Assembly: GCA_000990355.1 (NCBI GenBank) | Contig: LBSX01000004.1 | Location: 1,757-65,756 of the forward strand | Source: Candidatus Magasanikbacteria bacterium GW2011_GWC2_37_14 | GTDB taxonomy: Bacteria > Patescibacteriota > Patescibacteriia > Magasanikbacterales > UBA922 | DNA length: 64,000 nt | Direction: 5' to 3' | In this document: positions 1 to 64,000 of the stretch, one piece after another | How positions within the stretch are numbered: the stretch's first letter is position 1 | Layout: each line of letters opens with the position of its first letter | Notes under the pieces: generated by a model | Seen by the model: the letters and a program-made list of their open reading frames with translations, nothing else | The model's database searches: none | Told to the model about the DNA's origin: nothing | Translations under genes and position numbers: made by a program

Positions 1-312
1 ATTGCCCACAACGAAGCGATAAATCATTTAAAAAAATATCATCGCGAAGTAATGTCCTTGGATGAAGGCGAGTGGGAAGTAGTAGATAGTAAAATTAATT
101 ATGGTGAAAAAATTGATTCACAAATTTTAAGAGAAAAAATTGGTAAATATTTATTACAAATAAAAGAAAAATATCGCACCCCGTTGGTTCTGTATTTTTT
201 TGAAGAAAAAAGTTATGAAGAAATTAGTGACATTTTGCGAGTACCAGTGAGTACTGTAGGAGTACTAATTATGCGGGGTAAAAAAATGCTAAAAAATTTA
301 ATAAACAATTAA
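1..312 (+). CDS. ECF-type RNA polymerase sigma factor, C-terminal part (5' truncated by window edge)
   Basis: Frame 1 is open from position 1. Sigma-70 region 4 HTH (YEEISDILRVPVSTVGVLIMRGKKMLKN). Confidence 0.6.
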   Translation: MAHNEAINHLKKYHREVMSLDEGEWEVVDSKINYGEKIDSQILREKIGKYLLQIKEKYRTPLVLYFFEEKSYEEISDILRVPVSTVGVLIMRGKKMLKNLINN

Positions 313-337
313 TTACTCGTCGTGAGTTTAACAAACT

Positions 338-1132
338 ATGGAAAATAATAATTTGGAAAATGTAGAAAAAAAAGTAATGTCGGAAATTAAAACTGGCCGG
401 ATAAAATTAAAATCTAAATATCTTTTTTTAGTAGAAAAACTTGGTTTAAGTAGCATTTTGGTTTTCTCTATTTTTTTGGCAGTATTGTTTTTTAGTTTAT
501 TTTTTTATTATTTAAAAACTACCGATAATTTGTGGTATTTAAGTTTTGGTAGTCGGGGTTTCTTTGCTTTTTTGGAATCTTTTCCCTATTTATTGATAGC
601 GTTGTTTATAATTTTAATTTTAATTGCCGGTTTAGTTATTAAAACCAAGGGGTGGCTTTATAAAAAGCCTTTTTCGCAAGTAGGTTTAATTTTATTGGGT
701 GTTATTGTTTTATTAGGTGTTGTTTTGTCGCTTACTAATGTTTGGGAATTTGCCGAAAGAAGAAGTTTTGGGCCAGGAGGTAGTCATTTTTTTCGACCAT
801 TTTTTGAACCGGGATTAGGTATACGTGGCAGTGGTATTGCTGGTTTGGTTGTTATGGTAGATGATAAAACTATCAGTATTCAAACTCCGCATGGCGAGGT
901 AAAATTGGATTTAAGCATGGCTATAGATAAACCGGAAAATATTTTACCAGGTAATTTTGTAATGGCAATTGGTGAAAGAAATGGCGACCTGTTTGTAGTA
1001 GAAAGAATTCGGATAGTAGAAGAAGGAACAATGCCCATGATTAGAAGGGGAGTAGAACGAAGATTTAATAGTGAACGTTTGCCTGTAAATTTTAGAGAAG
1101 ATTGTGGTCATCTTGATTGTTTTTTAAAATAA
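338..1132 (+). CDS. membrane protein downstream of sigma factor (possible anti-sigma factor)
   Basis: Several hydrophobic helices. Anti-sigma role is inferred only from its position right after the sigma gene. Confidence 0.3.
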   Translation: MENNNLENVEKKVMSEIKTGRIKLKSKYLFLVEKLGLSSILVFSIFLAVLFFSLFFYYLKTTDNLWYLSFGSRGFFAFLESFPYLLIALFIILILIAGLVIKTKGWLYKKPFSQVGLILLGVIVLLGVVLSLTNVWEFAERRSFGPGGSHFFRPFFEPGLGIRGSGIAGLVVMVDDKTISIQTPHGEVKLDLSMAIDKPENILPGNFVMAIGERNGDLFVVERIRIVEEGTMPMIRRGVERRFNSERLPVNFREDCGHLDCFLK

Positions 1133-1138
1133 TTTTTT

Positions 1139-3004
1139 ATGAAGAAAATTTTTGATTACATAAAACTTCACAAAATGTATTCTGTAATTATTTTAGTGAT
1201 TTTGTTTTTAGTTGTTTATTTTGCTTGGGGGAAAATTTTTTCAACCACAGCCGTGGTACGTTATGTTACTGCTCAAGCAGAAAAAGGCACTCTACTTTCT
1301 TCAATTACCGGCACGGGCCAGGTTTCTACTTTAAATCAATTAAATATTAAACCACTGGCCTCGGGAATTGTAAAAAGTGTAAATGTAAAAGCTGGGGATA
1401 TTGTTAAAGCCAATCAAATTTTGTTAACTCTAGATCAAAGTAAAGCTTATTTTACACTCTCGCAAGCTCAATCGGCAGTGGCAAGTGCCCAAGCCAATTA
1501 TAATGCTTTAATGAATGTTCCGCAAAAAGATTTGAATACTTTTTTGAATGCGGTAAAAAGTGCGGAATTGGATTTGGCCAAGACTAAAAATGATTCTAAT
1601 TCTAGTATTATTGTTGCAGAAAATACCGTGGTTACTGCCCAACAAAATTTAAAATTAGCAGTTGGAGGAGAAAATAGCGATATTGTTAATTCTGCTTACC
1701 AAGATGCTGTTTTTTATTTAAATAATTTATCAGTTAAATTACATGATACGCTTAATGAAGTTGACAGTATTTTGGGTATTGATAACCCTTTAATTAATGA
1801 TAGTTTTGAACAAATTTTATCAACTTTGGATGAAAGTAAATTAACAATTGCTAATCGAGATTATTATCCAGCTAAAGATACTACTATAATTGTGCAAAAA
1901 ACGGCCAATAGTCTGACTATTAATAGCAGTCATAGCGAGGTAGATCAAACTTTGGTTTTAGCAGGAGATGCTTTGCAAAAAATGTCTGATTTACTAACTA
2001 CTATGACTGACATGCTAAATGCTACTCCAGCTGTGGGAAATTTAACGCAAACAGAATTAGATAGTTTAAAAAGTAGTATTTCCAGTGCTCGCACTACCAT
2101 CAATAGCCAATATACAAGTTTACTTAGTCAAAAAGAGAGTTTAACAGATGCAAAAAATAGCTATACAAATTATCAGATTGCTTACGACAAAGCGGTACGA
2201 GATTTAGCTACTGCTAAATTGAATGCCGAAGTGAGTATTAATACCAAAGAAGTAGCTTTACAAACGGCTAAAGATAATTTAAATGAAAAACAAAATCCTA
2301 GTGAAGATGACATCAGAATCACGCAAACCAAATTAGCTTCGGCGCAAAATCAATTGGCTAGTGCTGTGGAAGATTACAATAATATGATTATTCGCGCGCC
2401 ATTTGAAGGAGAAGTGGCCGAGATTTCGGTTTTAAGAGGCGATCAAATTGGTGAATCAACTTCGGTAGCCACATTAATTACCGAACAAAAAATTGTCGAG
2501 ATTCCTTTAAATGAAGTGGATATTGCCAAAATAAAATTGGGACAAAAAGCCAGTTTAAATTTTGATGCATTTTCTGATTTAACTATTACTGGTCAGGTGA
2601 TTGAAATTGATACTTTGAGCACTGTTAGCCAGGGGGTGGTTAGTTACAATATTAAGATTGCTTTTGATGTACAAGATGAAAGAGTTAAACCTGGTATGAG
2701 TGTAAGTGCTAGCATTATTTTAAGTAGTAAACCAGATGTTTTGTTGGTACCTACTGGAGCAGTTAAAACTCAAAATGGCGCTAATTATGTAGAAGTATTA
2801 GTAAATAATTTACCAGTGCAAAAAAACGTAGAAATTGGTGAAGAAGGCGACACCATGACCGAAATTTTGAGTGGTTTAACCGAAGGTGAAGAGATAATTA
2901 CCCAAAAAATAACTACTTCGGCTACAACTGTTAGTGCAGGTACTCCTGCTTTTGGTGGTGGCAATAGTGCTTTAAGAACTTTGGGCGGTGGCGGTGGAAG
3001 ATAA
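1139..3004 (+). CDS. HlyD/MacA-family periplasmic adaptor subunit of ABC efflux system
   Basis: N-terminal TM, long coiled-coil, HlyD-type motif IRAPFEGEVAEISVLRGDQIGE, Gly-rich tail. Confidence 0.7.
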   Translation: MKKIFDYIKLHKMYSVIILVILFLVVYFAWGKIFSTTAVVRYVTAQAEKGTLLSSITGTGQVSTLNQLNIKPLASGIVKSVNVKAGDIVKANQILLTLDQSKAYFTLSQAQSAVASAQANYNALMNVPQKDLNTFLNAVKSAELDLAKTKNDSNSSIIVAENTVVTAQQNLKLAVGGENSDIVNSAYQDAVFYLNNLSVKLHDTLNEVDSILGIDNPLINDSFEQILSTLDESKLTIANRDYYPAKDTTIIVQKTANSLTINSSHSEVDQTLVLAGDALQKMSDLLTTMTDMLNATPAVGNLTQTELDSLKSSISSARTTINSQYTSLLSQKESLTDAKNSYTNYQIAYDKAVRDLATAKLNAEVSINTKEVALQTAKDNLNEKQNPSEDDIRITQTKLASAQNQLASAVEDYNNMIIRAPFEGEVAEISVLRGDQIGESTSVATLITEQKIVEIPLNEVDIAKIKLGQKASLNFDAFSDLTITGQVIEIDTLSTVSQGVVSYNIKIAFDVQDERVKPGMSVSASIILSSKPDVLLVPTGAVKTQNGANYVEVLVNNLPVQKNVEIGEEGDTMTEILSGLTEGEEIITQKITTSATTVSAGTPAFGGGNSALRTLGGGGGR

Positions 3005-3019
3005 ACAGGAGGATATTAT

Positions 3020-3703
3020 ATGATTAAATGTATTGATATTACAAAAATTTATAACACTGGAGGCAGTGAAGTGCCTGTACTCAAGAATGTTAATTTTGAA
3101 ATAAATAAAGGTGAATTTGTGGCAATTGTGGGTCCTTCGGGATCGGGCAAATCTACCTTAATGCATATTTTGGGGGCATTGGATAGGCCGACTAGTGGTA
3201 AATATTTTTTGGATAACAAAGATGTTTCTTCTTTAACCGACGAAGAGTTAGCTCAAATTCGTTCGCAAAAAATTGGTTTTGTTTTTCAATCTTTTAATCT
3301 TTTACCACGTTCATCGGTCCTGCGTAATGTTTCATTGCCTTTTATATATGATAAAAAAGTTTCTAGAAATGAACGTCAGGCAAAAGCAGAAAAAGCTTTA
3401 TTAGCTGTTGGTTTAGAAAAAGATCGTTGGCAACATTTATCCAACCAATTGTCTGGTGGCCAAATGCAACGTGTGGCAATTGCTCGGGCACTGGTCAATG
3501 ATCCCGATATTATTTTGGCCGACGAGCCGACGGGTAATTTGGATTCCAAAACCGGTGAAATTGTTTTGGAAACTTTTCGTAAAATTAATCAAGAAAAAGG
3601 ACATACTATTATTTTGATTACTCATGATAAAAGAGTAGCCAGTTTTGCCAGGCGAACAATTGAAATAAAAGATGGTTTAATTGTGGCTGATTTTAAAAAT
3701 TAA
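3020..3703 (+). CDS. ABC transporter ATP-binding protein (MacB/LolD-like)
   Basis: Walker [13 protein letters not shown] signature [15 protein letters not shown], Walker [12 protein letters not shown]. Confidence 0.9.
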
Positions 3704-4931
3704 TTATATGCAAGCTCCCGATTTATTTGAAGAAACCTTTTTTTCTTTATCGGCCAACAAATCACGGTCGATTTTAACAATTTTGGGAATTGTAATTGGT
3801 ATTGCTTCGGTAATTACCATGATTTCCGTTGGTCAAGGAGCCGCGCAAGATATTACTGGTCGTATTGAATCACTAGGTACTAATCTTTTAGTAATAAGTC
3901 CTGGTTCAGGACAGCAAGCCGGTACAATTGTACGTGGTGGCGCAGGTTCGGCGGAAACTTTAAAAATTTCCGATGCCGAAGCAATTAGAGCCAGTGTCCC
4001 CGAAGCAGAATTAGTAGCCCCGGTAGTAAATTCTCGTAAACAAGTAATCGCCAAAGGACAAAATACCAATACTAGTATTTATGGAATTGAGACTAATTAT
4101 TTTACAATTAAAGCTATTGTTGTAGAAAATGGTTCAGCATTTACTGATCGACAAAATACTTCTCGCGCCAAGGTGGCAGTTTTGGGTCCAACTGCGAATA
4201 CTGATTTATTTGGCGAGGGTTTTAATTCCGTAGGACAAAAAATAAAAATCAACAATCAAGAATTTACGGTGATTGGTATAACGCAAGCCAAAGGCGGAAC
4301 TGGTTTTGGCAATGCTGATGATTTAATTTATATTCCACTTAACACTGCCTTACAATACATTTCTGGTAGTGATTCTTTGAGTAGTATTAATGTTCAAGTG
4401 AGTGAAGCTGAACTAATGACTGTGGCTCAAGCGGAAATTCAAGATTTGTTATTGCAAAGACATCGAATAAATGATCCGGCTAATGCTGATTTTAGTATTG
4501 TTAGTCAAGCAGATCTATTAAGTTCTTTATCCTCGGTTAGTGATACTTTAACCATGCTACTTGGAGCAATTGGGGGAATTTCTTTAATCGTCGGTGGTAT
4601 TGGGATTATGAATATGATGTTGACTACAGTTACCGAACGTACTCGAGAAATTGGATTGCGAAAATCTTTGGGTGCTACCAAAAATGATATTAGCTGGCAG
4701 TTTTTGGCTGAATCGGTAGCGCTAACTTTTATTGGTGGAATAATTGGTATTATGATTGGTTATTTGGCATCTTTGGCAGTAACCAAATTTAGTGGTATTA
4801 ATACAAATATTACCATGTCTTCGGTTTTGATTGCCGTGGGTGTATCTGGTTTAATTGGCATTTTGTTTGGTTACTATCCGGCTCGCCGGGCTGCCAAAAT
4901 GGATCCAATTGAAGCTTTACGTTATCAATAA
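3681..4931 (+). CDS. ABC transporter permease, FtsX/MacB family
   Basis: MacB-type periplasmic domain followed by C-terminal four-TM FtsX-like region. Overlaps the ATPase gene. Confidence 0.8.
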   Translation: MWLILKINYMQAPDLFEETFFSLSANKSRSILTILGIVIGIASVITMISVGQGAAQDITGRIESLGTNLLVISPGSGQQAGTIVRGGAGSAETLKISDAEAIRASVPEAELVAPVVNSRKQVIAKGQNTNTSIYGIETNYFTIKAIVVENGSAFTDRQNTSRAKVAVLGPTANTDLFGEGFNSVGQKIKINNQEFTVIGITQAKGGTGFGNADDLIYIPLNTALQYISGSDSLSSINVQVSEAELMTVAQAEIQDLLLQRHRINDPANADFSIVSQADLLSSLSSVSDTLTMLLGAIGGISLIVGGIGIMNMMLTTVTERTREIGLRKSLGATKNDISWQFLAESVALTFIGGIIGIMIGYLASLAVTKFSGINTNITMSSVLIAVGVSGLIGILFGYYPARRAAKMDPIEALRYQ

Positions 4932-4934
4932 CAT

Positions 4935-4964
4935 AAAACCTCCCCAAGTGGGAGGTTTTATGTT
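4935..4964 (+). terminator. intrinsic terminator after efflux operon
   Basis: Hairpin aaaacctccc-caagt-gggaggtttt followed by a T-run. Confidence 0.55.
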
Positions 4965-4975
4965 AAAATAGTTTC

Positions 4976-7228
4976 ATGGCGTTAAATACCTCACTCGTAC
5001 AATTAAATACTTTTAGTAAGAGTTTGAGTGCCAAATTAAAAAAAATTGGACTTTTTTCAGTACAAAATTTACTATTTTATTTGCCTTTTCGTTATGAAGA
5101 CTATAGTAAAGTTTTAACAATTGCTAATTTAACCCCAGGAGAACAAGTAACCATTAAAGCGCAAATTAGTGCGATTGCGGTAAAACGTGGTTGGAAATAT
5201 AGTAAAATGTTTACTGAAGCCATTGCCGAAGATGAAACTGGAAAAATAAAATTAATGTGGTTTGGCCAACCCTTTATTGCCAAAGTTTTAAAAATGGGTG
5301 ATGTGGCTTATTTTTCGGGAATTGTGAAAGATGGTAAATTGGGTTTGAATATGGTGAACCCAGTTTATGAAAAAGATACCCCCCCTAGCCCCCCCTTATT
5401 AAGGGGGGGGAAACAGAACGACACCCTTGTTAAAGTGGGAAATCGGATACATACTGCTAGAATTGTGCCAATTTATCATACAACCGAAAAATTAACGCAA
5501 AAACAATTACGTTATTTAATTAGCCAAGTTATTGGTTTGGCAACAGAAATCAAAGAATGGCTGCCTGAAGAATTTTTGGAAAGTGCAGATTTAGTACCAT
5601 TAAGTGAAGCGATTCGGGGAATTCATTTTCCCGAAGATGAAACTGATTTAGTACAAGCGCAAAAACGTTTAAAGTTTGGGGAAATTTTTATTTTACAATT
5701 GCGAGCGGAAATGATTCGCCAGTCTTTAAAAAGAGCTAATGCGCCAATTATTAGTTTTCAAGAAAAAGCAGTAAAAGAATTTGTAGCTAAATTGCCATTT
5801 GAACTTACCGCACCACAAAAAGTAGCTAGTTGGGAAATATTAAAAGACTTAAACAAAAACGAACCAATGAATCGTTTGTTGGAAGGGGATGTGGGCAGTG
5901 GTAAAACTGTAGTAGCGGGTTTGGCACTTTACAATACAGTTTTAAATGGTTATCAGGGAGTGATTATGGCACCGACGGAGATTTTGGCAAGGCAACATTT
6001 TGAATCTTTAAAACAAATTTTGGGTGATAATGTTAGTTTGGCGTTATTAACACGTTCTCAATTTACAGTTTACAATTTACAATTTACAAAAAATTTCCAA
6101 TTTTCAAATGACAAATTAAGTAAACAAAAAATTGTTGAGTTAATCAAAAATGGGGAAATTGATGTGGTAGTTGGTACTCATTCATTGCTCTCAGATGATG
6201 TACAATTTAAACATTTGGGTTTGGCAGTGGTAGATGAACAACATCGTTTTGGTGTGGAACAACGTAAAATTTTGCGTGAAAAAGCTGGTGGTGGGCGACT
6301 TAACCCACATTTTTTATCAATGACCGCTACGCCAATTCCGCGTTCGTTCGCACTCCTGCTTTATGGTGATTTGGATTTATCAATTATTAATCAATTACCA
6401 GTTGGTCGCAAACCAATTAAAACCCGGGTAGTAGAACCTTATAATCGGCAGAAAGCTTATGAATTTATTAAAGAACAAGTAAAACTAGGCAGGCAAGTGT
6501 TTGTAATTTGTCCGCTAATTGAATCATCTGTCATCCCGACCGAGTCTCGCGACGAGTGGAGCCTGCCTGCCGGCGAGGCAGGGGATCCCTCGACTTCGCT
6601 TCGCTACGCTCGGGATGACAAAAGTGACGAGAAAAAAACAGTAATGAGTGAATATAAAAAACTTTCCGAAGAAATTTTTCCAGATTTAAAAGTTGCTTAT
6701 TTACATGGAAAATTGCCCGCCCGAGGCGGGTCCGCCTTGGGCGGAAAGCCATCAAAAGAATCCGTCATGGAAGCTTTTAGAAATGGGGAAACAAATATTT
6801 TGGTTTCTACTTCGGTAATTGAAGTAGGAGTAAATATTCCCAATGCGAGTGTAATGATGATTGAAGGAGCCGAAAGATTTGGTTTGGCACAATTACATCA
6901 GTTTCGCGGTCGGGTAGGCCGGGCCGAGCATCAATCATATTGTTTACTATTTTCTAATACAGAAAACGAGAAAGCCTTAGCACGTTTAGAATTTTTTCAA
7001 AATAATATTGATGGTTTTAAGGTAGCAGAATATGATTTGGAAACTAGGGGACCGGGTGAAGTGTATGGTACGGCGCAATCTGGTTTGGGTAATTTTAAAT
7101 TAGCGACTTTAAAAGATATTAAATTAATAAAACTAGCGCGGGATTTGGTAAGAGATATAGATTTTAACCAGTACCCGATTTTTAAAGAAAAAGTAAAAGA
7201 ATGGGAAAAAGGAGTGCATTTGGAGTAA
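4976..7228 (+). CDS. recG: ATP-dependent DNA helicase RecG (carrying in-frame palindromic-element insertions)
   Basis: Wedge domain, GDVGSGKTVVA, DEQHRFGV, helicase C motifs QLHQFRGRVGRA. Extra Pro/Gly-rich segments correspond to the repeat insertions. Confidence 0.9.
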   Translation: MALNTSLVQLNTFSKSLSAKLKKIGLFSVQNLLFYLPFRYEDYSKVLTIANLTPGEQVTIKAQISAIAVKRGWKYSKMFTEAIAEDETGKIKLMWFGQPFIAKVLKMGDVAYFSGIVKDGKLGLNMVNPVYEKDTPPSPPLLRGGKQNDTLVKVGNRIHTARIVPIYHTTEKLTQKQLRYLISQVIGLATEIKEWLPEEFLESADLVPLSEAIRGIHFPEDETDLVQAQKRLKFGEIFILQLRAEMIRQSLKRANAPIISFQEKAVKEFVAKLPFELTAPQKVASWEILKDLNKNEPMNRLLEGDVGSGKTVVAGLALYNTVLNGYQGVIMAPTEILARQHFESLKQILGDNVSLALLTRSQFTVYNLQFTKNFQFSNDKLSKQKIVELIKNGEIDVVVGTHSLLSDDVQFKHLGLAVVDEQHRFGVEQRKILREKAGGGRLNPHFLSMTATPIPRSFALLLYGDLDLSIINQLPVGRKPIKTRVVEPYNRQKAYEFIKEQVKLGRQVFVICPLIESSVIPTESRDEWSLPAGEAGDPSTSLRYARDDKSDEKKTVMSEYKKLSEEIFPDLKVAYLHGKLPARGGSALGGKPSKESVMEAFRNGETNILVSTSVIEVGVNIPNASVMMIEGAERFGLAQLHQFRGRVGRAEHQSYCLLFSNTENEKALARLEFFQNNIDGFKVAEYDLETRGPGEVYGTAQSGLGNFKLATLKDIKLIKLARDLVRDIDFNQYPIFKEKVKEWEKGVHLE

Positions 7229-7233
7229 ATGAT

Positions 7234-7360
7234 TTTCCCCCTTAACAAAGGGGGACCTGCCTACCGGCAGGCAGGTTAAGGGGGTTGTTGGCGAATATCC
7301 CCCCCGCCTGCCATGCCTGGCACTGGCGGGCAGGCCTAGCCCCCCTTTACCAAGGGGGGT
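7234..7360. repeat. array of C-run/loop/G-run mini-hairpins (family 2) plus a CCTGCCTNCCGGCAGGCAGG hairpin
   Basis: tcccccTTAACAAAGggggac is identical to the module inside ugd. ggggttgttggcgaatatccccc is the reverse complement of a module at 56467-56490. Confidence 0.7.
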
Positions 7361-7374
7361 AAATTGACAAGGTC

Positions 7375-7403
7375 TTGACAAAAGTCGTTATTTGTGCCAT
7401 AAT
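7375..7403 (+). promoter_or_regulatory. sigma-70-like promoter of rnpB
   Basis: TTGACA (7375-7380), 17-nt spacer, extended -10 TGcCATAAT (7395-7403). Confidence 0.55.
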
Positions 7404-7409
7404 ATTTAG

Positions 7410-7750
7410 GTGATTTTCAATTTAGGATCCAACCATAAAGTTGGTGTTGTCGCGAAAGTGACAGGATTGAAATCACTATCTTTCCACTGTGCTGGAGGAG
7501 AAACCCCATGAGGTGTAAGGAAGCGCGAGCCGCAGGTGGTGTCCCCGCGGGTCAAACTCCGGGGAAGAAGCCGAGGAGCAAGTTTTCCTATCGTAGCCTC
7601 CGCGTCCGCGTGGAGACTGTTGGGGTGGCCGACCTCAGTGAGATGTCGGAACACCGCCCGGCGTGCTGTACGACGGATGAAGACCACGTCCTTCTGCAAA
7701 TGGGGTTCAACCCCAGTGAGATGCCGGGTCGCAAAGATCCTTCGTAAAGC
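7410..7750 (+). ncRNA. rnpB: RNase P RNA, bacterial type A-like
   Basis: GC-rich (~57%) island with no credible ORF. GGAGGAgAAA + AACCCCAU (7494-7509) can pair with AUGGGGUU (7700-7707), as in P4. AAACUCC...GGAGCAAG (7554-7582). CAGUGAG (7636-7642) and GGAUGAAGAC (7675-7684) match the E. coli M1 P15-P18 region. P1-like AGGAUC/GAUCCU pairs the two ends. Boundaries are approximate. Confidence 0.65.
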
Positions 7751-7898
7751 CCTCCTTTGTCCGGCCAGTTCTTGGCCGAAGTTCTTTCTTACCTCCCCCC
7801 AAACGAGCTTGGTGGGGCTCTTCAGACCGCCAACTCGCTTCCTCTATAATTTCAGTTCGAGATTACTGGTGAAGCGAGCGGCCTGAAGTTTGTAAATT

Positions 7899-7931
7899 AA
7901 AAACATCCACCTCTTCGGCGGATGTTTTTTT
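7899..7931. terminator. bidirectional intrinsic terminator (rnpB transcript / minus-strand gene 7938-9398)
   Basis: Hairpin aaacatccacc-tcttc-ggcggatgttt followed by seven T's on the plus strand. Confidence 0.6.
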
Positions 7932-7937
7932 GTAAAA

Positions 7938-9398
7938 TTATTCTGGTAAAATTTTAGTATTTGAAGGACATTGATTTTTATCAACAGTCACATATAAATT
8001 TGTAACACCCAAGCCCATTACTGTGGCCGCAGTTCCAAAAGTGTAATCTCTTGGCGCACCACGAAATACTTTTTTCCCACCAAGACCGTACTTGGTGCCT
8101 GCGGGAAAGGTGGTATCTGGCCAAGTGTTTGGGTCACATTTAAATATATCGAGTGCTTGTTCCAAACCACCACTACCATTGGCATTACCAAAGTAGATCA
8201 TTAGAATTTTAATTTCGTCTGGGGCATTTTTACATTTGCTTTCAATTAATTTTAAATGGTACTTGATCATATTTACACCAATAGCAGTATTCACAGCAGG
8301 ATTTTTTATGGTAAGTGTATCACACAGACTTTCATTAAGTTTCATTTGTTTTAAATTTTCTTTGCAATATTCTGGTAATGTTTGAAAAAGTCCAGTATAG
8401 CCTATTTTGTTTACGATGTCGGCGTTTAAACCAGATTCTCTGTGCGAAATTCCTTTTAAAACTCTCCAATCTATTCCTATACAATTTGCAAAAGATTGGA
8501 ATACGCTATCGTATTGAGTAGAAGAAATAGGTTGGGCTTTCCAGTAGCCAACACTGTGTCCTTCCAAAATTAATTTGCTTAAATCAGCCCCAGTTACATA
8601 CGCCACTCTTAAATTTTTAAATTCCACCAAATTTGGATTGATACGATAAAGTAGGGAATAAGAACCAACTGCCAAAAGTATGCCAATGATTGCTTCACCA
8701 ATGCGTTTTTTGGAATGACTAATTTTTTCGGCTTCGCCAGCCGACATTACCCAGCCTAAGCCGGCACCAATAATCATCACAATGGAAATAACGGCCATAA
8801 CCGCGATAGCATATTTGTAAATGGCAGCAATGTATTCACCTAAAAAAGGAATATACATGTAAGTACTACCATTTTCTTCAACAGTTTTTATCTCACTAAA
8901 ATTTACTCCAGGAATACTAACACGGGGAGTGGGTTTAATAGTTTTTACTTCATCCAAAAGTTTTATAGTAGCAGGAGTAGCATCGGAGTTAACCAAATAA
9001 TCCCAAAAACTTTGGTCTTTAATAGGTAAAGGAAATTTTGAATTAGTGGCGTTTCTTTTATCTATACAATAGTCCAAGTCCCAGGTCATGTCTTCTCCAT
9101 CGTGGCATTTCCAGTCTTCGGGGACTCCACCAAATTCATCAGAGCAGGTTTTACTGGTTCCTGGATTAAAAGGAACCCACTCGCCATATACTTCTCCACA
9201 GTCACAGAAGGCCAGGGTTTTTCCATTTTCTTCTTTGTTACTGTTTTCACAATCATCGCTTTTGCATTCAGAATTATTATTACAAGGTTGACCAAAAGCT
9301 TTGGTACCAACGGCAAAAGTAAGACTGGGGAATAGACAGAAAATTAAAATAATAATAGACAAAGATTTTTTCATAGATTTTCTTCTGGATCCCCGCAT
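7938..9398 (-). CDS. secreted/membrane protein with Cys-rich N-terminal domain and C-terminal lytic transglycosylase (SLT/GH23-like) domain
   Basis: Signal peptide, TM helices, SLT-like catalytic motif HRESGLN...GYTGLFQ. Confidence 0.5.
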   Translation of the reverse strand: MRGSRRKSMKKSLSIIILIFCLFPSLTFAVGTKAFGQPCNNNSECKSDDCENSNKEENGKTLAFCDCGEVYGEWVPFNPGTSKTCSDEFGGVPEDWKCHDGEDMTWDLDYCIDKRNATNSKFPLPIKDQSFWDYLVNSDATPATIKLLDEVKTIKPTPRVSIPGVNFSEIKTVEENGSTYMYIPFLGEYIAAIYKYAIAVMAVISIVMIIGAGLGWVMSAGEAEKISHSKKRIGEAIIGILLAVGSYSLLYRINPNLVEFKNLRVAYVTGADLSKLILEGHSVGYWKAQPISSTQYDSVFQSFANCIGIDWRVLKGISHRESGLNADIVNKIGYTGLFQTLPEYCKENLKQMKLNESLCDTLTIKNPAVNTAIGVNMIKYHLKLIESKCKNAPDEIKILMIYFGNANGSGGLEQALDIFKCDPNTWPDTTFPAGTKYGLGGKKVFRGAPRDYTFGTAATVMGLGVTNLYVTVDKNQCPSNTKILPE

Positions 9399-9416
9399 TC
9401 GCGAGGATGACAGGGG

Positions 9417-10061
9417 TTATAATTTTAATAAAGTTTCCCAGCCTTCAAGAAGTTGTGGGGCTTGAATTTGTTTATTATTAAAAAATATAGTCGGCAGTGC
9501 TTGAATATTTAAAAGCATTGCCAATTGTTCGTTTTTTTGCAAATAATTTTTTGGCTCTGCCGAGGCTAAACAATCAGTTAATTTTTTTGAATCCAAATTA
9601 ATATTAACAGCAATCAAATCTAATACTTCTTTATTTAAGTTGTCACCATTTACAAAAGCGGTTTCGGCAAATTCATTAAATTTTTTTTGTTTATTGGCGC
9701 AATAAGCATAATTGTGAGCCAATTCGGTAGAAGCCGGGTAAACAGTACGAGATAAGCCTTTCCAAATCACTTTTACTTTTGTAGGATACTTAGTAATTAA
9801 TTCTTTTAATAATTCATGTTGAGCTTGGCAAGTAGGACAACCAAAATCTCCAAAAACTACCAAAGTTGTGCCAGTATTTTTGTTGCCAATTATTGGGTCT
9901 TCAAGATTTAAAGGTATATTGAAGCTGGTTGGTTTGATTTTTTCATATTCAGCCGCGCTGGGGTTTAGTGGGTTGTATTGAATTATTCTTACAAAGAAAA
10001 CTAGCATTACCAAAAGAATTGCCGGAATAAAAATTAATAAAAGTTGTTTGGTTTTTATCAT
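9417..10061 (-). CDS. DsbA-like thiol:disulfide oxidoreductase (thioredoxin fold)
   Basis: N-terminal TM anchor, CPTC active-site motif (FGDFGCPTCQ). Confidence 0.6.
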   Translation of the reverse strand: MIKTKQLLLIFIPAILLVMLVFFVRIIQYNPLNPSAAEYEKIKPTSFNIPLNLEDPIIGNKNTGTTLVVFGDFGCPTCQAQHELLKELITKYPTKVKVIWKGLSRTVYPASTELAHNYAYCANKQKKFNEFAETAFVNGDNLNKEVLDLIAVNINLDSKKLTDCLASAEPKNYLQKNEQLAMLLNIQALPTIFFNNKQIQAPQLLEGWETLLKL

Positions 10062-11275
10062 AAGCTTAAATTAAATAATCCTGTTTGATTTTTATCGGTA
10101 AAGTAAAGCGTTGTGCCATCAGGGCTTAGGTTTAAAGAATCAATGGTGTGATTTTCATTGAGTGGTACTTCAATTTTTACACCACTTTCCAAATCAATTT
10201 TAAAAATTTGGTCAGGTGTGCCATTGGCCAAAGCTGGAGCAAAGCCAGCACCAGTTTGCAAAGCAATTGGTACAGCGCAATAAGCATAGCGTTCGTCGGC
10301 AAAAGTACATTTGTCTACCCAAGTATTTACACTAAGCAAGCGGCGATTACTGCCAATATTGTCGCCTTCGGCATCAACTACCCAAATTTCTGGTTTGTAA
10401 TCGTTTCTGGCGCTATAAACACTATAAAGTAATTTTTTACCAGTTGGCGACCAAGAACTTTTTAGACCACGACCTTCTACAATAATTGAAGGAAAATTTT
10501 CTTTGTTTAAACCGACCATGAGTATTTCTTGGCGGTCATCTCCTAGTGCTTCACCAGTGGCCGAAAGAGCTACTATTTGTTTGTTTGGCGACCAATCTAC
10601 AGTTACTTTGCTAGAATTATCACCCATTGGTTCAATTAATTTAATATTTTTACCATCGGGATCCGAAGTTACCAGCCAACGATTTTCGGTTGCTAAACCT
10701 TCACTCTTGGCAGCAATTTTATCGCCAGTTGGAGAAAAGGAAAAATTTTCCCAGTGTTTTGGTAAAGAAGCTTTTTTGCCAGTATCAAAATCATAATAAA
10801 TATTAGAACCATCTGGGTATTCTAAAATTGATTCATTTTTTACTTTGGACCAAGTAACCTTTTGTACATTATAAAAAACTTCATCACTCAGGGCTTGCAT
10901 TTTTCCATTGGCGTCTAGTCGATAAAATTTTCCATCAATTTGATCATAAAATTTTACTTGCCCATCTTTGTCGGGATTAAGCCCAATTAATGGAGAATCT
11001 ACTACTTGTTTGCTAGTAATTTCTGTTTGATCAAAGCCTTGAGTGCTTGGTAAATTACCTGCAGTAGGTAAACCAACGGTAACATCGTCAGCAATAGTAG
11101 TAATGGTGCCTTCACCGGCAGTTGGTAATTTGCCTATAGTGGTAGTTGTGGTGCCTGTGCTTACATTTGATGGGGGAGTTTTTTTGGCAAAAAATACCCA
11201 ATACAATAAATAACCAAGGCCCAGACAAAGGATTACAAAGAGAATGGCAATTATTAGTCTTTTTTTGTTATCCAT
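10058..11275 (-). CDS. membrane-anchored PD40/TolB-like beta-propeller protein
   Basis: N-terminal TM. Repeated WSP(T/N)G/FSPTGDK and SPDGTTLYF PD40-type repeats. Confidence 0.5.
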   Translation of the reverse strand: MDNKKRLIIAILFVILCLGLGYLLYWVFFAKKTPPSNVSTGTTTTTIGKLPTAGEGTITTIADDVTVGLPTAGNLPSTQGFDQTEITSKQVVDSPLIGLNPDKDGQVKFYDQIDGKFYRLDANGKMQALSDEVFYNVQKVTWSKVKNESILEYPDGSNIYYDFDTGKKASLPKHWENFSFSPTGDKIAAKSEGLATENRWLVTSDPDGKNIKLIEPMGDNSSKVTVDWSPNKQIVALSATGEALGDDRQEILMVGLNKENFPSIIVEGRGLKSSWSPTGKKLLYSVYSARNDYKPEIWVVDAEGDNIGSNRRLLSVNTWVDKCTFADERYAYCAVPIALQTGAGFAPALANGTPDQIFKIDLESGVKIEVPLNENHTIDSLNLSPDGTTLYFTDKNQTGLFNLSL

Positions 11276-11302
11276 AGATAATTAATAAAAAATAAAATTT
11301 AT

Positions 11303-12688
11303 TTATTTCTGGGTTTTATTTCTAAACAAAGAGGCATTGTATAATTTATTGATTTGTAAACTAGTTTCTTTTATTTGTTTTTCAATATTTTTCACTTGTT
11401 TGTCAATATTACTTATTGATTTTTCTTTGGCGATGTTTTTTATTTCTGTGTTTACTTCTTTTATTTCTTTATTTATTTTTCGGTATTTGGGATAAAATCT
11501 CCAAACAAGTGGTAAACAAATAAAAATAAGCACAATTATAATTCCTCTAAGCTTGCGTTTTTTCTTTTTTAAAACATCTAGTTTGTCTTGCAAAGGTTTG
11601 TTTAATCTATTGTATTCTCGTTTTCGCTGGCCAATTAAACTACTTTTTTGGTTTGTTAGTTGTTCACTGATTCCTTCTAGTGGTTGTATTTTTTCACGAT
11701 TGCGCTGCGCGTTTATCATTTGGGTAAAACCGCTGCGTTGTTTAATTTTTTCTTGAGGATCTTCCTGTGGTTTGCCGTCTTCACCATTACCTTCTGGCTG
11801 ACTAGTACCATCGCCATTTTGGTTTTGGTTTGCACCAGTAGATTTAGCATCATTAGCGGTATCTTGGTTTGGTAAACCAGTCTGAGTATCAGCTTCGCCG
11901 TTTTCTGTTGGCATGCTGGGGGCAGTGTCGGTTGGTTTTTCTCCAGTATCATCTTGATTAGTTGGTGCAGTTTTGTTGTCTGGACTTGCTGGTTGTTTTG
12001 AAGGTGCTGTTTCTGGCGTTGTTTCTGGGTTCTGTTCAACAGGTTTTTCGGTAGGAGCTGTTTTGGGCTCAATTGGTGGTGGTAGGTCAGGATTTTCTGC
12101 TATTGGAGGAGTTGGTGGATTTTGGGGAATTCCACTGTCAGTTGGTTCTGGAGCGTTTGTTCCATTTGTATCGTCTTCATTACCACCGCTATTGTCGTCG
12201 TTATTACCAGCTGGATTACTACCGGCAGCTTGGGTAGGTGTGGCAATATTACCAGTTTTATTTGTTGATTTTGGTCCAGTTGGTTTTTGTTGGGCACCAG
12301 TAGTTGTTGGAGCTAGCGCTGTACCCTCATCTTCTGCAGATTCAGTTTCGTCTGTAGGGGTAGTAGTTTTAGGAGCCTCGGCAATCAGATCTCCTTCGGG
12401 AACTAATTCTGGTTCTTCTAAACCTAAATTTTCAATAGCAGACACAGCTTCTTCTTCTCCTAACTCATTTCCAACTGCTTGAATCAAGGCGGCATTTTTG
12501 ATAGCGTCTGTCATTGTTGCTTGTTCAACAATTTTTTTGGTTTCTTCCTCAGCAACTTGTTCGGCAATTTTTCTTATTTCTTTTTCAATATCTGGTTCAG
12601 CTGTTTCGGCCACGCTTTTAGCGGTATTATTAATTAGACCAGGTTTGATAGTTAATTTTTTATTAAATTGTTGGCTATTTTTGGCCAT
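11303..12688 (-). CDS. low-complexity acidic/Pro-Thr-rich protein with C-terminal TM helix and coiled coil
   Basis: Composition only. No recognisable catalytic motif. Confidence 0.35.
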   Translation of the reverse strand: MAKNSQQFNKKLTIKPGLINNTAKSVAETAEPDIEKEIRKIAEQVAEEETKKIVEQATMTDAIKNAALIQAVGNELGEEEAVSAIENLGLEEPELVPEGDLIAEAPKTTTPTDETESAEDEGTALAPTTTGAQQKPTGPKSTNKTGNIATPTQAAGSNPAGNNDDNSGGNEDDTNGTNAPEPTDSGIPQNPPTPPIAENPDLPPPIEPKTAPTEKPVEQNPETTPETAPSKQPASPDNKTAPTNQDDTGEKPTDTAPSMPTENGEADTQTGLPNQDTANDAKSTGANQNQNGDGTSQPEGNGEDGKPQEDPQEKIKQRSGFTQMINAQRNREKIQPLEGISEQLTNQKSSLIGQRKREYNRLNKPLQDKLDVLKKKKRKLRGIIIVLIFICLPLVWRFYPKYRKINKEIKEVNTEIKNIAKEKSISNIDKQVKNIEKQIKETSLQINKLYNASLFRNKTQK

Positions 12689-12689
12689 G

Positions 12690-13043
12690 TTAGTTACTAA
12701 AAACTTTTAACAATTTATTACATTCTAAATAATATTTTTTATATTCGTTTTCTATAAACAAATTACTAATAAATCCCAGATTTTCTTTTTCTTCTTCTAA
12801 ATGTAAAATCATTAGTTTGGCTCGAACTTTTATAACAGCTTGCAAATAATAATTTATATCTAAACTAGAATCATTTGGATTTTGGTATATTTTAAGTAAT
12901 TGATTTTTAAAATAACCAAGTTCTTCTTTTATTTGTTGGCGTTTTTGGGCTAGTGGTTGTTTGGGGGTATTTTTTTGTTGTTGTGTTTTTTTCAACACCG
13001 TTGCCCATTGTTGTTCGAAGTTTGGCATATTTTTGGTTGTCAT
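12690..13043 (-). CDS. hypothetical protein; start codon lies in the terminal TGTCAT of a MITE
   Basis: ORF only. The ATG is the reverse complement of the element's left terminus. Confidence 0.3.
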   Translation of the reverse strand: MTTKNMPNFEQQWATVLKKTQQQKNTPKQPLAQKRQQIKEELGYFKNQLLKIYQNPNDSSLDINYYLQAVIKVRAKLMILHLEEEKENLGFISNLFIENEYKKYYLECNKLLKVFSN

Positions 13044-13137
13044 GCTGAATCCTGAAATAAATTCAGGACAAGTACCATTTCAGCATCCCAGGGGATCCTG
13101 AAACAAGTTCAGGATGACAATTGTTTTCAGGATGACA
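13038..13137. mobile_element. MITE-like element, family 1 (copy A)
   Basis: Termini TGTCATGCTGAA...TTCAGGATGACA (right end duplicated). Two hairpin modules, GTCATGCTGAA/TTCAGCATC and GATCCTGAAAC/GTTCAGGATGAC. Confidence 0.75.
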
Positions 13138-13142
13138 GTTGT

Positions 13143-15662
13143 TTACTTTAACTGGTAATTATTTTCTGTAACCATCATTTGATAAGTTTTTTTGCGATTA
13201 TTTTTTTGTAAAATGTCAATTACCAAATCCTGAAAAGTATCTTGCAGTATTTTTTCTACTTGGCGGGCGCCTTCGTTTTCATTCCAAGATTCTTCGGCCA
13301 TTTTTTCCAAAGCGTCTTTGCTCAAATTAATTATTAAATTTTGTGTTTCTTTTAATTTGTTATTTAATAAATCTACTTGATTTTTTATAATTTCTTTAAT
13401 AGTATTTTTGTTTAATGGTGAAAAAATTAAAATATTATCTAAACGTCCAATAATTGTGGAAGTTAGTTCTTCTTTTAATTTGTTTTTAATATTTTTTTCT
13501 AATTCGGGATTAAATTCTGATGTGCTGGCGCCAAAACCAAAACCTTGGTTTTTAAAATATTCGGCGCCAAGATTGGTAGTTAAAATAATTACTGCATGGT
13601 TGAAATGAGTTTTTTTACCACCACTATCAGTTAATTGGCCTTCATCCAAAATTTGTAAGAGTAATTTAATAACATCGGGGTGGGCTTTGTCTATTTCGTC
13701 CAAAAGTAATACACAATAGGGACGGCGACGAATATCTTCTAAAAAGCGATTGCGTTCTTTGTAGCCCACATAGCCAGCTGGGGAGCCCAAGAGTTTGGAA
13801 GTACTGTGACTTTCGGAAAATTCACTCATATCTAGTTTAACCAGAGCTTTTTCATCGTGAAATAATTCTTTGGCTAATATTTTGGCTAAATAAGTTTTGC
13901 CCACACCGCTGGGGCCGGCAAATAAAAATGAGGCAAAGGGGCACTTTTTATTTTTTAATCCCAAACTAGCTTGACGGAGATTTTTTACCAGAGTTTTAAT
14001 GGTGTTTTCTTGTCCAAATAAATTTTGATTTAATCTTTCTGCCAAAGTGCTTAATTCCTGCCACTCATTATTGGTTAATATTTTTTCGTCGATGTTTAAA
14101 CGAGTGGCTAGTACATGAATAATATGTTCAGCACCTACTTTTTTGGTAATTATTTTTTTATTTTTTTGCAAACTTTTTTCTACATTATTTATACTTACAA
14201 TGGTATCTTCTAGTTGTTTTTTAAGTTCCAAAGCCTCGTTAAAATTACCACTACTAACAGCCAGGTCTTTTTTGCTAATAATTTCTTCTAAATTTTTTCT
14301 TAATTTGATAATTTTTTCTTCTTGCAGGTTGAGTTTGACTCCCGAACGCACATAGGCACAAGCTTCATCTAATAAATCAATTGTCTTGTCGGGTTGAAAA
14401 TTATCATGAATATAACGGTCGCTTAATTTTTGTGAGGTGATTAAAGCCTCGGCCGTAATTTTTAAATGATGGAAATTTTCGTAGTATTTTTTTATGCCCA
14501 ATAAAATTTCTGCAGTCTCGGCTTCATTGGGTTCATCTACCAAAATTGTTTGAAAACGTCGCTCTAGTGCTGGATCATTGGCTAAATGTTTTTTGTATTC
14601 ATCCAAAGTGGTGGCGCCAATACAACGTAGTAGCCCTCGGGCCAAAGCTGGTTTTAAAATATTGGCCGCATCCATGGCTCCTTGCGAAGAACCAGCGCCA
14701 ATAATATTGTGTAGTTCATCGATAAATAAAATAATATTGGGTGATTTACTTACCTCATCAATTACTTGTTTTAGCCGGGCTTCAAATTCGCCACGGTAAA
14801 TAGTCCCAGAGATTAAAAGGGTCATGTCTAGTGACAATAGTTTTTTACCGCGTAGTACTGCTGGTACTTTGTTTTCACTAATGCGTTTGGCCAAGCCTTC
14901 GACAATGGCAGTTTTGCCCACCCCTGGCTCGCCAATCAAGACTGGATTGTTTTTGGTGCGGCGGGCTAAAATATTTACTAGTCTTTCTATTTCTGACTCT
15001 CGGCCAATTACGGGGTCAATATTTTTTTGGATTTTTTCGTCGGTTAAATTGGTAGTATATAAATCCAAGGCACTAGAATTTCCGCGTTTATTTTTTGGTA
15101 AAGTAGAGGACCGTGGTGGCATTAGTGGTTCACGTTCATCATTGCCAAAAGTTTCTTCTAATTGCGACATAATACTGCCAACTTCTTCTATATCGGGAAA
15201 ATTACTAATACTCTGGACAATACTTTCTATTTGTTCGGTTATTTGGGCGTTGGAAATTTTAAAATAAGCCAAAGTTTTTTTAATTTCTTGATCATCACAA
15301 TTTATTAAGCCGTGCAATAAATGTTCACTACCTACATGGGCATGTCCGCGTTCGTAAGCCAAGAGCATGGCTTTTTCCATAGCTTTGCGAGCATTGGTAT
15401 TAAGTTGTGGCAAAATGGCGGTGGCAGTTTTTTCCGTGCCTAGTAGGGGAGTAGTTTCCAAAAGTTTATAAAGAATGTCGTTGTTCCATTTAAATTTATT
15501 TAAAATTTCCGCGGCGACTGAGCCTTTTTCTTCGTACAAGACAATCAAAAGCATAAGTGGATTCACTTGTGTTTGTTCCAAAGAAGTTGCCAAAGCCATG
15601 GCCTTGGCAACAATGTTTTTTAGATGTGAGGAAAAACGCTCCAAAATCTGTTCTGGATTCAT
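13143..15662 (-). CDS. clpC: ATP-dependent Clp protease ATP-binding subunit ClpC/ClpB family (two AAA+ modules)
   Basis: Clp_N repeats. NBD1 GEPGVGKTAIVEGLA / FIDELHNIIGAG. NBD2 GPSGVGKTYLAK / LLLDEIDKAHPDV. Confidence 0.85.
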   Translation of the reverse strand: MNPEQILERFSSHLKNIVAKAMALATSLEQTQVNPLMLLIVLYEEKGSVAAEILNKFKWNNDILYKLLETTPLLGTEKTATAILPQLNTNARKAMEKAMLLAYERGHAHVGSEHLLHGLINCDDQEIKKTLAYFKISNAQITEQIESIVQSISNFPDIEEVGSIMSQLEETFGNDEREPLMPPRSSTLPKNKRGNSSALDLYTTNLTDEKIQKNIDPVIGRESEIERLVNILARRTKNNPVLIGEPGVGKTAIVEGLAKRISENKVPAVLRGKKLLSLDMTLLISGTIYRGEFEARLKQVIDEVSKSPNIILFIDELHNIIGAGSSQGAMDAANILKPALARGLLRCIGATTLDEYKKHLANDPALERRFQTILVDEPNEAETAEILLGIKKYYENFHHLKITAEALITSQKLSDRYIHDNFQPDKTIDLLDEACAYVRSGVKLNLQEEKIIKLRKNLEEIISKKDLAVSSGNFNEALELKKQLEDTIVSINNVEKSLQKNKKIITKKVGAEHIIHVLATRLNIDEKILTNNEWQELSTLAERLNQNLFGQENTIKTLVKNLRQASLGLKNKKCPFASFLFAGPSGVGKTYLAKILAKELFHDEKALVKLDMSEFSESHSTSKLLGSPAGYVGYKERNRFLEDIRRRPYCVLLLDEIDKAHPDVIKLLLQILDEGQLTDSGGKKTHFNHAVIILTTNLGAEYFKNQGFGFGASTSEFNPELEKNIKNKLKEELTSTIIGRLDNILIFSPLNKNTIKEIIKNQVDLLNNKLKETQNLIINLSKDALEKMAEESWNENEGARQVEKILQDTFQDLVIDILQKNNRKKTYQMMVTENNYQLK

Positions 15663-15811
15663 AATTATGTGCGAAATACTAATATTACGAAAGTACGAAA
15701 TTTTCGAACTTCGTACATCTGCAGTTAACCCTTGATATAACTGCTATAATATTATATACTTTTTTCAGTTTTTAAGCAAAGTTTAAATATAGTTAATTTA
15801 TTATAATTATT

Positions 15812-17239
15812 ATGCAAATAAATCCACATATTTTTCGCGGTTATGATTTGCGCGGTTTGGCAGGCGAAGATCTCAATCCTTTGATAGCCGAACATTTGGG
15901 TAAGGCCTTTGGTACTTTTTTGTTGAGAAGAGATATACATGATGTAGTAGTTGGGCATGACTGTCGATCCACTAGTTCGGAGTATAGTGTTGCTTTAATT
16001 AAAGGACTTTTGTCAACTGGCGTTGATGTGGTTGATATTGGTATGAGCTTGGTAGGGACACTATATTGGTCACAATATTATTTTAAGCACAAAGGTGGGG
16101 TTTTTGTGACTGCTTCACACAACCCAGCACAGTATAATGGTTTTAAATTTGCCCATGATTTTTCTAGTACTTTGGTTTATGAAGAATTGCAAGAATTACG
16201 CAAGTTGGCGGAGATAGAGGATTATATTATTGCTGGTCAGCCGGGTAAATTAAAAGAATCTGGCATTAATGATTTATATATTAAAGATTTAGCTGGTCGT
16301 TTTGGTAAGTACAAAAATTTTAAGGTTTTAATTGATTCTGGCAATAATAATTCAGCTTTGATTGCTCCGGAGTTATTTAGACAAGTTGGGTGTGAAGTAT
16401 TTGAAAAAAATACAAATATAGATTCTAGCTTTCCGTTGGGTACTCCTGACCCCACTGACAAAATTGTGATGCAGAGATTGGCGGATGAAGTAATGAGCGC
16501 TGGTGCAGGAATTGGTTTTACTTACGATGCCGACGGCGATCGTCTTGGGGTGGTTGGAAATCAAGGCGAATTTGTGTGGAATGATGTGTTAGTGGCCTTG
16601 TTTGCGGCCGATGTTTTACACGATAACCCAGGCGCAAAAATTGTTTTTAATACTCTTTGTTCCAAAATTGTGGTGGACACTATAAAAAATAATGGCGGTA
16701 TTCCTGTGATGTGTCGCACTGGTCATTCTTTTATTAAAGCTAAAGCTAAGGAAGTACAAGCAAAATTTGCTGGTGAATTGTCAGGACATTTTTTCTTTTT
16801 AGATAAATTTTATCCGCACGACGATGGTCCTTATGCCACATTAAGAGTTTTAGACTATCTATCTAAAACCAATCAAACTTTGAGTCAGGCTATTGCTAGT
16901 TTACCCTTTTATATTTCTAGTCCAGAAATTAAAGTGTTTTGTGCTGATGATAAAAAAGTAGAATTGATGAGTAGAATTAGTCCTATATTGAAAAAAGATT
17001 TTCCTGAAGCAGAAGTAATTGATGATGAAAGAGCAGCCGACGGTGTACGTTTGGAATTGTTTGATGGAATGTTTGTGGTACGATATTCACAAAATGGACC
17101 TTATCTAACTGTTAAGTTTGAGGCCAAGACACAAGAAAAATATCAAGAATTAAAACAATACATTGATAAATTATTACATCAGTTTGGAGATATTGATTGG
17201 CAATCTAAAATGAATGTAAATATTGAGTCTTTGGACTAA
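15812..17239 (+). CDS. phosphomannomutase/phosphoglucomutase (alpha-D-phosphohexomutase)
   Basis: Active-site TASHNPAQYNGFK. Metal-binding DADGDR. Four-domain length. Confidence 0.8.
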   Translation: MQINPHIFRGYDLRGLAGEDLNPLIAEHLGKAFGTFLLRRDIHDVVVGHDCRSTSSEYSVALIKGLLSTGVDVVDIGMSLVGTLYWSQYYFKHKGGVFVTASHNPAQYNGFKFAHDFSSTLVYEELQELRKLAEIEDYIIAGQPGKLKESGINDLYIKDLAGRFGKYKNFKVLIDSGNNNSALIAPELFRQVGCEVFEKNTNIDSSFPLGTPDPTDKIVMQRLADEVMSAGAGIGFTYDADGDRLGVVGNQGEFVWNDVLVALFAADVLHDNPGAKIVFNTLCSKIVVDTIKNNGGIPVMCRTGHSFIKAKAKEVQAKFAGELSGHFFFLDKFYPHDDGPYATLRVLDYLSKTNQTLSQAIASLPFYISSPEIKVFCADDKKVELMSRISPILKKDFPEAEVIDDERAADGVRLELFDGMFVVRYSQNGPYLTVKFEAKTQEKYQELKQYIDKLLHQFGDIDWQSKMNVNIESLD

Positions 17240-17276
17240 AAAATTAGCAGAAATAAAAAAAATAATTATTTAATTT

Positions 17277-17984
17277 ATGTTAAAAGAAGGTCGAAGAGTT
17301 GTTCCACCAGTAGATTCAGGAAGTGAAATATTGGTAGGTAGTAAGATAGACTGCATAGAGACTGGTTTCAATCCAAATTTTAGTTTGGCAGAGTTTGTTG
17401 AAAAAAGAGTGGCTGATGAGAGTCGTTTTTTGGGGAGGGGTGGAGTTGGCAAAGTGTTTGAGTTGGGACATGGTTTGTGTATAAAAATTATGGAAAATAG
17501 ACATACCAAACCAGATGCGCACAAATATAATCTGGGCAATTCACCACTTGATGAGTTTAGAATTCAAAATCGTTTGCGTGGCTTTGAAGCAAGTGGTTGT
17601 TTTGCGCCAAATACAGTAGCTTGTTATGCTGGGGCAGAAACATCAGCCATTATGATGGAGCAAATTGATGGTGCTGAATTACAAAAAATTTTAAATGGCG
17701 AGGAAGTATTGCCAGATAGTTTTGATTTTGATACTTTTTTTGAAGCGTTGGATGATTATCTTCAGGAGATGCACGATCGTTTTGGTATTGTTCATAATGA
17801 TTTGGAGCCAAGAAATCTTATGGTTGACAGGACTACGGGTTTGCCCAGACTTATAGATTTTGGGCGATCTTTAGAAGTAGGTGCTTTGGATACACAAAAA
17901 GCAGAAAGGATTAAAAACGCAGAATTAGATAAAATGGATGTTGTTTATCAAACAGTGGAGAGATTTTTAAATAAAATAAATTAA
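17277..17984 (+). CDS. protein kinase-like fold protein (eukaryotic-like Ser/Thr kinase / Kdo-RIO-like)
   Basis: Gly-rich loop LGRGGVGKVF, catalytic-loop-like HNDLEPRN, DFG motif (LIDFGRS). Confidence 0.5.
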   Translation: MLKEGRRVVPPVDSGSEILVGSKIDCIETGFNPNFSLAEFVEKRVADESRFLGRGGVGKVFELGHGLCIKIMENRHTKPDAHKYNLGNSPLDEFRIQNRLRGFEASGCFAPNTVACYAGAETSAIMMEQIDGAELQKILNGEEVLPDSFDFDTFFEALDDYLQEMHDRFGIVHNDLEPRNLMVDRTTGLPRLIDFGRSLEVGALDTQKAERIKNAELDKMDVVYQTVERFLNKIN

Positions 17985-18000
17985 TTTTAATATCAATTAT

Positions 18001-18246
18001 ATGAATGCTTTTTCAGAAGGGCCTAGTGTTTCGGGTGAATATTCTCCAGAAATTTTACAGGCAGCTGAAGCTTTGGCACACGAAATGCTCTTGAAAGGAG
18101 AAACAGGGGTGCGCAAGTTTCCTTTTGGCCAGAGAGCCGGTGACTTGTTTTTAACTACTGATCCTAATTTAGTTATTGGTTCCAAAACTATAGAAGTAGA
18201 GGATCAGACATTTTATATTGGTTTATCTTTGGCTGGTGAGAATTAA
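18001..18246 (+). CDS. hypothetical small protein
   Basis: ORF only. Confidence 0.25.
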   Translation: MNAFSEGPSVSGEYSPEILQAAEALAHEMLLKGETGVRKFPFGQRAGDLFLTTDPNLVIGSKTIEVEDQTFYIGLSLAGEN

Positions 18247-18277
18247 AATCTTGTAGCAGTGTATTAGTGCAGTAATA

Positions 18278-18306
18278 CAAAACCCCGGGATGAACCCGGG
18301 GTTTTT
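18278..18306. terminator. bidirectional intrinsic terminator between convergent genes
   Basis: aaaaccccggg-atgaa-cccggggttttt. Confidence 0.6.
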
Positions 18307-18318
18307 CTATGTATATGT

Positions 18319-18579
18319 TTACATCTGTGCTGGAGGAGTTGGTGGGGTAGTAGTTTTGTGTTCACAACAGCCACCAGAACAATTATGCTTAGCAAACACG
18401 TAAATGTACAAAATTTCCAAAATACCTACAGTATTGATTATGCACAAGGCAATAAACCAGCCCAAATCATTGTTACGGGCGGCTTTCCAAAGTGCAATGG
18501 CTTTCCAAACGCCAGACCAAATTACCACAGCGGTAATTAATAGGCCAAATCCGGCGATAAATGGAACAATGTCTTCCAT
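18319..18579 (-). CDS. small two-TM membrane protein, PLDc_N-like domain, Cys-rich C-terminus
   Basis: W...WKAxxW...WFIALCIINTVGILEILY resembles the PLD N-terminal membrane domain. Tail CSGGCCEHK. Confidence 0.35.
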   Translation of the reverse strand: MEDIVPFIAGFGLLITAVVIWSGVWKAIALWKAARNNDLGWFIALCIINTVGILEILYIYVFAKHNCSGGCCEHKTTTPPTPPAQM

Positions 18580-18606
18580 ATTTTATTGTTTAAGAATTAA
18601 ACGGTT

Positions 18607-18688
18607 TGTCATGCTGAATCCTGAAATAAATTCAGGACAAGTACCATTTCAGCATCCCCAGGGATCCTGAAACAAGTTCAGGATGACA
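18607..18688. mobile_element. MITE-like element, family 1 (copy B)
   Basis: Near-identical to copy A (TGTCATGCTGAATCCTGAAATAAATTCAGGACAAGTACCATTTCAGCATCCC...GTTCAGGATGACA). Confidence 0.75.
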
Positions 18689-18695
18689 GTTGTTG

Positions 18696-20546
18696 TTAAT
18701 TAGTTATTTTTACACCCTTACTTTGCCCTAGGGCGTCGGTTTTAAGACTTATATCCAAGTCACCAAAATTTTTATTAATTGTTGTTTCTAAATAAGTATC
18801 AACAGCCGAAAAATTAATATTTTTTATTAAGATTGGTGAAGTGCCAACTTGATCTGTAGTAGGAGTAAAGCCAAGTTCAAAATATACTCCGGCTGTGGTA
18901 TGAGCGTTTAAGGAATTTAACGTCCAACTTATATTTCGTTTATTGGCGTCATATACTGGATTATTACCAAACGTTACACTACTTTTTCCAGTCCAATTAA
19001 CAAAACTAGGTAATTCGGCAGATAGTTTTAAATTGCTAATTTTACTGGTGCCGTTGCTAATCGGTATAAAGACCCAATATTTGGTTTCTTGCCCAACTTG
19101 CGGTGGCAAAGGCCCACGACCCAATTGATCACCTTCAAAAGTATAATAGCGCAATTCCGGTGTGCCAGCAACACTAGTACCAATTTTTATGTTTGGTGAT
19201 AAGCCGTCGGTTTGAAATAAACTATTTTTGATTTCGGCTACATTTGATTGCCAGTTAATTCCTTGGGCAAAAGATAAATCAGTACCGCCTTGGGGAATAT
19301 TTTTAATAAGCAACTGAATATTAATATTTGCTGTATCATTTATTTTTAATTCTTTTAAAGCTGAAATTTGTTCAACAGAAATTATTAAATTATTATTTTT
19401 TATTTGGCCTAAATTAAGTTTTTGTGTGGCTGGTACGTCAATAATCGCCGAAGAAAGTGGTAAACTAAGTTGACCGTTTACTAAATTAATATTGCCATTA
19501 TTTTTAATTTGAATTTGTAAGGTAGCTGTTTCGCCAGGCTGAATTTTAGCCAAATCATTTTGCCAGTTGCTAGTAATTTGTGCTTTGGGATAAGCAATAG
19601 CGACTTCTTGAATTAAAGGACTTTGAGGTACAGAAGTATTATTAATTTTAATTACTGGTGTAAAGTTTAAAGAAATTTTGTCACCAGTCGCTGGATTAGT
19701 ATTTTTTAATTCTGCTGTCAAAAATACACTTTCATTTGGTTCTAACTTGTCTAGGTACCAAAGATCATTTTCAATTATACCTTTATTAACAATTATTTGC
19801 TCCAAACTTAAGCCAGGGTTTTGGTTTAAAGGTACTTGTAAATTGGTTAAATTTTGACTGCCAGTATTTTGGAATTCTAAATTAATAGGTGTGTTGCCGT
19901 TATAAAGAATATGAGTGGGAACAATAATTTTACCAACCAATACCGAACCGCGCAAGGTTTTAATCAGTAAAGTATTTTTTTCTTCAAAAACTTGACGTGA
20001 ATTTTGGCGATAAGATAAAGTGGCAGTAATATTTTCATCTTTGTCTGGTGTGCCATAGATCCAACCAGCCACACTTAAAACACCAGTTTCACCTGTACCA
20101 AGGTCATTTAACTTAAAACTTTGTTTAGTTTTATCAAATAAGTTTTCGGGATTCGCACTTATCAAAATAAAACCAGTGGGAAGTTTTAAAGAAAGAGTGG
20201 GGGAAACAAGTTTTTGGTCACTTTGGTTTTTATAAGAAATTTGGTATTCCACATATTCGCCACTCTTTACTTTGTTGGCTGTAGGGTGAATAGATAAGTA
20301 AACCAAGTTAGTAACTTCTGGGTTATAGTTAAACAAAAAAATTGTCGTGCCAAATAAAAATACTGCCGATAAAAGTAAAGTAATATCAAAAATGAAAAGC
20401 TTACGAGCATTCTCGTATTTAAGATGGTAGCGATTTTTATAATGTAATTCCGCAAAGTGAATAGGGGACAAGAGAAAGGCCAAAAACCATTTATGGGGTG
20501 TGTGGGTAAAATGGTGTTTTGTAAAATAGGTAGTGAAGAATTGCAT
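18696..20546 (-). CDS. large membrane-anchored, Asn/Thr-rich, beta-rich surface protein
   Basis: N-terminal TM helices, long extracytoplasmic low-complexity region. No catalytic motif. Confidence 0.35.
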   Translation of the reverse strand: MQFFTTYFTKHHFTHTPHKWFLAFLLSPIHFAELHYKNRYHLKYENARKLFIFDITLLLSAVFLFGTTIFLFNYNPEVTNLVYLSIHPTANKVKSGEYVEYQISYKNQSDQKLVSPTLSLKLPTGFILISANPENLFDKTKQSFKLNDLGTGETGVLSVAGWIYGTPDKDENITATLSYRQNSRQVFEEKNTLLIKTLRGSVLVGKIIVPTHILYNGNTPINLEFQNTGSQNLTNLQVPLNQNPGLSLEQIIVNKGIIENDLWYLDKLEPNESVFLTAELKNTNPATGDKISLNFTPVIKINNTSVPQSPLIQEVAIAYPKAQITSNWQNDLAKIQPGETATLQIQIKNNGNINLVNGQLSLPLSSAIIDVPATQKLNLGQIKNNNLIISVEQISALKELKINDTANINIQLLIKNIPQGGTDLSFAQGINWQSNVAEIKNSLFQTDGLSPNIKIGTSVAGTPELRYYTFEGDQLGRGPLPPQVGQETKYWVFIPISNGTSKISNLKLSAELPSFVNWTGKSSVTFGNNPVYDANKRNISWTLNSLNAHTTAGVYFELGFTPTTDQVGTSPILIKNINFSAVDTYLETTINKNFGDLDISLKTDALGQSKGVKITN

Positions 20547-20719
20547 ACAATATTGTACAATGTATATGTATTATAGCACCTTTGTTGTTGTCAGAGAATA
20601 GTTAAAATTTTCAATTTACAATTTACAGTTTCCTGTGAATTATCAATTTTGTAATTTACAATATTGAAAATTGGTAATTGTAAATTTATTGAAAATTGAT
20701 TATTGTTAAAATGTAAATT

Positions 20720-20746
20720 AAAAACCCCTTTTAGTTAGGGGTTTCA
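20720..20746 (-). terminator. intrinsic terminator of HTH gene (minus strand)
   Basis: Minus strand reads aaacccct-aactaaa-aggggttttt. Overlaps the stop codon. Confidence 0.5.
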
Positions 20747-21093
20747 TTCTTATCATTTTCAGTGGGTTTAGGAACAACGGCTTTGGTACTAGGAGAATAG
20801 AGAGTATTGGATATTTTCCACTTATCCACATATTGGCCAATGCCATGGGTATTGGCTTTTTTCTTAACAGTGGTCTTTTGTTGACTCCAGCGCACTAAAC
20901 TTTCAAAGTTAATTTTATAACGGCCGGCCACTACTACATAAGTAATCTCGCCAGCCTTGATTGCTCTACGGATTGTTTGGGCATTTACCCCAAAAAGCTT
21001 ACCAGCCTCTGATATGGAAAGGCGGATCATTTCTTTGTTTTTCAGCTCATTTTTAGGGTTTTCTGCCATATTTGTATAATATAGTTTATACAA
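20731..21093 (-). CDS. helix-turn-helix DNA-binding protein (excisionase/MerR-type HTH_17-like)
   Basis: GKLFGVNAQTIRRAIKAGEITYVVVAGRYKINFESLVRWSQQ. Confidence 0.5.
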   Translation of the reverse strand: MYKLYYTNMAENPKNELKNKEMIRLSISEAGKLFGVNAQTIRRAIKAGEITYVVVAGRYKINFESLVRWSQQKTTVKKKANTHGIGQYVDKWKISNTLYSPSTKAVVPKPTENDKNETPN

Positions 21094-21276
21094 TTATAGC
21101 ATATTTGGGTTAAATTGTCAATAGGACAGTATGTGCATAGTTTATTAGTGATTTTTTTGAAAATATCTTAATTTTGTATACACTAGTGTATACAAAAATA
21201 GTATTTTAAATTAGCAAAATAATTAGGTAAATAGTAAAAATGTATAGGCTAGTGTATACAAACGTCTGTCATTGCG

Positions 21277-21457
21277 AGGAAGTGCCTGTAAGAGTACGAC
21301 GAAGCAATCCCACTGTTGTCATTTTCGCGAATGTGGAGATCCAGAAATCGTTGGCCATTTGCCTGGATTCCTGCCGGAGTTTATCCTCGTGTAGACGGGG
21401 GCAGGAATGACAATAATGGGATTGCTTCACCCCGCTCGGGCGGGGTTCGCAATGACA
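21277..21457. mobile_element. composite/nested MITE (family 3 element containing a TGTCATTTTCGCG...AATGACA element)
   Basis: Outer termini TGTCATTGCGAGGAAG...CGCAATGACA. Internal cgacgaagcaatccc / gggattgcttcacc inverted copies. Inner element 21317-21412 has its own TGTCAT/ATGACA ends. Confidence 0.65.
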
Positions 21458-21607
21458 GTGGATGTGTATAACCCGCTTGTCTATGTTGCCTTGCTCTGCT
21501 ATACTTAGCCCTATCTTTTAGTTTGAACGCCAAAAGATATTATGAAAATAATCTAATTTAACTGTGGAAAACGCGTGTTTTTGGTTATAATTTTGTTTTC
21601 CGTGTTT

Positions 21608-21690
21608 TCCCCTCCTTAGAAAGGAGGGGCTAGGGGTGGTTGAGTTTATTACGTCAACCCCTCCTGACCTCCCCTTTCCAAGGGGAGGAA
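21608..21690. repeat. family 2 C-run/G-run mini-hairpin array
   Basis: cccctccTTAGAAAGgaggggctagg ... ctcccctTTCCAAGgggaggaaa. Confidence 0.6.
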
Positions 21691-21731
21691 ACCAAAAACT
21701 GTAACACTTTGTTAAATTCCACGTCTTCTAT

Positions 21732-22283
21732 ATGGTAAGGATATTGAATGAAAAATGGCTAGTTTACCAAGTACGAGCAAAGAAAGATCCAGAAGCTTTT
21801 GCTAGTCTTTATGATTTGTATGTAGAAAAGATTTACCGATTTGTGTATTTTAAAATAAATAACAAAGAAGATGCTGAGGATATAGTAAGTAGTGTCTTTT
21901 TAAAAGTTTGGAGTTATTTAATAGAATATACGGAAAAAGAAATAGATAGTTTTAGTGGTTTGATTTATAAGATTGCCCGCAACTTAGTGATTGATCATTA
22001 CCGGGAAAAAGGGAAAATTAAAAAAGAAGATTTAGAAGATTTTGAGGAACTGCCAGCAGAAGAAAATAATTATGAAACTGTGGCAACAAATATGGAAGTT
22101 GAACAGCTAATGGTGGTGATTAAAAAAATGAAACAAGATTATCAAGAGGTGTTACTGTTAAAACATGTGGAAGAATTATCCACTGCCGAGATTGCCGAAA
22201 TTTTGGGCAAGTCGCAAGTAGGGGTAAGGATTACTTTACATCGTGCCATAAAGAAGTTGCAGGAGATGGTTAATAAAAAATAA
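21732..22283 (+). CDS. ECF (sigma-24/sigma-70 family) RNA polymerase sigma factor
   Basis: Region 2 (DIVSSVFLKVW, IARNLVIDHYR) and region 4 HTH (LSTAEIAEILGKSQVGVRITLHRAIKKL). Confidence 0.8.
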   Translation: MVRILNEKWLVYQVRAKKDPEAFASLYDLYVEKIYRFVYFKINNKEDAEDIVSSVFLKVWSYLIEYTEKEIDSFSGLIYKIARNLVIDHYREKGKIKKEDLEDFEELPAEENNYETVATNMEVEQLMVVIKKMKQDYQEVLLLKHVEELSTAEIAEILGKSQVGVRITLHRAIKKLQEMVNKK

Positions 22284-22289
22284 TAAAGT

Positions 22290-22347
22290 TGTCATGCTGA
22301 ATTTATTTCAGCATCCCAGGGGGTCCTGAAACTAGTTCAGGATGACA
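22290..22347. mobile_element. MITE-like element, family 1 (minimal copy C)
   Basis: TGTCATGCTGAATTTATTTCAGCATCCCAGGGGGTCCTGAAACTAGTTCAGGATGACA. Confidence 0.75.
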
Positions 22348-22358
22348 GAACTAAACAT

Positions 22359-23369
22359 GTGTCCCAAGAACTTATCTCACAATTAAAAAAGATTAGAGAA
22401 ACAAATGGTCGCATAAATGCAGACCAGTCTTGGGTTGTGCAAAATAAAGCACGCATGTTGACTCAAATAAAAAATACTGTTCCAGAAGAACCAGTAAAGT
22501 TTAATTTACATATGGTTTGGCAGGCAATGGAAGTTTTGTTGCCTGGTCGAGTGGTATATAGTGTAGTACGTCCAATGGCAGTGTTTATTTTAGTTGGTGG
22601 TATTGCTCTTAGTGGTTGGATAACTAGTGCTAGTGCTACAGAAAATTGTTTGCCAGGAGAAATGTGTTATGGTGTAAAAATGGCAGTCGAAAAAACTCAA
22701 GAAGTAATAGTAAATGTTACTGGAAGTAACGATGCCAAAACTCAAATGCATTTGGAATTTGCCAGTCGTCGTGCCAATGAAGTAAAACAAGTGATTGCCA
22801 AAAATGATTCCAATTCTTCTGCCCAAGCTACCGAAACCATCAAAATGTTAGAAGAATCTTTACAATCAGTGCGCGATAATTTTTCCAAGTTGGGTGTAGA
22901 CAAACCAGAAAGAGCCAAAGAAATTACCAAAGAAATTACCAAGAAGACCGAAGAAATTAAAACCAAATTAGAAGATGTAAAGGTTTTGATAGCCGACAAC
23001 ATGAATAAAGTATTGGCCGAAGCTCAAGTAGTAAACAAAGAAATTACTACCAATACTTTGCCTGTGTTAGAATCGGCCTCCGCTGAAGCTACGGCAGACA
23101 AGAAAGTTTTGGAGGATAAGAAAGCTACGACAACACCAATTGTTATTAGCACTACCACAGTTATTGTTAGTGAAGAAAAACCTGGGCTGACGATTGACGA
23201 AGTTTTGGCAAAATTAAACGAAGCCACAGCGAGTAGTGTACAAACCGAACAAAAAATTTCTGATTCCGATAAAAGTGTTAAAGAAGCTGTTGCTAGTAAT
23301 TTAGCTAGTACCACACCAAGCGTGGCTGTACCGATTATCAATACTACTAGCACCACTAGTTCTTTATAA
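22359..23369 (+). CDS. single-pass membrane protein downstream of ECF sigma (putative anti-sigma factor) with long extracytoplasmic coiled-coil/Thr-rich tail
   Basis: GTG start. Cytoplasmic N-terminal segment, TM (VFILVGGIALSGWI), coiled-coil C-terminal region. Role inferred from position. Confidence 0.35.
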   Translation: MSQELISQLKKIRETNGRINADQSWVVQNKARMLTQIKNTVPEEPVKFNLHMVWQAMEVLLPGRVVYSVVRPMAVFILVGGIALSGWITSASATENCLPGEMCYGVKMAVEKTQEVIVNVTGSNDAKTQMHLEFASRRANEVKQVIAKNDSNSSAQATETIKMLEESLQSVRDNFSKLGVDKPERAKEITKEITKKTEEIKTKLEDVKVLIADNMNKVLAEAQVVNKEITTNTLPVLESASAEATADKKVLEDKKATTTPIVISTTTVIVSEEKPGLTIDEVLAKLNEATASSVQTEQKISDSDKSVKEAVASNLASTTPSVAVPIINTTSTTSSL

Positions 23370-23371
23370 AC

Positions 23372-23467
23372 TGTCATTCTGAATATGTTTGTCATGCTGA
23401 ATTCACCTGCCTATCGGCAGACAGGTTTCAGCATCCCAGGGGATCCTGAAACTAGTTCAGGATGACA
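23372..23467. mobile_element. MITE-like element, family 1 (copy D, with CCTGCCTATCGGCAGACAGG hairpin insert)
   Basis: TGTCATTCTGAA...GTCATGCTGAATTCACCTGCCTATCGGCAGACAGGTTTCAGCATCCCAGGGGATCCTGAAACTAGTTCAGGATGACA. Confidence 0.7.
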
Positions 23468-23530
23468 GTTATGTTCAGCATGACAATGAATAATTCATTT
23501 GCCTGTGGTACTGTGTGGCTAAGATGGTTT

Positions 23531-23615
23531 TCCTCCCCCTACGAGGGGGAGGCGAGGAGGGGGTTTGGCCAACCGCGAAACCCCATCCCACCCTCCCCTT
23601 GTAGGGGAGGGAAAC
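23531..23615. repeat. family 2 C-run/G-run mini-hairpin array
   Basis: cctcccccTACGAgggggagg ... ccctccccTTGTAggggaggg. Confidence 0.6.
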
Positions 23616-23833
23616 ACCCTCTCGTGCCATACAGTATTGCCGTGAATCTTTAATAGGTTTGCGGTTGGCTGTCCTTCACAAGACGGCCAGGGCACCCCGA
23701 TTTAATCGGGGAGCATAAAGTATAAAGGTCGATCCGTGGCAACACGGAACAGCATGCAAAATTTAAATGCACACTTATTTGGCCAGATTGTGGCGCAAGT
23801 CGCAACGCTGACGAATAAGTTTCTTAATTTATT

Positions 23834-26800
23834 ATGACTTTAATGAAATTAGGGAAAAAAGTGTTTACTGTGTCTGTAGTTGTATTAACAATCGTTTGGA
23901 GTATGGGCTTAGCCGCCTTGGTGCCATCCGTAGTTAATGCAGTAGACTGCCCAACATTAGAAGCCGGTGACCTTTTCAAGGTTGAAGGCAATACTGCAGT
24001 TTACTTACTCAACGCCGACATGGAACGCATGTATTTTCCATCCTCAGAAATCTATCATACTTGGTATACAGATTTCTCTGGCGTTCAAACAATCTCCAAC
24101 TCTTGTGTGGATGCTTATCCAGCTCCATCCAAGGCTCCTTATGGTGTCAACTTCCGCCCAGGATCTCGCATGGTTAAAGTGCAGATTTCCAACAGCGTAT
24201 ACGTAGTTGAACCAAACAACACCAAATCCAAAATTGCTTCCGAAGCTGTAGCTTCTGCACTTTATGGTGCTAACTGGAGTACTTTGGTTCGCGACGTTTC
24301 CGATGTATATTGGCCAAACTATGTAAACAACGGTACTGAATTAACAGTTGCTGCTCTTACCAATGGAATGTTGGTAAAGAAAGCTTCTGCTACTGCTGTT
24401 TATGCTGTAGTTGGTGGTAAATTATATCAAGTAGACGGCACCTTGGGTGACGCTGCTAAAGATGATGTACGCACTGTTTCTGATGCTTTGTTTAATGCAA
24501 CAGAAATGGGCACTGGTACAAAGACTGCTGCTTCTGTTTTGGAAAATCCTTCCCAAACAACTGCAACTGGTACTGGTACTACAACCGTTACTACTGGTGA
24601 CTTAATGGTATCTTTGTCTGCTGCTTCTCCAGCTGCCACAACTTTACCAGCTGGCTCCGAAGCTGAATTGTTGAAAATCAACTTAAAAGCTGGTGCTGCT
24701 GCTCAAAAAGTTACTGGTTTAACTGTTCAAAGATCCAATTTAATGGCTGCTGCCACTTTGTCCGAAGTAGGAATTTACATTGGTAACGTTCGTTACGGCA
24801 ATGTAAAGACCTCTTGGAATACTGACAAGCAAATGGCTTTCAGTTTCTCCACTCCAATCGAAGTTGCTGCCAATGCTACTGTTACAGTTACTGTAAAAGT
24901 TAAAATTGGTACAACTGGTAGTTACGCTGGTGTAACTATCCCAAGTGCTGCTGCTGTGATTACTACTGCAAAAGTTGGCGGTTCCTTCCCAATTGCTGGA
25001 GCTGTGATGACTTTGGCTACTGATGTAGTTGCTGGTAGTTTAACTTTGGATAACATTGTTGATCACACCAATGCTAGTGCTCAATTTGGCGATAGTGATA
25101 CATCTTTTGCCGAATTTGACTTAAACAACGCTTCCTCAGTTATGGATGTGTTGGTAAATGGTATTGTGTTTGAAAACGGTGGCACTGCTCCATCTACTGC
25201 TGTAAACAATTTACGTTTATATGTAGAAGGTGACGAAGTAGCTACTGCTGAAATGGACGGCGACCGCGTTGTCTTTGATTTTGACGCTTACAAGATTGAA
25301 AAATCCAAAGATGTAACTGTTGAATTAAAAGGTGATTTGGTAAATGGTGAATCTGGAGATACTTTTGATTTCTTCATTTACACTATTGACGCTACTGATT
25401 TAGAAAGTGGCTTAAGTGCCGCTGCTACTTTCACTACTTTAGACAAAAAGTCTGATGCTGGTGTAAGTACTGTTACCTTAAATGCTGGTGATGTAACCTT
25501 AGCCATGAACAAAACTGCTGCTTCTGGTACTCCTGCCAAGGATGTTCGTCCAGATACCAATAATGTTGTTTTGGCTACTTTGGAAATGACTTCCAATGAT
25601 GAAGATTTAATCATCAACAGTATTACTGATACCGACGGTCATCCTTTCCGTATCGTTACTACCACTGCTTCTGGTGCTTTGGAAAATATCCAATTCGAAG
25701 AAGTTGGTGGTGGTACTTATGATTTGGATGCCACTATGGATAGTGGTCACTATGATTTCACCTTAAGTGATGAAATTTACTTAGCCAAAGGTGTTAAAAA
25801 GACTTTTAGAGTTGTAGCCGATGTAGCTTCTACTGCTGCAGAAGGTACTACTTATCAAGTATCTTTTGATGCTGACGCTATTGACTACGAAGGCCAAACT
25901 TCTGGAGCTGTTACTGGTATTACTATCACTCCAAACACTCTTTCTTCGGCTATCACAACCGTTAAGAAAGCTTACTTAACCATTACCAATACCACTTTGT
26001 CTGGAGAAACTTTGGTTGGTGGTGAAGAAAATATCTTGGTTTACCAAGGTAAATTAAAAGCTGGTACCTCTTCTGATTTGTACATCAAAGAAATGACTGT
26101 TTCTACTTATGATGCAGGCGCTCCTGGACATGAAGAAGAATACTTTGCTGATACTTACATTTCTCAATTACGCTTGTACATTAACGACGAATTAGTAAAA
26201 TCAAGAAGTAATGCTATTACCGAAACTGCTGGTGCAGCAACTACTTCTACCATTGCTTTCTCGGGTATTAGTGTAAAGATCCCAGCTGGCAAAGAATATA
26301 CTGTAAAAGTAAAAGCTGATTTTGCTTCCACTTTGGTGGCTGGTGAATGGGCTTTGACTATCAATGCTAACACTGATGTAGTAGCTCGTGACCAAGACAA
26401 TACCGTATTGGATGCTGACCAAAAGAACACCGTTGCTGTAGCTGAAAGTAAAGTTGTTACTTATGCTACTGCCGGTACCTTAAAAGTTGACATGCAAGTA
26501 GACGGTGCTAACTGGAGTAAGGATCTATATGTTTTGGCTGGTTCTACTGGCCCAACTGGTCGTTACTTAGGTGAATTAGTCTTTACTGCTGCCAACGAAG
26601 ATGTAACTGTAACTCAATTAGATTTAGCTGCCACTTCTACAGCTTCTGCTGGTACAGATGATATTGACCAAGTAGAATTGGTAAACAATAGTGGTGTAGT
26701 AGTTGGTACTGCCAACTATGATACTGTTACTGAATTTACCGAGCTTAACTACTTAGTTAAGAAAGATTCTGCTCAATCTTTGTATATTAGAGTTAAAGCC

Positions 26801-27478
26801 AGAGGCATGAATGTTGCTGGTGATGATTCTGCTACTGCTGATTCTGGAGCTACTGTAATCTTCGGAGTTGATGATGTAGTTGCCAGTGGTGCTACTTCTG
26901 GCGACATTGCTATGTCTGCTGGTGCTGGTACTGCCGATGATACATTCGATACTGTTACCGCTTCTAAAGAAGGTTTGGTAATGGGTGTTGTATTAACAAA
27001 CGTTACCAACCAATTAGCTGACGGTACTTTAACCGGAGGTACAAACAGAATCTTGGCTAAATTTGCCTTAACCTTTGACAATGGTTCCAATCGTTTGGAA
27101 GCTGATGACACAGATTTATTAGCAGTGTTAGGTAATGCTTTCAAGCTAACCTTCACTACTTCTTCTGCTGTTGCTGTAACCAATGTTGAAGCCTACATTG
27201 AAGGCGATGATTCCAATGTAACTGATCCAACTAGTACTTTTGCTAGTGGAATAGCTACTTTAGACATGACCACTTTAGACAACAGCGCCAATCAAGTTGA
27301 TGGTGTAGTTGTTATTGTAGTTCGTGGTGATGTAGTTACTACTTCTGCCGACAGTGAATACTGCCAAGTAGATATAGCTGCTATGTCCACCGATGTTAAT
27401 TGGGGTGATGCTACAACTACTGTTACTAACAGTCGTTTGAAGATCACTACTGTTACCGGTGCCAACCTTCATGAATAA
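23834..27478 (+). CDS. giant Thr/Ala/Val/Gly-rich cell-surface protein (S-layer/adhesin candidate)
   Basis: N-terminal TM/signal helix. 1214 aa, almost Cys-free and beta-rich. Long 5' leader and strong terminator suggest high expression. Confidence 0.4.
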   Translation: MTLMKLGKKVFTVSVVVLTIVWSMGLAALVPSVVNAVDCPTLEAGDLFKVEGNTAVYLLNADMERMYFPSSEIYHTWYTDFSGVQTISNSCVDAYPAPSKAPYGVNFRPGSRMVKVQISNSVYVVEPNNTKSKIASEAVASALYGANWSTLVRDVSDVYWPNYVNNGTELTVAALTNGMLVKKASATAVYAVVGGKLYQVDGTLGDAAKDDVRTVSDALFNATEMGTGTKTAASVLENPSQTTATGTGTTTVTTGDLMVSLSAASPAATTLPAGSEAELLKINLKAGAAAQKVTGLTVQRSNLMAAATLSEVGIYIGNVRYGNVKTSWNTDKQMAFSFSTPIEVAANATVTVTVKVKIGTTGSYAGVTIPSAAAVITTAKVGGSFPIAGAVMTLATDVVAGSLTLDNIVDHTNASAQFGDSDTSFAEFDLNNASSVMDVLVNGIVFENGGTAPSTAVNNLRLYVEGDEVATAEMDGDRVVFDFDAYKIEKSKDVTVELKGDLVNGESGDTFDFFIYTIDATDLESGLSAAATFTTLDKKSDAGVSTVTLNAGDVTLAMNKTAASGTPAKDVRPDTNNVVLATLEMTSNDEDLIINSITDTDGHPFRIVTTTASGALENIQFEEVGGGTYDLDATMDSGHYDFTLSDEIYLAKGVKKTFRVVADVASTAAEGTTYQVSFDADAIDYEGQTSGAVTGITITPNTLSSAITTVKKAYLTITNTTLSGETLVGGEENILVYQGKLKAGTSSDLYIKEMTVSTYDAGAPGHEEEYFADTYISQLRLYINDELVKSRSNAITETAGAATTSTIAFSGISVKIPAGKEYTVKVKADFASTLVAGEWALTINANTDVVARDQDNTVLDADQKNTVAVAESKVVTYATAGTLKVDMQVDGANWSKDLYVLAGSTGPTGRYLGELVFTAANEDVTVTQLDLAATSTASAGTDDIDQVELVNNSGVVVGTANYDTVTEFTELNYLVKKDSAQSLYIRVKARGMNVAGDDSATADSGATVIFGVDDVVASGATSGDIAMSAGAGTADDTFDTVTASKEGLVMGVVLTNVTNQLADGTLTGGTNRILAKFALTFDNGSNRLEADDTDLLAVLGNAFKLTFTTSSAVAVTNVEAYIEGDDSNVTDPTSTFASGIATLDMTTLDNSANQVDGVVVIVVRGDVVTTSADSEYCQVDIAAMSTDVNWGDATTTVTNSRLKITTVTGANLHE

Positions 27479-27513
27479 TTGCTTTTCTTTATAAGGCATT
27501 AAACATGCAAGTT

Positions 27514-27545
27514 CAAAACCCGCCGCAAGGCGGGTTTTGGTTTGG
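27514..27545 (+). terminator. intrinsic terminator after surface-protein gene
   Basis: aaaacccgcc-gcaa-ggcgggttttgg. Confidence 0.65.
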
Positions 27546-27575
27546 GTGGACAAGAAATAGATAAAGCGTTATAAT

Positions 27576-27697
27576 TGTCATGCTGAATTTATTTCAGCAT
27601 CTTTTCGTTAAATAATTACACTAAGTAAATATAATCTTAAGAAAGATCCTGAAACCCTTCGGCATGAGCTCAGGTCGAATGCAAGTTCAGGATGACA
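27576..27697. mobile_element. MITE-like element, family 1 (copy E, long variant)
   Basis: TGTCATGCTGAATTTATTTCAGCATC, then AAGTAAATATAATCTTAAGAAAGATCCTGAAAC...CTCAGGTCGAATGCAAGTTCAGGATGACA. The ATG of the downstream ORF is the terminal ATGACA. Confidence 0.75.
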
Positions 27698-29755
27698 AAT
27701 TCTATGAATAAAATTATTGAAAAAATTGCCAAGTATCTCATCATCGCTTCGTTTTTCGTCCCGCTTATTGTTTTGCCAACCAGCTATATTTTTCCCTTCA
27801 TCGTTCCTAAGATTTTATGGTTTCGGAGTATTAGTTTGTTAATTTTTGCTAGTTATTTATTATTGTTATTTAGCAATTGGCAAAAATTTAAAATTAAATT
27901 TAATTTTTTAAATATTGCTGTTGGTTTGTTTTTTTTAAGTTTTATTGTTTCCACTTTTGTGGGAGTGGATTGGTACAAAAGTTTTTGGGATTCTCACGAA
28001 AGAATGCTGGGTTTGTTTACTTTGTTTCATTATTTACTTTATTACTTGGCTGTTAGCCGTCTCATTAATGGTTGGCCAGAATGGAAAGTGATCTTGCGTT
28101 GGTTTTTGGGTGCTGGGTTAATTGTAATGGTAATTGGCGGCATGCAACAAATTAATCCTGAACTTTTAATTAATCGTGGTGCTCATCGTGTTTCGGCCAC
28201 TCTTGGTAATGCGATATATTTTTCTGGTTATGGTTTGTTTTTATTTTTGCTTGGCTTGCTTTTGGCTATAAAAGAAAAAAAAACAACCCTTCGGCTGGGC
28301 TCAGGACAAGCCTTCTGGTTTTGGTATGCTTGTATAGGTAGTTTGTTTGGTTTTTTGGGAATATTTTGGGGTGGTACTCGTGGTACTACTTTGGGGTTGT
28401 TAGTGTCTTTGGCGGTTATATTTTTTGGTTATGTAATTACTACCAAAGAACACAAAAAATTAAGACAAATGTTATTGTTTTTATCGATATTTTTTATAGT
28501 AGTTTTGGGAATATTGTTTGTTTATCGGAAAAATGAAACCATAAAAAGTATTCCTACACTTGGCAGGTTGTTAAATGCTTCGATTACCGAAGGTAGTGGT
28601 CTTACGCGTTATATGGCTTGGGGGATTGCGGTTGAAGGCTTTAAAGAAAAACCAGTGTTTGGTTGGGGGCCAAATAATTATTATTATGCTTTTAATAAAT
28701 ATTATAACCCAGCGTTTTTAGAACATGGTTGGACTGAAACCTGGTTTGACAATGCTCATAGTGTCATTTTTAATACTTTGGCAGTACAAGGATTTACTGG
28801 TTTGGGTGCCTATCTATTAATGTTTATAGCTGGGGCTTGGATGTTAATTAAGGCTTATAGAAATAAAGGAATAGACCAGCATATTTTAGTATTAAGTATG
28901 GCATTTTTAGCTGGCCATTTTGTGCACAATGCTACAGTATTTGAAAATCCTACGTCATATTTATATTTCTTTTTCTTTTTGGCATTTATAAATTCACAAA
29001 CTGCAGATAACAAACAGCAGATAACAGATAACAAAAAAACATCAGAAATTTCTGTTGGTTTGCTAGTGACAATCGGTCTGATTTTATTGCTCATCATTTA
29101 CTCTACGAATATTAATCCTGGACGGGCAAATAATAATACTCTGCAAACTTTAATGGCTTTTTCTACTGGCAAGGATGTTTTTGGCCCTTATGAAATAGCC
29201 CAAAGTACTCCCACACCTCATATAGATGATATTCGTAGTGATTTTGCTCGTACTGCTATTCAAGCTTTGCCACAAATTTATCAAAGTAAACAAACAGATT
29301 TGGCCAACAAATTAGCTGATTTGGTAATTAATGAATTACAAAAGAATCTAGTTTTACACCCAATGGATATTCGTACTAATCTGGCTTTAAGTCAGGTTTA
29401 TGGTTTACGTGCTCAGGCAGAAAACAATGGGCAGTGGCTTCTAAAAAGTGAACAAATTTTAAATCAAGCTTTAAGTTATTCACCAAAAAGACAACAAGTG
29501 CTTTTTGTATTATCTAGTGTAGAATTAGGTTTGGGCAAAGTGCCTGAAAGTTTAAAATTAATCCAGCAAGCCTTGGATAGTGATAATAAAATTGCCGAAG
29601 GTTGGTGGCGCTTGGCAGTTACTTATGCGCAAATTGGCAACAAAAAAATGGCTATAGAAACCATTAATAAAGCAAAAAGTTTAAATATTGAGCCTACCGA
29701 AGAACAACAAGCTTTACTTGATCAGGTTATGGGTGTAAGTAGCACTCAAAAGTAG
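27692..29755 (+). CDS. O-antigen ligase-like (Wzy_C) polytopic membrane protein with C-terminal TPR repeats
   Basis: About 12 TM helices with a large periplasmic loop (WFDNAHSVIFNTLAVQG), then TPR-like C-terminal region. True start may be the second ATG at 27704. Confidence 0.55.
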   Translation: MTNSMNKIIEKIAKYLIIASFFVPLIVLPTSYIFPFIVPKILWFRSISLLIFASYLLLLFSNWQKFKIKFNFLNIAVGLFFLSFIVSTFVGVDWYKSFWDSHERMLGLFTLFHYLLYYLAVSRLINGWPEWKVILRWFLGAGLIVMVIGGMQQINPELLINRGAHRVSATLGNAIYFSGYGLFLFLLGLLLAIKEKKTTLRLGSGQAFWFWYACIGSLFGFLGIFWGGTRGTTLGLLVSLAVIFFGYVITTKEHKKLRQMLLFLSIFFIVVLGILFVYRKNETIKSIPTLGRLLNASITEGSGLTRYMAWGIAVEGFKEKPVFGWGPNNYYYAFNKYYNPAFLEHGWTETWFDNAHSVIFNTLAVQGFTGLGAYLLMFIAGAWMLIKAYRNKGIDQHILVLSMAFLAGHFVHNATVFENPTSYLYFFFFLAFINSQTADNKQQITDNKKTSEISVGLLVTIGLILLLIIYSTNINPGRANNNTLQTLMAFSTGKDVFGPYEIAQSTPTPHIDDIRSDFARTAIQALPQIYQSKQTDLANKLADLVINELQKNLVLHPMDIRTNLALSQVYGLRAQAENNGQWLLKSEQILNQALSYSPKRQQVLFVLSSVELGLGKVPESLKLIQQALDSDNKIAEGWWRLAVTYAQIGNKKMAIETINKAKSLNIEPTEEQQALLDQVMGVSSTQK

Positions 29756-31160
29756 TGGCAAGCATTTTTTCTAGTGTATAATTTGGTTTAGGGCTTTGTG
29801 TAAATTGTTCTTGCAAATTTTGATTAGAAATAATTTTTACTAAATTTTCTGCTAATAATTCCGAAGAAGCAGGGGAGAGCAACCCTGTTTTTTCATGTTC
29901 TATTAATTCGGGAATTCCACCAACGTTTGTGGCGACAATTGGCAAATTAGCGCTTAAAGCTTCCAAAATAGTATAAGGCAAACCTTCTTTTCTGGAAGGT
30001 AAAACAAAAATATCAAAGGCAGTTAAATATTGGCTAGCGTTTTCTATTGAACCAAGTAGGTGAATGTTGTTAATTTGTAATTTGTTTATTTGTTGTTGTA
30101 ATTTTTCATGTTCTGGCCCTTCGCCAATAATGATAAACTTGGCACTGTCATTGCGAGGAGCCTCAAAAGGCGACGAAGCAATCCCGCCGCTTTCATTACG
30201 AGCCTCGCTCGAGGGAGGCGTGGCAATCCCTTGCTTCATTGGGATTGCTTCGTCAGTCAATGCGAATTGACTTCCTCGCAATGACAATAACTTTACCGCC
30301 TCAATCAAAATATCAATTCCTTTAGTTTTATATAAATTAGCAATCGTACCTACCCAAATGTTACCACTGTCATCCCGACCGAGGCTCGCGACGAGTGGAG
30401 CCTGCCTGCCGGCAGAGGCAGGGGATCTCTTGGTGTTGTGTAAGGGATTCCTCGGTTCCGCTCCGCTACACTCGGAATGACAGACAGACGCTAAAAATCG
30501 TCTCGCCACATCTCTTTCCAAAAACACCGTCTTTTCAATTCCCAATGGTATTTTAACTAATTTGTTTTTTGCAATACCTAAATCCATTCCATCCTGATAA
30601 TCTTTATCCGACAAAACAATAATTTTATCTTTTAATTTAGCAGTAATTTTTTCCAAAAATCTATAAATTGTTTTTCTAAAATTGTTCATTGGCTCATTAA
30701 ACACCCAGCCGTGAACCGTGTACACCAACTTGTCATTGCGAGAAGTCCCGAAGGGCGACGAAGCAATCCCAAGTCTAGCAAGAGACCCAACAATTCCTGC
30801 TTTAGAGCTATTTAAATGTACAACATCTGGCTTTAGTGTTTTATATAGTCTTCTAAGCTCAAAAATAGCTAAAATATCATGCCAAGGACAAATTTTTCTT
30901 ACTAAATGTGAAAGTTGTACTATTGTTATGCTATTTGCCCCTCGGCCTGAGCTCGGGACGAAGGTTATCTGTTTTTTGTTATCTGCCAAAATTTTCTCTT
31001 GTAATTCCTTTTTTCTATTCTTTTCTCCCACAGCCACAAAAACCTGCCAGTCAGTAGGTGTATTAATAGCCAAGTCATATACATATCTCTGCGCTCCACC
31101 CCACTCACCTTGGGTAATTACATAGAGAATTTTCTTTTTTTGTTTATCTTGACTTTCCAT
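29727..31160 (-). CDS. GT4-family glycosyltransferase interrupted in-frame by three palindromic elements
   Basis: GT4 C-terminal motif PSRKEGLPYTILEALSANLPIVATNVGGIPELI. Inserted peptides SLARLGIASSPFGTSRNDK, ...ECSGAEPRNPLHNTKRSPASAGRQAPLVASLGRDDS and ...EAIPMKQGIATPPSSEARNESGGIASSPFEAPRNDS. A single ORF is maintained. Confidence 0.6.
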   Translation of the reverse strand: MESQDKQKKKILYVITQGEWGGAQRYVYDLAINTPTDWQVFVAVGEKNRKKELQEKILADNKKQITFVPSSGRGANSITIVQLSHLVRKICPWHDILAIFELRRLYKTLKPDVVHLNSSKAGIVGSLARLGIASSPFGTSRNDKLVYTVHGWVFNEPMNNFRKTIYRFLEKITAKLKDKIIVLSDKDYQDGMDLGIAKNKLVKIPLGIEKTVFLERDVARRFLASVCHSECSGAEPRNPLHNTKRSPASAGRQAPLVASLGRDDSGNIWVGTIANLYKTKGIDILIEAVKLLSLRGSQFALTDEAIPMKQGIATPPSSEARNESGGIASSPFEAPRNDSAKFIIIGEGPEHEKLQQQINKLQINNIHLLGSIENASQYLTAFDIFVLPSRKEGLPYTILEALSANLPIVATNVGGIPELIEHEKTGLLSPASSELLAENLVKIISNQNLQEQFTQSPKPNYTLEKMLATTFECYLHP

Positions 31161-31215
31161 AGTATTTATAGCATAATATATTTAGACTTTTTTTGCAAGA
31201 ATAAGCGGAAAAAAC

Positions 31216-31329
31216 TGTCATGCCTAACTAGTCTGTCATGCTGAATTTATTTCAGCATCTCTCTTAATATTAAAAAGATCCTGAAACCTTTCGGCGTGAG
31301 CTCAGGTCGAATGCAAGTTCAGGATGACA
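31216..31329. mobile_element. MITE-like element, family 1 (copy F, long variant with duplicated left terminus)
   Basis: TGTCATGCC...TGTCATGCTGAATTTATTTCAGCATC...GATCCTGAAACCTTTCGGCGTGAGCTCAGGTCGAATGCAAGTTCAGGATGACA. Confidence 0.75.
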
Positions 31330-32295
31330 ATTACTATGAACATTCTAATAACCGGTGTGGCAGGTTTTATAGGCTCGCACTTAGCCGAAGCCCTTATTGC
31401 CAATGGGCATCAGATAATTGGCGTAGATAATTTATTTACGGGGAGTTTGGAAAATATTAAGCATTTACAAAATAATGCTAATTTTAAGTTTATTGAACAC
31501 GATATTGTTGAACCTTTGTTTTTAGACCCTTCGGTAAACTCAGGGCAAGCGAAAATTGATCAAATTTACAATCTTGCCTGTCCTGCCTCGCCCATTCATT
31601 ATCAAAACAACGCGGTACATACTATCAAAGCTAATACTTTGGGTGTAATCAATATTTTGGGCTTGGCCCGAAAGTATGGGGCGACAATTTTACAAGCTTC
31701 TACCTCCGAAGTGTATGGCGACCCAGAAATTCACCCTCAAACAGAGGAATATCGTGGCAATGTAAACCCTATTGGTCCGCGAGCTTGTTATGACGAGGGT
31801 AAACGCGTAGCCGAGACTCTTTGTTTTGATTATCACCGCATGCACGGCTTAAAAATCAAAGTGGCCCGGATTTTTAATACTTATGGACCAAAAATGTCTT
31901 TTAATGACGGCCGAGTGGTTTCTAATTTTATTGTCCAAGCTTTACAAAACCAGCCAATTACGATTTATGGTCAAGGTGAGCAAACTCGTAGTTTTTGCTA
32001 TGTAAGTGATTTGGTAGAAGGGCTAATTAAATTAATGAACAGTGGAGAAGAAGTTACCGGGCCAATAAATTTAGGCAATCCTGAAGAATTTACTATTTTA
32101 GAATTAGCTAAAAAAGTTATTAATTTAACCAAAAGTTCTAGCGAATTAGTTTTTAAAGATTTGCCAGTAGATGATCCACAAAAACGTTGTCCTAATATTA
32201 CCAAAGCCAAAGAAATATTAAATTGGCAACCAGAAATTGATTTGGAAGAGGGACTAAAATTAACAATTAGTGAATTTAAAGAAAGATTATGTTAA
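31324..32295 (+). CDS. uxs: UDP-glucuronate decarboxylase (UDP-xylose synthase), SDR family
   Basis: Near-colinear with the UXS family: [78 protein letters not shown]. Likely real start at the second ATG, 31336. Confidence 0.85.
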
Positions 32296-32296
32296 C

Positions 32297-32354
32297 TGTC
32301 ATCCTGAATTTATTTCAGGATCCCTTGGGATTCTGAAACGAGTTCAGAATGACA
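32297..32354. mobile_element. MITE-like element, family 1 (minimal copy G, CCTGAA/CCTGAA variant)
   Basis: TGTCATCCTGAATTTATTTCAGGATCCCTTGGGATTCTGAAACGAGTTCAGAATGACA. Confidence 0.7.
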
Positions 32355-33128
32355 TTTTGTATTATGAAACAAAAAATTTGTTTTTTAGCAATAGACACCG
32401 AAGAGGACTTTATAAATAGTCAGACTGTTAATAGTTTTGAAGGGGTCAAAAATTTAAAATTAATTAGTCCAATTCTAAAAGAGTTTAAACTTCGGCCAAC
32501 TTTTTTTTGTACGGGTAAAGTCTTAGAAAATTTTGCTAGTTTATTTAAGCAATATCAAAATTTTGGTTGTGAAATTGCTTTACATGGTTTTTATGACCAT
32601 TTAAATATGAAAGAACAAAATCAAAAAGAACGAGAAGAAAAATTATCTAAACATTACAATTTATATCAAAATATTTTTAAGGAAGCACCAGTCGGTTTTC
32701 GCGCGGTGCAAAATACTATTGACGAAGCAGGTTTAAAACTATTAGAAAATAAATTTAAATACGATTCTAGTATAATTTCTTTTTATCCACATTTTAAAAA
32801 ATATATTGGTTATACTGGTAAAACTGCCAGTAAACTTTATCGGCCAGATAATTTAAATATTTTGGAAATTCCCTTAAATCCCTTGTTTGCTGGGGTGCAA
32901 TTGCAAGGTAAATGGCTTAGAGAATTAGGTGTAGTTTTTTATAAATTTTGGTTGAAAATAAAACAACCAGAGTTAATTAGCCTAAGTTTTCATAGTTGGG
33001 ATTTAAATCCAGAACAAAAAAATGGGGGAGAAATTTTTGTTGGTTATTTGCGAAAAATTATTTTACTCTTAAAAGAACAAGGTTATGAGTTTAAGAATGG
33101 CCAAGAAATTTATGGAGAATATAAATAA
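32349..33128 (+). CDS. polysaccharide deacetylase-like protein (CE4-like, tentative)
   Basis: IALHGFYDH His motif and size. Weak assignment. Confidence 0.3.
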   Translation: MTFCIMKQKICFLAIDTEEDFINSQTVNSFEGVKNLKLISPILKEFKLRPTFFCTGKVLENFASLFKQYQNFGCEIALHGFYDHLNMKEQNQKEREEKLSKHYNLYQNIFKEAPVGFRAVQNTIDEAGLKLLENKFKYDSSIISFYPHFKKYIGYTGKTASKLYRPDNLNILEIPLNPLFAGVQLQGKWLRELGVVFYKFWLKIKQPELISLSFHSWDLNPEQKNGGEIFVGYLRKIILLLKEQGYEFKNGQEIYGEYK

Positions 33129-34086
33129 CAATTTAAAAGAAATTACTAATTTGTTAGAATGGCAAAATTTTTTAGACAAAGCTGAACGCCAGCATTGTTT
33201 TTTTTCTGTTGTTTGGGAAAAGCAAGTGGAAAATTATTTTTCTGATTGGCAGTTTAAACATTTTTTATTCAAAGATAATTTTTTAGTTAGTGTTTTGGTG
33301 AATAAAGAAGGTAGAGCAGTGAGTGTGCCTTTTTCAGAAGTAGGTAACATTATTGCTTTAGATTATAGTCAAGAGCTTGATACAAATGATCTAAAAATCG
33401 TTTTAGCAAATATTTTTAACAGTTTTAAATTAACAGTCAACATTTTTTATTGCCCTGTAAAAAACATAGAAGAAACAATGTTGATAGATTATGTTTTGCC
33501 TTTAAACAAATTTAATTCTTTGGAAGAATTAGAAAACAACTATCGCAAAACTACACGTCAAGAAATTGAAAAGTCCAAAGTAGAAATAAAAGTAATGGAA
33601 AACATCAAAGAACTCAAACAAGTTTATAAATTATATTTAAAAAATATTCGGGCAAAAATGAATTTAGTTTTGCCATATAGTTTTTTTGAGTATTGGTTCC
33701 AAAACAAAGAAACTTTTTTGTTATCGCTGATGAACGGTAAAATTGTTGGTTTTTCGCTGTATTTAGAAAATAAAAATCTTACTCATTATTTTTTAAATGC
33801 TTCTAGTCTTGTAGGTAAACAAAGTGGCGCTACGCATGCACTTTTAAGTAGTCAAATTAAAAATAGTTTTAATAAACAAATAAAGTATTTTGAATTTGGC
33901 GGTACTAAAAAAGATTCAAATTTAGAAATATTTAAAAAGGGTTGGGGTGGAGAAGTTTATAATATTTATACTATTAGTAATCAAGAATTTGTAAACATCA
34001 AATCAAAAGGTCGTACTTTATGGAAATTCGTGCCGTTGTGTTTGTTACCGTATCTAAGTAAAATTTTGTGGAAGAGATTTTTATAA
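33085..34086 (+). CDS. FemAB-like / GNAT-fold acyltransferase family protein (tentative)
   Basis: About 330-aa two-lobed architecture common in glycan loci. C-terminal GWGGEVY. Overlaps the upstream gene, so the start is uncertain. Confidence 0.3.
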   Translation: MSLRMAKKFMENINNNLKEITNLLEWQNFLDKAERQHCFFSVVWEKQVENYFSDWQFKHFLFKDNFLVSVLVNKEGRAVSVPFSEVGNIIALDYSQELDTNDLKIVLANIFNSFKLTVNIFYCPVKNIEETMLIDYVLPLNKFNSLEELENNYRKTTRQEIEKSKVEIKVMENIKELKQVYKLYLKNIRAKMNLVLPYSFFEYWFQNKETFLLSLMNGKIVGFSLYLENKNLTHYFLNASSLVGKQSGATHALLSSQIKNSFNKQIKYFEFGGTKKDSNLEIFKKGWGGEVYNIYTISNQEFVNIKSKGRTLWKFVPLCLLPYLSKILWKRFL

Positions 34087-34087
34087 T

Positions 34088-35920
34088 ATGAAAATATTAA
34101 TGCCAGTTTTACATTATCATCCAATTATTGGTGGTTTTGAAATTTTTATAAAAAATATTTGTGATCGGCTTAAAGACAAGGCTGAAATTTTTGTGGTAAC
34201 TGGAAAAGTAAATAATCAGCCAGCTTTTGAGCAAAGTGCAGGTTTAAGAATTTATCGCAACGCTTCGTTGTTTACTTTAAAAGATTATTCTTATAGTTCT
34301 TATTGGTATATTTTTACCATGTTACCAATTTTATTTATTAAATCTTGGTCGTTAATCAAAAAAGAAAAAATTGAATTACTCCATGCCCAAGGTTATTTTA
34401 GTGGAATTATTTGTTTATTACTAAAAAAATTAACTGGCGTGCCTTATCTTATTACTATTCAATCAGCCGATTTTACAGTTTATCATTCCGAAGTAAAAGC
34501 AAATTTTATTGTCCGTTGGCAAGATAAACTAGAAAAAAAGGTTTACCGCGAAGCGAGTATTTGCCATGCTGTAAGTAATGATTTAGTAAAACATTTTGCC
34601 AATCAAGGTCGGACCGACGCGATAATGATTCCGAATGGTGTAGAAACCGACATTTTTAAACCAATTATATGGCAAGAAAAAAATAAAATAAGAAATGAAA
34701 TTGGTATCCGAGAAAAATTTGTAATTAGTTGTGTTTCGCGACTGCAAGAGAAAAATGGTACTCATGATTTAATTTCGGCAATTGCTTTGCTAAAAAAAGA
34801 GGGAATTGCTGTAGAATGCTGGATAATTGGTGACGGTCAAGAACGAGCTAGGCTAGAAAAATTAGTTGGTGAATTAAATATTAAAGATAATATAAAATTT
34901 TTGGGTCAAATTTTACACGAAGATGCAGGAAAATTGGTGGCAGCCACCGATTTGTTTGTGCGTCCTTCTTTGGCTGAAGGCTTTGGTATTGTTTATTTGG
35001 AGGCCTTTGCCTGTGGCGTGCCAGCAATTGGCACTCCGGTTGGAGGAATTCCAGACTTTATTGTTGAAGGGGAGACTGGTTTAATTTGTCAAGTTGCCAA
35101 CCCCAAAGATTTAGCAGAAAAAATAAAATTACTAATAAGTAATGAAGAATTAAGAAATAAAATTATTGCCAATAGTTTTAAATTGATAAAAGAAAAATAC
35201 AGTTGGGACAAGATTGCCGAAAAAATTCATAATCTTTATTTAGAAAATAATCAAAAAAATGATCAAATAAAAAAATGGGTCTCTGAATTTAGAGTTAGAA
35301 ATAATTGGGATTCGGCCAAACAAAGAAAAGTTCAAGAAAAAGAAGCAAAATATATTTATAATTTTTTTAAAAAAATAGCTTTACCAAATAAAAATATTTT
35401 AGAAATTGGCAGTGGCAATGGTTATTTAGGTGCTTATTTAATTGAGTTGTTTTCTAAAAATGAAAAAATAAAGTATACTTTTTCTGATCTTATTCCTGAA
35501 TGTGTGGAATTGTGTAAAAAAAATACTGTATTATTAAAGAATGATAATATATTTTACAAAGTATTAGATGTTTATAACCCGGGAAATATTTCTGGTTATA
35601 ATATAATAATTTCCACGGGCTATGCGTCGGCAGCAACTTACAAAGAAGCAGTGCCAATTTTAGCAAAAAATATCCAAAGTGGGGCATATTTAATTTGTGA
35701 TTTTGTTAATCATTTTTCAATATTTGTTTTTTTTCAGCACCCTTACAATAGATTAAAACAATTTATTAAATATCTACTAAAGAAATCAGACAAGAAAAAT
35801 TATCATTTTGGAAAATTAGGTATAAAAAATTATTTTGGTGTTTATGATTTAAAATTAGTAAAGATAAATAGTTTAAGGTTTAGAAGAAATCCGTTTATAG
35901 CAGTTTTTAAAAAAATATGA
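34088..35920 (+). CDS. GT4 glycosyltransferase fused to C-terminal class I SAM-methyltransferase-like domain
   Basis: GT4 motif EGFGIVYLEAFACGVPAIGTPVGGIPDFI (residues ~290-330). C-terminal motif I LEIGSGNGYLG. Confidence 0.65.
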   Translation: MKILMPVLHYHPIIGGFEIFIKNICDRLKDKAEIFVVTGKVNNQPAFEQSAGLRIYRNASLFTLKDYSYSSYWYIFTMLPILFIKSWSLIKKEKIELLHAQGYFSGIICLLLKKLTGVPYLITIQSADFTVYHSEVKANFIVRWQDKLEKKVYREASICHAVSNDLVKHFANQGRTDAIMIPNGVETDIFKPIIWQEKNKIRNEIGIREKFVISCVSRLQEKNGTHDLISAIALLKKEGIAVECWIIGDGQERARLEKLVGELNIKDNIKFLGQILHEDAGKLVAATDLFVRPSLAEGFGIVYLEAFACGVPAIGTPVGGIPDFIVEGETGLICQVANPKDLAEKIKLLISNEELRNKIIANSFKLIKEKYSWDKIAEKIHNLYLENNQKNDQIKKWVSEFRVRNNWDSAKQRKVQEKEAKYIYNFFKKIALPNKNILEIGSGNGYLGAYLIELFSKNEKIKYTFSDLIPECVELCKKNTVLLKNDNIFYKVLDVYNPGNISGYNIIISTGYASAATYKEAVPILAKNIQSGAYLICDFVNHFSIFVFFQHPYNRLKQFIKYLLKKSDKKNYHFGKLGIKNYFGVYDLKLVKINSLRFRRNPFIAVFKKI

Positions 35921-37110
35921 AAATATTAATTACCACAGGAATTTATCCACCAGACATTGGTGGGCCAGCTCGAATGATAGAAAAAATGGCTGAAGAATTA
36001 AGCAATAACAATTTTAAAATTGAAATTTTGACTTTTGGTGACGAGGGATTGGTGGAAAATGGAAAATACAAAGTTTTTAAAGTTTCTAAGAAAAAATCAA
36101 AAATAAGTCAAAAAATAAAGTATGCTTTTTGGCTTTTTCGTTTGGCAAAAAAAAGTGACTTAATTTATACTTTTGATTTGTATACTGCTGGTTTTTTTTC
36201 TTGGTTAATCGGCAAAATTATTTTAAGAAAAAAATTGGTTGTTCGTTTTGCTGGAGATAGCGCTTGGGAAATAGCTAATAACCGTGGTTATACCAGTGAT
36301 GATATTCTTAATTTTCAAAATAAATTTTATGGGATTTACATTGCAGTTATAAAAAAATTTAGAAATTTGATTTTGCGAGGCGCCGATAAAGTTGTTTGTG
36401 TAAGTGAATTTATGGGTGATTTGGCAGAAAAAATTGGAGTAGCAAAAAATAAAATTGAGGTTATATATAATTCTGTGGAGTTTTTAGATTTTTCTAATAA
36501 ATCTAAAAATAATTTAATATCAGAATTAGATTTGCCTACAGAATCAAAAATAATTGTTACTGCCGGACGTTTGGTTCCTTGGAAAGGCGTCGCTGGTTTG
36601 ATAAAATCATTAAAAATTATTAAAAATACTCCAATTGGAAAAAATTTAAAATTATTAGTAATTGGAGATGGTCCGGAATTAGAAAATTTAAAAAAATTAG
36701 CTGGAGAAGAAGGAGTGTTGGAATCGGTTCATTTTACAGGTTTAATTTCCTTAAATAAGGTAATTGAGTATTATAAATTAGCTGATGTTTTTGTTTTAAA
36801 TTCTAATTATGAAGGATTATCGCATACTTTGTTGGAAGTTTTAAGTTTAGGGATACCGGTAGTGGCTAGTAATGTTGGTGGTAATCCCGAACTGGTTGAG
36901 AATAACAAAAATGGTGTTCTGATTTCCTACAATGATCTCTCGGCAATATCCTCGGCAATTGTGAGAATTTTGACCGAAGAAAAATGGAAAAGTGACGAAT
37001 ATAAAAAAGAGTGTGCTAAGATTTTAGAAAAATTTACTTGGAAAAATAATATTGAAAAAACCATTAATCTTTTAAAAAATATTTACCATGAGCAAAGTAC
37101 TTTTAATTAA
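35917..37110 (+). CDS. GT4 glycosyltransferase
   Basis: EGLSHTLLEVLSLGIPVVASNVGGNPELV. Confidence 0.7.
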   Translation: MKILITTGIYPPDIGGPARMIEKMAEELSNNNFKIEILTFGDEGLVENGKYKVFKVSKKKSKISQKIKYAFWLFRLAKKSDLIYTFDLYTAGFFSWLIGKIILRKKLVVRFAGDSAWEIANNRGYTSDDILNFQNKFYGIYIAVIKKFRNLILRGADKVVCVSEFMGDLAEKIGVAKNKIEVIYNSVEFLDFSNKSKNNLISELDLPTESKIIVTAGRLVPWKGVAGLIKSLKIIKNTPIGKNLKLLVIGDGPELENLKKLAGEEGVLESVHFTGLISLNKVIEYYKLADVFVLNSNYEGLSHTLLEVLSLGIPVVASNVGGNPELVENNKNGVLISYNDLSAISSAIVRILTEEKWKSDEYKKECAKILEKFTWKNNIEKTINLLKNIYHEQSTFN

Positions 37111-38533
37111 TCCACCATTTAATATTGCCAAAGAAAACTACGACAGTTCATTATCTGTTGGTCTTTTGAGTATTGCTTCATATTTGGATAGCAAAGGAAT
37201 AGATGTAAAAATAGTTGATGGTGTTAGAGAAGCAGACTACCGAGAAAAAATAATCAAAGAAGCTAAAAATTGTAGTTATGCGGGAATTTCGTTAATGACT
37301 ACCCAGCTTTCCGAAGCTTTAAAAATTTCTCAGTTAATTAAAACCACTAATAAAAATTGTCAGATTGTTTGGGGCGGTCCACATCCTACTTTTTTTATGG
37401 AACAATGCGCCCTATCACCATTGGTAGACGTAGTTTGTGTGGGGGAGGGTGAGGAATCTTTTTACGAAGTAGTTAGCGGTCAGGAATTATCTCAAATTCG
37501 GGGAATTTTATTTAGAAAAGAAGATAAGTTGAGAGGTAATCCTAATCGCCCTTTGCACAATCCAGCCCAAATGCCCTTGTTTAATTGGGATTTAATTGAT
37601 AACCAAGTTCTCAAAGAATTATCTTTTATTCCTTCTTTAACTTCGCGTGGTTGTCCGCATATTTGTACTTTTTGTATCAATGCTATTTTAAAATTAAGTT
37701 GGCGGCCAAGAACAGCGGAACAGGTAATTGAGGATTTAAAAATAATAAAAAGTAAAGAATATTTTAAAGATAAAAAATTGCGGTTTTGGGATGAAAATTT
37801 TTTTGTTAACATCGAGAGAGCCAAAAAAATTATTAATGGCATGTTAGAAAATAATTTAATTTTTCCTTGGGAAACAACCGTGCGTGCCAACTATCTTAAA
37901 GAGGGCATGGTTGATGATGAATTTTTAGAAAAATTAAAACAATCTGGTTGTTATCTTTTGGCCTTTGGTGCCGAATCCGGCTGTCCTAGGATTTTGAAAA
38001 AAATAAAAAAGAATATCAATCCTGAGGACATAATTAATTCTGCCAAAATGTGTCTTAAACATGGGATTATTCCCCAGTATTCTTTTATGATCGGTTTGCC
38101 TGGAGAAGAAAAGCACGAGATGATGGAGACTTTAAAAGTTATTGACCAGCTTTTAAAATTAAGTGATAAAGTAGAGATTTTGGGGCCCCAAGCATTTCGT
38201 CCTTATCCTGGTTCAGAATTGTATGACGAATGTGTGGCCGCTGGTTGGCGGGCGCCACAAACTTTGGATGAATGGGTTCATTTGGTTGAAAATGAATTAA
38301 ATTATTTAACCGTACAGAATTTCCCTTGGGTAAAAGAAAAAGATTTTGTGGAATCAATGGAAGCTTATGTGCGTTTTGGTGCTCATACTGTTAAAAATGC
38401 CATGGCTTCTAGTATCAAGGCTCCTAAACTTCTAAAATTAGGTTTTGTTTTACTCTGTAAATTACGTTGGAAATTAAAGTTTTTTTATTTTCCAATTGAA
38501 TTTAAAATAGCTAAAAAGTTTGTCACCAAATAA
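37088..38533 (+). CDS. B12-binding domain radical SAM enzyme (class B)
   Basis: N-terminal cobalamin-binding-like Rossmann region. CxxxCxxC cluster motif SRGCPHICTFC. Confidence 0.7.
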   Translation: MSKVLLINPPFNIAKENYDSSLSVGLLSIASYLDSKGIDVKIVDGVREADYREKIIKEAKNCSYAGISLMTTQLSEALKISQLIKTTNKNCQIVWGGPHPTFFMEQCALSPLVDVVCVGEGEESFYEVVSGQELSQIRGILFRKEDKLRGNPNRPLHNPAQMPLFNWDLIDNQVLKELSFIPSLTSRGCPHICTFCINAILKLSWRPRTAEQVIEDLKIIKSKEYFKDKKLRFWDENFFVNIERAKKIINGMLENNLIFPWETTVRANYLKEGMVDDEFLEKLKQSGCYLLAFGAESGCPRILKKIKKNINPEDIINSAKMCLKHGIIPQYSFMIGLPGEEKHEMMETLKVIDQLLKLSDKVEILGPQAFRPYPGSELYDECVAAGWRAPQTLDEWVHLVENELNYLTVQNFPWVKEKDFVESMEAYVRFGAHTVKNAMASSIKAPKLLKLGFVLLCKLRWKLKFFYFPIEFKIAKKFVTK

Positions 38534-38535
38534 CT

Positions 38536-39615
38536 ATGAGAATTTTGAGTTTAAGTTTGGATAGAAATTTATTTGATTCTCAATCCGCAGTTGCCGAAAG
38601 AACATTGTCTTATGGCAGTTTAGTAAATTTATACCATGTCATAGTGCAAGACAAGAAAGATAATGTCTTAAATTTGTCAGAACAAGTTATAGTTTTTGGC
38701 AGTGGGGGATCAAACAAAATCTGGCGTTTTTTTAAGATTTACCATTTAGTTTGTGATTTGTCAAAAAAATTTAAATATGATATTATTACGACTCAAGATC
38801 AGTATTATTTGGGCTTTTTAGCCTTAATTTTAAGTAAAAAATTAAGGTTAGGTCTAGAAGTGCAAGTTCATGGTTGGGATAATTTTTGGGGATTAAGGTA
38901 TTTATTGGCTAGAATTGTCTTGCCTCGAGCTAAAACTATTAGAACTGTAGGTGAAAGATCAAGTAAAAAATTAGTTGGTTTGGGAATTTCAAATCAAAAA
39001 ATAGTAGTTGTGCCAATATTTACAGATTATCTAAATTTTTTAGTTGCTAACAAGCAAAAAAGTAATAGCGAAAAATTTGTTTTTTTAACAGTTGGTCGTT
39101 TGGTAAAAGTAAAAAATATTCAGCAACAAATTTTGTGTTTTGCCCAGTTGTCTAAACAATTTAGGAATATAGAACTACGAATAGTAGGAGACGGGCCAGA
39201 GAGAAATAAATTAGAAAAAATCGTTGCAAATTTAAATTTAAAAGATAAAATTTTATTTACTGGTTGGTTGAATGGTAATGAATTAAATAGGGAATACGAA
39301 AATGCTAATTGTTTTTTACTTACTTCAAAGAATGAGGGTTGGGGATTGGTAATAGTAGAAGCAGCCAATTATTCTTTGCCAATAATAATGACCGATGTTG
39401 GTTGTGCTGGCGAATTTATAAAGGATGGGGAAAATGGTTTGGTAATAGAAATAAACAATAATGAATTATTGCTAAAAAAGATGAAAGAAATTTTAGAAAA
39501 CAAAGATTTAGCCTTTAAATTGGGGCAAGCTGCCCAACATTCGGTAGTAACGATGCCTAGTAAAGAAGAAACTTTAGCTTTATATAAAAAATCTTGGGTC
39601 CGGGCTTTAAAATAA
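38536..39615 (+). CDS. GT4 glycosyltransferase
   Basis: EGWGLVIVEAANYSLPIIMTDVGCAGEFI. Confidence 0.7.
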   Translation: MRILSLSLDRNLFDSQSAVAERTLSYGSLVNLYHVIVQDKKDNVLNLSEQVIVFGSGGSNKIWRFFKIYHLVCDLSKKFKYDIITTQDQYYLGFLALILSKKLRLGLEVQVHGWDNFWGLRYLLARIVLPRAKTIRTVGERSSKKLVGLGISNQKIVVVPIFTDYLNFLVANKQKSNSEKFVFLTVGRLVKVKNIQQQILCFAQLSKQFRNIELRIVGDGPERNKLEKIVANLNLKDKILFTGWLNGNELNREYENANCFLLTSKNEGWGLVIVEAANYSLPIIMTDVGCAGEFIKDGENGLVIEINNNELLLKKMKEILENKDLAFKLGQAAQHSVVTMPSKEETLALYKKSWVRALK

Positions 39616-42038
39616 TTATGTTAGTTAAATATAGTAAAAAAATATATTTAAGCGTAATTTTAATAGTAATTGCAGTTTTTGGTTGTTTGTTAGTTTTTTT
39701 AAATTCTTTGCCAATGACAGCCAAGGCCAAAGTGCTTAATACTTTTCCTCTATTATATAGAGCTTCGGAATTAACAAAATTTTTTGACTTTTTTTATTTA
39801 CCAATGACTATTGGGGAGTCTAAGACCGAAAAATGGAATTTGATTATAAAACAAAAAAATTTGGATCAATTAGACTCAAGTTTGCCAAAAGATTTTTTAC
39901 ACGAACAACCGGGGTCTGGTTTTAAAGATGAAGTAAAAGCCAAATTGTATATTGGCAATGAAGAATATGATGTAAATGTACGCTATCGCGGGGCCACCCC
40001 ATCTCATTGGGCTTGGGCCAAAAAATCTTGGTCAATTAATTTTGATAAAGATAAATCATATAAGGGTATAGACAAGATTAATTTAATTGAGCCAAAAGAT
40101 CGGCATTTCTTTATTGAAGCTCTCAATAATTATCGTGCCAAAAAATTAGGTTTAGTGGTGCCACATTATGATTTTATTAATTTATCTATTAATGGGCAGA
40201 ATCAGTCATTTTATTATTTATCCGAACAGCTTTCTGCTACCATGTTGGCAAAAAACAATAAACCCGACTCTTCAAATATCTATGGTGATTCAACCGAAGA
40301 TAACTATCTTTATCAAGATCCAGCTGTTTGGAAGAAGTTGAGTGGAGGAGAAACAGATGATCGGTCGGATCTAAGTGCTTATTTAACTTTTTTTCAAAAT
40401 AAAGATCGAGATTCTTTGTTGAATTTAACTTCCAGAAATAATCTTATTTCTTGGTCAGCTTTAAATTTATTGGCCGGTTCTCGGCATCAAAATAATGGTA
40501 ATAATGTTAAAATATTTTTTAATAATTCTGTTGGTCGGTTTGAATGGATTCCCGATGATGTGGCTTTGTTTGAATTAACTGGTGATATTAATCAGACTGA
40601 TAATGATTTAATTGATTATATTTTTACAGATAATTCTTTAAGACAACAAAGGGATGACTTGCTTAAGAATTATTTAAATAATGAAGATAATCTAAAAGAT
40701 GATTTAAATTATTTGGCTGGTTTGTATAAACAATACAAAGCAGATGTTTATTCCGACAATTTTAAGAGATATGGCAATGTAATGTTTAGTTTGGAGTATT
40801 GGAACTATCGCGATATGTTGGAAGATAATGTGGAGAAGCTAAAAGAAATTTTAACAAAAACTACCTATGAAAAAGAAACTGTTCAAGGTCCGGTAGCATC
40901 TCTAGATGATAAGTATGTAAAAAATAATCAGATTCTAAATCATTTTTTTGAAATTACTGATGTAGAAAAATTTAAAAATCAAAACAAAATGTTTCTGGTA
41001 AACGAAAAGAATAAAGAGATTATTTTACCAGCTGGATTGTATAGCTTTTATAGTACTGTTGTTATACCCAAAGGTTTTACTTTAAAAATAAATGCTGGGG
41101 TGACGGTTTTAATGTCTCCGGGGGTTTCTTTAGTAAGTTATAGTCGGGTAATAGCAGAGGGAAGTATTTCCGCACCAATAGCTTTCAAGAGACTGAATTC
41201 TTTAAAGCCCTGGGGAAGTTTCGCTGTTTTGGTAGAAGGGGGAGCAAATAGTTTGTTTGATTATTGTGATTTTTCTGGTGGTAAAGATGACACTATTAAT
41301 GGTGCTTTTGTTTCGGGAATGTTGAATATTTATTCATCGGGGGCAGAAATAAAAAATTGTTCATTTAGTAATGCCACTGGAGATGATTCTTTAAATATCA
41401 AAAATGGTTATGGTTATTTGGAGAATAATATTTTTAAAAACAATATCTCTGATGCTATAGATTTTGATTGGGGGACTGGTGCAGTGCTGAGTAATAAATT
41501 TTATGGTAATGGCAATGATGCTATAGATTTGGGAGGCTGTAATGGAGTGTTAGTCAAGGATAATTTGGTATTTAATTCTGGTGATAAATGTGTTAGTATT
41601 GGTGAAGAATCATTAAATATTAAATTGTTTAATAATTTGTTTTCCCATTGCAATATTGGCGTAGCGGTAAAGGATAAATCTGTTGCCCAGGCAGCCAATA
41701 ATATTTTTTGTGCTAACAAAACCGGGATTGCCGCCTATATGAAAAAGGATATCTTTGGCGGATCAGAATTTGAAGTTTATAATTCAATAATTTGGGGTGG
41801 AGAAAAAATGGTGGATATTGATGAACTTTCCAAAGTTAAAATTTTGTACAGTGACGTGGCTGGCGGTTATAGTGGAAAGGGGAACATTACCACAGATCCA
41901 AAATTGGATGTCAGTTGTCATGTTTTGTCAACCGACAGTAATTTTTCAACAGGTGGTGAAGTAAAATATTTAGAAAATTTTGATATTTTAAAAGTCGATA
42001 AAACTCCGATTGGTTTGTTTAATCCTGCTATTTATTAA
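39594..42038 (+). CDS. CotH kinase-like domain protein with C-terminal right-handed parallel beta-helix repeats
   Basis: N-terminal TM. CotH signature VRYRGATPSHWAWAKKSWSINFDKDKSYKGIDKINLIEP. C-terminal beta-helix repeats (NATGDDSLNIKNG..., NISDAIDFDWGTG..., GNDAIDLGGCNG...). Confidence 0.6.
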   Translation: MGPGFKIIMLVKYSKKIYLSVILIVIAVFGCLLVFLNSLPMTAKAKVLNTFPLLYRASELTKFFDFFYLPMTIGESKTEKWNLIIKQKNLDQLDSSLPKDFLHEQPGSGFKDEVKAKLYIGNEEYDVNVRYRGATPSHWAWAKKSWSINFDKDKSYKGIDKINLIEPKDRHFFIEALNNYRAKKLGLVVPHYDFINLSINGQNQSFYYLSEQLSATMLAKNNKPDSSNIYGDSTEDNYLYQDPAVWKKLSGGETDDRSDLSAYLTFFQNKDRDSLLNLTSRNNLISWSALNLLAGSRHQNNGNNVKIFFNNSVGRFEWIPDDVALFELTGDINQTDNDLIDYIFTDNSLRQQRDDLLKNYLNNEDNLKDDLNYLAGLYKQYKADVYSDNFKRYGNVMFSLEYWNYRDMLEDNVEKLKEILTKTTYEKETVQGPVASLDDKYVKNNQILNHFFEITDVEKFKNQNKMFLVNEKNKEIILPAGLYSFYSTVVIPKGFTLKINAGVTVLMSPGVSLVSYSRVIAEGSISAPIAFKRLNSLKPWGSFAVLVEGGANSLFDYCDFSGGKDDTINGAFVSGMLNIYSSGAEIKNCSFSNATGDDSLNIKNGYGYLENNIFKNNISDAIDFDWGTGAVLSNKFYGNGNDAIDLGGCNGVLVKDNLVFNSGDKCVSIGEESLNIKLFNNLFSHCNIGVAVKDKSVAQAANNIFCANKTGIAAYMKKDIFGGSEFEVYNSIIWGGEKMVDIDELSKVKILYSDVAGGYSGKGNITTDPKLDVSCHVLSTDSNFSTGGEVKYLENFDILKVDKTPIGLFNPAIY

Positions 42039-42044
42039 AGATCT

Positions 42045-42860
42045 ATGGGTTATAATGTTCATTTTCAAAGGTTTGAATTTAAATATATTATTACTTTGGC
42101 TCAAGAGAAGGAAATTATGGAACGAATTGGTAAGTATTTGTGTCCTGACAGTTATGTTAAAGAATCCAAAACTGGCTATGAAGTTAGAAGTCTGTATTAT
42201 GATAGCCCACAGTTTTTTTATTATGACGAAAAAAATGATGGCGTTGGTTTAAGAAAAAAGATACGTTTGCGTTGTTATGGAGTTGATGAAGAATCAAGAA
42301 ACAATGTTTTTTTTGAAATTAAACGTAAGAATGATGCCGTAGTAATTAAAGATAGATTTTTGCTTTCTCGAGATGAATACAACAAATTGATCAGTTTTGA
42401 CGATTTATTGTTTGAAGAATTAAAAAAAGATTCTCATAGGGCCAATGTTATTGAGGAGTTTAGGTGTGAGAGGGGTTTACGTAGTATTGCCCCCAAGGTT
42501 TTAGTGGTGTATGATAGAATTCCTTTTTTGGATAGATACAACCCTTCTTTTAGAATTACCTTTGATAAGAATATAAGAGCTGCCAAGACTGATGATTTAT
42601 TTTGTGATAATAAGGATTTGTTGGATGTTTTTCCCGATGGGGTAGTTATGGAAATAAAATTTAATGGTACGATGCCATTTTATATAAGGGGAATAATAGA
42701 ATTTTTTGATTTACAGCGAACTTCTTTTTCCAAATATTGTACAGCTGTGGATACTTGTGGTGCCAATTCAGCTTTTATCTTTCCTTATCAAAATAGATTA
42801 AATAACAATTTAAATTTTTATTCATTTAACCAATCTTTCTATGACGGATTTAATTCTTAG
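42045..42860 (+). CDS. VTC-domain (polyphosphate-polymerase-like) protein
   Basis: YEVRSLYYDSP...GLRKKIRLRCYG, typical of the bacterial VTC domain. Confidence 0.5.
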   Translation: MGYNVHFQRFEFKYIITLAQEKEIMERIGKYLCPDSYVKESKTGYEVRSLYYDSPQFFYYDEKNDGVGLRKKIRLRCYGVDEESRNNVFFEIKRKNDAVVIKDRFLLSRDEYNKLISFDDLLFEELKKDSHRANVIEEFRCERGLRSIAPKVLVVYDRIPFLDRYNPSFRITFDKNIRAAKTDDLFCDNKDLLDVFPDGVVMEIKFNGTMPFYIRGIIEFFDLQRTSFSKYCTAVDTCGANSAFIFPYQNRLNNNLNFYSFNQSFYDGFNS

Positions 42861-43515
42861 TGGGGGGAGTCAGGTGACCTTGTATGCAGTAATATTGAAT
42901 TTGTTACTGACTTTTGTTTTGGTGTCCTTTGTTTGTTTTCTTTACAAAAAAACGCATAGTGGGGTTTCTTATTCTCAAACTTTTGTCTTTACTTTAATAA
43001 TTGTTGGTATTGTGGGAGCAATGGTGATGATGGTGGTTGGTAGTAATATTGCTACAGCTTTTGGACTTTTAGGGGCTTTTTCAATTATTAGATTTCGGAC
43101 ACCAATGAAAGATAGTAAAGATGCTGGTTACATATTTTTTGTTTTGGCAGTGGGAGTAGCCATTGGTACTAGTAATTATGCTATTGGTGTTATTGGTACT
43201 TTTTTGTTATCGGCGATAATTTGGTTTTTACATAGAATTAATTTTGGTTCTATAAAAAAATATGATTATTTATTGGTTTTTACCAGTACTAACGGCAGTT
43301 CTTCCAACAAATATGAAAGTATACTTAAGAAATATTTAAAATCTAGTTTGTTATTGAATATTTCGTCTAAAAAAGATGGTGAAGAAAGTGAAATTACTTA
43401 TCATATTACTTTCTTGGACAAAAATACCCCAGATAGCTTTATGCAAGAAATGTCTCATGCCGAAGGAGTCAAGAACGTGCATTTAGTTACTTCTTGGGAT
43501 AATGTGGAATACTAA
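42841..43515 (+). CDS. DUF4956-like small membrane protein (partner of VTC/CotH)
   Basis: Three to four TM helices, IIRFRTPMKDSKDAGYIFF. Conserved neighbourhood with the VTC domain. Confidence 0.45.
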   Translation: MTDLILSGGSQVTLYAVILNLLLTFVLVSFVCFLYKKTHSGVSYSQTFVFTLIIVGIVGAMVMMVVGSNIATAFGLLGAFSIIRFRTPMKDSKDAGYIFFVLAVGVAIGTSNYAIGVIGTFLLSAIIWFLHRINFGSIKKYDYLLVFTSTNGSSSNKYESILKKYLKSSLLLNISSKKDGEESEITYHITFLDKNTPDSFMQEMSHAEGVKNVHLVTSWDNVEY

Positions 43516-43530
43516 TTTAACCCCAAAACA

Positions 43531-44148
43531 ATGTCATTATTAAAACCCAGTTTATTTTTCATTCTTCTTAAAAGATTACAAAAAAAGAGTTTTTTGTATG
43601 AATTTTATTTTAAAAATAAGCAGACTCTTGATATTGGTTGTGGGGAAGGTGAATTTCTTAATAATGACCCAGAGAATATCTATGGGGTAGATCTTAACAA
43701 GACAGCTATCGGGAGACTTTTGAACAAAGGCTGTAAAGTGAAGCTGGGGGATATAACCAAACTGGATTACGAAAGTAATTATTTTGAGGCAGTTCATTGT
43801 TCCAATGTTATTGAACACCTGAATGTGGAGGAGGCACTACAAATGATAAAAGAAGGAGCTAGGGTCTTAAAAAAGGCCGGTATTTTTGTCTTGGCCTCAG
43901 AAATGCCCACTCGTTTTTTTTTGGACACCTTTGGACATATTAAGCCCTATCCGCCAAAGGCCATAAAAAAATTACTTCGGGAAAATAGTTATGAAGCTTT
44001 TGAAGGAGTAGATAATCTGGAGTATCTAACTGAATTTTATATTGGTAATTATCATAAAAATCCAATTTTGTATGCATGTTCTTTTATTTTAGGTTTTTAC
44101 CTGCCATTTTTTAGGAGAGAGTATTTTGTGATTTTAAGAAAAAAATAA
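43531..44148 (+). CDS. class I SAM-dependent methyltransferase
   Basis: Motif I LDIGCGEGEFL, post-I DLN, motif II-like AVHCSNVIEHL. Confidence 0.65.
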   Translation: MSLLKPSLFFILLKRLQKKSFLYEFYFKNKQTLDIGCGEGEFLNNDPENIYGVDLNKTAIGRLLNKGCKVKLGDITKLDYESNYFEAVHCSNVIEHLNVEEALQMIKEGARVLKKAGIFVLASEMPTRFFLDTFGHIKPYPPKAIKKLLRENSYEAFEGVDNLEYLTEFYIGNYHKNPILYACSFILGFYLPFFRREYFVILRKK

Positions 44149-44163
44149 TTATTTTTTAGTTGG

Positions 44164-45252
44164 TTGGATATGAATTTACTGTTAATTACTCAGAAAATTG
44201 ATAAAGATGATCCAATTTTAGGTTTTTTTCATCGTTGGGTTGAAGAATTTGCCAAACATTGTAAAAAAATAACGGTGATTTGTTTACAAAAAGGCGAATA
44301 TAACTTACCAGATAATGTAAAAGTGTTAAGTCTTGGTAAACCAGCCCAAGGCTGGCCAGCCTTGGGCTGGGAAAAGTATTTGGGAAAATTGAAAGCGTTG
44401 GTAAATTTTTACAAATACATCTGGCAGGAACGAAAAAATTATGATTCAGTATTTGTGCACATGAATCATTTTTACGTTATTTTAGGTGGTTTGTTGTGGA
44501 AATTGTTGGGAAAAAAAGTTGGCTTGTGGTATGCTCATGGGCATGTACCACCAACGTTAAAATTGGTAGAAAAACTTTCTAATATTATTTTCACCTCTAC
44601 AGTTAGTGGTTTTCGTTTACCAAGTAACAAATTAAAAGTAATTGGCCAAGGCATAGATACTGATTTTTTTATTCCCAATTATAATTTAACAAAACAGAAT
44701 AATGATCTTATTTTAATTAGTGTTGGACGAATTAGCGTAATAAAAAATTATGAAACTATTGTTGAAGCACTTGATGTATTATACAATAAGCAAGGAATAA
44801 CCAAACTTAAGTTGATTTTGGTAGGTGAGGCTAGTGTGGGTGCCGAAGACTATGAAAGAAAAATTAGAGAATTTATTGTAAATAAAAATTTATCAGTCGT
44901 AGTTGATTTTGTTGGTGCTTTGCCCAATTACCAAATAGTTGAATATTTGCAAAAAGCGGATTTATTTTTAAACTCTAGTCTTACTGGTAGTTTGGATAAG
45001 GCGATGGTAGAAGCCATGGCTTGTGCTTTGCCAGTTTTAACCTGTAACGAGTCAATGCAGGAAGTATTAGGTGGTTATCAAGATTTGTTAATGTTCCCCA
45101 AAAAAGACAGTCAAAAATTAGCATCTTTGATAAGTTCTTTTTTAAACAAAAGTTTGGAAGAAAGAATTGAACTTGGTTTGGCGTTGAGACAGCTAGTTGT
45201 AGAAAAACATAATTTAAAAGATTTTATTGTTAAAATTTTATCTCAATACTAA
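44164..45252 (+). CDS. GT4 glycosyltransferase
   Basis: GT4 C-terminal region LTGSLDKAMVEAMACALPVLTCNES. Confidence 0.6.
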   Translation: MDMNLLLITQKIDKDDPILGFFHRWVEEFAKHCKKITVICLQKGEYNLPDNVKVLSLGKPAQGWPALGWEKYLGKLKALVNFYKYIWQERKNYDSVFVHMNHFYVILGGLLWKLLGKKVGLWYAHGHVPPTLKLVEKLSNIIFTSTVSGFRLPSNKLKVIGQGIDTDFFIPNYNLTKQNNDLILISVGRISVIKNYETIVEALDVLYNKQGITKLKLILVGEASVGAEDYERKIREFIVNKNLSVVVDFVGALPNYQIVEYLQKADLFLNSSLTGSLDKAMVEAMACALPVLTCNESMQEVLGGYQDLLMFPKKDSQKLASLISSFLNKSLEERIELGLALRQLVVEKHNLKDFIVKILSQY

Positions 45253-45266
45253 AATTAAATAATATT

Positions 45267-45893
45267 ATGATGACTCCCTGGCGAGAATTATTTTATAAAA
45301 AATTAAAGGGGCTTAAATTGGAAGGTGAAGTTTTGGATATGGGTGGAGCCGTAGACGCCGATTATCATAATTTGTTTCAAAAAAAAGATGGTACTCATAT
45401 TTATGTTTTAGGATTTGATAAAAATTATGGTTATGACATACAAGCTGATCTAGAAAAAGCAACCACTTTGAATAATAATCAATATGATACAGTCCTTTGT
45501 TTTAATCTTTTGGAACATATCTTTAATTATGAGAATGTTTTACAAGAAAGTTATCGAGTACTTAAAATTAATGGTCAATTTTTGTTAGCTGTGCCCTTTT
45601 TGTTTAATTTACATCCTTGTCCAGCGGATTATTGGCGTTTTTCTGGGGATTGTTTAAGAAAAAATTTGGAAAAAACTGGTTATCGCAATATTGAAGTGAT
45701 AGAAATTTATACGGGTTTATTTGAGACCTTATTTCAAATTGCTTATAATTTTTATGGGTTTAATTTTTTAAGATTTGTTTTTAAAAAGATTGCTATCTTT
45801 TTGGATTTACTACTGGGTTTAATTGGCGGAATCAAGTATAAAAATTTAATTAAAAATTATCCCTTGGGTTATTTGGTAAAAGCATACAAATAA
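45267..45893 (+). CDS. class I SAM-dependent methyltransferase
   Basis: VLDMGGAVDADY, FNLLEHIFNYENVLQESYRVLKINGQFLLAVP. Confidence 0.55.
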   Translation: MMTPWRELFYKKLKGLKLEGEVLDMGGAVDADYHNLFQKKDGTHIYVLGFDKNYGYDIQADLEKATTLNNNQYDTVLCFNLLEHIFNYENVLQESYRVLKINGQFLLAVPFLFNLHPCPADYWRFSGDCLRKNLEKTGYRNIEVIEIYTGLFETLFQIAYNFYGFNFLRFVFKKIAIFLDLLLGLIGGIKYKNLIKNYPLGYLVKAYK

Positions 45894-45895
45894 AT

Positions 45896-47563
45896 ATGGG
45901 AAACAGAAAAGTTTTGGTGGCTATTAACGATTTAAACTTTGGCGGAGCACAAAAATTGGCTGTTGAACAAGCCAATCGTTTGTTTGTTTTGGGTTACAAA
46001 GTATCATTCTTAATTTTTTTTGATAACCGAGAACAGAGTTTTGAAAAAAAAATATTGTCGGGAATTAATATCTATAAAATTAAAAATTCTAAGTTTAATT
46101 TTATAACATTTTTTAGGTGTTTTAAATTCATTTATAAAAATAGATTTGATTTAATTTTTACTCATTTATTCTTTTCTAATACTTTGGTTAGAGCTGTTTC
46201 AATATTTTTGTGGAGAAAACCGTTTATTATTTCCTATGAACACAACGTGTATACTGGACAGAAAAGTTCACTCTCTCTACAAATAGATTACTTTTTATCT
46301 AGTCGTTCTGATTTAATAATTGCCGTCTCTGAGGAGGTTAAAAATTATTTGATTGAGAAAAGGATTAATTCGAAAAAGATATTATTGGTTAACAATGGTA
46401 TTAACTTGTTAGAACCAAAAAATTTAGTTAATTTAAAAAGAAAAGAATTAAATATTAGCAATGATAAATTTATAATTGTTTCGGTTGGCAATGTTGATTA
46501 TCAAAAAGGTCATGATATTTTGGTTGAGGCAGCAAATTTAATTATTAAAAAATTTCCCAATTGTATTTTTTTGGTTTGTGGAAATGATAGTAATAAGGTT
46601 ATGGTGGATAAGATAAAAGCCAAGATAGTTAAATATGGATTAGAGAATGAATTCAAATTACTAGGTAATAGAGCTGATGTAGAAGAAATTGTGGAAGCTG
46701 CTGATATTTTTGTGATGCCTTCTCGATTTGAAGGATTGAGCATTGCTCTGCTTGAAGCCATGTCACTTAAAAAAGCTATTGTCGTATCGGACATAGACAG
46801 TATGAAAAATATTTTGACCAATGGCAATAATGGTATATTTTTTTCTACCGAAGATCCTGTTGATTTAGCAGAAAAAATAATTGGCTTAGTTCCTGATTCT
46901 ATTTTGAGAGAAAAGTTGGGTAGAGTAGCCTATTCAACGGTTCAAAATTATTCAATTGAAAATAATGTTATTAATATAATTAAGGCTGTTGAATCATTAA
47001 AAAAAAGGAAACATTATTTTTTTAATAAGTATAATTTGAATCATCAAAAATCACTTAAGTGGACAGAGAGGTCCAAAGAAGCATTGGAGTTGTTTAAAAA
47101 TATAAATTTTACAAACAAAATTATAAAAATTGCTGACTTGGGTTGTGGTGATAAAAAATTATTTGAATTAATTAATAAACTTAAAAATTTGGAATTTACA
47201 TATAAAGGTTTTGATATAATGCCACAAGCCGATGATGTAGAAAAAATAAATTTGTCTGAAAACGTTATTAATGAAGAGTTTGACGTTGTTTTTTGTCTTG
47301 GATTAATTGAATATTTAAAAAATATTGATTTTTTCTTTGCAAATTTAGTAAAAATATCTAACTATGTTATATTGAGTTGTGTAGTTAGTGATTATGCTGA
47401 TTATAATGAAAAAGTAATTCGTAGAAAAGGTTGGGAAAATTATTTATCTGTTAAACAATTAGAGATGTTAATTAAAAAATACGGTTTTGAGATTATTAAA
47501 AGTAAAATGATTGATAACGGAGTAACTTATCTGTGTATTTTAAAAAAGATAGAAACTAAATAA
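45896..47563 (+). CDS. GT4 glycosyltransferase fused to C-terminal SAM-methyltransferase-like domain
   Basis: N-terminal GT4 (MPSRFEGLSIALLEAMSLKKAIVVSDIDSM). C-terminal IADLGCGDKKLFE...FDVVFCLGLIEYL. Confidence 0.6.
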   Translation: MGNRKVLVAINDLNFGGAQKLAVEQANRLFVLGYKVSFLIFFDNREQSFEKKILSGINIYKIKNSKFNFITFFRCFKFIYKNRFDLIFTHLFFSNTLVRAVSIFLWRKPFIISYEHNVYTGQKSSLSLQIDYFLSSRSDLIIAVSEEVKNYLIEKRINSKKILLVNNGINLLEPKNLVNLKRKELNISNDKFIIVSVGNVDYQKGHDILVEAANLIIKKFPNCIFLVCGNDSNKVMVDKIKAKIVKYGLENEFKLLGNRADVEEIVEAADIFVMPSRFEGLSIALLEAMSLKKAIVVSDIDSMKNILTNGNNGIFFSTEDPVDLAEKIIGLVPDSILREKLGRVAYSTVQNYSIENNVINIIKAVESLKKRKHYFFNKYNLNHQKSLKWTERSKEALELFKNINFTNKIIKIADLGCGDKKLFELINKLKNLEFTYKGFDIMPQADDVEKINLSENVINEEFDVVFCLGLIEYLKNIDFFFANLVKISNYVILSCVVSDYADYNEKVIRRKGWENYLSVKQLEMLIKKYGFEIIKSKMIDNGVTYLCILKKIETK

Positions 47564-47566
47564 AAT

Positions 47567-48607
47567 ATGAATTATTCTGTTCTCACACCTTATTTAATAC
47601 CCAAAGAGTTAGAGGGTTATAAAATACAAAATATTGGCGATGGTTTTATTTTATTGGCCATTAAAAATATTCTAGAACCATTTAATGCTCTTTTTGAATT
47701 TTCAAGCAGAAAAATTTTGGTTCAAGAAGACTTTGACAAAATTAATTCTACTAAGGCTTTAATTGTAGCGGGTGCTAATCCGTTAAATGATGAATATACG
47801 ATAAGCCCTAGTTTGAATTTAGAATCATTAAAAAAAATTAAAGTACCAATTATTTTTTTAGGAGTAGGTTACAGTGGTCTTGATTCGTTAAATTTAAAAA
47901 TGACGAATTTAACAAAAAATATTCTTTTGCAAGTTCATTCGGGTATTGAATATAGTTCGTGGCGTTGCCCAATTACCGTAAGATATTTAGAAGCTAATAT
48001 TCCAGAAATAAAATCAAAATTTTTGATGACTGGTTGCCCTGTTATTTACGGAGAAAAACTTTTGTCGGGACAGCCATTTACTGATAACCCAGAGAGAATA
48101 GCCGTCACGATTACCGAGCGTGGTAATTGGTGGGGTAGAGAGAAGAAGACTATAGATTTTGTAGCGAATAAGTTTAAAGGTAAAGAATTATTTCTAGTAT
48201 TGCATCAGGATTTTACTAAGAAAAAATTAAAAACTAAGATTAAAGATTTGTTAAAATTAAATCCACCTGCCAGACTAATTCACTGGTATGCCCAATGTAA
48301 GGGTTTTAAAATAATTAAGCCAGTTTCGGTAGAAATTTGCCAACACTTTTATGACTCTTGTGATTTGCATATTGGTAGCAGGTTACATGCTCACTTGTAT
48401 TGTTTAAGCAATTGTTCCAAATCATTTTTAACCTATGTTGATGGAAGGGCTACAGGTTTTTCGGAATATTTAGGTTTTCCTGCTGTGGATGTTGATAATA
48501 TAGAATCATTTTTAGATTATGATTTTGAAATTTACAGAACTAATGTTTTAAAACATTATAAAAATATGAATTTTTTTATTAATTATCTAAAAGAAAAGAT
48601 TTTATGA
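47567..48607 (+). CDS. hypothetical protein (possibly polysaccharide pyruvyl-transferase-like)
   Basis: Size and locus context only. Confidence 0.25.
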   Translation: MNYSVLTPYLIPKELEGYKIQNIGDGFILLAIKNILEPFNALFEFSSRKILVQEDFDKINSTKALIVAGANPLNDEYTISPSLNLESLKKIKVPIIFLGVGYSGLDSLNLKMTNLTKNILLQVHSGIEYSSWRCPITVRYLEANIPEIKSKFLMTGCPVIYGEKLLSGQPFTDNPERIAVTITERGNWWGREKKTIDFVANKFKGKELFLVLHQDFTKKKLKTKIKDLLKLNPPARLIHWYAQCKGFKIIKPVSVEICQHFYDSCDLHIGSRLHAHLYCLSNCSKSFLTYVDGRATGFSEYLGFPAVDVDNIESFLDYDFEIYRTNVLKHYKNMNFFINYLKEKIL

Positions 48608-49161
48608 GCCCAAAAGTTTTTAAGTGTTTTGAAAAAATTATTCAAAATTATTATGAGCAAAAGTCAAAACCGTTAAGCGTAATTGAGCTTGGCGCTTATT
48701 ACTGGAGTTTGCTTAAAATTGATACTTTTGCTAATTCTCGCAAAGTGGCTTTTAATCTCTCTTTTACTGATGGTGACAAATTAGCTCTAAAAGATTATGA
48801 AATAGTCGAAGGTAATATAAATAATTTACCATTTAAAGACAATGAACTTGATTGCATTTTATCCTGTTCGGTATTTGAACATGACAAATATTTTTGGAAG
48901 TCGTTTGCTGAAATAAATAGAGTAATTAAAATTGGTGGTTTGTTGGTTATAGGAGTACCAGTTTATGTTTCTCTAAAAACTGATTGTTTAAATACAACTT
49001 TAACTTATCACCGCCATGGAAAAAATTATAATGCTGATTTTTATCGATTTAGCGAACAGGCAGTTAGAGAAGTATTTTTTGAAGGATATAAAATAGTCGC
49101 CACTCAATTAGTGCGAAGATATCCCAATCCTTATTTGATAATGGCGGGTATAAAACTCTAA
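48604..49161 (+). CDS. SAM-dependent methyltransferase (type 11-like)
   Basis: LSCSVFEHDKYFWKSFAEINRVIKIGGLLVIGVP. Confidence 0.5.
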   Translation: MSPKVFKCFEKIIQNYYEQKSKPLSVIELGAYYWSLLKIDTFANSRKVAFNLSFTDGDKLALKDYEIVEGNINNLPFKDNELDCILSCSVFEHDKYFWKSFAEINRVIKIGGLLVIGVPVYVSLKTDCLNTTLTYHRHGKNYNADFYRFSEQAVREVFFEGYKIVATQLVRRYPNPYLIMAGIKL

Positions 49162-49195
49162 TTATTTATTACCCTATTTATTTTATAGAAGCAGT

Positions 49196-50590
49196 TTAGG
49201 CCCGAGCAAATAGCTGGTTTTTGAGAGAAGAAAAAAGTTTTTTTAATTTATAAAAAGTTTCTTGGGCATATTCTCTGGCTACATAAAAAGCGAAGTGGCT
49301 GTAAGGATGTTTGATCGTGTAAATAAGTTTTGCTTTGTTAAATTTTTTTACAGCTTTTCTTTGCAAAGTAACAATTTCTTCTTTGGTAAAATTTTCAGTT
49401 TCAAAACAAGGATCAAATCTAGTGAAATCAAAGTCTCGATCTATTTCATATCCCATATTAATCGTTTGATCATAAATTTCAGTATTGGGAAGTGGGGTGA
49501 GAACAGAAAATTGGGCGTCATAGGGCAAAATCTGGCAAGCAAAATCAATGGTGTCTTCGATCATTTTTTTTGTTTCCCAGGGAAAGCCAATCATCATATA
49601 AGCTTTGGAAACTATACCAACTTTTCTACATAAAGACATGGCCTTTGCCGATTCCTCAGGTTTAATCATTTTATTTATTCTTAGAAGTGTTTCCGGAGAA
49701 CTAGATTCAATACCAAAAGCAATTTCTTGACAGCCAGCTTTTTTCATTAGCCGCATTAAATATTCATCTAAGACATTTACTCGGGATAGGCAACGCCACA
49801 ATATTTTTAATTTTTTTTCTAATATTAAATTACAAATATCAATTAGCCTTTGTTTATCGACTGTAAAATTATCATCATAAATTATAAAAGCCCGATAATT
49901 AAAAGTATTGTATAAGTATTCAATTTCAGCTATTACGTTTTTGGCACTACGGCGTCTATAAATTTTTCCATGAAAGTCATGGAAACAAAAAGAACATCTA
50001 AATGGACAACCACGAGAAGTTATAATGTTGGTAGCTTTTTTTAGAAAGAATTTAGAGTTATATCTTGGTAGATTAAATATTGATCGATCTACTATTGGTA
50101 TTGTATCAAGGTCTTTGATTATTGGTTCTGCTTCACTAGTAATTACTTCTTCGCCTTTTTTGTACACCAAATTGGTCACTTGTTCTAATGATATTTTTTC
50201 ATCTAAATAATCTAGCAGTTTAAGAAAAGTTTTTTCACTTTCACCTTTAAGGACAAAAGTTTTAATTTGTTCAACAGTTTTTCTTTTTAAATATTCTTCG
50301 GGTTCAGAAGTTGATTGGGGGCCACCGAATACCACATTGTAGTCTTTTAGTAGCTCAGCAATTTTAAGAGCTTCTTTTTTTGAACGAATAGTTGAAGTAA
50401 TACCTACTAATTTTGGATTATGTTGTTTGATTTCCACAATTAAATCAGCATATTTTTTTTGTTCTATTTCTAAATCTATAATTTTAACACTGTGTCCGGC
50501 AACTTTTGCTACTGTACCAATATAGCCCAGGCCCAAAGGAGGAAAGTTGTCATAGCCTACAGTTTTTGGTTGAATTAAACAAATATTCAT
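49196..50590 (-). CDS. B12-binding domain radical SAM enzyme (second copy)
   Basis: N-terminal B12-binding-like region. SRGCPFRCSFC CxxxCxxC motif. Confidence 0.7.
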   Translation of the reverse strand: MNICLIQPKTVGYDNFPPLGLGYIGTVAKVAGHSVKIIDLEIEQKKYADLIVEIKQHNPKLVGITSTIRSKKEALKIAELLKDYNVVFGGPQSTSEPEEYLKRKTVEQIKTFVLKGESEKTFLKLLDYLDEKISLEQVTNLVYKKGEEVITSEAEPIIKDLDTIPIVDRSIFNLPRYNSKFFLKKATNIITSRGCPFRCSFCFHDFHGKIYRRRSAKNVIAEIEYLYNTFNYRAFIIYDDNFTVDKQRLIDICNLILEKKLKILWRCLSRVNVLDEYLMRLMKKAGCQEIAFGIESSSPETLLRINKMIKPEESAKAMSLCRKVGIVSKAYMMIGFPWETKKMIEDTIDFACQILPYDAQFSVLTPLPNTEIYDQTINMGYEIDRDFDFTRFDPCFETENFTKEEIVTLQRKAVKKFNKAKLIYTIKHPYSHFAFYVAREYAQETFYKLKKLFSSLKNQLFARA

Positions 50591-51939
50591 AGGTTTGTTG
50601 TTTCTAGTGATTTCTTAGTAGTTTCTTTTAATGATATTATTGTTGCTAATACTAAATTAAAAATGCCAGCTAATAGTTTTCCGGTCATGATTCCTATAAT
50701 TCCCAGTGGGCTTAACAAAACAATTGCCGAAATTTGAATAATGGAACTGGTTATGGATAAATGTAATATTTTTTTCTGACTTTTTTTGGCGTATAAAACC
50801 GAGTAGGGAATAATAGTCGCCGAAGTAATTAAAATTAATGAATAAATTTGTGAATAAGCAATTGATTCAAGATAATTAGGGAAAAATAGTTTATAAATTA
50901 TAGGAGAGATTATTATATAAATAATAATTAGTGGGATAATAATAAAAATTAATTTGAGTATTGAGGGGAGTATTTTAGCTTGCCAATTTTTTTTATCGGA
51001 ATTTAAAAATTTTGTAAAAACCATTATTTGTAAAGACCTTAGCATGTCTTTCATTATTTCTGGTGGAATAACTGCAAAAAGAAAAATAGCTACCTCTTTG
51101 GCTCCCAGGTAATGGAAGATCAGTATTTTATCAAATTGTTCAGAGATTGTTTCTAGAGCGTTAATGACTGACAAATTTTTTCCATATTTAACAATTGATT
51201 TGCCGGTTGTTAAGTTGGAAGTTATCTCAGGGTTTGGGTCATTTTTTATTTTTTTAAATGTAAATTTTAGTATTATTAAATTGGTAAGAGTAATAACTGT
51301 AAAATAAACAATTAGCAAAGTAAGTATGTTGGTTGTTTGTGTAATGGTAATTATCATTGCTAAAAGATAAACTATTTTGCTAATAGTTTGGTAATAGTTT
51401 AGTTTTTTAAATTCATTTTTTCCATTAAGAATATTTACATAAATAGTAGAAGAATAAAAAAGAGGTATAAAAAAACTACTAATTAAAAAGCAAGTGAACA
51501 AAAGATTGTCGCCTTGGTAATAATAATATGCAGATAATAAGATACTAACAACTGTGCCAATAATTCCATATTGATTTTTTTTCCAAAAACAAAATAAAAT
51601 ATCTTTTTTTGTTGTCCCGGTAATCACTGCTTGGGTTATGGCTGTGGACATTCCTTGCAAAGTTATAATGGCAATTACTCCTATTACCGATAAGATAAAT
51701 TTGTATAATCCATAAGTTTCTTTAGGTAGATTATGGGCAATAAAGACTGATAAAACAAAATTAATTAAAGCCCCAATAATTTGGTTGGAAGTAAGCCAAA
51801 AACTGCCTTTGGCAAAATAAAGCATGTCAATTCGGGTGTATTTTTGGCTCCAAATTAGCGCTGTCTTGATTTTTTCTCTAATTTTGTTAAAATTCATATG
51901 TTCGTTTTTAATTTTAGCATAAATAGGCTTAAAAGCCAA
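50587..51939 (-). CDS. Wzx-type polysaccharide/O-unit flippase (MOP superfamily)
   Basis: About 12-14 TM helices, no soluble domain, typical Wzx length. Confidence 0.55.
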   Translation of the reverse strand: MAFKPIYAKIKNEHMNFNKIREKIKTALIWSQKYTRIDMLYFAKGSFWLTSNQIIGALINFVLSVFIAHNLPKETYGLYKFILSVIGVIAIITLQGMSTAITQAVITGTTKKDILFCFWKKNQYGIIGTVVSILLSAYYYYQGDNLLFTCFLISSFFIPLFYSSTIYVNILNGKNEFKKLNYYQTISKIVYLLAMIITITQTTNILTLLIVYFTVITLTNLIILKFTFKKIKNDPNPEITSNLTTGKSIVKYGKNLSVINALETISEQFDKILIFHYLGAKEVAIFLFAVIPPEIMKDMLRSLQIMVFTKFLNSDKKNWQAKILPSILKLIFIIIPLIIIYIIISPIIYKLFFPNYLESIAYSQIYSLILITSATIIPYSVLYAKKSQKKILHLSITSSIIQISAIVLLSPLGIIGIMTGKLLAGIFNLVLATIISLKETTKKSLETTNL

Positions 51940-51953
51940 TTACTTTAGGGTTT

Positions 51954-52697
51954 ATGAAAAAAATAGGAATAATCGGTGGCTCGGGTTTAGAAAATTTAGA
52001 GTTAACGGGAAAAGTTCAAAATTTGGTTGTTAATACTCCTTATGGCAGTGTGCCTTTAAAAATTATTAGTTTTTCTGAAAAAGAAATAGTTATTTTGTCT
52101 CGTCATGGTATCAATCACATTATTCCTCCCACGCAAATTAATTTTCGGGCCAATATTTTTGCTTTAAAAGAATATGGTTGCGATTGTGTTTTGGCCACCA
52201 CTGCTGTAGGCTCTTTGCGCGAAGAAATCAAACGAGGTGATTTGGTAATTCTGGATCAATTTATAGATTTTACCAAACATCGCTTGGCTACTTTTTATGA
52301 ATCATTTGAACCAAATAAACCTGTGCATACGGCTATGGCTGATCCTTTTTCCGTATTTTTAAGAGAAAAATTAATTGAGAATTGTCAGAAATTAAATTTT
52401 TCGTTTCATAAAAAAGGTACAGTGGTAACTATCGAAGGTCCGCGTTTTTCTACGAGAGCCGAAAGCAAAATGTTTAAAATGTGGGGAGCCGAGGTAATTA
52501 ATATGAGCACTGCTCCTGAAGTAATTTTGTGTAATGAAGTAGGTTTGCCTTATGCCTCCGTAGCTATGTCCACAGATTATGATTGTTGGAAAGAAGATGA
52601 AGAACAAGTGTCTTGGGAAGGAATTGCTAAAATTTTTGGGGAAAATGTAAAAAAAGTTACTGATTTGCTAGAAGCAACAATTTTAAGTTTAGAATAA
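51954..52697 (+). CDS. mtnP: S-methyl-5'-thioadenosine phosphorylase / purine nucleoside phosphorylase family
   Basis: N-terminal KIGIIGGSGL. PNP fold motifs (VVTIEGPRFSTRAES, GAEVINMSTAPE). Confidence 0.7.
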   Translation: MKKIGIIGGSGLENLELTGKVQNLVVNTPYGSVPLKIISFSEKEIVILSRHGINHIIPPTQINFRANIFALKEYGCDCVLATTAVGSLREEIKRGDLVILDQFIDFTKHRLATFYESFEPNKPVHTAMADPFSVFLREKLIENCQKLNFSFHKKGTVVTIEGPRFSTRAESKMFKMWGAEVINMSTAPEVILCNEVGLPYASVAMSTDYDCWKEDEEQVSWEGIAKIFGENVKKVTDLLEATILSLE

Positions 52698-52699
52698 AT

Positions 52700-53233
52700 A
52701 TGAATGATTTTATAAAAGAAAAAATTAGAACTATACCTAATTGGCCAAAAGCAGGGGTAATGTTTAGAGATATTACTACGTTGTTAAAAGATCCTGCTGG
52801 TTTTCAAGAAGTAATGAAACTTTTTTTTGAACGTTTTCAGAATGAAAAAATAGACAAAATTGTTGGTGTGGAATCTCGGGGTTTTATTATTGGTGGGGCT
52901 TTGGCCGATAGATTAAAAATTGGTTTTGTGCCAGTACGTAAAATTGGCAAGTTGCCAGCCGAAACTATTACCGAAGATTATGAATTAGAATATGGCAGTA
53001 ACAAATTACAGATTCATCTTGATGCTATAAACCCTGGAGAAAAGATTTTAATTATTGATGATTTGTTGGCTACTGGTGGAACAGCTTTGGCGACTTGTAA
53101 GCTAGTTAAAAATTTAGGAGGAGAAATTGTGGAATGTGCTTTTATCATAAATTTGCCCGATTTAGGTGGAAGTGATAAACTTAAAAAACATGATTTTAAA
53201 GTTTTTAATTTAGTGGAATTTTTAGGTGAATAA
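52700..53233 (+). CDS. apt: adenine phosphoribosyltransferase
   Basis: PRPP-binding motif ILIIDDLLATGGTALA. Size 177 aa. Confidence 0.8.
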   Translation: MNDFIKEKIRTIPNWPKAGVMFRDITTLLKDPAGFQEVMKLFFERFQNEKIDKIVGVESRGFIIGGALADRLKIGFVPVRKIGKLPAETITEDYELEYGSNKLQIHLDAINPGEKILIIDDLLATGGTALATCKLVKNLGGEIVECAFIINLPDLGGSDKLKKHDFKVFNLVEFLGE

Positions 53234-53253
53234 TTGGTTGTGCCATTTATCCA

Positions 53254-53428
53254 CACCCTCATCTTTACCAATTACGGAGGGTGATCATAAATTGAGTATA
53301 AGACGTTTCTGTTTTTTATCATTTTTGATAAAAAACAGAAACGTCTTACTATCAAAGTTATTCGCAATGGGATATATTTGGCAGGTTGTTTCCAGATTAG
53401 TATAATTATTATACTAATCTGGAAACAA
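53254..53428. repeat. three intergenic hairpins, including two long perfect palindromes
   Basis: caccctc...gagggtg. 19-bp stem taagacgtttctgtttttt/aaaaaacagaaacgtctta (53299-53348). 19-bp stem ttgtttccagattagtata/tatactaatctggaaacaa (53386-53428). Confidence 0.7.
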
Positions 53429-53509
53429 TTGTATAATTGAAGAATTAGAGGAAAAAGCAAAAAATTTTCTTATCAGACAAAAATTAAGTGGAAAGTATAA
53501 TTTGCGCCT

Positions 53510-54673
53510 ATGTTTAAAAAAATAAATAGTGATTATACTTATAATTTTTCGGTTGAAGAAGAAGGTCTTTATTCAATTTCTATTTCTGCTACTTGTAAAA
53601 AAAAGAATTATTTAAGAGTAGAAATTGATGACTTGGCTTTAAAAGGTTTATTACCAAAGAGCAAGAATGAACATTTTAATATTCCACCTGCCTGGAATGG
53701 TAATGAATTGAAAGGTGTTTTGAAGACAGTTGTTTTTATTTTAAAATTGTCTAAAGGCAAACAAAGTTTAAAATTTGTTCCCAAAGGAGAAGCAGAGATT
53801 AGTTTTGAACCTGAAGTAGTTTTGTTGGCTAAAAGTGGTTTAATAACCCTATTTAAAGATCTTAAAAGTGAAGAAAGAAATTGTCAACCGTGGATAACTG
53901 TAGCCCTAATTAATTTGCCTTTGCCAATTTTGGATGCTTCAATTAGTTGTCAAAAAAAGTTTTTAGATAGTGACGAGGCTAAATTAATCATCGATGGTCA
54001 AATTCAAAAAAATACCCAAACTATTTTGCGAGGAAAAAATTGGTTTTGGAGGGGTTGGCAGCTTAAAGGAAAAATTTTGACTTCTAGATTTTATCCAAAT
54101 TTACCAGCGGGGGTTCACTATATAGAATTATGGGCAGACAGAACACCGATTTTAAAAAGTTTGGATATCCTAGTAGTTAAAGAAGTTTCAATAAAAAGAA
54201 TTCCCACAGTTGAGAACCCCGAGTGGACTGGCAATTTTCTTGATGATCCAGAGGAAATTATATTAGCTAGATTAATTTTTGGAGAAGCTAATAATCAACC
54301 ATCTGAAGCCAAAGTTTGGGTTGGCTGGTCGGTGATTAACAGAACAAAAGCAAAATCGTGGTGGCCGGATAATATTCACGGTGTTGTCTTGCAAATTGGT
54401 CAATATGACGCTTTTAAATTGAGTGACAGAAATTTTTCTAAAATCATCAATCCTTTGGGTTTTAATAATGTTGGTCAATCAGATAAAAAAAGTTGGTATG
54501 AATGTTATGAAATTGCTGAGAAAATTATTTTAGGAAAAATTGAAAATCCGACAGAAGCAACCCATTTTCATGGTGTTGGAGTTAGTAAAGATTGGTTCGA
54601 AAAACATCAAGTTCCAAAGGGAAATTTTTTAAAAAAAATAGGTGATACTTACTTTTATTGGAGTCCGAATTAA
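53510..54673 (+). CDS. cell-wall hydrolase with SleB/Hydrolase_2-like domain
   Basis: ILARLIFGEANNQPSEAKVWVGWSVINR matches the SleB-family core. N-terminal domain unassigned. Confidence 0.5.
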   Translation: MFKKINSDYTYNFSVEEEGLYSISISATCKKKNYLRVEIDDLALKGLLPKSKNEHFNIPPAWNGNELKGVLKTVVFILKLSKGKQSLKFVPKGEAEISFEPEVVLLAKSGLITLFKDLKSEERNCQPWITVALINLPLPILDASISCQKKFLDSDEAKLIIDGQIQKNTQTILRGKNWFWRGWQLKGKILTSRFYPNLPAGVHYIELWADRTPILKSLDILVVKEVSIKRIPTVENPEWTGNFLDDPEEIILARLIFGEANNQPSEAKVWVGWSVINRTKAKSWWPDNIHGVVLQIGQYDAFKLSDRNFSKIINPLGFNNVGQSDKKSWYECYEIAEKIILGKIENPTEATHFHGVGVSKDWFEKHQVPKGNFLKKIGDTYFYWSPN

Positions 54674-55178
54674 AGAAAATATGATGTACAAATTTGGCAA
54701 AATTATTTTCTTTTTCATATTATTTTTAATCTTTGGTTTAACCATTGTTTTTTCAATTTGTCCTTCTTTATTAGTTTATATATACAGAGGTGATGATGAA
54801 AAAACTATTTGGGTTGAAACAAAATATTTCCCAATTAAAAAAAATATTTTCAGCACAAATTATTTGATAGCACCAAATGTGGAATGGTCACCTAATGGTA
54901 CATATTTTTCTTTTTATGATTATGTGAGACTAGAATGGGCTACTAAAGAATGGGCGTTAAAGATTATTAATGCCAGAACTTTTAGAATAAAAACTATTTT
55001 CATAGGTGATTATAAAACTAGTGAATATAAATGGATTGATAATGAAAATGTAAGGGTCTATGAAGATGCTGGTAGTGGAGTAAGAATTTATCGGGACATA
55101 AATATTAATGTACCTGAACCATTTATTGCTACTGATCATGCTTCACCGGAATATTGGACACCAGAAAAAACATTTTAA
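54642..55178 (+). CDS. hypothetical membrane-anchored protein
   Basis: N-terminal TM helix. ORF only. Confidence 0.3.
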   Translation: MILTFIGVRIKENMMYKFGKIIFFFILFLIFGLTIVFSICPSLLVYIYRGDDEKTIWVETKYFPIKKNIFSTNYLIAPNVEWSPNGTYFSFYDYVRLEWATKEWALKIINARTFRIKTIFIGDYKTSEYKWIDNENVRVYEDAGSGVRIYRDININVPEPFIATDHASPEYWTPEKTF

Positions 55179-55220
55179 TTTTTTAAATTAATATTTTATT
55201 TATAGTGAATTTATTGAACT

Positions 55221-56711
55221 ATGAAAATACTTTATATTGGTTCGGGGTTTGTGGGTGCTTGTAGTGCGGCGGTATCGGCCGACAGTGGCCACGAGACTTT
55301 GGTCTACGATATTGATCAAAGAAAAATTGATCTTTTGTCGTCTGGCGATCGTGATACCATTCAATCTTGCCTATACGAAGAAGGGCTAGGGGATTTGCTT
55401 ATTCGTAATCGCGAACGAATTAAATTTACTACCGATTATGCGCTTGTGGAAGAGTTTTTAAATACGGCCGAAGCAGTTTTTATGTGCTTGCCTACGCCAG
55501 AAATTGGTGAAACTGGTGAGAGTAATTTAAGTTATTATTTTTCTGCTGCCGAAAAATTGGCTGAGAGTCTTTTGAAACGCAATAAAAATAAGCAAACTCA
55601 ATACATCGTGATTATCAACAAGAGCACTGTGCCAATTGATATGATAAATAAAACTGCGGAAATTATGGATAAAAGCCAAGTAAAAAATTATGGTGTGGTT
55701 TCTAACCCAGAATTTTTGGTAGAAGGCAAAGCAGTGCAAGATTCACTTCACCCCGATCGCGTGGTAGTAGGTGCTTGGACCGAAAAAGATTTTGCGATTA
55801 TGCGTCAAGTTTATAATCGTTTTTATAATTCGGCAAATGTAAAATATTTGGAAGTAAATCCCAAAGAAGCGGCGGCCGGAAAATTATTGGCCAATTTTAC
55901 TTTGTTTAATAAATTGGCAATTTGTTTTGATGTAATTGGCCGTACTTGTGAAACTTTTAGCGATTTAAAATTTGAAAATTTACGGCAGATTTTAACTAGC
56001 GACCCTCGTATTGGCACTTGGGGTATGTATGATAGTTTGTATGCTGGTGGTAGTTGTTTTATCAAAGATGCGCGTTCATTGTCGCACCAATTACAAACTG
56101 CGGGGCAAAACGCGGTAATGGTCAATGAAACTTATTTGGCCAACAAGCGCCAATTGGAATTGTTTATGAGTCGGGCAGAGAAAGAAGTCCTTCGACCAGC
56201 TCAGGATAAATCTAATTTTTCTTGGACTGGTAAAAAAGTTGCCTTACTTGGTTTGGCTTTTAAACAAGCCACCAATGATATTCGTAATTCTCCGGCAATT
56301 GATATTGTACGGATTTTACAAGAAAAACAAGTAGGTGAGATTCGTTGTTTTGATCCAGCGGCAATGTTTTGGTTTAAAACAATATTTCCCGAAAATGAAC
56401 AGATGAAGTATTGTGAGAGTGAGGTAGATTGTCTTGGTTCGGTCTCCCCCTTAACAAAGGGGGACGAAGGGGGATATTCGCCAACAACCCCCCAACCCCC
56501 CTTTATTAAGGGGGGGAATAGTGACTGTATTGTTGACGTTGTCATCATCGCCACAGACTGGCCACAATTTAGAAATTTAACTACTAGTTTATTAAATTTA
56601 AAAAACAAACCACTTATAATGGACGGCCGGCGCATGCTCTCGGGAGATTACGAAAAATTAAAAGAAAATGGTTTTGTAGTTATTCCAGTTGGGGGACAGG
56701 TAGTGAAGTAA
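55221..56711 (+). CDS. ugd: UDP-glucose 6-dehydrogenase with in-frame mini-hairpin insertion
   Basis: MKILYIGSGFVGACSA (NAD binding), catalytic GGSCFIKD, C-terminal UDP-binding domain. Inserted peptide SPLTKGDEGGYSPTTPQPPFIKGGNS. Confidence 0.8.
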   Translation: MKILYIGSGFVGACSAAVSADSGHETLVYDIDQRKIDLLSSGDRDTIQSCLYEEGLGDLLIRNRERIKFTTDYALVEEFLNTAEAVFMCLPTPEIGETGESNLSYYFSAAEKLAESLLKRNKNKQTQYIVIINKSTVPIDMINKTAEIMDKSQVKNYGVVSNPEFLVEGKAVQDSLHPDRVVVGAWTEKDFAIMRQVYNRFYNSANVKYLEVNPKEAAAGKLLANFTLFNKLAICFDVIGRTCETFSDLKFENLRQILTSDPRIGTWGMYDSLYAGGSCFIKDARSLSHQLQTAGQNAVMVNETYLANKRQLELFMSRAEKEVLRPAQDKSNFSWTGKKVALLGLAFKQATNDIRNSPAIDIVRILQEKQVGEIRCFDPAAMFWFKTIFPENEQMKYCESEVDCLGSVSPLTKGDEGGYSPTTPQPPFIKGGNSDCIVDVVIIATDWPQFRNLTTSLLNLKNKPLIMDGRRMLSGDYEKLKENGFVVIPVGGQVVK

Positions 56712-56722
56712 AAAATTATTTT

Positions 56723-56760
56723 GTAGAGACGTCCCGAATGCGGGACGTCTCTATTTTATT
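56723..56760. terminator. intrinsic terminator after ugd
   Basis: agagacgtcccg-aat-gcgggacgtctct followed by a T-run. Confidence 0.6.
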
Positions 56761-56761
56761 A

Positions 56762-56790
56762 TTGACAAAAATATTTTTTAGTGTTTAAAT
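56762..56790 (+). promoter_or_regulatory. sigma-70-like promoter ahead of GC-rich ORF
   Basis: TTGACA (56762-56767), 17-nt spacer, TTAAAT. GAGGGA SD lies 6 nt before the ATG at 56822. Confidence 0.45.
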
Positions 56791-56821
56791 TAGTTTGCGT
56801 GAACCACGTCCCGAGGGACAA

Positions 56822-57139
56822 ATGGCCAAGGCGAAGTTGCCCTTCCTGTTGCGTTTGGACTTGGGGGAACCCATTCCTTTCTACCCCCAGAGTCCGGTGT
56901 GTACCGAGCCCAAGAGCAAGCGGCGCTACCTCTTGCTCTGCACGAGCTTGATGGTTGGGGTGCTCACCTTCATCGAGAACCCCGCCAAGATCGTGCACTC
57001 CGACGGCGGGCTCGCCAAGCTGATGTTGCCCAAGGGCGCCAAGCCCGGCGACAAGCTGATCCCTGTGCGCAGGAGCCACAAGTTCAAGTGCTACTGGGCC
57101 AGGATCGCTGCGCCCACCACCACCACCACCAAGCGCTAG
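56822..57139 (+). CDS. small (105 aa) protein of unknown function encoded in a compositionally foreign GC-rich island
   Basis: Strong GC3 codon periodicity (AAG, GCC, CCC, ATC, GAG) in this frame only. Ends in a Thr5 run. No recognisable family. Confidence 0.45.
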   Translation: MAKAKLPFLLRLDLGEPIPFYPQSPVCTEPKSKRRYLLLCTSLMVGVLTFIENPAKIVHSDGGLAKLMLPKGAKPGDKLIPVRRSHKFKCYWARIAAPTTTTTKR

Positions 57140-57361
57140 GTGCGCGCCATGCTCTTTTCTACTGGACCGCCCTGTCTTGTACGATTATTCAATTGTACAG
57201 CAGGCCAAGACCACATCCCCAGCCTGTTTAGTTTTTAAAAGATTAAAAATTGAGCAGGCCTGCCTGCCGGTAGGCAAGGAGAAATAGGGATGTGGTTTTT
57301 GTTTTAGTTAATTTTTTTGAAGCGATTATTTTTTTGTGATATAATATTGTCATTATTTTTT

Positions 57362-57514
57362 TCTGTCATGCTGAACTCGTTTCAGCATCTTCGCGTCATT
57401 CCCGTGTAGACGGGAATCTTACAAACAAAAAAAGATCTCCGCCTACGCGGAGATGACGCATAAAAAAGATTCTGAAACCTGCCTGCCGGTAGGCAAGGTA
57501 AATTCAGGATGACA
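57362..57514. mobile_element. MITE-like element, family 1 (copy H, nested inserts)
   Basis: TGTCATGCTGAACTCGTTTCAGCATC, then GTCATTCCCGTGTAGACGGGAATC hairpin, then AGATCTCCGCCTACGCGGAGATGACG hairpin, then GATTCTGAAACCTGCCTGCCGGTAGGCAAGG...TTCAGGATGACA. Confidence 0.7.
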
Positions 57515-57529
57515 ATGTAACAAAACAAT

Positions 57530-58018
57530 ATGTTTAATAAAAAAAATTTCTTGGTGACAATAATTATTATTGTGGCAGTATTGTTGGTAGGTGGCGGGGT
57601 AACGTGGTACAAAAATTGCCAAGAGTATGTAAAAAGAGGTTTGGCAAAAAACACTTTTCCGTACACAAAATATAATCAAGATGAGTTGAATAGTTTGTAT
57701 TCACAATACCCATTGGAAAATGTGGCTACTACTCAAACTCCCGAACAAACTTATCAAAAATTTAGAGAATATTTAAAAAATCAAGATATTGATGGGGCAT
57801 TGAGTTTGATTTTTGAACGTTATCGAGCAGAATATAAAAAAGCTTTTGAAAAAGCAAAAAATGAGGGCAAAGTTTTAGAATTGTATAAAGCCTTGCCTGA
57901 AACTTTACAAAAAGTTAGTTGTTATGACACGATTTGTACTTACAAAATTGGAAATAAAGATGTTGAAGTTGAATTTGTGAAAAATTTGCAAGGTGTTTGG
58001 TTGATTGAATCAATTTAA
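57530..58018 (+). CDS. hypothetical membrane-anchored protein
   Basis: N-terminal TM. ORF only. Confidence 0.3.
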   Translation: MFNKKNFLVTIIIIVAVLLVGGGVTWYKNCQEYVKRGLAKNTFPYTKYNQDELNSLYSQYPLENVATTQTPEQTYQKFREYLKNQDIDGALSLIFERYRAEYKKAFEKAKNEGKVLELYKALPETLQKVSCYDTICTYKIGNKDVEVEFVKNLQGVWLIESI

Positions 58019-58027
58019 AATACCAAT

Positions 58028-61000
58028 ATGCCAGAAAGGAGAAAGAAAATTTGGGGCTGGGGCTTTTTATTTGGTTTGGTATTTATTTTGATTCTCTTTA
58101 TTTATTTGTCCGAGGATTCTTATACCTACGACACCAAGGTAGCTCACCCGGGAATTGTGGATGCAGCCGTAAAACTTTATAATGAAAAAAATCCTGATAA
58201 AAAAATTACTGTTCAACAAACAATTTGGTTGCGTGAAGGCGCAATGGACGAAGATACTCCCACTCGTTGGCTTAATCATTTTTATGATCCCGTGTATAAC
58301 CGCGGGATTTGGTTTACAGATCAACAATTGTCGGCCAAGGCCTGGTATGATAGTTCTTTTACGCAAAAAATGTTTGCTTTGGGTGATTTTAGTTGGAGCA
58401 GAGCTTTGAATGATTATGTAAATAATGATCAAAAAATGGCTTTTATTGGTTTGGGGCATACTTTGCATTTATTGGCCGATATGACTGTGCCAGCTCATAC
58501 TCGCGATGATATTCATGTTATTCCTGGTGATTCTTATGAACAGTATTTAAAAAGCAATTGGAAAAATATTCCTAAAGGGGAATATGTAGAAATTACTGAT
58601 TTGGATAGTGCGTTTGATGAATTAGCTGGTTTTACTAATAATAATTTTTATAGTGATGATACAATTGTTAATGAAAAATATATTTTTCCTAAATTTGACG
58701 TCAAAGAAAAAGTTGGTGATTATTTGATTAAAAATTTAGGAGGTAAAAAATATAAACTTCTTTATAAAAAACAAACTGCTTTTGAAGGGATAGAAGATAT
58801 ATACGTTTTTAAATTTAATGATTTAGTCCGTTATGACTACTCCCAACTCCTCCTCCCCAAAGCCATTGGCTATAGTGTCGGAGCAATAAAATTATTTTTT
58901 GATGAAGCAGAAAAATATCAAGGAGAAATTACTGAAAGTAGAATTAATTCTTTAGGTTATACAGATTATTTACTTGGCAAAGGCATTAGTTTTTTGGGTG
59001 AATTAAAAGATTATTTTAAAACGAAAACCGGTGATAATACTGTGATTACTGAAACGCCTCCAGAAATTAAAACTACCACAGAAAACACTCCTAAAACCGA
59101 AACCAAACCGGCTGTGCCAGTAGTCGTGGCACCAATAGTAAAACCCATTGTTACCTTGCCTGTAGAGCCCAAAAATGAGCCCCAAAGCCCAATAATCCCT
59201 GTTTTAGATATTCCAGCTCCGGAAACAGAAATACCCTTGCCAGAGCCTGTTTCTACTACTCCGCCAGTGGTCTATCCTGGCAATGGTGGACATGATGGTG
59301 GTAGTAGTGATAATATCTCTGGTAACACTTGTACAGACGCATTATTATGCGTCTCTACACCAACTTCTACCATTCCCGACCCGATTGTGCCAACTACAAC
59401 TCCAACCTCCACTATTCTTGATCCAATTGTTCCGACTTCCACTTGTACAGACGCAACATCTTGCGTCTCTACAACTACACCACCGATTGACCCACCTCCG
59501 ACTTCTACTCCAACTTCTACACCTCCAGACACAACGCCCCCAGAATTGCCAATTATAAATATTACGCAAACAAATTTTGTGACGCCAACTTTACAAATCA
59601 CTTGGGAAAGTGTTGGAGCAATTGCTTTTGCTTTGGAATACAGAGTGGGGGATTCGGAAAATTTAAGTGGCATAGAATATCTTAATTTAACTACTAGCAC
59701 CACCAGTACAGTTTGGGAATTTGTGGGCGAAAAATTAAAAGTTTATCAATTTCGTGTGCAAGCAGTAGACGAAGTTGGCAATGCGACCGACTGGGTAGAA
59801 AGCGATACTGTAATTCCGGATTGGCCAAAAACAATAATAATCAATGAAATTGCTTGGATGGGTACTGGCCCCACACCAGATCAAAAAAACGATGAATGGT
59901 TGGAACTTTATAATAATACGGAGGCAGAAATTGATTTGAGTACTTGGCAAATATTAATTAATAGTCAGCCCCTGACTTGGAATAAAATTAATACCAAAAT
60001 TTCCGCCGGTGGTTATTATTTATTGGAACGTACCGATGATAGTTCTGTAGTAAATATTCCAGCCGATGGTTTCTTTACCATTTCCGGTGGCCTTAATAAT
60101 AGCGGTGCAAATTTAAAATTAGTTAATAATGGCCAGACAATTGATGAAATAAATTGTGTTAGTGGTTGGTATGCGGGACTAATTGCCAATAATAAATATC
60201 GAAGCATGCAAAGAATTTTTGCTAATCAGCCAGGGTCTATGGTGAATAATTGGCAAACAGCGTTGGGTGCGGCGCCCAAAGCTAAAGTTTCTGGTGGAGA
60301 AGTAATCTATGGTTCACCAAAATTGTCAAACCAAGGTTATTGGCTTTTATATGGTGATTTGTCAAATTATTATAATCAAGCAATTACCAGTAATGTTTTG
60401 CATTTAACCAAAGATAATAGCCCATATTTTATTGGTTATCAAGTAACTATTCCTAGTACTTTAAAAGTAGAAATAGATCCTGGAGTAATCTTGGTGGGTT
60501 TTGATCGTTCATCTTTTATAGATGTAAGTGGGGAATTAAACTTACTTGGTACAGAAACAGAGCCAGTTATTATTACTTCTGCACTGGATAGTAATTATTT
60601 TAATCAGAATTATTTAGCTTTTACAAATTTAACTGCAGGTGAACCAGCGCCAGGGGATTGGAGTCGGATTCAAGTAAAACAAGCTGGGAAATTTACTGCC
60701 AATTATACAAACTTTTTTTATGGCGGAGCCAGGTTTTTAAAAAATAATGGCTGGGTGTATGGTGATTTTGTGGCCCAAGTAATTCGTAATTTGGGAGGAA
60801 CAGTGGAAATAAATAACACTACTTTTAATAATAATTATTTGGAAACTCGCTCAGCCGAATTGGGATCAAATGCAATTCTTTGGAATGAAGCGCCACCAGC
60901 AGGTACTGCCAATTTAAAAGTAGAAAATTCACGCTTTAATGGCGGGAATTTGGCAATCAAAAATACTAGTGAGGTAGAATCAATAATTAGTAATAATTAT

Positions 61001-61741
61001 TTTACTGAATTTCAAAGTGCCAATGGTCCAATTGATACTTCGTTTTTAAAAACTAGTTTAGAAAACAATGAATTAGTAAACAATTTACTTGATCGAGTAG
61101 AATTCGGCCAATTAATTTTAAATAGAGACGTGACTTTAACTGGTGACAACAATTATTCTTTTAGTACTATCAATGTACCAAGTGATTATACTTTAACCAT
61201 TGAACCAGGAGTTAATTTGTATTTAATTGGTGATTTTGTGGTAAATGGCAATTTGGAAGCACAGGGCACAAGTGAAGCACCAATAAATATTTTACCCAAA
61301 AATGAACATTGGGGAGTATTGTCTTTAAATAATGCTAATACAAATTTAGCTTACACAAATTTGGAATTAGGTAATCATTCAAGCGTTAGTTCGGTTTTTA
61401 CTCGGGGTATGATTACGGCAAATAATTCTAATTTAACACTAGAAAATGTAAATTTAAAAAATTCCGAACGTCCGGCCAACATGATTTATGCTAAAAATAG
61501 TGCTTTACAAATAGATAATAGTCGTTTAGAATGGATAGAGGAGTGGAACGATCCTGGAGACTGGATTATTGCTGGTATTATTGTAGACGGTGGGTCTTTG
61601 GCACTCACAAATAGTTATTTGGATAATATGGATTATGGTGTGGAATTTTTGGGTGGAGCGACTTTTGATCCTCTAAATTTGTTTACTAATACTTTTTCTA
61701 GAATTACACTTGGTAATTGGTGGCCTTTAATTCCTAATTAA
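58028..61741 (+). CDS. large secreted multidomain protein: zinc phospholipase C / S1-P1 nuclease-like N-domain, Pro/Thr-rich linker with Cys hairpin repeats, lamin-tail (LTD) domain, beta-helix repeats
   Basis: N-terminal TM. HFYDP and GHTLHLLADMTVPAHT Zn-site-like motifs. LTD signature IINEIAWMGTGPTPDQKNDEWLELYNNTEAEIDLSTWQI. C-terminal NNT/beta-helix repeats. Confidence 0.5.
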   Translation: MPERRKKIWGWGFLFGLVFILILFIYLSEDSYTYDTKVAHPGIVDAAVKLYNEKNPDKKITVQQTIWLREGAMDEDTPTRWLNHFYDPVYNRGIWFTDQQLSAKAWYDSSFTQKMFALGDFSWSRALNDYVNNDQKMAFIGLGHTLHLLADMTVPAHTRDDIHVIPGDSYEQYLKSNWKNIPKGEYVEITDLDSAFDELAGFTNNNFYSDDTIVNEKYIFPKFDVKEKVGDYLIKNLGGKKYKLLYKKQTAFEGIEDIYVFKFNDLVRYDYSQLLLPKAIGYSVGAIKLFFDEAEKYQGEITESRINSLGYTDYLLGKGISFLGELKDYFKTKTGDNTVITETPPEIKTTTENTPKTETKPAVPVVVAPIVKPIVTLPVEPKNEPQSPIIPVLDIPAPETEIPLPEPVSTTPPVVYPGNGGHDGGSSDNISGNTCTDALLCVSTPTSTIPDPIVPTTTPTSTILDPIVPTSTCTDATSCVSTTTPPIDPPPTSTPTSTPPDTTPPELPIINITQTNFVTPTLQITWESVGAIAFALEYRVGDSENLSGIEYLNLTTSTTSTVWEFVGEKLKVYQFRVQAVDEVGNATDWVESDTVIPDWPKTIIINEIAWMGTGPTPDQKNDEWLELYNNTEAEIDLSTWQILINSQPLTWNKINTKISAGGYYLLERTDDSSVVNIPADGFFTISGGLNNSGANLKLVNNGQTIDEINCVSGWYAGLIANNKYRSMQRIFANQPGSMVNNWQTALGAAPKAKVSGGEVIYGSPKLSNQGYWLLYGDLSNYYNQAITSNVLHLTKDNSPYFIGYQVTIPSTLKVEIDPGVILVGFDRSSFIDVSGELNLLGTETEPVIITSALDSNYFNQNYLAFTNLTAGEPAPGDWSRIQVKQAGKFTANYTNFFYGGARFLKNNGWVYGDFVAQVIRNLGGTVEINNTTFNNNYLETRSAELGSNAILWNEAPPAGTANLKVENSRFNGGNLAIKNTSEVESIISNNYFTEFQSANGPIDTSFLKTSLENNELVNNLLDRVEFGQLILNRDVTLTGDNNYSFSTINVPSDYTLTIEPGVNLYLIGDFVVNGNLEAQGTSEAPINILPKNEHWGVLSLNNANTNLAYTNLELGNHSSVSSVFTRGMITANNSNLTLENVNLKNSERPANMIYAKNSALQIDNSRLEWIEEWNDPGDWIIAGIIVDGGSLALTNSYLDNMDYGVEFLGGATFDPLNLFTNTFSRITLGNWWPLIPN

Positions 61742-61752
61742 AACTATTTATT

Positions 61753-62664
61753 ATGTCACATTATTTAGTCACTGGTGGAGCTGGATTTATTGGCTCCAAT
61801 TTAGTAAAAAAATTAATTGCTCAAGGCCATAAGGTGCGAGTTTTTGATAATTATTCGGGTGGGAAAAAACCTGAGCGCCTATTTCCCGAGGTAGAATATA
61901 TTGAAGGGGATATTAGAAATTTAGCAGATTTAAAAAAAGTAATGATTGGTATTGATGGCGTGTTCCATACGGCTGCCATTCCCCGCATGCCATATTCTGT
62001 AGAACAACCTTTGGAAACCAATGAGGTAAATGTAACTGGTACTTTGCAAGTGCTTTTGGCAGCCAGGGATGCAGGTGTAAAAAGAGTGGTCTATAGCGCC
62101 TCTTCTTCGGCTTATGGCGATCAACCCGCCTTACCATACCAAGAAACCATGAAAACCCGTCCTATGAGCCCCTATGGCCTGCAAAAGTACATCGGTGAGG
62201 AGTATTGCAGGCTGTTTTTTGAGCTCTACGGCCTACAAACTGTGTCCCTGCGGTATTTTAATGTTTATGGTCCTTTGATGGACCCAGAGGGCGCTTATGC
62301 CCTAGTAATTGGTAGATTTTTGAAGCAAAAAATGGCAGGTGAGCCAATGACTGTCTGTGGCGATGGCGAGTATTATCGTGATTATACTCATGTAACAGAC
62401 GTAGCCGAGGCTAATATTTTGGCTATGACAACAGAAGGAATTGGCAAGGGCGAAGTAATAAATATTGGTAATCATGATCCGCATTCAGTAAATGAATTAG
62501 TAAAATTAATTGGTGGAGATTTTGTAAATGTGCCAGCTCGGGCTGGAGATCCACGTAAAACTGATGCGGACAACACTTTAGCAAAAAATCTTTTAAATTG
62601 GCAGCCACAAATTGCCTTGGCCGAAGGGGTAGAAATGTTGAAAAAAGAGTGGAATATTGCTTAA
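61753..62664 (+). CDS. NAD-dependent epimerase/dehydratase (GalE/UDP-sugar 4-epimerase family)
   Basis: YLVTGGAGFIGSNLV, SSSSAYGD, catalytic YGLQKYIGE (YxxxK). Confidence 0.65.
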   Translation: MSHYLVTGGAGFIGSNLVKKLIAQGHKVRVFDNYSGGKKPERLFPEVEYIEGDIRNLADLKKVMIGIDGVFHTAAIPRMPYSVEQPLETNEVNVTGTLQVLLAARDAGVKRVVYSASSSAYGDQPALPYQETMKTRPMSPYGLQKYIGEEYCRLFFELYGLQTVSLRYFNVYGPLMDPEGAYALVIGRFLKQKMAGEPMTVCGDGEYYRDYTHVTDVAEANILAMTTEGIGKGEVINIGNHDPHSVNELVKLIGGDFVNVPARAGDPRKTDADNTLAKNLLNWQPQIALAEGVEMLKKEWNIA

Positions 62665-62703
62665 AACAAAAAATGACCGTCTAGTATTAGCTAGGCGGTT
62701 TTA

Positions 62704-62732
62704 TTGACTTTTTTCGCTTAATTATATATAAT
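62704..62732 (+). promoter_or_regulatory. sigma-70-like promoter upstream of infB (precedes a MITE in the 5' UTR)
   Basis: TTGACT (62704-62709), 17-nt spacer, TATAAT (62727-62732). Confidence 0.5.
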
Positions 62733-62749
62733 CAAAGCACTTTTGGGTC

Positions 62750-62843
62750 TGTCATCCTGAGCTTGTTTCAGGATCTATCCTAAAGTCATATTTGTTAAGT
62801 AAAATAATCTTAAGAAAGACCCTGAAACAAGTTCAGGGTGACA
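62750..62843. mobile_element. MITE-like element, family 1 (copy I, variant with CCTGAG/CCCTGAAAC arms)
   Basis: TGTCATCCTGAGCTTGTTTCAGGATC...AAGTAAAATAATCTTAAGAAAGACCCTGAAACAAGTTCAGGGTGACA. Shares the AATCTTAAGAAAGAYCCTGAAAC insert with copy E. Confidence 0.7.
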
Positions 62844-62848
62844 ATTTT

Positions 62849-64000
62849 ATGAACGTCTCAGAACTAGCTCGAACACTTAGAATAAATACTCACGAATTAC
62901 TGGAAATTTTACCCAAGTACGGTTTTGATGTTGGTTTGCGAGCCGTAAAGATTGATGACCGAGTGGCCGAGAAAATTACCCGTCAATGGAAATATATTAA
63001 AAAAGAATTAGAAGAAAAGAAAAAGAAAGAATTAGAAGAGAAAAAAATAAAAGAAAAAGAATTACGTAAAGAGAGTGGTCAAACAGTTATTTTGCCGCAT
63101 TTAATTACCGTTCGCGCTTTTGCCGAAAAATTAAATTTACCAGTTAGCCAAATTATTACCGAACTCATGAAAAATGGTATTTTGGCCAACCAAAACCAAA
63201 ATATTGACTATGAAACTGCCGCGATTATGGCCGAGGATTTGGGTTTTACTGTACAAAAAGAAATTGGTGAAAAAATTGACGTAGCTAAAGAAGAAGAAAT
63301 GAGTAAAGCTTTGGAAGAAGCTTTGAGTAAAGTAAAAAATCTAGAATCACGTCCACCGGTCGTGGTAGTTATGGGCCATGTAGACCATGGTAAAACCAAA
63401 TTACTAGATGCAATTCGCAGTGCCAATGTAATTGATACGGAAGCTGGTGGTATTACCCAGCATATTGGTGCTTATCAAACTGTTTGGAAAGATCCCAAGA
63501 CCAAAGAAGAGCGCGCGCTTACTTTTATTGATACTCCTGGCCACGAAGCTTTTACGGTAATGCGTAGTCGTGGTGCCAAAATTGCCGATATTGCCATTAT
63601 GGTTGTAGCCGCCGATGATAGTGTAAAACCACAAACCGAAGAAGTAATAAAAATTATTCAAGCTGCTAAATTACCACTTGTCGTGGCGATTAATAAAATA
63701 GATAAAGAAGGCGCTGATCCAACTCGCGTGCGCGCTGATTTGGCGCAACGTGGTATTCAATGTGAAGAATGGGGTGGTAATGTGCCAATGGTAGATATTT
63801 CTGCCAAACAAAATTTAAATATTGATAAACTTTTGGATGTTTTATTATTGGTCGCCGATATTAATGCCGAAAAAATTCAGGCTGACTCGGGCATCCCAGC
63901 TGTGGGTACAATTATTGAATCACATGTAGACAAAGGCATGGGTCCAGTGGCCACAGTATTAGTTCAGGCTGGTACACTGGTGGCCAATGATCCATTGGTA
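62849..64000 (+). CDS. infB: translation initiation factor IF-2 (3' truncated by window edge)
   Basis: Open frame from the ATG at 62849 to the window end. G-domain motifs [33 protein letters not shown]. Confidence 0.9.

Follow-up and report, generated by a model that had tools for sequence, protein, structure and literature searches.

In-frame insertions of palindromic repeats in the recG gene of a Candidatus Magasanikbacteria bacterium

Three GC-rich segments in an intact recG gene

The window analyzed here is a 64-kb stretch of the genome of an ultrasmall groundwater bacterium, Candidatus Magasanikbacteria, and contains an intact recG gene (Table 1) whose product matches the solved RecG of T. 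maritima (1GM5) with an E value of 5e-139. An earlier sequence-only reading had placed three GC-rich, in-frame segments within this gene. All three are present, and a codon alignment with the syntenic recG of a relative (L001, 83% nucleotide identity) sharpened their boundaries to those listed in Table 1. The recG frame is open from end to end, and alignment with relatives showed that all helicase motifs are kept, including the invariant ones. Comparison with L001 gave a dN/dS of 0.13 at a dS of 0.72, values that point to a living gene under purifying selection.

Table 1. Features in and around recG and related elements elsewhere in the window (nucleotide positions in the window)
Feature	Position	Strand	Description
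recG ORF	4976-7228	+	750 aa, intact; host of three inserts; Pfam RecG_wedge, DEAD, Helicase_C, RecG_dom3_C
Insert 1	5381-5416	+	36 nt = 12 codons, PPSPPLLRGGKQ; exact 12-codon gap in L001 and L002
Heptamer array	6059-6089	+	CAATTTA x 4.4; encodes part of QFTVYNLQF; 16-aa gap in 1GM5
Insert 2	6529-6620	+	92-nt palindromic element, from inverted repeat to inverted repeat; read as VIPTESRDEWSLPAGEAGDPSTSLRYARDD
Nested small hairpin CCTGCCTGCCGGCGAGGCAGG	6562-6582	+	inside insert 2; separate family
Insert 3 (DH30, 30-nt double hairpin)	6716-6745	+	10 codons, PARGGSALGG; CCCGCC-CGA-GGCGGG TCCGCC-TTG-GGCGGA
Intergenic cluster of four GC hairpins	7236-7362	.	right after the recG stop; -39.1 kcal/mol, z -4.2
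Intergenic TGTCAT...ATGACA elements, first five of ten	13038-13119, 18607-18688, 21267-21457, 22290-22347, 23372-23485 (nested)	.	
Intergenic TGTCAT...ATGACA elements, last five of ten	27576-27697, 31234-31329, 32297-32354, 57364-57514, 62750-62843	.	
GT4 glycosyltransferase gene	29727-31160	-	477 aa vs. ~390 in relatives; four in-frame elements
GT4 in-frame elements	30936-30960, ~30731-30770, 30368-30482, 30146-30286		missing from relatives 64-77% identical (alignment A3)
Second 30-nt double hairpin	44341-44370	+	perfect palindrome CCAGCCCAAGGCTGG CCAGCCTTGGGCTGG; read as PAQGWPALGW
Composite hairpin element, 81 nt	56440-56520	+	in-frame in UDP-glucose dehydrogenase gene (55221-56711); read as SVSPLTKGDEGGYSPTTPQPPFIKGGN

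None of the three segments occurs in L001 or in T. maritima RecG. As the earlier reading had anticipated, close relatives provide insert-free alleles: L001 cleanly lacks inserts 1 and 3, with an empty insert-3 site that reads AAGTTG^AAAGCA and shows no duplication, and insert 1 is also missing from L002 and from 17 of 17 relatives in alignment A1. Insert 2 had likewise been read as an added loop. An inserted segment is indeed present; however, the closest relatives carry a different, AT-rich loop of ~30 aa at this site ("..EIEIINYPENN.."), and distant relatives have nothing there. Insert 2 is therefore an insertion plus replacement of the native loop rather than a clean addition. The inserts align to gaps in 1GM5, and in a structure model of the product that is otherwise confident (mean pLDDT 80, pTM 0.73) they fall within coil with pLDDT <50 (segments 141-170, 517-548, and 586-588). 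With the frame and motifs intact, these results bear out the proposal that the inserted peptides are surface-loop additions.

The AT-rich heptamer array in recG has a different history. Its encoded segment is clade-specific and common to close relatives, and the array is therefore older than the GC-rich inserts; in L001, it is interrupted by a 21-nt hairpin insert of that gene's own (CCTGCCTCGCCGGCAGGCAGG, PASPAGR). The repeat had been said to be shared with an intergenic region at 20.6 kb, and a 16-mer of the array does recur exactly at 20612-20627 (5 matches vs. 0.43 expected).

RecG proteins of this clade have several loops of variable length (at about aa 143, 368-378, 412, 437, 526, and 580), and the AT-rich segment at 366-381 behaves as a clade-wide native loop. 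It could thus be argued that the GC-rich segments are also native, lineage-specific loops, produced by ordinary mutation or duplication and only repeat-like in appearance. We consider this extremely unlikely. GC content is 64-83% in the inserts but ~35% in the genome, inserts 2 and 3 have significant palindromic structure, and a relative with 83% identity does without them. Near-identical DNA is found in unrelated genes and in intergenic DNA, and the DNA of insert 3 is identical at 30 of 30 positions between recG genes whose synonymous sites are saturated. An assembly or sequencing artefact, such as a repeat-induced metagenome chimera, is an even more remote explanation. The genome is metagenome-assembled and short repeats can mislead assemblers, but a second assembly (P0001, a 72-kb ENA contig) carries all three inserts and encodes a protein that differs by K431R only. 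The 30-nt insert, moreover, is found at the same RecG codon in independent JGI, NCBI, ENA, and Logan assemblies, and each of the intragenic copies in the window, of which there are nine or more, preserves the reading frame.

Repeat families in the window

Each of the three inserts belongs to a repeat family of its own. Insert 1 is a C7/G8 hairpin (CCCCCCC-TTATTAA-GGGGGGG at 5389-5409, preceded by CCTAG) that folds no better than its own shuffles (z -1.0), since any sequence made of a C-run and a G-run folds. It shares CTAGCCCCCC..TT..AAGGGGGG with 7335-7360, in the intergenic cluster behind recG, and with 56490-56516, in the composite element that lies in-frame in the UDP-glucose dehydrogenase gene; all three are members of the same family. 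The cluster also holds members of a CCTGCC..GGCAGG hairpin family and is missing from the syntenic L001 locus, where recG and the following gene lie just 42 nt apart. In the UDP-glucose dehydrogenase product, the match to Pfam UDPG_MGDP_dh_C breaks off at residue 399.

Insert 2 is bounded by the terminal inverted repeats TGTCATCCCGACCGAG and (C)GCTCGGGATGACA and folds at -28.4 kcal/mol (z -4.45). It is highly identical, apart from one 23-nt indel, to a copy within the GT4 glycosyltransferase gene (30368-30482), where the element is read on the opposite strand, and the similarity ends at the inverted repeats. The wider TGTCAT...ATGACA family has 13 paired copies in the 64 kb, with inverted-repeat ends of 11-16 nt and sizes of 58-191 nt. 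Its motifs are far more frequent than expected: 5 matches vs. 0.01 for the 16-mer inverted-repeat end and 32 vs. 2.1 for TGTCATYCYGA. The sequence CCCCCCTTNNNAAGGGGGG gave 9 matches vs. 0.02 expected. The intergenic copies are AT-richer (35-52% GC) and have stops in nearly all six frames, whereas those inside genes are GC-rich, open-frame variants. The three intragenic copies that are bounded by inverted repeats measure 92, 115, and 141 nt (2, 1, and 0 modulo 3), and preservation of the frame must therefore have needed extra adjustments or deletions. Half-sites of the inverted repeat have a density of 0.45 per kb in the window, compared to 0.028 per kb across other loci that total 0.9 Mb and come mostly from Patescibacteria; the TGTCATCCCGACCGAG family was not found in those loci, and the element gave no blastn match among PLSDB plasmids. 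The family thus appears to be lineage-restricted.

The elements are also nested in one another. The small hairpin within insert 2 has relatives at 7258-7277, 23404-23425, 30401-30422, 57258-57275, and 57479-57496, and comparison of 23390-23467 with 22290-22347 identifies a copy of this small family as an insertion within another element. A hairpin of the same family is found in L001 recG, and at another locus (L169), a tRNA-Asn fragment that precedes a GIY-YIG ORF is split by one.

In-frame elements were found in three window genes besides recG, with four in the GT4 gene, one in a second glycosyltransferase gene (44164-45252), and one in the UDP-glucose dehydrogenase gene. The element in the second glycosyltransferase gene folds at -17.1 kcal/mol (z -4.9), and the window has no generic double hairpins other than this one and insert 3, both of them intragenic. 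Searches of the whole window with Rfam at gathering thresholds gave no match, an E-value search of 7200-8000 returned only weak, chance-level matches, and a tRNA/tmRNA scan of the window detected no genes.

We conclude, with a probability of roughly 85%, that mobile repeats, small, palindromic, and non-coding, have entered recG on at least three occasions and come from three unrelated families. Selection would have kept only those insertions that combined a frame-keeping length with a stop-free register and that lay at tolerant positions, namely the linker between wedge and helicase, the one that joins the two RecA-like domains, and a domain 2 loop. Through translation, the survivors probably end up in the protein as disordered, Pro-, Gly-, Ala-, Ser-, and Arg-rich loops, and the helicase would still be functional. 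The phenomenon itself is genome-wide and radiation-wide and not special to recG.

Spread and codon register of the 30-nt double hairpin

Insert 3 (DH30) can be drawn as two hairpins with 6-bp stems and 3-nt loops or as a single long one (-14.8 kcal/mol, z -4.44). Its 20-mer core was found exactly in more than 119 loci, mostly Patescibacteria and from many classes of that group. At the same RecG codon (site 580), it is present in ~15 of 120 relatives that fall into at least eight separated lineages. The sequence-only reading had named the same segment in orthologues of unrelated lineages as a sign of native sequence, and formally such orthologues do exist for insert 3. Yet the distribution is patchy and sister sequences are without it, and the DNA is identical at 30 of 30 positions in L203 and 29 of 30 in L002, although the RecG proteins concerned are only ~61% identical. 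This combination argues for mobility and not for native sequence. Part of the recurrence at one codon could reflect ancestral presence with repeated precise loss. A role of DH30 as a DNA-uptake signal was considered and rejected, as the 64-kb window has a single copy and the copies are insertions rather than mutationally accumulated motifs.

Among the copies of DH30 in low-GC loci, 39 of 97 are located within ORFs that are 250 aa or longer. Although the DH30 consensus has no stops in any of its three registers, 36 of these 39 copies use the same one, reading [PS]-A-x-G-G twice (binomial p ~2e-14 against an expectation of one third). This strong bias points to selection at the protein level. 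All RecG copies have the same orientation, while intragenic copies in general mostly have the other (29 of 36, or 29:7). The flanks are also biased, with TTN before the element and A-n-A-a after it. In RecG, the conserved downstream K is preceded by S/T in 14 of 14 filled alleles and by E/D in 104 of 106 empty alleles, an association that could stem from compensatory selection rather than from co-conversion.

The consistency of this neighboring substitution, together with the persistence of the PARGGSALGG loop in whole subclades (P0054/55/78/87 and P0090/109/120), might suggest that the peptides were recruited for a function, for instance to tune RecG by serving as flexible linkers or as sites of interaction, and positively selected. 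We find this unlikely given that unrelated enzymes and non-coding DNA carry these elements as well, that sister sequences without them are common, that the structure model gives the inserts no structure, and that decayed copies exist, such as PGHSTRSASGR in P0025.

A different objection is that the elements never reach the protein, either because they are removed from the RNA like mini-introns or because the ribosome bypasses them like "byp" elements, so that mature RecG would have no extra loops. The hairpins are strong, and double hairpins are also found in tRNA-derived sequence at loop positions. Patescibacteria are known for rRNA genes with insertions that the mature RNA lacks. In Magnusiomyces mitochondria, the "byp" elements, mobile GC-rich hairpin inserts in the protein-coding genes of an AT-rich genome like those described here, break the frame and are skipped by the ribosome. 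Under removal or bypass, however, neither frame nor register would be constrained, yet all intragenic copies amount to net multiples of three without stops, it is the open-frame variants of the inverted-repeat family that occur within genes, and DH30 in long ORFs is nearly always in its mildest register. The interrupted tRNA pieces, for their part, are 5' fragments beside an intact tRNA and not working genes. Retention of the frame and of a mild register, unlike in "byp", therefore argues for translation, and we regard untranslated elements as very unlikely.

Possible modes of movement and likeness to known elements

The only gene that we found consistently beside DH30 encodes a GIY-YIG nuclease rather than a transposase or Y1 transposase. 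These genes were seen in other genomes, and the link is a positional association that covers insert 3 and the CCTGCC hairpin, not inserts 1 and 2. The small proteins match PF01541 (E 3e-14 to 3e-16), and in NCBIfam, one gave only a sub-threshold match to group I intron endonucleases. At ~80 aa, they consist of a bare catalytic domain and have no recognizable DNA-binding domain. In 32 of 57 such ORFs, a perfect double hairpin precedes the ATG and ends 9-28 nt upstream of it, compared to a chance expectation of 0.006 per ORF, and the genes with an upstream double hairpin adjoin tRNA-Ser genes. The position of the hairpin coincides precisely with the junction of a duplicated 5' fragment of tRNA-Ser. 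Where the anticodon loop is involved, this junction reads CTTG, hairpin, AAAAC, and the TTN^A(A)AA flank logo matches the corresponding junction of tRNA-Ser(UGA). A mini-intron in the tRNA-Ser anticodon loop was considered for three loci and rejected, as ARAGORN and the sequences themselves identified 5' fragments beside intact tRNA genes. The 64-kb window has no GIY-YIG match anywhere.

The inserts may instead be classical non-autonomous transposons of the MITE or REP-like type, moved by a transposase or a RAYT-type Y1 enzyme encoded elsewhere, by cut-and-paste or copy-and-paste and without homing or gene conversion. The TGTCAT...ATGACA family looks like MITEs in that its members are small, have terminal inverted repeats, lack an ORF of their own, and are numerous; insert 2 itself has inverted repeats of 13-16 nt and sharp boundaries, and the elements are nested. 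The 29:7 orientation bias of DH30 would fit single-strand, replication-linked insertion, which occurs in IS200/IS605 and REP systems. Speaking against transposition, no target-site duplication was visible for any family (the 13 TGTCAT...ATGACA copies have no consistent flanking direct repeat, the nested copy showing an ambiguous GTT/GTT pair), and a Pfam scan of 30 ORFs of the 64-kb window detected no transposase or other candidate mobilizing enzyme. The nuclease at DH30 and the recurrence in RecG at the same site, in the same orientation, and with shared flank changes look more like allele conversion. We consider transposition of this kind a serious possibility that falls somewhat short of probable.

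For DH30, the most likely route would begin with a break at a TTG^AAA-like site that is repaired by copying a donor already holding the hairpin. Such homing-like gene conversion would probably be started by the accompanying small GIY-YIG nuclease, and the same route may spread the filled recG allele between lineages. In a more specific and more doubtful version, which we put forward tentatively, the 30-nt double hairpins and the CCTGCC..GGCAGG hairpin would be the mobile ends of an undescribed bacterial selfish element. This element would be a cassette of ~300 bp, made up of the hairpin, the gene for the bare 80-aa nuclease, and a replacement 5' part of a tRNA, that would home into the D-loop or anticodon-loop region of tRNA-Ser genes across Patescibacteria. 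Cuts at look-alike sites (TTG^AAA) in protein genes would be followed by hairpin-only repair, leaving in-frame, 10-codon scars whose filled alleles would pass between species by transformation and gene conversion.

Several features recall GIY-YIG homing endonuclease genes, including a catalytic domain encoded beside the inserted DNA, a small ORF at a fixed distance from the hairpin, insertion that restores the target at a defined site of the conserved tRNA-Ser gene, a patchy distribution, and flank changes shared by filled RecG alleles. In contrast to those systems, what spreads into protein genes here is a 30-nt hairpin and not a nuclease gene, an intron, or an intein. Site-specific cleavage and flank co-conversion by the GIY-YIG nuclease are possible, putative activities.

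The earlier suggestion that the insertions bear the hallmark of Rickettsia palindromic elements (RPEs) was supported as far as their behavior goes. RPEs are small palindromic selfish repeats of ~100-150 bp, each family encoding one conserved peptide (Ogata et al. 2000, as outlined in PMC10969869). The two phenomena have in common in-frame insertion, at fold-compatible positions, into housekeeping genes that are unrelated to one another and belong to a reduced, AT-rich genome, the existence of several families, and intergenic copies. The palindromes in recG do lie in-frame at structurally tolerant positions, a functional resemblance that is not evidence of homology. They are probably not RPE family members, however, and belong to three unrelated families, one of only 30 nt; the sizes here range from 21 to ~190 nt, one family yields different peptides depending on the strand that is read (recG vs. 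GT4), and the 30-nt element is conserved across a whole radiation instead of a single genus. Given the unrelated host phylum (Patescibacteria) and the element sizes, membership in RPE-1 to RPE-10 is implausible. We therefore view the case as an RPE-like phenomenon in a new lineage, possibly with a homing-type mechanism. The sequence-only reading had also called such elements undescribed for this kind of genome, and a full-text literature search found no description of palindromic in-frame elements of this sort in Patescibacteria.

REP/REPIN-RAYT systems and bacterial MITEs (ERIC, Correia, BOX, and Nezha; PMC10969869) are also short imperfect palindromes or inverted-repeat-bounded sequences with many copies and no gene of their own. 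REPs flank a candidate partner, the RAYT gene, a place that the GIY-YIG gene may take here. They are by definition extragenic, species- or genus-specific, and tied to a Y1 transposase, whereas a large share of the present copies lies inside ORFs and the neighboring gene is a PF01541 nuclease rather than RAYT. MITEs normally have target-site duplications and a parent IS, and neither was found in the 64-kb window.

Further counterparts are yeast mitochondrial GC clusters (PMC4478555) and the double-hairpin elements (DHEs) of Allomyces and Schizosaccharomyces mitochondria (PMC10085805). These, too, are GC-rich hairpins or double hairpins of some tens of nucleotides in very AT-rich genomes, with identical copies across species in intergenic and intragenic DNA; DH30, as two adjacent GC-rich hairpins, shares with DHEs a likeness of form only. 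The fungal elements differ in being organellar, and DHEs are reported mostly from intergenic DNA and rRNA genes. To our knowledge, neither a codon-register bias nor an adjacent GIY-YIG/tRNA-Ser cassette has been described for them. In yeast, the var1 GC cluster lies in-frame and owes its spread to gene conversion.

A large part of bacterial diversity belongs to the Patescibacteria, whose tiny genomes are thought to be streamlined. The window suggests otherwise for coding sequences, in that core genes (recG, three genes of sugar metabolism, and many other proteins in relatives) have repeatedly been lengthened by mobile hairpins. For annotation, this means odd loops rich in Pro, Gly, and Arg, inflated protein lengths, and broken domain matches; for phylogenetics, it means homoplastic indels with identical DNA; and structure prediction is affected as well. 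With its defined sequence, codon-register bias, and recurrent target in RecG, DH30 could serve as a tractable model of how selfish DNA and protein evolution interact. The association with a minimal GIY-YIG nuclease at tRNA-Ser genes suggests a way in which very short palindromes may move, a question that also concerns mitochondrial GC clusters and DHEs. If the cassette described above is real, protein-length variation in this radiation would be driven in part by abortive homing.

Insertions within the recG reading frame

The proposal from the sequence-only reading that recG carries at least three in-frame, GC-rich palindromic insertions was borne out: inserts 1 and 3 appear as clean codon gaps against L001 (a syntenic JGI contig from a close relative), insert 1 also against L002 (a more distant relative), and the ORF is open throughout. 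Insert borders were taken from a codon-level alignment of the window recG with both relatives, which supply insert-free alleles for inserts 1 and 3 (L001) and for insert 1 (L002). Peptides predicted from the insert-bearing frame include LPARGGSALGGK and DEWSLPAGEAGDPSTSLR. Insert 2 is only partly an addition, since an element was gained where a native, AT-rich loop was lost, making it a replacement as well. The closest relatives carry a different loop of ~30 residues at this position, and in RecGs further away hardly any sequence occupies it, which suggests loss of the native loop and gain of the element in the window lineage.

Coordinates of recG, its inserts, and the low-confidence coil segments of the RecG model
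Feature	Position	Strand	Description
recG ORF	4976-7228	+	750 aa; RecG_wedge, DEAD, Helicase_C, and RecG_dom3_C domains
Insert 1	5381-5416	+	Clean 12-codon gap in both L001 and L002
Insert 2	6529-6620	+	Replaces a differing AT-rich segment of ~30 residues ('..NEIEIINYPxNxL..') of the closest relatives
Insert 3	6716-6745	+	Clean 10-codon gap in L001
Low-pLDDT coil with insert 1	aa 141-170		Linker from the wedge domain to the helicase core
Low-pLDDT coil with insert 2	aa 517-548		Between the two RecA-like domains
Low-pLDDT coil with insert 3	aa 586-588		In loop 577-593 of domain 2

A dN/dS of 0.13 at a dS of 0.72 relative to L001 indicates that recG is alive. The window and L001 genes are 83% identical in nucleotide sequence and 87% in protein, and the helicase motifs are invariant in the window RecG when it is aligned with its relatives. 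All three inserts are present in a second assembly (P0001), whose RecG differs by one residue; at the sole position separating P0001 from KKQ27868.1 (P0241), the window agrees with the latter, and the window glycosyltransferase is identical to KKQ27885.1 (locus prefix US42). Upstream of recG, the spacing from the permease gene is only 44 nt in the window (4932-4975). L001 has an additional 177-aa gene between its MacB-type permease gene and recG (4521-5054), for which a Pfam search returned no match.

Placement of the inserts in surface loops between conserved motifs, also part of the original claim, is supported in two ways. The solved Thermotoga maritima RecG structure (1GM5) matches the window RecG with an E value of 5e-139, and all three insert positions are gaps in that alignment. 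In an AlphaFold model of RecG (mean pLDDT 80, pTM 0.73), the insert positions fall in the only long coil segments with a pLDDT below 50. Inserts that are specific to single lineages and rich in Pro, Gly, Ser, Ala, and Arg concentrate at six loop positions in a set of 120 RecG relatives. Seven RecG proteins of 835-903 aa (P0017, P0032, P0043, P0054, P0055, P0078, and P0087) carry a whole GxxExxY/PDDEXK_3 domain (PF13366, ~150 aa) in frame within helicase domain 1, at about aa 433-442 in window numbering; here a further hot-spot loop seems to have taken up a far larger insertion that keeps the frame.

As nucleic acid, inserts 2 and 3 form much more stable folds than their shuffled sequences (z about -4.4). 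Insert 1 folds no better than its controls because any sequence with a C-run and a G-run folds.

Repeat families across the window

Insert 2 belongs to a family of elements bounded by inverted repeats (TGTCATYCYGA...TCRGRATGACA); a full-length parent element would have TGTCATCC..GGATGACA ends. The 64-kb window has 32 of the TGTCAT half-sites against 2 expected, a density ~16 times that of 0.9 Mb of other loci, mostly from Patescibacteria; 13 elements are paired and measure 58-191 nt. The nearest copy of insert 2, at 30368-30482, is highly similar save for a 23-nt indel, and the similarity stops exactly at the inverted repeats; it lies inside the GT4 glycosyltransferase gene (29727-31160, minus strand), whose coding strand is opposite to that of recG, and is read there as a different peptide. 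Nested in insert 2 is a small hairpin of a third family (CCTGCC..CCGG..GGCAGG), which has about five further sites, is visible as an insertion within another element (23390-23467 vs. 22290-22347), and is present in L001 recG as that gene's own 21-nt in-frame copy, read PASPAGR. Insert 1 has CTAGCCCCCC..TT..AAGGGGGG in common with an intergenic copy near 7340 and with a copy in the UDP-glucose dehydrogenase gene.

Hairpin insertion is genome-wide and extends beyond recG. The GT4 protein has 477 aa compared to ~390 in relatives, with four in-frame elements missing from relatives that are 64-77% identical. A second glycosyltransferase gene contains a perfect 30-nt palindrome read PAQGWPALGW, and an 81-nt insert breaks the C-terminal domain match of UDP-glucose dehydrogenase. 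The TGTCAT copies inside genes are GC-rich variants open in 2-3 of the 6 frames, whereas the ten copies between genes have a higher AT content and stops in nearly all frames, the residue expected if a selective filter acted on random insertions.

The AT-rich repeat said to link recG with the ~20.6-kb intergenic region is indeed common to both and also adjoins many double-hairpin copies in other genomes. It consists of heptamer arrays (CAATTTA or GGAAATT, read ..NFQF..) at 6059-6108 within recG and at 20600-20700, with similar arrays directly flanking double hairpins in loci L016, L036, L047, L053, and L106. The 21-nt hairpin of L001 is positioned inside the recG heptamer array. Such arrays may be favored insertion targets, or they may form a repeat family of their own.

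A GC-rich unit of ~520 nt (7375-7935) that the syntenic L001 lacks separates recG from the gene after it. It carries a near-consensus promoter (TTGACA-17-TG-CATAAT, 7375-7403) and a terminal hairpin with a T-run behind it (~7903-7932), and its predicted RNA fold has -202.5 kcal/mol compared to -172.5 +/- 6.6 for shuffles (z -4.5). Searches against Rfam, tRNA/tmRNA, and phage sequences gave no match; the unit is a candidate structured RNA of a new type. A second, strongly GC-rich region (56803-57231; GC islands at 56991-57056 and 57094-57152) directly follows the UDP-glucose dehydrogenase gene and contains a CACCAC... run and overlapping ORFs of ~140 aa on both strands. A Paceibacter genome (L044) has tandem units of ~165 nt at 4760-5200, with reverse-strand copies at 2714-3045, and each unit combines several different GC hairpins (one of the CCGCC type, CCTGCCTGCCGGCAGGCAGG, and the double hairpin of insert 3). 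Composite hairpin arrays thus exist that resemble the window cluster at 7236-7362 but are longer.

Register and recurrence of the double hairpin

Insert 3 is a 30-nt element, here called DH30, composed of two 15-nt hairpins (CCCGCC-CGA-GGCGGG and TCCGCC-TTG-GGCGGA). Searching a single genome for each species gave at least 119 stretches with its 20-mer core, a lower bound rather than a census. Nearly all listed matches are in low-GC genomes from many Patescibacteria classes, with hosts including Magasanik-, Nomura-, Buchanan-, Uhr-, Kerfeld-, Vogel-, and Saccharibacteria and Paceibacterota, among others. Copies also occur in genomes labeled 'uncultured Gammaproteobacteria' (L033, L003, L005, L008, L018, L020, and others); these labels look unreliable, since the recG of L033 is essentially identical to the Magasanikbacteria-type P0016.

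No stop interrupts the DH30 consensus in any of its three forward or three reverse registers, yet 36 of the 39 copies lying in ORFs of 250 aa or longer use a single register, [PS]-A-x-G-G-[SP]-A-x-G-G (binomial p ~2e-14 against one third, by our own arithmetic). Depending on orientation, it reads PARGGSALGG or SAQGGPASGG, and intragenic orientation is skewed (29 antisense vs. 7 sense). The register bias is our best evidence that the inserts are probably translated and filtered at the protein level, and it argues against both removal of the inserts from the RNA and ribosomal bypass.

PARGGSALGG or a decayed version of it follows HGK[LM] in ~15 of the 120 RecG relatives. In a simple neighbor-joining tree the carriers fall into at least eight separated lineages that have sister sequences without the peptide, and all of their copies share one orientation, the minority orientation overall. 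The element DNA of the window is identical to that of the further locus L203 (30/30) and nearly so to that of L002 (29/30), in genes only ~61% identical in protein. The residue preceding the conserved downstream Lys is S or T in 14/14 filled alleles and E or D in 104/106 empty ones. Over the 24 nt after insert 3, the window is closer to L203 (19/24) than to its close relative L001 (16/24 plus an indel, by our count). The empty site is AAGTTG^AAAGCA (in wider form ..CATGGTAAGTTGAAAGCA..), no duplication was seen when empty and filled sites were compared, and across 100 DH30 copies the element is preceded by T (59%), T (79%), N and followed by A, n, A (82%), a. The simplest reading would be that sites of the TTG^AAA type are preferred targets and that the filled allele segment spread by recombination, with co-conversion of its flank. 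Independent site-specific insertions at this codon, each followed by compensatory change, are a possible alternative for the same pattern. The direction of events at the site (gain vs. precise loss) is one that we infer.

A proposed GIY-YIG/tRNA-Ser cassette and relation to known elements

Several DH30 copies abut a small ORF encoding a bare GIY-YIG catalytic domain of ~80 aa (PF01541), a putative nuclease judging from its sequence; in DH30-selected loci, 8 of 13 such ORFs were within ~150 nt of a DH30 copy. We also sampled in reverse, with 80 metagenome loci picked solely by the small GIY-YIG protein. Of the 71 usable loci, 23 had a strict DH30-like pattern no more than 30 nt upstream of the ORF. 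A generic search for perfect GC hairpins in adjacent pairs found a double hairpin that ended 9-28 nt upstream of the ATG (49 nt in one case) in 32/57 loci, compared to a chance expectation of 0.006 per ORF. The stems vary (CCGCC, CAGCC, CGGCC, and GCGCC), and the variants match those of solo copies, including the CCAGCC palindrome of the window. Downstream, a tRNA gene begins within ~250 nt in 37/54 loci, mostly at 3-24 nt, and 31 of these 37 are tRNA-Ser and three tRNA-Tyr. The first 11 nt of the tRNA are repeated upstream in 15 of 34 loci, where the hairpin splits this partial copy at its D-loop (GGCC|hairpin|GAGTGG). At other loci the repeated tRNA fragment extends to the anticodon loop, with the junction CTTG|hairpin|AAAAC, the same TTG^AAA context as in the RecG site and the flank consensus. 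The interrupting hairpin of L169 is of the CCTGCC..GGCAGG type.

This mini-cassette, ordered as a hairpin-interrupted 5' fragment of tRNA-Ser (or Tyr, Asn, or Cys), the 80-aa GIY-YIG ORF, and, 3-24 nt downstream of it, the same tRNA in intact form, recurs in metagenome loci L122-L201 and in L012, L035, L046, L068, L073, L080, L087, and L115; in L087 the hairpin and tRNA-fragment unit is repeated in tandem. The 64-kb window contains no such cassette, and the analysis linked neither insert 1 nor insert 2 to it.

Among known systems, Rickettsia palindromic elements (RPEs), the textbook case of selfish repeats in frame within housekeeping genes (PMC10969869), are closest in behavior. The likeness to RPEs drawn from the sequence alone holds at that level and does not extend to family membership, as none of the criteria tested placed the recG inserts among RPEs. 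In form, DH30 most resembles fungal mitochondrial GC clusters and double-hairpin elements, which also include identical copies across species (PMC10085805). The TGTCAT family resembles MITEs in its ends, size, and copy number but lacks target duplication, and no parent IS was found within the window. Being often intragenic and unaccompanied by a RAYT, the double hairpins do not fit the definition of REPs. Full-text literature searches turned up no account of elements like these in Patescibacteria.

We propose that the cassette, comprising the hairpin, the candidate nuclease gene, and a replacement 5' part of the tRNA, would insert into tRNA-Ser genes, with the hairpin marking the insertion junction. 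Solo hairpins in protein genes may then be abortive or ectopic products of this process. Under such a homing model, the number of solo hairpins in a genome would depend on whether a cognate cassette is present or was so recently, and they would match the stem sequence of the genome's own cassette. The recG inserts could be viewed as a variation on the known RPE-like phenomenon, with the GIY-YIG/tRNA-Ser link as the part that might raise their novelty.

Follow-up and report, generated by a model that had tools for sequence, protein, structure and literature searches.

The nine dispersed repeats found in the 64,000-nucleotide stretch of a Candidatus Magasanikbacteria genome analysed here (the window) are, with a probability of roughly 0.8, gene-less head-to-head dimers of CGTC/TGTC-tagged REPs of the CGTC-2 class, which spread recently and whose placement is set by space. 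The elements are a known kind of hairpin in a new host clade and no new kind of element. The initial annotation of this DNA was right to describe a dispersed, non-coding, palindromic and apparently mobile family, but it did not recognise it: the unit and its head-to-head dimers were published in 2013 and the cognate protein family in 2025.

The repeat unit and its copies

A search of both strands of the window for TGTCATSCTGAA, with at most one mismatch, gives 21 matches against 0.52 expected, a number reached in 0/100 shuffles. All of them are confined to the nine loci noted earlier, which bears out a nine-copy repeat family. The two internal hairpin modules are also as first described, the second being a reversed version of the first. 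The basic unit is a hairpin of about 25 nt, tGTC-AT(G/C)CTGAA-5 nt-TTCAG(C/G)AT-C, and each element consists of two such units, with nested hairpins or half-units in some; the arrangement is head-to-head in 9/9 loci and pairs a G-type with a C-type unit in 7/9. The CTGAA-type units of the window are highly uniform: all 18 have the tGTC tag, with GTC immediately 5' of the palindrome, the stem ATSCTGAA / TTCAGSAT and a C right after the stem. Loops measure 5 nt in 11/18, the others having loop insertions of 21-32 nt or a loop of 7 nt, and the tail is cca/ccc/cct in short-spacer dimers and ttt/tct/tat in long-spacer dimers (the CGTC REP consensus is CCA). The copies are listed below in window coordinates, with three boundary corrections; a strand is given where one was assigned.

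Copy 1, 13038-13137: head-to-head dimer, 97% identical to copy 2 over 89 nt, made of a G-type unit (13039-13087) with a nested hairpin within its loop, a C-type unit (13094-13118, minus strand) and an extra right half-unit (13120-13137); the clpB stop (13143) lies on one side, and on the other the next minus-strand gene starts
Copy 2, 18607-18688: head-to-head dimer with a derived loop insertion in common with copy 1, between the stop of a DUF11 gene (18696) and the start of a DUF5652 gene (18579)
Copy 3, 22290-22347: minimal head-to-head dimer of 58 nt; an ECF sigma gene and a DUF5667 gene lie on either side, 75 nt apart
Copy 4, 23372-23485 (right end corrected from 23467): head-to-head dimer (23390-23467) within outer half-units (23372-23389 and 23468-23485), with a CCTGCC...GGCAGACAGG hairpin in the loop of the left unit; it starts 2 nt past the DUF5667 gene stop
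Copy 5, 27576-27697: long-spacer head-to-head dimer directly next to a promoter-like site, with 6 nt between its end and the probable Wzy start (27704)
Copy 6, 31216-31329: long-spacer head-to-head dimer after a left half-unit, the extra half-unit at the front (31216-31233) being a correction; the right units of copies 5 and 6 share 94% identity over 67 nt, loop insertion included, and copy 6 ends 6 nt ahead of the probable epimerase start (31336)
Copy 7, 32297-32354: minimal 58-nt head-to-head dimer, C-type / T-type, which starts 1 nt past the epimerase stop codon and includes the unit TGTCATTCTGAACTCGTTTCAGAATC (32329-32353, minus strand)
Copy 8, 57364-57514 (left end corrected to 57364): composite with an outer CTGAA-type pair around an inner CGTC-1-like pair (57395-57418, plus strand; 57434-57457, minus strand), with a promoter-like site upstream
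Copy 9, 62750-62843: long-spacer head-to-head dimer with a TTGACT-17-TATAAT site upstream and infB (ATG at 62849) downstream

Related sites in the window fall outside these loci:

6529-6620: TGTC-tagged palindromic composite, an in-frame insertion in recG that separates the DEAD from the Helicase_C domain
9385-9412, minus strand: single CGTC-1 / NTS-like unit, TGTCATCCTCGCGAATGCGGGGATCCAG
30146-30286 and 30368-30482: two TGTC-tagged palindromic composites, in frame inside a GT4 glycosyltransferase gene

The composites of the GT4 gene (30146-30482) belong to related families outside the CTGAA family. A related TGTC-tagged composite is also an in-frame insertion in the UDP-glucose dehydrogenase gene. 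A tenth copy lies just beyond the window, in a convergent spacer, where it provides a TGA stop codon.

The unit is widespread. A scan of a genome collection, with a pattern that allowed loops of 3-8 nt and left the variable stem position free, found at least 120 loci in many phyla. Among the matches listed (153 units), the variable stem position is complementary in 151 and the loop is 5 nt long in 152, and GTCAT is preceded by C in 77 and by T in 63; stem covariation is supported across the genome-collection units. Over the whole window, Rfam gave no match at gathering thresholds and ARAGORN no tRNA or tmRNA genes, and a literature search with the raw 11-mer returned only primer sequences of unrelated papers.

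Assignment to the CGTC-tagged REPs

The CGTC superfamily includes the Neisseria dRS3/NTS and the Rickettsia RPE-4 and RPE-6 repeats (PMC3733652). Its members have a CGTC or TGTC/CCTC tag, an 8-bp stem opening with A-T and T-A pairs, a 5-nt loop and a CCA-like tail, and they are mostly head-to-head dimers, typically heterodimers in CGTC-2 (PMC3733652). The window family resembles CGTC-2 (Di Nocera, De Gregorio & Rocco 2013, BMC Genomics 14:522) in its tag, stem, loop and heterodimers, in spacers that are variable or structured themselves, in the lack of a transposase alongside, in a mainly intergenic location, in occasional in-frame copies within genes and in termini able to supply stop codons. 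In particular, the published CGTC-2 intragenic peptide RHSELVSGS (Sulfurovum, PMC3733652 supplement) back-translates to CGTCATTCTGAACTTGTTTCAGGATC, which, deduced from the peptide and not from printed DNA, would be the same unit sequence as in the window. There are also a number of differences: (i), the host belongs to the CPR/Patescibacteria, beyond the five phyla listed in 2013; (ii), the tag of the window units is invariably TGTC; (iii), the units often have loop-nested hairpins and some ends have half-unit duplications; (iv), in the compact window genome the copies come as near to downstream starts as to upstream stops.

The first reading had likened the elements to those of the Correia/RPE kind. 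The Rickettsia half of this comparison is apt: RPE-4 is CGTC-4, RPE-6 and Neisseria dRS3 are CGTC-1, and all belong to the same superfamily as the window family. RPEs insert in frame into genes, as do the window composites in the recG, GT4 and UDP-glucose dehydrogenase genes, but the stems of RPE/dRS3 are ATTCCCGC or ATTCCAGTG instead of ATSCTGAA and their hosts are Proteobacteria. The MITE half does not stand. Classical MITEs are internally deleted derivatives of DDE-transposase insertion sequences, mobilised in trans via their terminal inverted repeats, and short, non-coding, multi-copy elements with inverted TGTCAT...ATGACA ends, whose presence varies among relatives, do look like them. However, the flanks of the nine copies have no direct repeat in common that could be a target-site duplication (only two chance 3-nt matches), nor was a conserved insertion motif found in the flanks of all copies. 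The apparent terminal repeats are the inverted heads of two hairpin units that are independent of each other and are also met singly or in other combinations across phyla. Moreover, no transposase is present among the ~40 larger window ORFs scanned against Pfam, and no transposase family is enriched near the at least 120 unit-bearing loci; a MITE origin is therefore highly improbable. Correia elements, which are Neisseria MITEs, are also short, intergenic and palindromic, are often co-transcribed with their neighbours and can bring promoter or processing signals, but their 26-bp terminal inverted repeats, TA target duplication and IHF site are all missing from the window elements.

Recent gain and probable copying of whole composites

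That the copies might be an assembly artefact, a possibility raised in the initial annotation, is excluded because L121, assembled independently from the same sample, has the same copies. Synteny is conserved in a relative with 81% amino-acid identity (L122), and four further syntenic relatives (L125-L128) stand at about 54%; no CTGAA-type units occur in 5-21 kb of these relatives. At the copy 3 junction, L122 carries a different element and the genes overlap in L125 and L127; copy 4 is missing from L122. Since the syntenic DNA of the relatives is without them, the elements are recent insertions. The proposed comparison of empty sites yields no clean empty site in L122: one junction is taken up by another repeat and a C-terminal indel blurs the other, so that the insertion boundaries stay approximate. 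Derived loop insertions are common to each of the pairs 1/2 (97% identical) and 5/6 (94% over the 67-nt right unit), and the elements probably spread recently, as whole composites, within a Magasanikbacteria-like CPR lineage.

Copying as one unit is a REPIN trait. In the REPIN/RAYT model (Bertels & Rainey 2011), two inverted hairpins and their spacer form one replicating unit, a non-autonomous element that depends on a single-copy enzyme acting on ssDNA, with hairpins of the same kind on both sides of the enzyme gene. Strict REPINs would be REP doublets copied in this manner by a single-copy RAYT, a Y1 HUH transposase. The window family has the same doublet design, with a conserved unpaired head and a palindrome; whole composites seem to be its copying unit, given the derived features that the pairs 1/2 and 5/6 have in common; and 7/7 informative window copies have the G-type unit left and the C-type unit right on the plus strand, whatever the gene strand. 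This orientation bias nevertheless drops to 7:1 once the copy beyond the window, in the adjoining contig, is counted. The head is YGTC and not GTAG, no RAYT or IS200 gene is flanked by CGTC repeats (Di Nocera 2013, PMC3733652), and the gene that does lie between such units encodes a GIY-YIG nuclease and not a Y1 enzyme; no Y1_Tnp domain was found among the window proteins scanned against Pfam. That the elements are strict REPINs is accordingly very unlikely.

Association with Ssn nucleases

When 1,216 ORFs from the at least 120 unit-bearing loci were clustered, a small GIY-YIG protein was the only suggestive family. The follow-up of this protein reproduced an association published in 2025 (PMC11893778). 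Ssn proteins (cd10448) are small single-domain GIY-YIG nucleases, about 95 aa long, that bind and cut hairpins of the superfamily as ssDNA, a few nucleotides upstream of the hairpin, and ssn genes are flanked by two inverted hairpins (Chenal 2025, PMC11893778). The ssDNA-specific activity was shown for CGTC-1 and Wolbachia-type hairpins, the GTC 5' of the palindrome and the C after it being critical for cleavage and binding, whereas copying or moving of hairpins by Ssn is put forward as a hypothesis only (PMC11893778).

We picked 80 metagenomic loci solely by Ssn-like protein similarity, of which 67 were usable. An upstream unit is present in 42/67, a downstream inverted unit in 44/67 and both in 35/67; 172 units lie beside the ssn gene, where the far flanks would predict 8.5. 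The CTGAA type accounts for 127/230 units across these loci. One of them (L195) reads TGTCATGCTGAA..TTCAGCATC - ssn - GATCCTGAAAC..GGATGACA and is, judging by its sequence, a window dimer with an ssn gene for its spacer; the closest named relatives of its Ssn are from Patescibacteria (CPR).

The window family shares with the NTS and Ssn-related motif (SRM) repeats (Chenal et al. 2025, Nat Commun 16:2388) the conserved GTC upstream of the palindrome and the C right after it, a motif - ssn - inverted motif arrangement which, in metagenomes, involves exactly the CTGAA-type unit, and a clustering of copies near surface-related genes in a motif-gene-motif pattern. It differs in that its CTGAA-type units lie outside the published degenerate search string (0/18 match, the sole window match being the unit at 9385-9412 on the minus strand) and in that its copies are gene-less: no GIY-YIG or ssn gene is found in the window or in ~18 kb of the adjoining contig (82 kb of genome). 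The cognate Ssn probably recognises the CTGAA-type hairpin, which would make TGTCATGCTGAATTTATTTCAGCATC a candidate single-stranded hairpin substrate of a CPR Ssn, and the host genome may encode such an Ssn. The autonomous form would then be hairpin - ssn gene - inverted hairpin, with the window copies as its gene-less version, and gene-less dimers would be to ssn what REPINs are to RAYT genes; the copying itself may be performed by Ssn or by another enzyme.

Placement is probably set by space

Every copy had been placed within 0-25 nt of a start codon. This is partly right: the next downstream start is at most 27 nt away for 8/9 copies. The exception is copy 4, whose next credible gene (23834) is 348 nt off; the ATG right after this copy opens a frame across non-coding DNA that is conserved in a relative. 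The further claim of a specific placement at gene 5' ends is not sustained, since the copies fill ordinary stop-to-start spacers, the upstream stop codon is at most 7 nt away for 5/9 of them and the tenth copy is in a convergent spacer. In four stop-to-start cases, the spacers come to 10-34 nt once the element is subtracted. The closeness to start codons arises mostly because the genome is almost without spare intergenic DNA. Copies probably persist only where such a compact genome bears 60-150 added bases, tolerated sites being stop-to-start spacers within operons and gaps from promoter to start codon; so restricted a choice of sites would give a false impression of targeting to gene 5' ends.

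Proximity is tighter for starts than for stops (8/9 versus 5/9 copies). Given this difference and the four copies that follow strong promoter-like matches, the copies may to some extent have been selected for, or put to use in, a leader position. Most genes next to the elements have cell-surface or glycan functions. dprA is found in the neighbourhood of the elements. The ATGAA that recurs right after the elements is due to a general start-context bias, 14/51 genes opening with ATGAA.

Start codons and ribosome-binding sites

The terminal ATGACA had been noted as the first ATG of the ORFs at 27692, 31324, 32349 and 13043 (minus strand), and hence as an exported start codon. The observation is mechanically true but a by-product of ORF calling: ORFs were called from the first ATG, and ATGACA contains one because it reverse-complements the conserved GTCAT head. 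The alignment of the Wzy ortholog begins at residue 5 of ORF 27692, and independent gene calls choose the starts 27704 and 31336 while retaining 32349; export of start codons by the elements is, on this comparison of sequences and calls, unlikely. For infB, Wzy and the epimerase, the element-borne ATG is exactly what sets the gene calls of different assemblies apart. The AGGATGA end was also considered as a Shine-Dalgarno site. It makes a weak one, and a role as ribosome-binding site is rejected: strong SD-like pairing is seen at no more than 3/51 gene starts, the distance from the element AGGA to the start codon (11-21 nt) is wrong, and two minus-strand cases terminate in CAGCATGACA, without AGGA. 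The host genome hardly uses Shine-Dalgarno sites.

Possible roles in expression

Four copies (5, 6, 8 and 9) each lie between a promoter-like match and a start codon:

27547-27575, plus strand: TGGACA-17-TATAAT, 11/12 matches, directly upstream of copy 5
31149-31177, plus strand: TTGACT-17-CATAAT, 10/12 matches, 39 nt upstream of copy 6
57317-57345, plus strand: TTGAAG-17-TATAAT with an extended -10 TG, 10/12 matches, 18 nt upstream of copy 8
62704-62732, plus strand: TTGACT-17-TATAAT, 11/12 matches, 17 nt upstream of copy 9

The last is the top promoter-like match of 56-64 kb, and the element described between the infB promoter-like site and infB is indeed there (copy 9). The proposal built on it, that the elements were co-opted into 5' UTRs, finds support in these four copies but not in the five that sit in probable operons, nor in the relatives, which are without the elements. 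In its full form, the copies would now be RNA elements that control downstream genes, either by forming hairpins in the 5' leader or by donating start codons or ribosome-binding sites. The four copies are 0-39 nt 3' of high-scoring promoter-like matches, three of which rank first or second on the plus strand of the scanned region, and these copies stop 5-15 nt short of start codons; the neighbours are mostly the cell-surface or glycan genes mentioned above; and, as RNA, the elements form long hairpins at -27 to -56 kcal/mol (z-scores between -4 and -10.6). Strong folding is nonetheless expected because an inverted dimer folds automatically, the promoter matches are consensus matches within AT-rich DNA, and the site of copy 6 is one among several 10/12 matches. 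In addition, orthologous junctions of the relatives function without elements, five copies come immediately after a stop codon within probable operons and one is 3' of a gene in a convergent spacer, while the rarity of SD-like starts, the wrong AGGA spacing and the two starts put past ATGACA by ortholog alignment and independent calls argue against the donor variants. Co-option of this kind is thus unlikely.

Alternatively, the elements might act chiefly at the 3' ends of upstream genes, stabilising mRNA or serving as terminators, as for E. coli REPs. This is in fact suggested by the 5/9 copies that begin at most 7 nt past the upstream stop codon, by the copy beyond the window, which overlaps a stop codon, and by the report that unidirectional REPs lie tight against the end of the ORF upstream (Di Nocera 2013, PMC3733652); single units at 27580-27600, 57435-57454 and 62819-62839 are terminator-like by score. 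However, a T-tract is absent from most dimers, a promoter-like site intervenes between the upstream gene and four copies, and the same junctions in relatives are without elements, so that a 3'-end role is unlikely too. The elements may have some influence on neighbouring genes, and we continue to read them as recently spread REP dimers whose positions are mostly set by available space.

Implications

Several consequences concern annotation: hairpin dimers cause false N-terminal extensions, donate stop codons and insert in frame within real genes. For the family, the finding joins two literatures that do not cite each other, on CGTC REPs (2013) and on Ssn/SRM (2025), and it ties the CTGAA (CGTC-2) class to Ssn-type GIY-YIG genes in the same manner as the NTS class, even though the SRM pattern misses CTGAA. 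The range of testable Ssn/hairpin pairs is broadened as a result.

A more speculative extension, to which we give a low probability, is that the dimers are more than passengers, with the corollary that Ssn mobilises all CGTC REPs. The dimers lie on both sides of surface and glycan genes, in a motif-gene-motif pattern, and within leaders a short way past promoters, which makes roles at two levels conceivable. At the DNA level, they would delimit surface-gene cassettes that are cut as ssDNA, tuning surface-gene recombination or transformation, as proposed for Neisseria; at the RNA level, they would act as leader hairpins and govern how surface and glycan genes are translated or how stable their transcripts are. 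If this were true, Ssn would be the long-missing mobilising enzyme of every CGTC REP, including the CTGAA class missed by SRM.

As it stands, CGTC/SRM hairpins have recently colonised even a groundwater CPR genome of ~1 Mb with almost no intergenic DNA.

A known hairpin repeat in a new host clade

The nine loci that the initial annotation grouped as one repeat family (copies 1-9, starting at 13038, 18607, 22290, 23372, 27576, 31216, 32297, 57364 and 62750) do belong together: with at most one mismatch, the 12-mer TGTCATSCTGAA matches the two strands of the window 21 times, exclusively within these loci, against a mean of 0.52 in shuffled windows (0/100 shuffles attain 21). Assembly artefact is excluded because identical copies are found in a separate assembly of the same groundwater sample. 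Boundaries were corrected for copy 4 (right end, 23485) and copy 8 (left end, 57364, with a second hairpin pair enclosed), and the first part of copy 6 is a half-unit. The family is real and well observed, yet already known; what is new is the host clade, plus a subtype missed by the current SRM motif, a hairpin motif of the small GIY-YIG nuclease Ssn. DUF5652 and DUF5667 Pfam matches, the Rifle groundwater source (PRJNA268031) and the closest named homologs (Candidatus Magasanikbacteria) point to a host in the candidate phyla radiation (CPR). Genes are densely packed, the majority of spacers being shorter than 30 nt, and those adjoining the elements are clpB, infB and genes for a DUF11 surface protein, an ECF sigma/DUF5667 pair, a 1214-aa protein, a Wzy-type ligase, a GT4 glycosyltransferase, two epimerases, a polysaccharide deacetylase and a 1237-aa LTD protein.

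The unit is a hairpin of ~25 nt: tGTC, an 8-bp stem AT(G/C)CTGAA, a 5-nt loop (TTTAT, CTTGT, CTAGT or CTCGT), the complementary arm, then C. Two internal hairpin modules had been described; both are present, but they are the same module in opposite orientations. Every element is a head-to-head pair of units, so the conserved heads point outwards (TGTCAT...ATGACA), and the usual heterodimer has ATGCTGAA on the left and ATCCTGAA on the right. Several unit loops contain nested hairpins, and in copy 8 a pair of GTCATTCCCGTGTAGACGGGAATC-type units is nested in a CTGAA-type pair. Folding of the single-stranded dimers gives long hairpins (-27 to -56 kcal/mol; z-scores -4 to -10.6), as is expected of any inverted dimer. 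Identity reaches 97% over 89 nt between copies 1 and 2 and 94% over the 67 nt of the right-hand unit between copies 5 and 6; each pair has derived loop insertions in common, which suggests that it is whole composites that get duplicated. At four element ends, a second 12-nt head-plus-arm is found 18 nt further out, and this duplication may be the footprint of a copying mechanism; these duplicated ends lie at 13120-13137, 23372-23389, 23468-23485 and 31216-31233, and one is also seen downstream of ssn in a metagenomic locus (L207). On the plus strand, all seven informative dimers (copies 1-6 and 8) have the G-type unit left and the C-type right, irrespective of gene strand (7:1 once a copy outside the window is counted); GC skew is positive across the whole window.

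The initial annotation did not recognise the family. The Sulfurovum CGTC-2 insert, however, encodes RHSELVSGS (supplement of PMC3733652), which back-translates to CGTCATTCTGAACTTGTTTCAGGATC, the unit of this window; among the related REP families, CGTC-1 corresponds to Neisseria dRS3 and Rickettsia RPE-6, and CGTC-4 to RPE-4 (PMC3733652). Scanning one genome per species with GTCATSCTGAA-N3-8-TTCAGSATC gave at least 120 loci, and the matches listed include Gracilibacteria, Saccharibacteria, Nomurabacteria, Falkowbacteria, Sphingomonadaceae, Pedobacter, Treponema, Ignavibacteria, Nitrospirota, Melainabacteria, Elusimicrobiota, Rickettsia and others, mostly in head-to-head layout. Among the 153 units of these matches, the S positions, both left free by the pattern, are complementary in 151, the loop is 5 nt in 152 (3-8 nt being permitted), and GTCAT is preceded by C in 77 and T in 63. 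The hairpin unit is also common in IMG/VR viral contigs (at least 120 loci, L209-L328, e.g. L249, L242 and L292), where, among the matches listed, contigs with three or more copies usually carry them on one strand only (7:0, 0:5, 4:0) and not as head-to-head dimers.

Placement relative to genes

Every copy had been placed 0-25 nt from a start codon. Eight of the nine do end within 27 nt of a downstream start, but five also begin no more than 7 nt from an upstream stop codon, and a tenth copy (L329 16521-16597, ~4.3 kb past the window's right end) in the same genome occupies a convergent spacer. Its unit order is reversed (C-type left, G-type right), and a glutamate dehydrogenase gene ends within it, taking its last codons and TGA stop from the element. 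The spacers of the nine copies are tandem stop-to-start (seven), divergent (one) or long (one); without the element, the spacer in the four stop-to-start cases would measure 10-34 nt. The proposed co-option into 5' UTRs holds in part: high-scoring promoter-like matches lie 0-39 nt before four copies, including one preceding infB, and three of the four matches rank first or second on the plus strand of their scanned region. Judging from promoter consensus matches only, those four copies are probably transcribed in 5' leaders.

The terminal ATGACA was also thought to supply the first ATG of several ORFs. An independent gene call retains 32349 but uses 27704 and 31336 instead of 27692 and 31324; alignment with the Wzy ortholog begins at residue 5 of ORF 27692, so that the start is 27704, and infB start calls vary between assemblies. 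The terminal ATG is a mere complement of the conserved GTCAT head. Nor does the AGGATGA end act convincingly as a Shine-Dalgarno (SD) sequence: at most 3/51 gene starts in the whole window show strong SD-like pairing, the AGGA of the element and the ATG are 11-21 nt apart, and the adjacent terminus in both minus-strand cases is CAGCATGACA. Genome compaction and ORF calling account for most of the 5'-end reading, with its start codon and SD. Regions upstream of the 51 starts are A/T-rich, the commonest start context being ATGAA (14/51).

Presence in relatives and neighbouring insertions

The gene order DUF11 - HTH - sigma - DUF5667 - large protein - Wzy is kept in three sets of relatives. CGTC-type units were found neither in a relative with 81% amino-acid identity (L122, over 5.3 kb) nor in ~54% relatives (over 13-21 kb), so the family expanded in the window's lineage after those splits. 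The sigma/DUF5667 junction bears a different palindromic element in L122 (CCTCCCCC...GGGGGAGG type), and the two genes overlap there in the distant relatives; 3' of DUF5667, where the window has copy 4, L122 proceeds directly to the conserved leader. No target duplication is visible at the flanks of the nine copies, and exact insertion boundaries are not definable. The CCTCCCCC...GGGGGAGG family is dispersed here and in related genomes, and its L122 member fills the very spacer that houses a CGTC dimer in the window, which suggests that small palindromic insertions have a hot spot in common.

Real genes also contain in-frame inserts, namely other TGTC-tagged palindromic composites and G-rich hairpins. 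In recG, one insert lies between the DEAD and Helicase_C domains and one after the wedge domain; the UDP-glucose dehydrogenase gene carries one too. Such behaviour is RPE-like, here in a CPR genome.

Other palindromic insertions
30146-30286, 30368-30482, 30731-30770: three in-frame inserts, GT4 glycosyltransferase gene, ORF still open
6529-6620, 5381-5409, 56440-56520: remaining in-frame insert sites in the window
7229-7360, 21601-21690, 23527-23614, 56440-56516: CCTCCCCC...GGGGGAGG family, window
L122 1002-1089, L127 (a ~54% relative) 11410-11530: same family, relatives

The non-coding leader of the 1214-aa gene (23615-23833) is 96% identical to L122, versus 85-87% for neighbouring coding DNA, with invariant blocks (TGCCATACAGTAT) and a CTTATTT/GAATAAG hairpin that shows compensatory changes in more distant relatives; it has no Rfam match and may be a structured leader RNA. 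Embedded in this 35% G+C genome are small islands of 55-62% G+C (window 56822-57138; L329 16640-16930), each with a short ORF without Pfam match and each no more than a few hundred bases from a hairpin dimer. In one of them there are both a GGGAGG ribosome-binding site and a terminator, and acquisition of small genes may account for the islands.

A probable GIY-YIG nuclease partner

No transposase was present among ~40 larger window ORFs scanned against Pfam, and none recurred when all ORFs of the 120 unit-bearing loci listed were clustered; this clustering showed a small GIY-YIG protein adjoining units in three Bacteroidota loci. Of 80 metagenomic loci then selected by protein similarity alone, 67 had sufficient flank: a forward unit lies within 150 nt upstream of the gene in 42, an inverted unit downstream in 44, and both in 35, giving 172 gene-adjacent units where the far flanks of these loci would predict 8.5. 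Repeat identity and gene association are directly observed. CTGAA-type units make up 127/230 of all units in the protein-selected loci.

The Ssn family (cd10448) comprises site-specific nucleases acting on single-stranded DNA only (Chenal et al. 2025, PMC11893778). NTS hairpins (CGTCATTCCCGCGMAVGCGGGAATCYRG) and the related SRM motifs serve as their binding sites, with the cut made a few nucleotides upstream; cleavage depends critically on the three bases before the palindrome, binding on the C after it, and the NTS-ssnA-NTS architecture was likened by the authors to REP/RAYT (PMC11893778). The gene-hairpin association itself is already published (PMC11893778), and this enzymology was established by others for sister hairpin types. 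Our comparisons add that the CTGAA (CGTC-2) class behaves like the published Ssn-linked hairpins in flanking ssn-like genes; the published degenerate SRM string matches 0/18 CTGAA-type window units, its only window match being 9385-9412. They also suggest that CPR bacteria carry ssn/hairpin pairs, as in the metagenomic locus L195 (TGTCATGCTGAACTTGTTTCAGCATC - ssn - GATCCTGAAACAAGTTCAGGATGACA), whose Ssn has its closest named relatives in Moranbacteria, Parcubacteria and other Patescibacteria.

Each copy is thus an Ssn-type hairpin dimer, head-to-head and with no gene between its units. We propose that the copies arise and spread via single-stranded-DNA events involving a cognate GIY-YIG nuclease, selection then filtering them to the few available neutral positions. 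No GIY-YIG gene was found in the six-frame translation of the window, and the nuclease could come from another part of the genome or be present only transiently; that this genome has such an enzyme, that it takes part in copying and that the copies influence gene regulation are what we infer. Left of the window, within 10 kb of its start (L332 1-9700), lie a diversity-generating retroelement (reverse transcriptase and bAvd) and dprA, the latter being relevant to a possible role of Ssn-type motifs in single-stranded-DNA processes or transformation.

Follow-up and report, generated by a model that had tools for sequence, protein, structure and literature searches.

What radical chemistry, and on which substrate, might be performed by two B12-binding radical SAM proteins encoded among the glycosyltransferases of Candidatus Magasanikbacteria GW2011_GWC2_37_14, an uncultivated CPR bacterium? 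The question arises from a stretch of 64,000 nucleotides (the window), in which a preliminary description had delimited a glycan block at 27692-51939 and predicted from it a C-methylated, heavily O-methylated, xylose-containing surface glycan or glycolipid. The genes, tightly packed across the locus by their ORF coordinates, are the following.

23834..27478, +, secreted surface protein, 1214 aa, without a Pfam match
27692..29755, +, membrane protein with Wzy_C and a C-terminal TPR (Pfam)
29727..31160, -, GT4_a, divergent orientation, core (Glycos_transf_1, Glyco_transf_4)
31324..32295, +, UXS, UDP-glucuronate decarboxylase/UDP-xylose synthase (match to human UXS1)
32349..33128, +, polysaccharide deacetylase, CE4-like (Polysacc_deac_1)
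33085..34086, +, FemAB/GNAT-like acyltransferase candidate, a weak call (sub-threshold profiles)
34088..35920, +, fusion 1, GT4 with a C-terminal class-I methyltransferase-like domain (Glycos_transf_1; motif I)
35917..37110, +, GT4_b, core, directly upstream of rSAM1 (Glycos_transf_1)
37088..38533, +, rSAM1, B12-binding radical SAM protein, signature gene (Pfam B12-binding, Radical_SAM)
38536..39615, +, GT4_c, core, directly downstream of rSAM1 (Glycos_transf_1)
39594..42038, +, CotH kinase-like protein with right-handed beta-helix, membrane-anchored, cassette (Pfam CotH, Beta_helix)
42045..42860, +, VTC-domain protein, polyphosphate polymerase-like, cassette (Pfam VTC)
42841..43515, +, DUF4956/MgtC-like membrane protein, cassette (Pfam DUF4956)
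43531..44148, +, MT_a, SAM-dependent methyltransferase (Methyltransf_11)
44164..45252, +, GT4_d, core (Glycos_transf_1)
45267..45893, +, MT_b, methyltransferase fold with degenerate glycine loop (Methyltransf_23, Methyltransf_11)
45896..47563, +, fusion 2, GT4 with a C-terminal methyltransferase domain, variable tail (Glycos_transf_1, Methyltransf_23)
47567..48607, +, polysaccharide pyruvyl transferase (PS_pyruv_trans)
48604..49161, +, MT_c, methyltransferase fold with degenerate glycine loop (Methyltransf_11)
49196..50590, -, rSAM2, B12-binding radical SAM protein, variable tail (Pfam B12-binding, Radical_SAM)
50587..51939, -, Wzx-type flippase, MOP superfamily (Polysacc_synt, Polysacc_synt_3)
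51954..53233, +, MTAP and adenine phosphoribosyltransferase (APRT) pair (NCBIfam)
55221..56711, +, UDP-glucose 6-dehydrogenase family protein, UGDH (UDPG_MGDP_dh, TIGR03026)
61753..62664, +, WbgU/WbpP-like UDP-hexose(NAc)/uronate 4-epimerase (Epimerase; PDB matches)

Every ORF and domain named in the preliminary description is present at its coordinates, and the six GT4s, the Wzy_C/TPR protein, deacetylase, Wzx, UGDH, and epimerase are each confirmed by Pfam profile search. The gene content and domain identities are thus directly established, and the block is a genuine cell-surface glycan gene cluster. Its extent as first drawn holds for the named genes but is incomplete in boundaries and content, the pyruvyl transferase, the CotH–VTC–DUF4956 cassette, the MTAP/APRT pair, and the upstream 1214-aa secreted protein having been overlooked.

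The locus is not a one-off, nor is it exceptional for its lineage. Its core is shared by about 30 loci, which represent at least eight named CPR groups and are hosted by Magasanik-, Falkow-, Uhr-, Buchanan-, Kuenen-, Komeili-, and Portnoybacteria and other Parcubacteria, in the order large secreted protein, Wzy_C/TPR, divergent GT4_a and, after an interval, GT4, GT4_b, rSAM1, GT4_c, and GT4_d. GT4_a stands in the same place and reads in the same direction in nearly every locus (30-48% identity), GT4_b lies directly upstream of rSAM1 in most (24-55%), GT4_c follows it (24-47%), GT4_d (31-47%) comes directly after GT4_c in the other loci, and the GT4 part of fusion 1 has orthologs in all (27-36%). 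Directly observed, like this synteny, is a contrast in conservation: rSAM1 is 63-75% identical across the roughly 30 loci, whereas the neighbouring GT4s reach about 24-49% (up to 55% for GT4_b). Homologues that match rSAM1 over its full length are spread across CPR classes, as at least 120 cluster representatives with 62-76% identity, and the same search gave a 100% identical hit in Candidatus Magasanikbacteria GW2011_GWC2_37_14. The orthogroup is discrete, its nearest relatives from elsewhere not exceeding 46% identity. The variable tail holds rSAM2 and most of the methyltransferases; rSAM2 has just five relatives at 60-66% identity, the rest being at 44% or less, and is a sporadic tailoring gene of this tail. 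The modification capacity had been thought unusually high; within the lineage it is not exceptional, as across CPR this core recurs together with several methyltransferases and between one and four B12-binding radical SAM proteins.

The extreme conservation of rSAM1 amid fast-evolving GT4s might be taken to mean that the radical SAM proteins are merely co-located with the glycan genes and modify a non-carbohydrate substrate, such as the neighbouring surface protein (by RiPP-like C-methylation) or a scavenged lipid. Class B does include peptide and lipid modifiers, and the two proteins also show sub-threshold matches to RiPP, ladderane, and MCR-glutamine methylases. We nevertheless regard mere co-location as improbable, since rSAM1 has the same GT4 orthologs on either side in about 30 loci, its reading frame overlapping or abutting theirs (here, rSAM1 starts 23 nt within the 3' end of GT4_b and ends 2 nt before GT4_c), and its neighbours include no genes for a precursor peptide or for lipid synthesis. 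Moreover, the extra B12-binding radical SAM paralogs of these loci, and the distant relatives of rSAM2 (about 34-37% identical) in the glycan loci of Omnitrophica and Methanobacterium, are also placed among glycosyltransferase, methyltransferase, and sugar-nucleotide genes.

Among the surrounding enzymes, the Glycos_transf_1 scores are 115.7 (GT4_a), 151.9 (fusion 1), 139.7 (GT4_b), 148.1 (GT4_c), 71.2 (GT4_d), and 123.5 bits (fusion 2). The two GT4-methyltransferase fusions share the architecture ascribed to them, but are only 24% identical and differ in methyltransferase subtype, and therefore look independent; the GT4 part of fusion 1 is joined to a methyltransferase only in some loci, L003 and L014 among them, and fusion 2 has a 42% identical ortholog in L016. 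Of the five methyltransferase domains, four exceed a Pfam gathering score, including all three stand-alone proteins proposed at 43531, 45267, and 48604: MT_a (Methyltransf_11, 57.6 bits), MT_b (Methyltransf_23, 36.6 bits; Methyltransf_11, 34.8 bits), MT_c (Methyltransf_11, 46.6 bits; 57% identical ortholog in L016), and fusion 2 (Methyltransf_23, 28.6 bits; cut-off 27). The exception is the C-terminus of 34088-35920, where MTS and Methyltransf_16/31/12 all stay below their gathering scores. SAM-binding residues are recognisable in three of the five as a motif I, canonical in fusion 1 (ILEIGSGNG) and MT_a (LDIGCGEG) and partial in fusion 2 (ADLGCGDK), and the motif is degenerate in MT_b (LDMGGAVD) and MT_c (IELGAYYW).

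The identity of UXS is directly established, its full-length match to human UXS1 (4GLL/2B69) scoring 407 bits (E 6e-121), while the SDR next in rank reaches 144 bits. UGDH, with three UDPG_MGDP_dh domains and TIGR03026 at 254.9 bits (cut-off 189.8), would provide UDP-GlcA, the substrate of UXS; a strong terminator-like hairpin lies by its gene at 56723-56754. The supply of UDP-xylose is well supported. The epimerase scores 211 bits (Epimerase) and matches WbgU (E 2.6e-60) and WbpP (E 7e-58) in the PDB. Among the tailoring genes, the deacetylase (Polysacc_deac_1, 40.9 bits; cut-off 23.1) is closest to the XrtA-system type (TIGR03006, E 3.9e-17, sub-threshold), and the pyruvyl transferase (PS_pyruv_trans, 42.7 bits; cut-off 25.3) belongs to the variable tail, being seen only here and, as a 48% identical ortholog, in L016. 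The FemAB-like assignment of 33085..34086 is weakly supported: pepcterm_femAB (TIGR03019, E 3.7e-5) and LPG_synthase_C (E 2e-3) fall far below their cut-offs, and a PDB search gave no significant match.

Turning to the radical SAM proteins, both contain the proposed CxxxCxxC motif (CPHICTFC in rSAM1, CPFRCSFC in rSAM2) and N-terminal B12-like domain, and the profile search detects a cobalamin-binding domain in each: B12-binding scores 66.2 and 51.8 bits and Radical_SAM 71.3 and 80.9 bits in rSAM1 and rSAM2, respectively, above the Pfam gathering scores of 32.1 and 29.5 bits. The two proteins are 27% identical to each other. The AF2 model of rSAM1 (pLDDT 88.9) has MgmA/QCMT, OxsB, TsrM, CysS, TokK, and AprD4 as its nearest folds; the best matches are solved cobalamin-dependent enzymes, with AprD4 among the close ones, and the C-methyltransferase MgmA/QCMT is the solved relative that comes first in both sequence and fold. 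No curated NCBIfam family cut-off is reached by either protein, the best matches being HpnJ for rSAM1 (148 of 577 bits) and BchE (201 of 481 bits), HpnJ, and PhpK for rSAM2, all sub-threshold. By sequence and fold, the pair is as close to non-methylases (HpnJ, OxsB, BchE, AprD4) as to methylases, and C-methylation is not readable from the sequences. HpnJ contracts the ring of a sugar, its substrate being lipid-linked glucosamine, and AprD4 is a cobalamin-free sugar diol-dehydratase.

C-methylation of sugars by these proteins is plausible by analogy. The class-B enzymes GenK, GenD1, Fms7, and MoeK5 C-methylate sugars (PMC9204698), during glycolipid or aminoglycoside assembly, and serve as precedents; HpnJ, the best NCBIfam match of rSAM1, co-clusters with MoeK5 and Fom3 in a similarity network (PMC9204698). 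It is possible, if tentative, that both proteins are cobalamin-dependent C-methyltransferases and that the locus makes a glycan or glycolipid which contains xylose, is C-methylated and heavily O-methylated, and is peculiar to this organism, in agreement with their domain scores, the kinship of rSAM1 to MgmA/QCMT, the confirmed UXS, and at least three methyltransferase domains that look competent. Against this stand the equal or better scores of HpnJ, BchE, OxsB, and AprD4, the lack of any family cut-off reached, the degenerate SAM loops of MT_b and MT_c, and the wide occurrence of this locus type in CPR. Of the original prediction, the methylating role of class-B enzymes has precedents on sugars, while the nearest relatives do not single out methylation; the chemistry had also been called undescribed for such organisms, and literature searches found no description.

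Non-methylating radical chemistry on sugars seems doubtful to us, yet has its own evidence. The reaction might contract a sugar ring to give a cyclitol or a furanose-like unit, as HpnJ and OxsB do, oxidise or epimerise a sugar or, most relevant for rSAM2, dehydrate a 1,2-diol on the way to a deoxy sugar, as AprD4 does. Besides the NCBIfam matches to HpnJ and BchE, rSAM2 finds its best PDB match by sequence in AprD4 (E 4e-22), although the match spans the radical SAM core only and no AprD3-like reductase partner is evident next to rSAM2, and the family profile matches AprD4, OxsB, and QCMT at near-equal E-values. A Rossmann-like N-terminal domain is, furthermore, no guarantee of cobalamin, AprD4 and ArsL having a similar one without it (PMC12931638), and at least one studied CPR genome, that of a Parcubacterium, is unable to make B12 (PMC5220378). 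On the other hand, the N-terminal domain here exceeds the B12-binding cut-off, the GG motif (G96/G97) of the Rossmann domain is, like CxxxCxxC, invariant in an alignment of 69 sequences, and most characterised class-B enzymes are methylases (PMC9204698).

The fate of the glycan depends on the export genes and on the secreted protein beside them. Wzx (Polysacc_synt, 65.6 bits; Polysacc_synt_3, 48.2 bits) and Wzy_C-TPR (Wzy_C, 60.8 bits; TPR_8 at its cut-off) each have about ten TM-like segments, the TPR following the last. The Wzy_C superfamily comprises O-antigen ligases, polymerases, and O-oligosaccharyltransferases; the gene keeps its position in most related loci and is preceded here by a promoter-like site at 27547-27575. 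The 1214-aa protein gave no Pfam or NCBIfam match, and consists of a signal/TM peptide, an N-terminal alpha/beta domain of about 200 aa, a Thr-rich linker, and about nine tandem Ig-like beta-sandwich domains (T+S 20.5%, K+R 6.2%). Its 145 homologs in Magasanik- and Uhrbacteria, nearly all of 1110-1300 aa and annotated 'hypothetical', are far more conserved in the N-terminal 200 aa or so than in the variable remainder. This protein belongs to the conserved neighbourhood, large T/S-rich ORFs lying upstream of Wzy_C in at least ten related loci, and may be the acceptor of the glycan or an S-layer-like partner. The consistent adjacency of such secreted proteins to Wzy_C/TPR, and the single Wzy_C gene of the window with no separate polymerase candidate, speak for an acceptor; its model (AF2 pLDDT 88.5) matched only generic Ig-repeat surface proteins in Foldseek, with no recognised S-layer or SLH domain, which speaks against.

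Possible as well, though not our preferred account, is that a Wzx/Wzy route yields a polymer, either free or linked to the cell wall (capsule, EPS, or secondary cell-wall polymer, SCWP), with Wzy_C-TPR as the polymerase and the giant neighbour unglycosylated. SLH domains bind pyruvylated SCWP, and the giant protein might likewise bind a polymer through its N-terminal domain, conserved as a wall-anchoring module would be. The locus encodes Wzx, a Wzy_C protein, the pyruvyl transferase, and the proteins with XrtA/EPS-type deacetylase and FemAB-like matches; in many related loci Wzy_C occurs as two paralogs, which would suit a polymerase working beside a ligase, and hence a polymer. However, neither a chain-length regulator nor an initiating phosphoglycosyltransferase was found among the scanned ORFs of the window (Bac_transf is present in some related loci), the pyruvyl transferase is confined to this locus and L016, the big protein lacks an SLH domain, and in L003 a PMT-family GT-C and a separate TPR protein replace Wzy_C-TPR, which fits protein transfer better.

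On balance, we lean towards the block being one instance of a conserved CPR envelope glycoconjugate locus that works as follows. The five conserved GT4s would build a lipid-linked oligosaccharide on the cytoplasmic face of the membrane, from donors including UDP-xylose (UXS) and UDP-glucuronate (UGDH). Between the second and third of these GT4s, rSAM1 would functionalise a C–H bond of a core sugar by radical chemistry, most likely cobalamin-mediated C-methylation, or else ring contraction or dehydration. Strain-specific decoration by genes of the variable tail would follow: O-methylation by as many as five SAM methyltransferase domains, and tailoring by rSAM2, the pyruvyl transferase, the deacetylase with the GNAT/FemAB-like acyltransferase and, uniquely here, the inserted CotH–VTC–DUF4956 cassette. 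Wzx would then flip the product, and Wzy_C-TPR would transfer it to an acceptor, for which we favour the adjacent secreted Thr/Ser-rich Ig-repeat protein, or polymerise it. The lack of an initiating enzyme among the scanned ORFs, the paired Wzy_C paralogs elsewhere, the two degenerate methyltransferase loops, the closeness of both radical SAM proteins to non-methylases, and the doubt over cobalamin binding weigh against this scheme.

Two further gene groups deserve mention. The cassette, found in none of the other CPR loci examined, is inserted here; it consists of the CotH protein (CotH, 53.2 bits; Beta_helix, 37.7 bits; PDB 5JD9 CotH, E 1.4e-6; N-terminal TM segment), the VTC protein (137.6 bits), and the DUF4956 protein (59.2 bits; about four TM-like segments), and a set of these same three genes also borders the Pel loci of Gram-positive bacteria (10.1101/768473). 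As for the MTAP/APRT pair, MTAP passes TIGR01694 (275.5 bits; cut-off 274.85), several APRT models exceed their cut-offs, and in L030 the orthologs of both (59/60% identity) sit within the glycan locus itself; the two enzymes may be functionally linked to the locus, possibly by salvaging adenine from 5'-deoxyadenosine and MTA.

The gene cluster around the two radical SAM proteins is laid out as the preliminary description had it. All of its coordinates correspond to ORFs, and Pfam annotation bears out the Wzy_C and TPR domains, the six GT4 enzymes, the polysaccharide deacetylase, Wzx, UGDH, and the epimerase. The genes referred to below are as follows.

27692–29755, Wzy_C and TPR domains (Wzy_C-TPR protein)
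29727–31160, minus strand, GT4 (GT4_a)
34088–35920, plus strand, GT4 fused to a methyltransferase (MT) domain (fusion 1)
35917–37110, plus strand, GT4 (GT4_b)
37088–38533, plus strand, B12-binding-domain radical SAM protein (rSAM1)
38536–39615, plus strand, GT4 (GT4_c)
43531–44148, plus strand, MT (MT_a)
44164–45252, plus strand, GT4 (GT4_d)
45267–45893, plus strand, MT (MT_b)
45896–47563, plus strand, GT4 fused to an MT domain (fusion 2)
48604–49161, plus strand, MT (MT_c)
49196–50590, minus strand, B12-binding-domain radical SAM protein (rSAM2)

The seventeen plus-strand genes between 31324 and 49161 follow one another closely, either overlapping or separated by a few bases, and a hairpin scan inside this run found no terminator-like hairpin comparable to that at 56723–56754 after UGDH. 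The GC content across 32–56 kb is 0.26–0.32 versus 0.35–0.43 in the flanks, as is usual for surface-glycan loci. The SDR encoded at 31324–32295 matches human UXS1 over residues 6–322 with 407 bits (E 6e-121), the next-best SDR being UDP-glucose 4-epimerase with 144 bits; judged by these alignments, the enzyme is a genuine UXS, as had been claimed. The epimerase is WbgU/WbpP-like, with MoeE5 also among its matches, and Wzx scores 65.6 bits against Polysacc_synt and contains about 10 TM-like segments. The FemAB-like protein is a weak candidate: its matches to this family are all sub-threshold, and the PDB search returned none. Four elements had been overlooked, namely a polysaccharide pyruvyl transferase (47567–48607, Pfam), a CotH/VTC/DUF4956 cassette, an MTAP/APRT gene pair, and a 1214-aa protein encoded upstream.

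Both radical SAM proteins possess the domains originally ascribed to them. In profile searches, the B12-binding domain (PF02310) scores 66.2 bits in rSAM1 and 51.8 bits in rSAM2 versus a cut-off of 32.1, and thus neither protein lacks a recognizable cobalamin-binding domain; the Radical_SAM domain scores 71.3 and 80.9 bits, respectively, versus a cut-off of 29.5, with the CxxxCxxC motif reading CPHICTFC in rSAM1 and CPFRCSFC in rSAM2. Because these two domains are accompanied by a GG motif of the Rossmann domain (G96/G97) and cluster cysteines that are invariant in 69 aligned sequences, as well as, for rSAM1, by the fold matches described below, the architecture of both proteins is that of class B. 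Cobalamin binding is predicted as likely and no more, since AprD4 and ArsL have Rossmann-like N-terminal domains without cobalamin (PMC12931638).

Neither protein could be placed in a curated family, all NCBIfam scores being far under the cut-offs of the models searched (HpnJ, BchE, PhpK, HpnR, MgmA/TIGR04014, BzaD, the ladderane radical SAM protein, and others). The sub-threshold matches of rSAM1 are led by HpnJ (148 bits versus 577.6), followed by TIGR04013 and PhpK, and those of rSAM2 by BchE (201 bits versus 481), followed by HpnJ (175 bits versus 577.6) and PhpK. Among solved structures, rSAM1 is closest in sequence to 9CCB, that is, MgmA/QCMT, the C-methyltransferase acting on a glutamine of MCR. 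The closest to rSAM2 is AprD4, a 1,2-diol dehydratase that works on an aminoglycoside sugar without cobalamin (PMC12931638 for the cobalamin-free N-domain), and this match is confined to the radical SAM core. A profile covering both families retrieves AprD4, OxsB, and QCMT at nearly equal E-values, and the AF2 model of rSAM1 (pLDDT 88.9) superposes comparably on MgmA, OxsB, TsrM, CysS, TokK, and AprD4. A division into methylases and non-methylases by PDB sequence, profile, or fold search was therefore abandoned, MgmA, OxsB, TsrM, TokK, CysS, and AprD4 being near-equivalent as matches.

With regard to the chemistry of rSAM1, two sorts of precedent on sugars have to be considered. MoeK5 methylates its substrate during the stepwise assembly of a lipid-linked oligosaccharide, and HpnJ performs a ring contraction on lipid-linked glucosamine. 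Sugar C-methylation is also known for GenK, GenD1, and Fms7, and MoeK5 co-clusters with Fom3 and with HpnJ, the best NCBIfam match of rSAM1, in a similarity network (PMC9204698). We regard C-methylation as the single most likely reaction, although its probability falls somewhat short of even. Ranked next, and unlikely rather than remote, is non-methylating radical chemistry on a sugar, for which the ring contraction by HpnJ provides the precedent; the structural matches, as described, are shared between the two.

The setting of the window genes is worth comparing with those of the enzymes just mentioned. As in the window, the B12 radical SAM enzymes of moenomycin (MoeK5) and of gentamicin and fortimicin biosynthesis (GenK/GenD1/Fms7) are encoded among glycosyltransferases and uronic-acid/epimerase genes, and in both cases the actual or proposed substrate is a sugar residue within an oligosaccharide or lipid-linked intermediate. 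However, the MoeK5 and GenK pathways belong to actinomycete secondary metabolism, whereas the present genes, which include Wzx and Wzy_C, form an envelope locus found throughout a lineage, the Candidate Phyla Radiation (CPR). The same logic is found in formation of the hopanoid head group by HpnI, HpnK, and HpnJ, where a lipid-linked amino sugar is processed by glycosyltransferase, deacetylase, and class-B radical SAM enzymes; in contrast, the window is without hopanoid genes, and its deacetylase is of the CE4 type and lies outside the conserved core.

This core was delineated by a locus survey, in which the genomic context of rSAM1 homologs was combined with a scan of species-representative genomes, and ORFs in the related loci were classified by similarity to the window genes. 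A common gene order was found in about 30 CPR loci from Magasanik-, Falkow-, Uhr-, Buchanan-, Kuenen-, Komeili-, and Portnoybacteria and other Parcubacteria. It begins with a large secreted T/S-rich protein, Wzy_C/TPR in one or two copies, and GT4_a on the opposite strand, and it continues with an optional UXS/UGDH/epimerase set, a GT4, GT4_b, rSAM1, GT4_c, GT4_d, and a variable tail. The tail genes comprise methyltransferases, acetyltransferases, GT2s, Wzx, and asparagine-synthase-like amidotransferases, together with zero to three extra B12-binding radical SAM paralogs; one locus (L016) has the distal tail of the window (MT_b, fusion 2, the pyruvyl transferase, MT_c, rSAM2, and Wzx). An initiating phosphoglycosyltransferase (Bac_transf, WecA/MraY-type) is absent from the 44 window ORFs scanned, and Bac_transf genes occur near the core in L005 and L007. 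The preliminary description had called the modification capacity of the window unusually high; since the same core recurs across CPR with one to four B12-binding radical SAM enzymes and several methyltransferases, such a capacity is instead normal for the lineage. In many CPR loci, among them the 21-kb loci L008, L011, L017, L020, L025, L031, and L032 around rSAM1 orthologs, the number of B12-binding radical SAM paralogs is three or four, the extra ones being 28–38% identical to rSAM1 or rSAM2 and interleaved with GT4s, and in several loci one lies directly 3′ of rSAM1. The contigs of L008, L014, L016, L020, and L021 are titled 'uncultured Gammaproteobacteria bacterium' (TPA assemblies) despite a typical CPR locus architecture, for which reason we take these labels as unreliable and the contigs as probably mislabelled MAGs.

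Within this locus, rSAM1 stands out by its conservation. It is 63–75% identical across the related loci, versus 24–49% for the adjacent GT4 orthologs, and the 120 best-matching database clusters align over the full length without exception, at 62–76% identity; outside this group, the nearest relatives are at most 46% identical in a library clustered at 50% identity. From the group of 62–76% identity and the drop that follows it, rSAM1 constitutes a discrete, strongly constrained orthogroup and is the signature gene of the locus. Its reading frame shares 23 nt with that of GT4_b, and 2 nt separate its end from the start of GT4_c. The second protein is of a different kind: rSAM2 is 27% identical to rSAM1 and has five relatives at 60–66% identity, followed by others at 35–44% in diverse taxa, a distribution that marks it as a tailoring enzyme of sporadic occurrence. 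More distant relatives of rSAM2 in Omnitrophica, in Methanobacterium, and on a third large contig are encoded among GT, methyltransferase, PMT, and sugar-nucleotide genes, and the tie of this class-B-like branch to glycan loci thus reaches beyond CPR. The gene of the Omnitrophica relative (L035, 6970–9395) shows translational coupling with that of a SPASM-domain radical SAM protein and has GT2, aminotransferase, and PMT genes on its flanks, and the Methanobacterium relative (L036, 4124–5536) is located beside UGDH, GT2, methyltransferase, and PMT genes.

The claim that this chemistry is undescribed for such organisms agrees with our searches of the open-access literature, in which nothing relevant was found on B12 radical SAM enzymes in CPR/Patescibacteria or in capsule or polysaccharide contexts, nor any class-B radical SAM enzyme characterized with a polysaccharide or glycoprotein of the cell surface as its substrate. 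A paper whose own Parcubacterium cannot make B12 (PMC5220378) describes the structure and formation of the envelope as unclear for all CPR studied, and the present locus offers a concrete, widely conserved genetic handle on it. In its fullest form, the reading would be that rSAM1 carries out a CPR-wide cobalamin-dependent step that places a signature sugar, C-methylated or ring-rearranged, in the conserved core of the envelope glycan, which might be O-linked to a giant protein of S-layer-like type, that envelope biogenesis is consequently B12-dependent, and that class-B tailoring of glycans is widespread; taken as a whole, we consider this conjunction doubtful, the chemistry, substrate, and acceptor of the system all being inferred. 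Were it true, the identity of rSAM1 of about 70% across CPR classes, far above that of its GT neighbors, would point to an invariant, chemically unusual envelope sugar, a potential biomarker of the lineage or a potential phage or host receptor. As the CPR genomes examined for B12 synthesis lack the pathway, envelope biogenesis would then need cobalamin scavenged from hosts or the community, and because these organisms are believed incapable of B12 synthesis, a step that needs the cofactor would amount to a specific nutritional dependency of the episymbionts. Class-B radical SAM tailoring of surface glycans would also be widespread in uncultivated anaerobic bacteria and archaea, and with the glycan-locus association extending to the Omnitrophica and methanogen loci, enzyme discovery could well be directed at this family. 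Specialists would find interest in the pattern of conservation and in what it implies for B12, both of which can be tested directly.

The five methyltransferase domains are a mixed set. Four of them (MT_a, MT_b, MT_c, and the C-terminus of fusion 2) exceed the Pfam gathering score, and in the C-terminus of fusion 1 every methyltransferase match is below the cut-off, yet it has a textbook motif I (ILEIGSGNG). When the SAM-binding motif I (glycine-rich E/DxGxGxG) was looked for in the others, it was found to be canonical in MT_a (LDIGCGEG) and partial in fusion 2 (ADLGCGDK), with a degenerate glycine loop in MT_b (LDMGGAVD) and MT_c (IELGAYYW), so that a SAM-binding motif is recognizable in three of the five domains, and the objection foreseen in the preliminary description, that the MT-like domains lack SAM-binding residues, applies in part, to the other two. 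The two GT4–MT fusions do have a common architecture, as noted at the outset, but they are 24% identical and differ in MT subtype; together with the mostly unfused state of the fusion 1 orthologs, this led us to reject their origin as duplicates.

From the UXS, UGDH, and epimerase genes, xylose and glucuronic acid are expected in the glycan, with GalA or GalNAc as further possible constituents. The remaining genes would add an N-deacetylated amino sugar, perhaps re-acylated, a pyruvate ketal, and several O-methyl groups, and an exported CotH-like protein may possibly phosphorylate the glycan. The contiguous cassette encoding this protein (39594–43515; Pfam scores of 53.2 bits for CotH, 137.6 bits for VTC, and 59.2 bits for DUF4956) is inserted, along with MT_a, between GT4_c and GT4_d. 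CotH has an N-terminal TM anchor and is fused to a beta-helix, VTC is polyphosphate-polymerase-like, and DUF4956 is a membrane protein, an arrangement of exported, cytoplasmic, and membrane components that hints at polyphosphate-linked extracellular phosphorylation. A set of CotH, polyphosphate polymerase, and DUF4956 has been described as an accessory beside Gram-positive Pel exopolysaccharide operons (Whitfield et al., bioRxiv 10.1101/768473); here, in contrast, the host locus is of the GT4/Wzx type, from CPR, and not a Pel synthase operon, there is no DUF4832, and CotH carries the beta-helix domain. The cassette is absent from all other CPR loci examined and was accordingly rejected as part of the conserved system.

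The MTAP and adenine phosphoribosyltransferase (APRT) genes (51954–53233) start 14 nt from the divergent start of Wzx, the MTAP score being just above the NCBIfam cut-off, and their orthologs (59/60% identity) in another Magasanikbacteria genome (L030, about 6.5–8 kb) are situated inside the glycan locus, between GT4_a and UXS. 5′-Deoxyadenosine is an inhibitory by-product of radical SAM enzymes. In view of the known substrate range of MTAP, the pair could remove 5′-deoxyadenosine or MTA released by the radical SAM and SAM-dependent enzymes and recycle the adenine.

Two proteins bear on the fate of the glycan, namely the Wzy_C-TPR protein, which is present once in the window together with Wzx, and the 1214-aa protein encoded upstream of it (23834–27478, plus strand). 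The latter has a signal/TM peptide, is acidic, with 20.5% Thr+Ser and few basic residues, and has 145 homologs, very uniform in length (about 1110–1300 aa) and annotated as 'hypothetical', in which an N-terminal domain of about 200 aa is highly conserved and the remainder variable. In the confident AF2 model (pLDDT 88.5), a disordered linker, Thr-rich around residues 245–253, connects an alpha/beta domain with a tandem array of about nine Ig-like domains. Searches of Pfam, NCBIfam, and PDB sequences gave no match, and Foldseek retrieved only generic Ig-repeat surface proteins (such as PrgB, antigen I/II, and alpha-2-macroglobulin); with these generic fold matches and no S-layer-specific domain or fold match, an S-layer label is used here as a hypothesis. 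Large T/S-rich ORFs precede Wzy_C in at least 10 related loci. A database search with the 1214-aa protein gave a best match of 48%, versus 100% matches for both radical SAM proteins, which may be due to another gene call in the public record or to a word-index limit.

The Wzy_C domain is common to polymerases, ligases, and O-oligosaccharyltransferases, and the NCBIfam and PDB matches of the Wzy_C-TPR protein, which concern the TPR part only, do not discriminate among them. In Buchananbacteria loci (L003, 1170–3534), a PMT-family GT-C protein and a stand-alone TPR protein take its position, and L001 (1169–6328) and other loci encode a TPR protein with two Wzy_C paralogs. The Wzy_C-TPR architecture and the PMT/TPR swap are suggestive of an O-oligosaccharyltransferase acting on protein. 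Owing to this swap, the traits of the 1214-aa protein, and its conserved adjacency, we tentatively favor transfer of the oligosaccharide to the 1214-aa protein in an S-layer-type O-glycosylation system, at clearly less than an even chance. The main rival, which we rate as equally probable, is a Wzy-polymerized wall polymer bound by the conserved N-terminal domain of the same protein, which would fit the pyruvyl transferase and the two Wzy_C paralogs in many loci.

GT–methyltransferase fusions (WsaE) and O-methyl caps are known from S-layer glycan clusters, and xylose, uronic acids, and a methyl group are all present in the glycan of Tannerella; we know of no radical SAM enzyme in these clusters. 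The S-layer and general protein O-glycosylation clusters of Geobacillus stearothermophilus (slg, with WsaB/WsaE), Paenibacillus alvei, and Tannerella forsythia (PMC2943079, PMC6120980) combine several GTs, methyltransferases, a flippase, and a Wzy_C-family transferase beside a large secreted surface-protein gene, as here, whereas the CPR 1214-aa protein is without SLH or any other known S-layer domain and its glycosylation is hypothetical. Wzx/Wzy O-antigen, capsule, and EPS loci share with the window Wzx, Wzy_C, several GT4s, sugar-nucleotide genes, and a low-GC variable region, and XrtA/PEP-CTERM EPS loci share the pair of deacetylase and FemAB-like protein; chain-length regulator, PEP-CTERM, and exosortase components were absent from the window ORFs scanned, and the invariant radical SAM enzyme within the GT block is a further difference from Wzx/Wzy loci. 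In kind, the locus is a Wzx-type surface-glycan locus, akin to S-layer and general O-glycosylation clusters and set apart by the hyperconserved class-B-type radical SAM enzyme in its GT block and by frequent extra paralogs.

Its surroundings are rich in surface proteins. Other large secreted proteins flanking the locus are a 1237-aa lamin-tail protein (58028–61741) and a 616-aa DUF11 protein (18696–20546, minus strand), and a 387-aa protein with a SleB-type cell-wall hydrolase domain (Hydrolase_2) is encoded at 53510–54673 in this non-sporulating CPR bacterium. Directly upstream of the 1214-aa gene (21732–23369), an ECF sigma factor is encoded together with a probable anti-sigma factor, a membrane protein with DUF5667, and this pair could regulate envelope genes.
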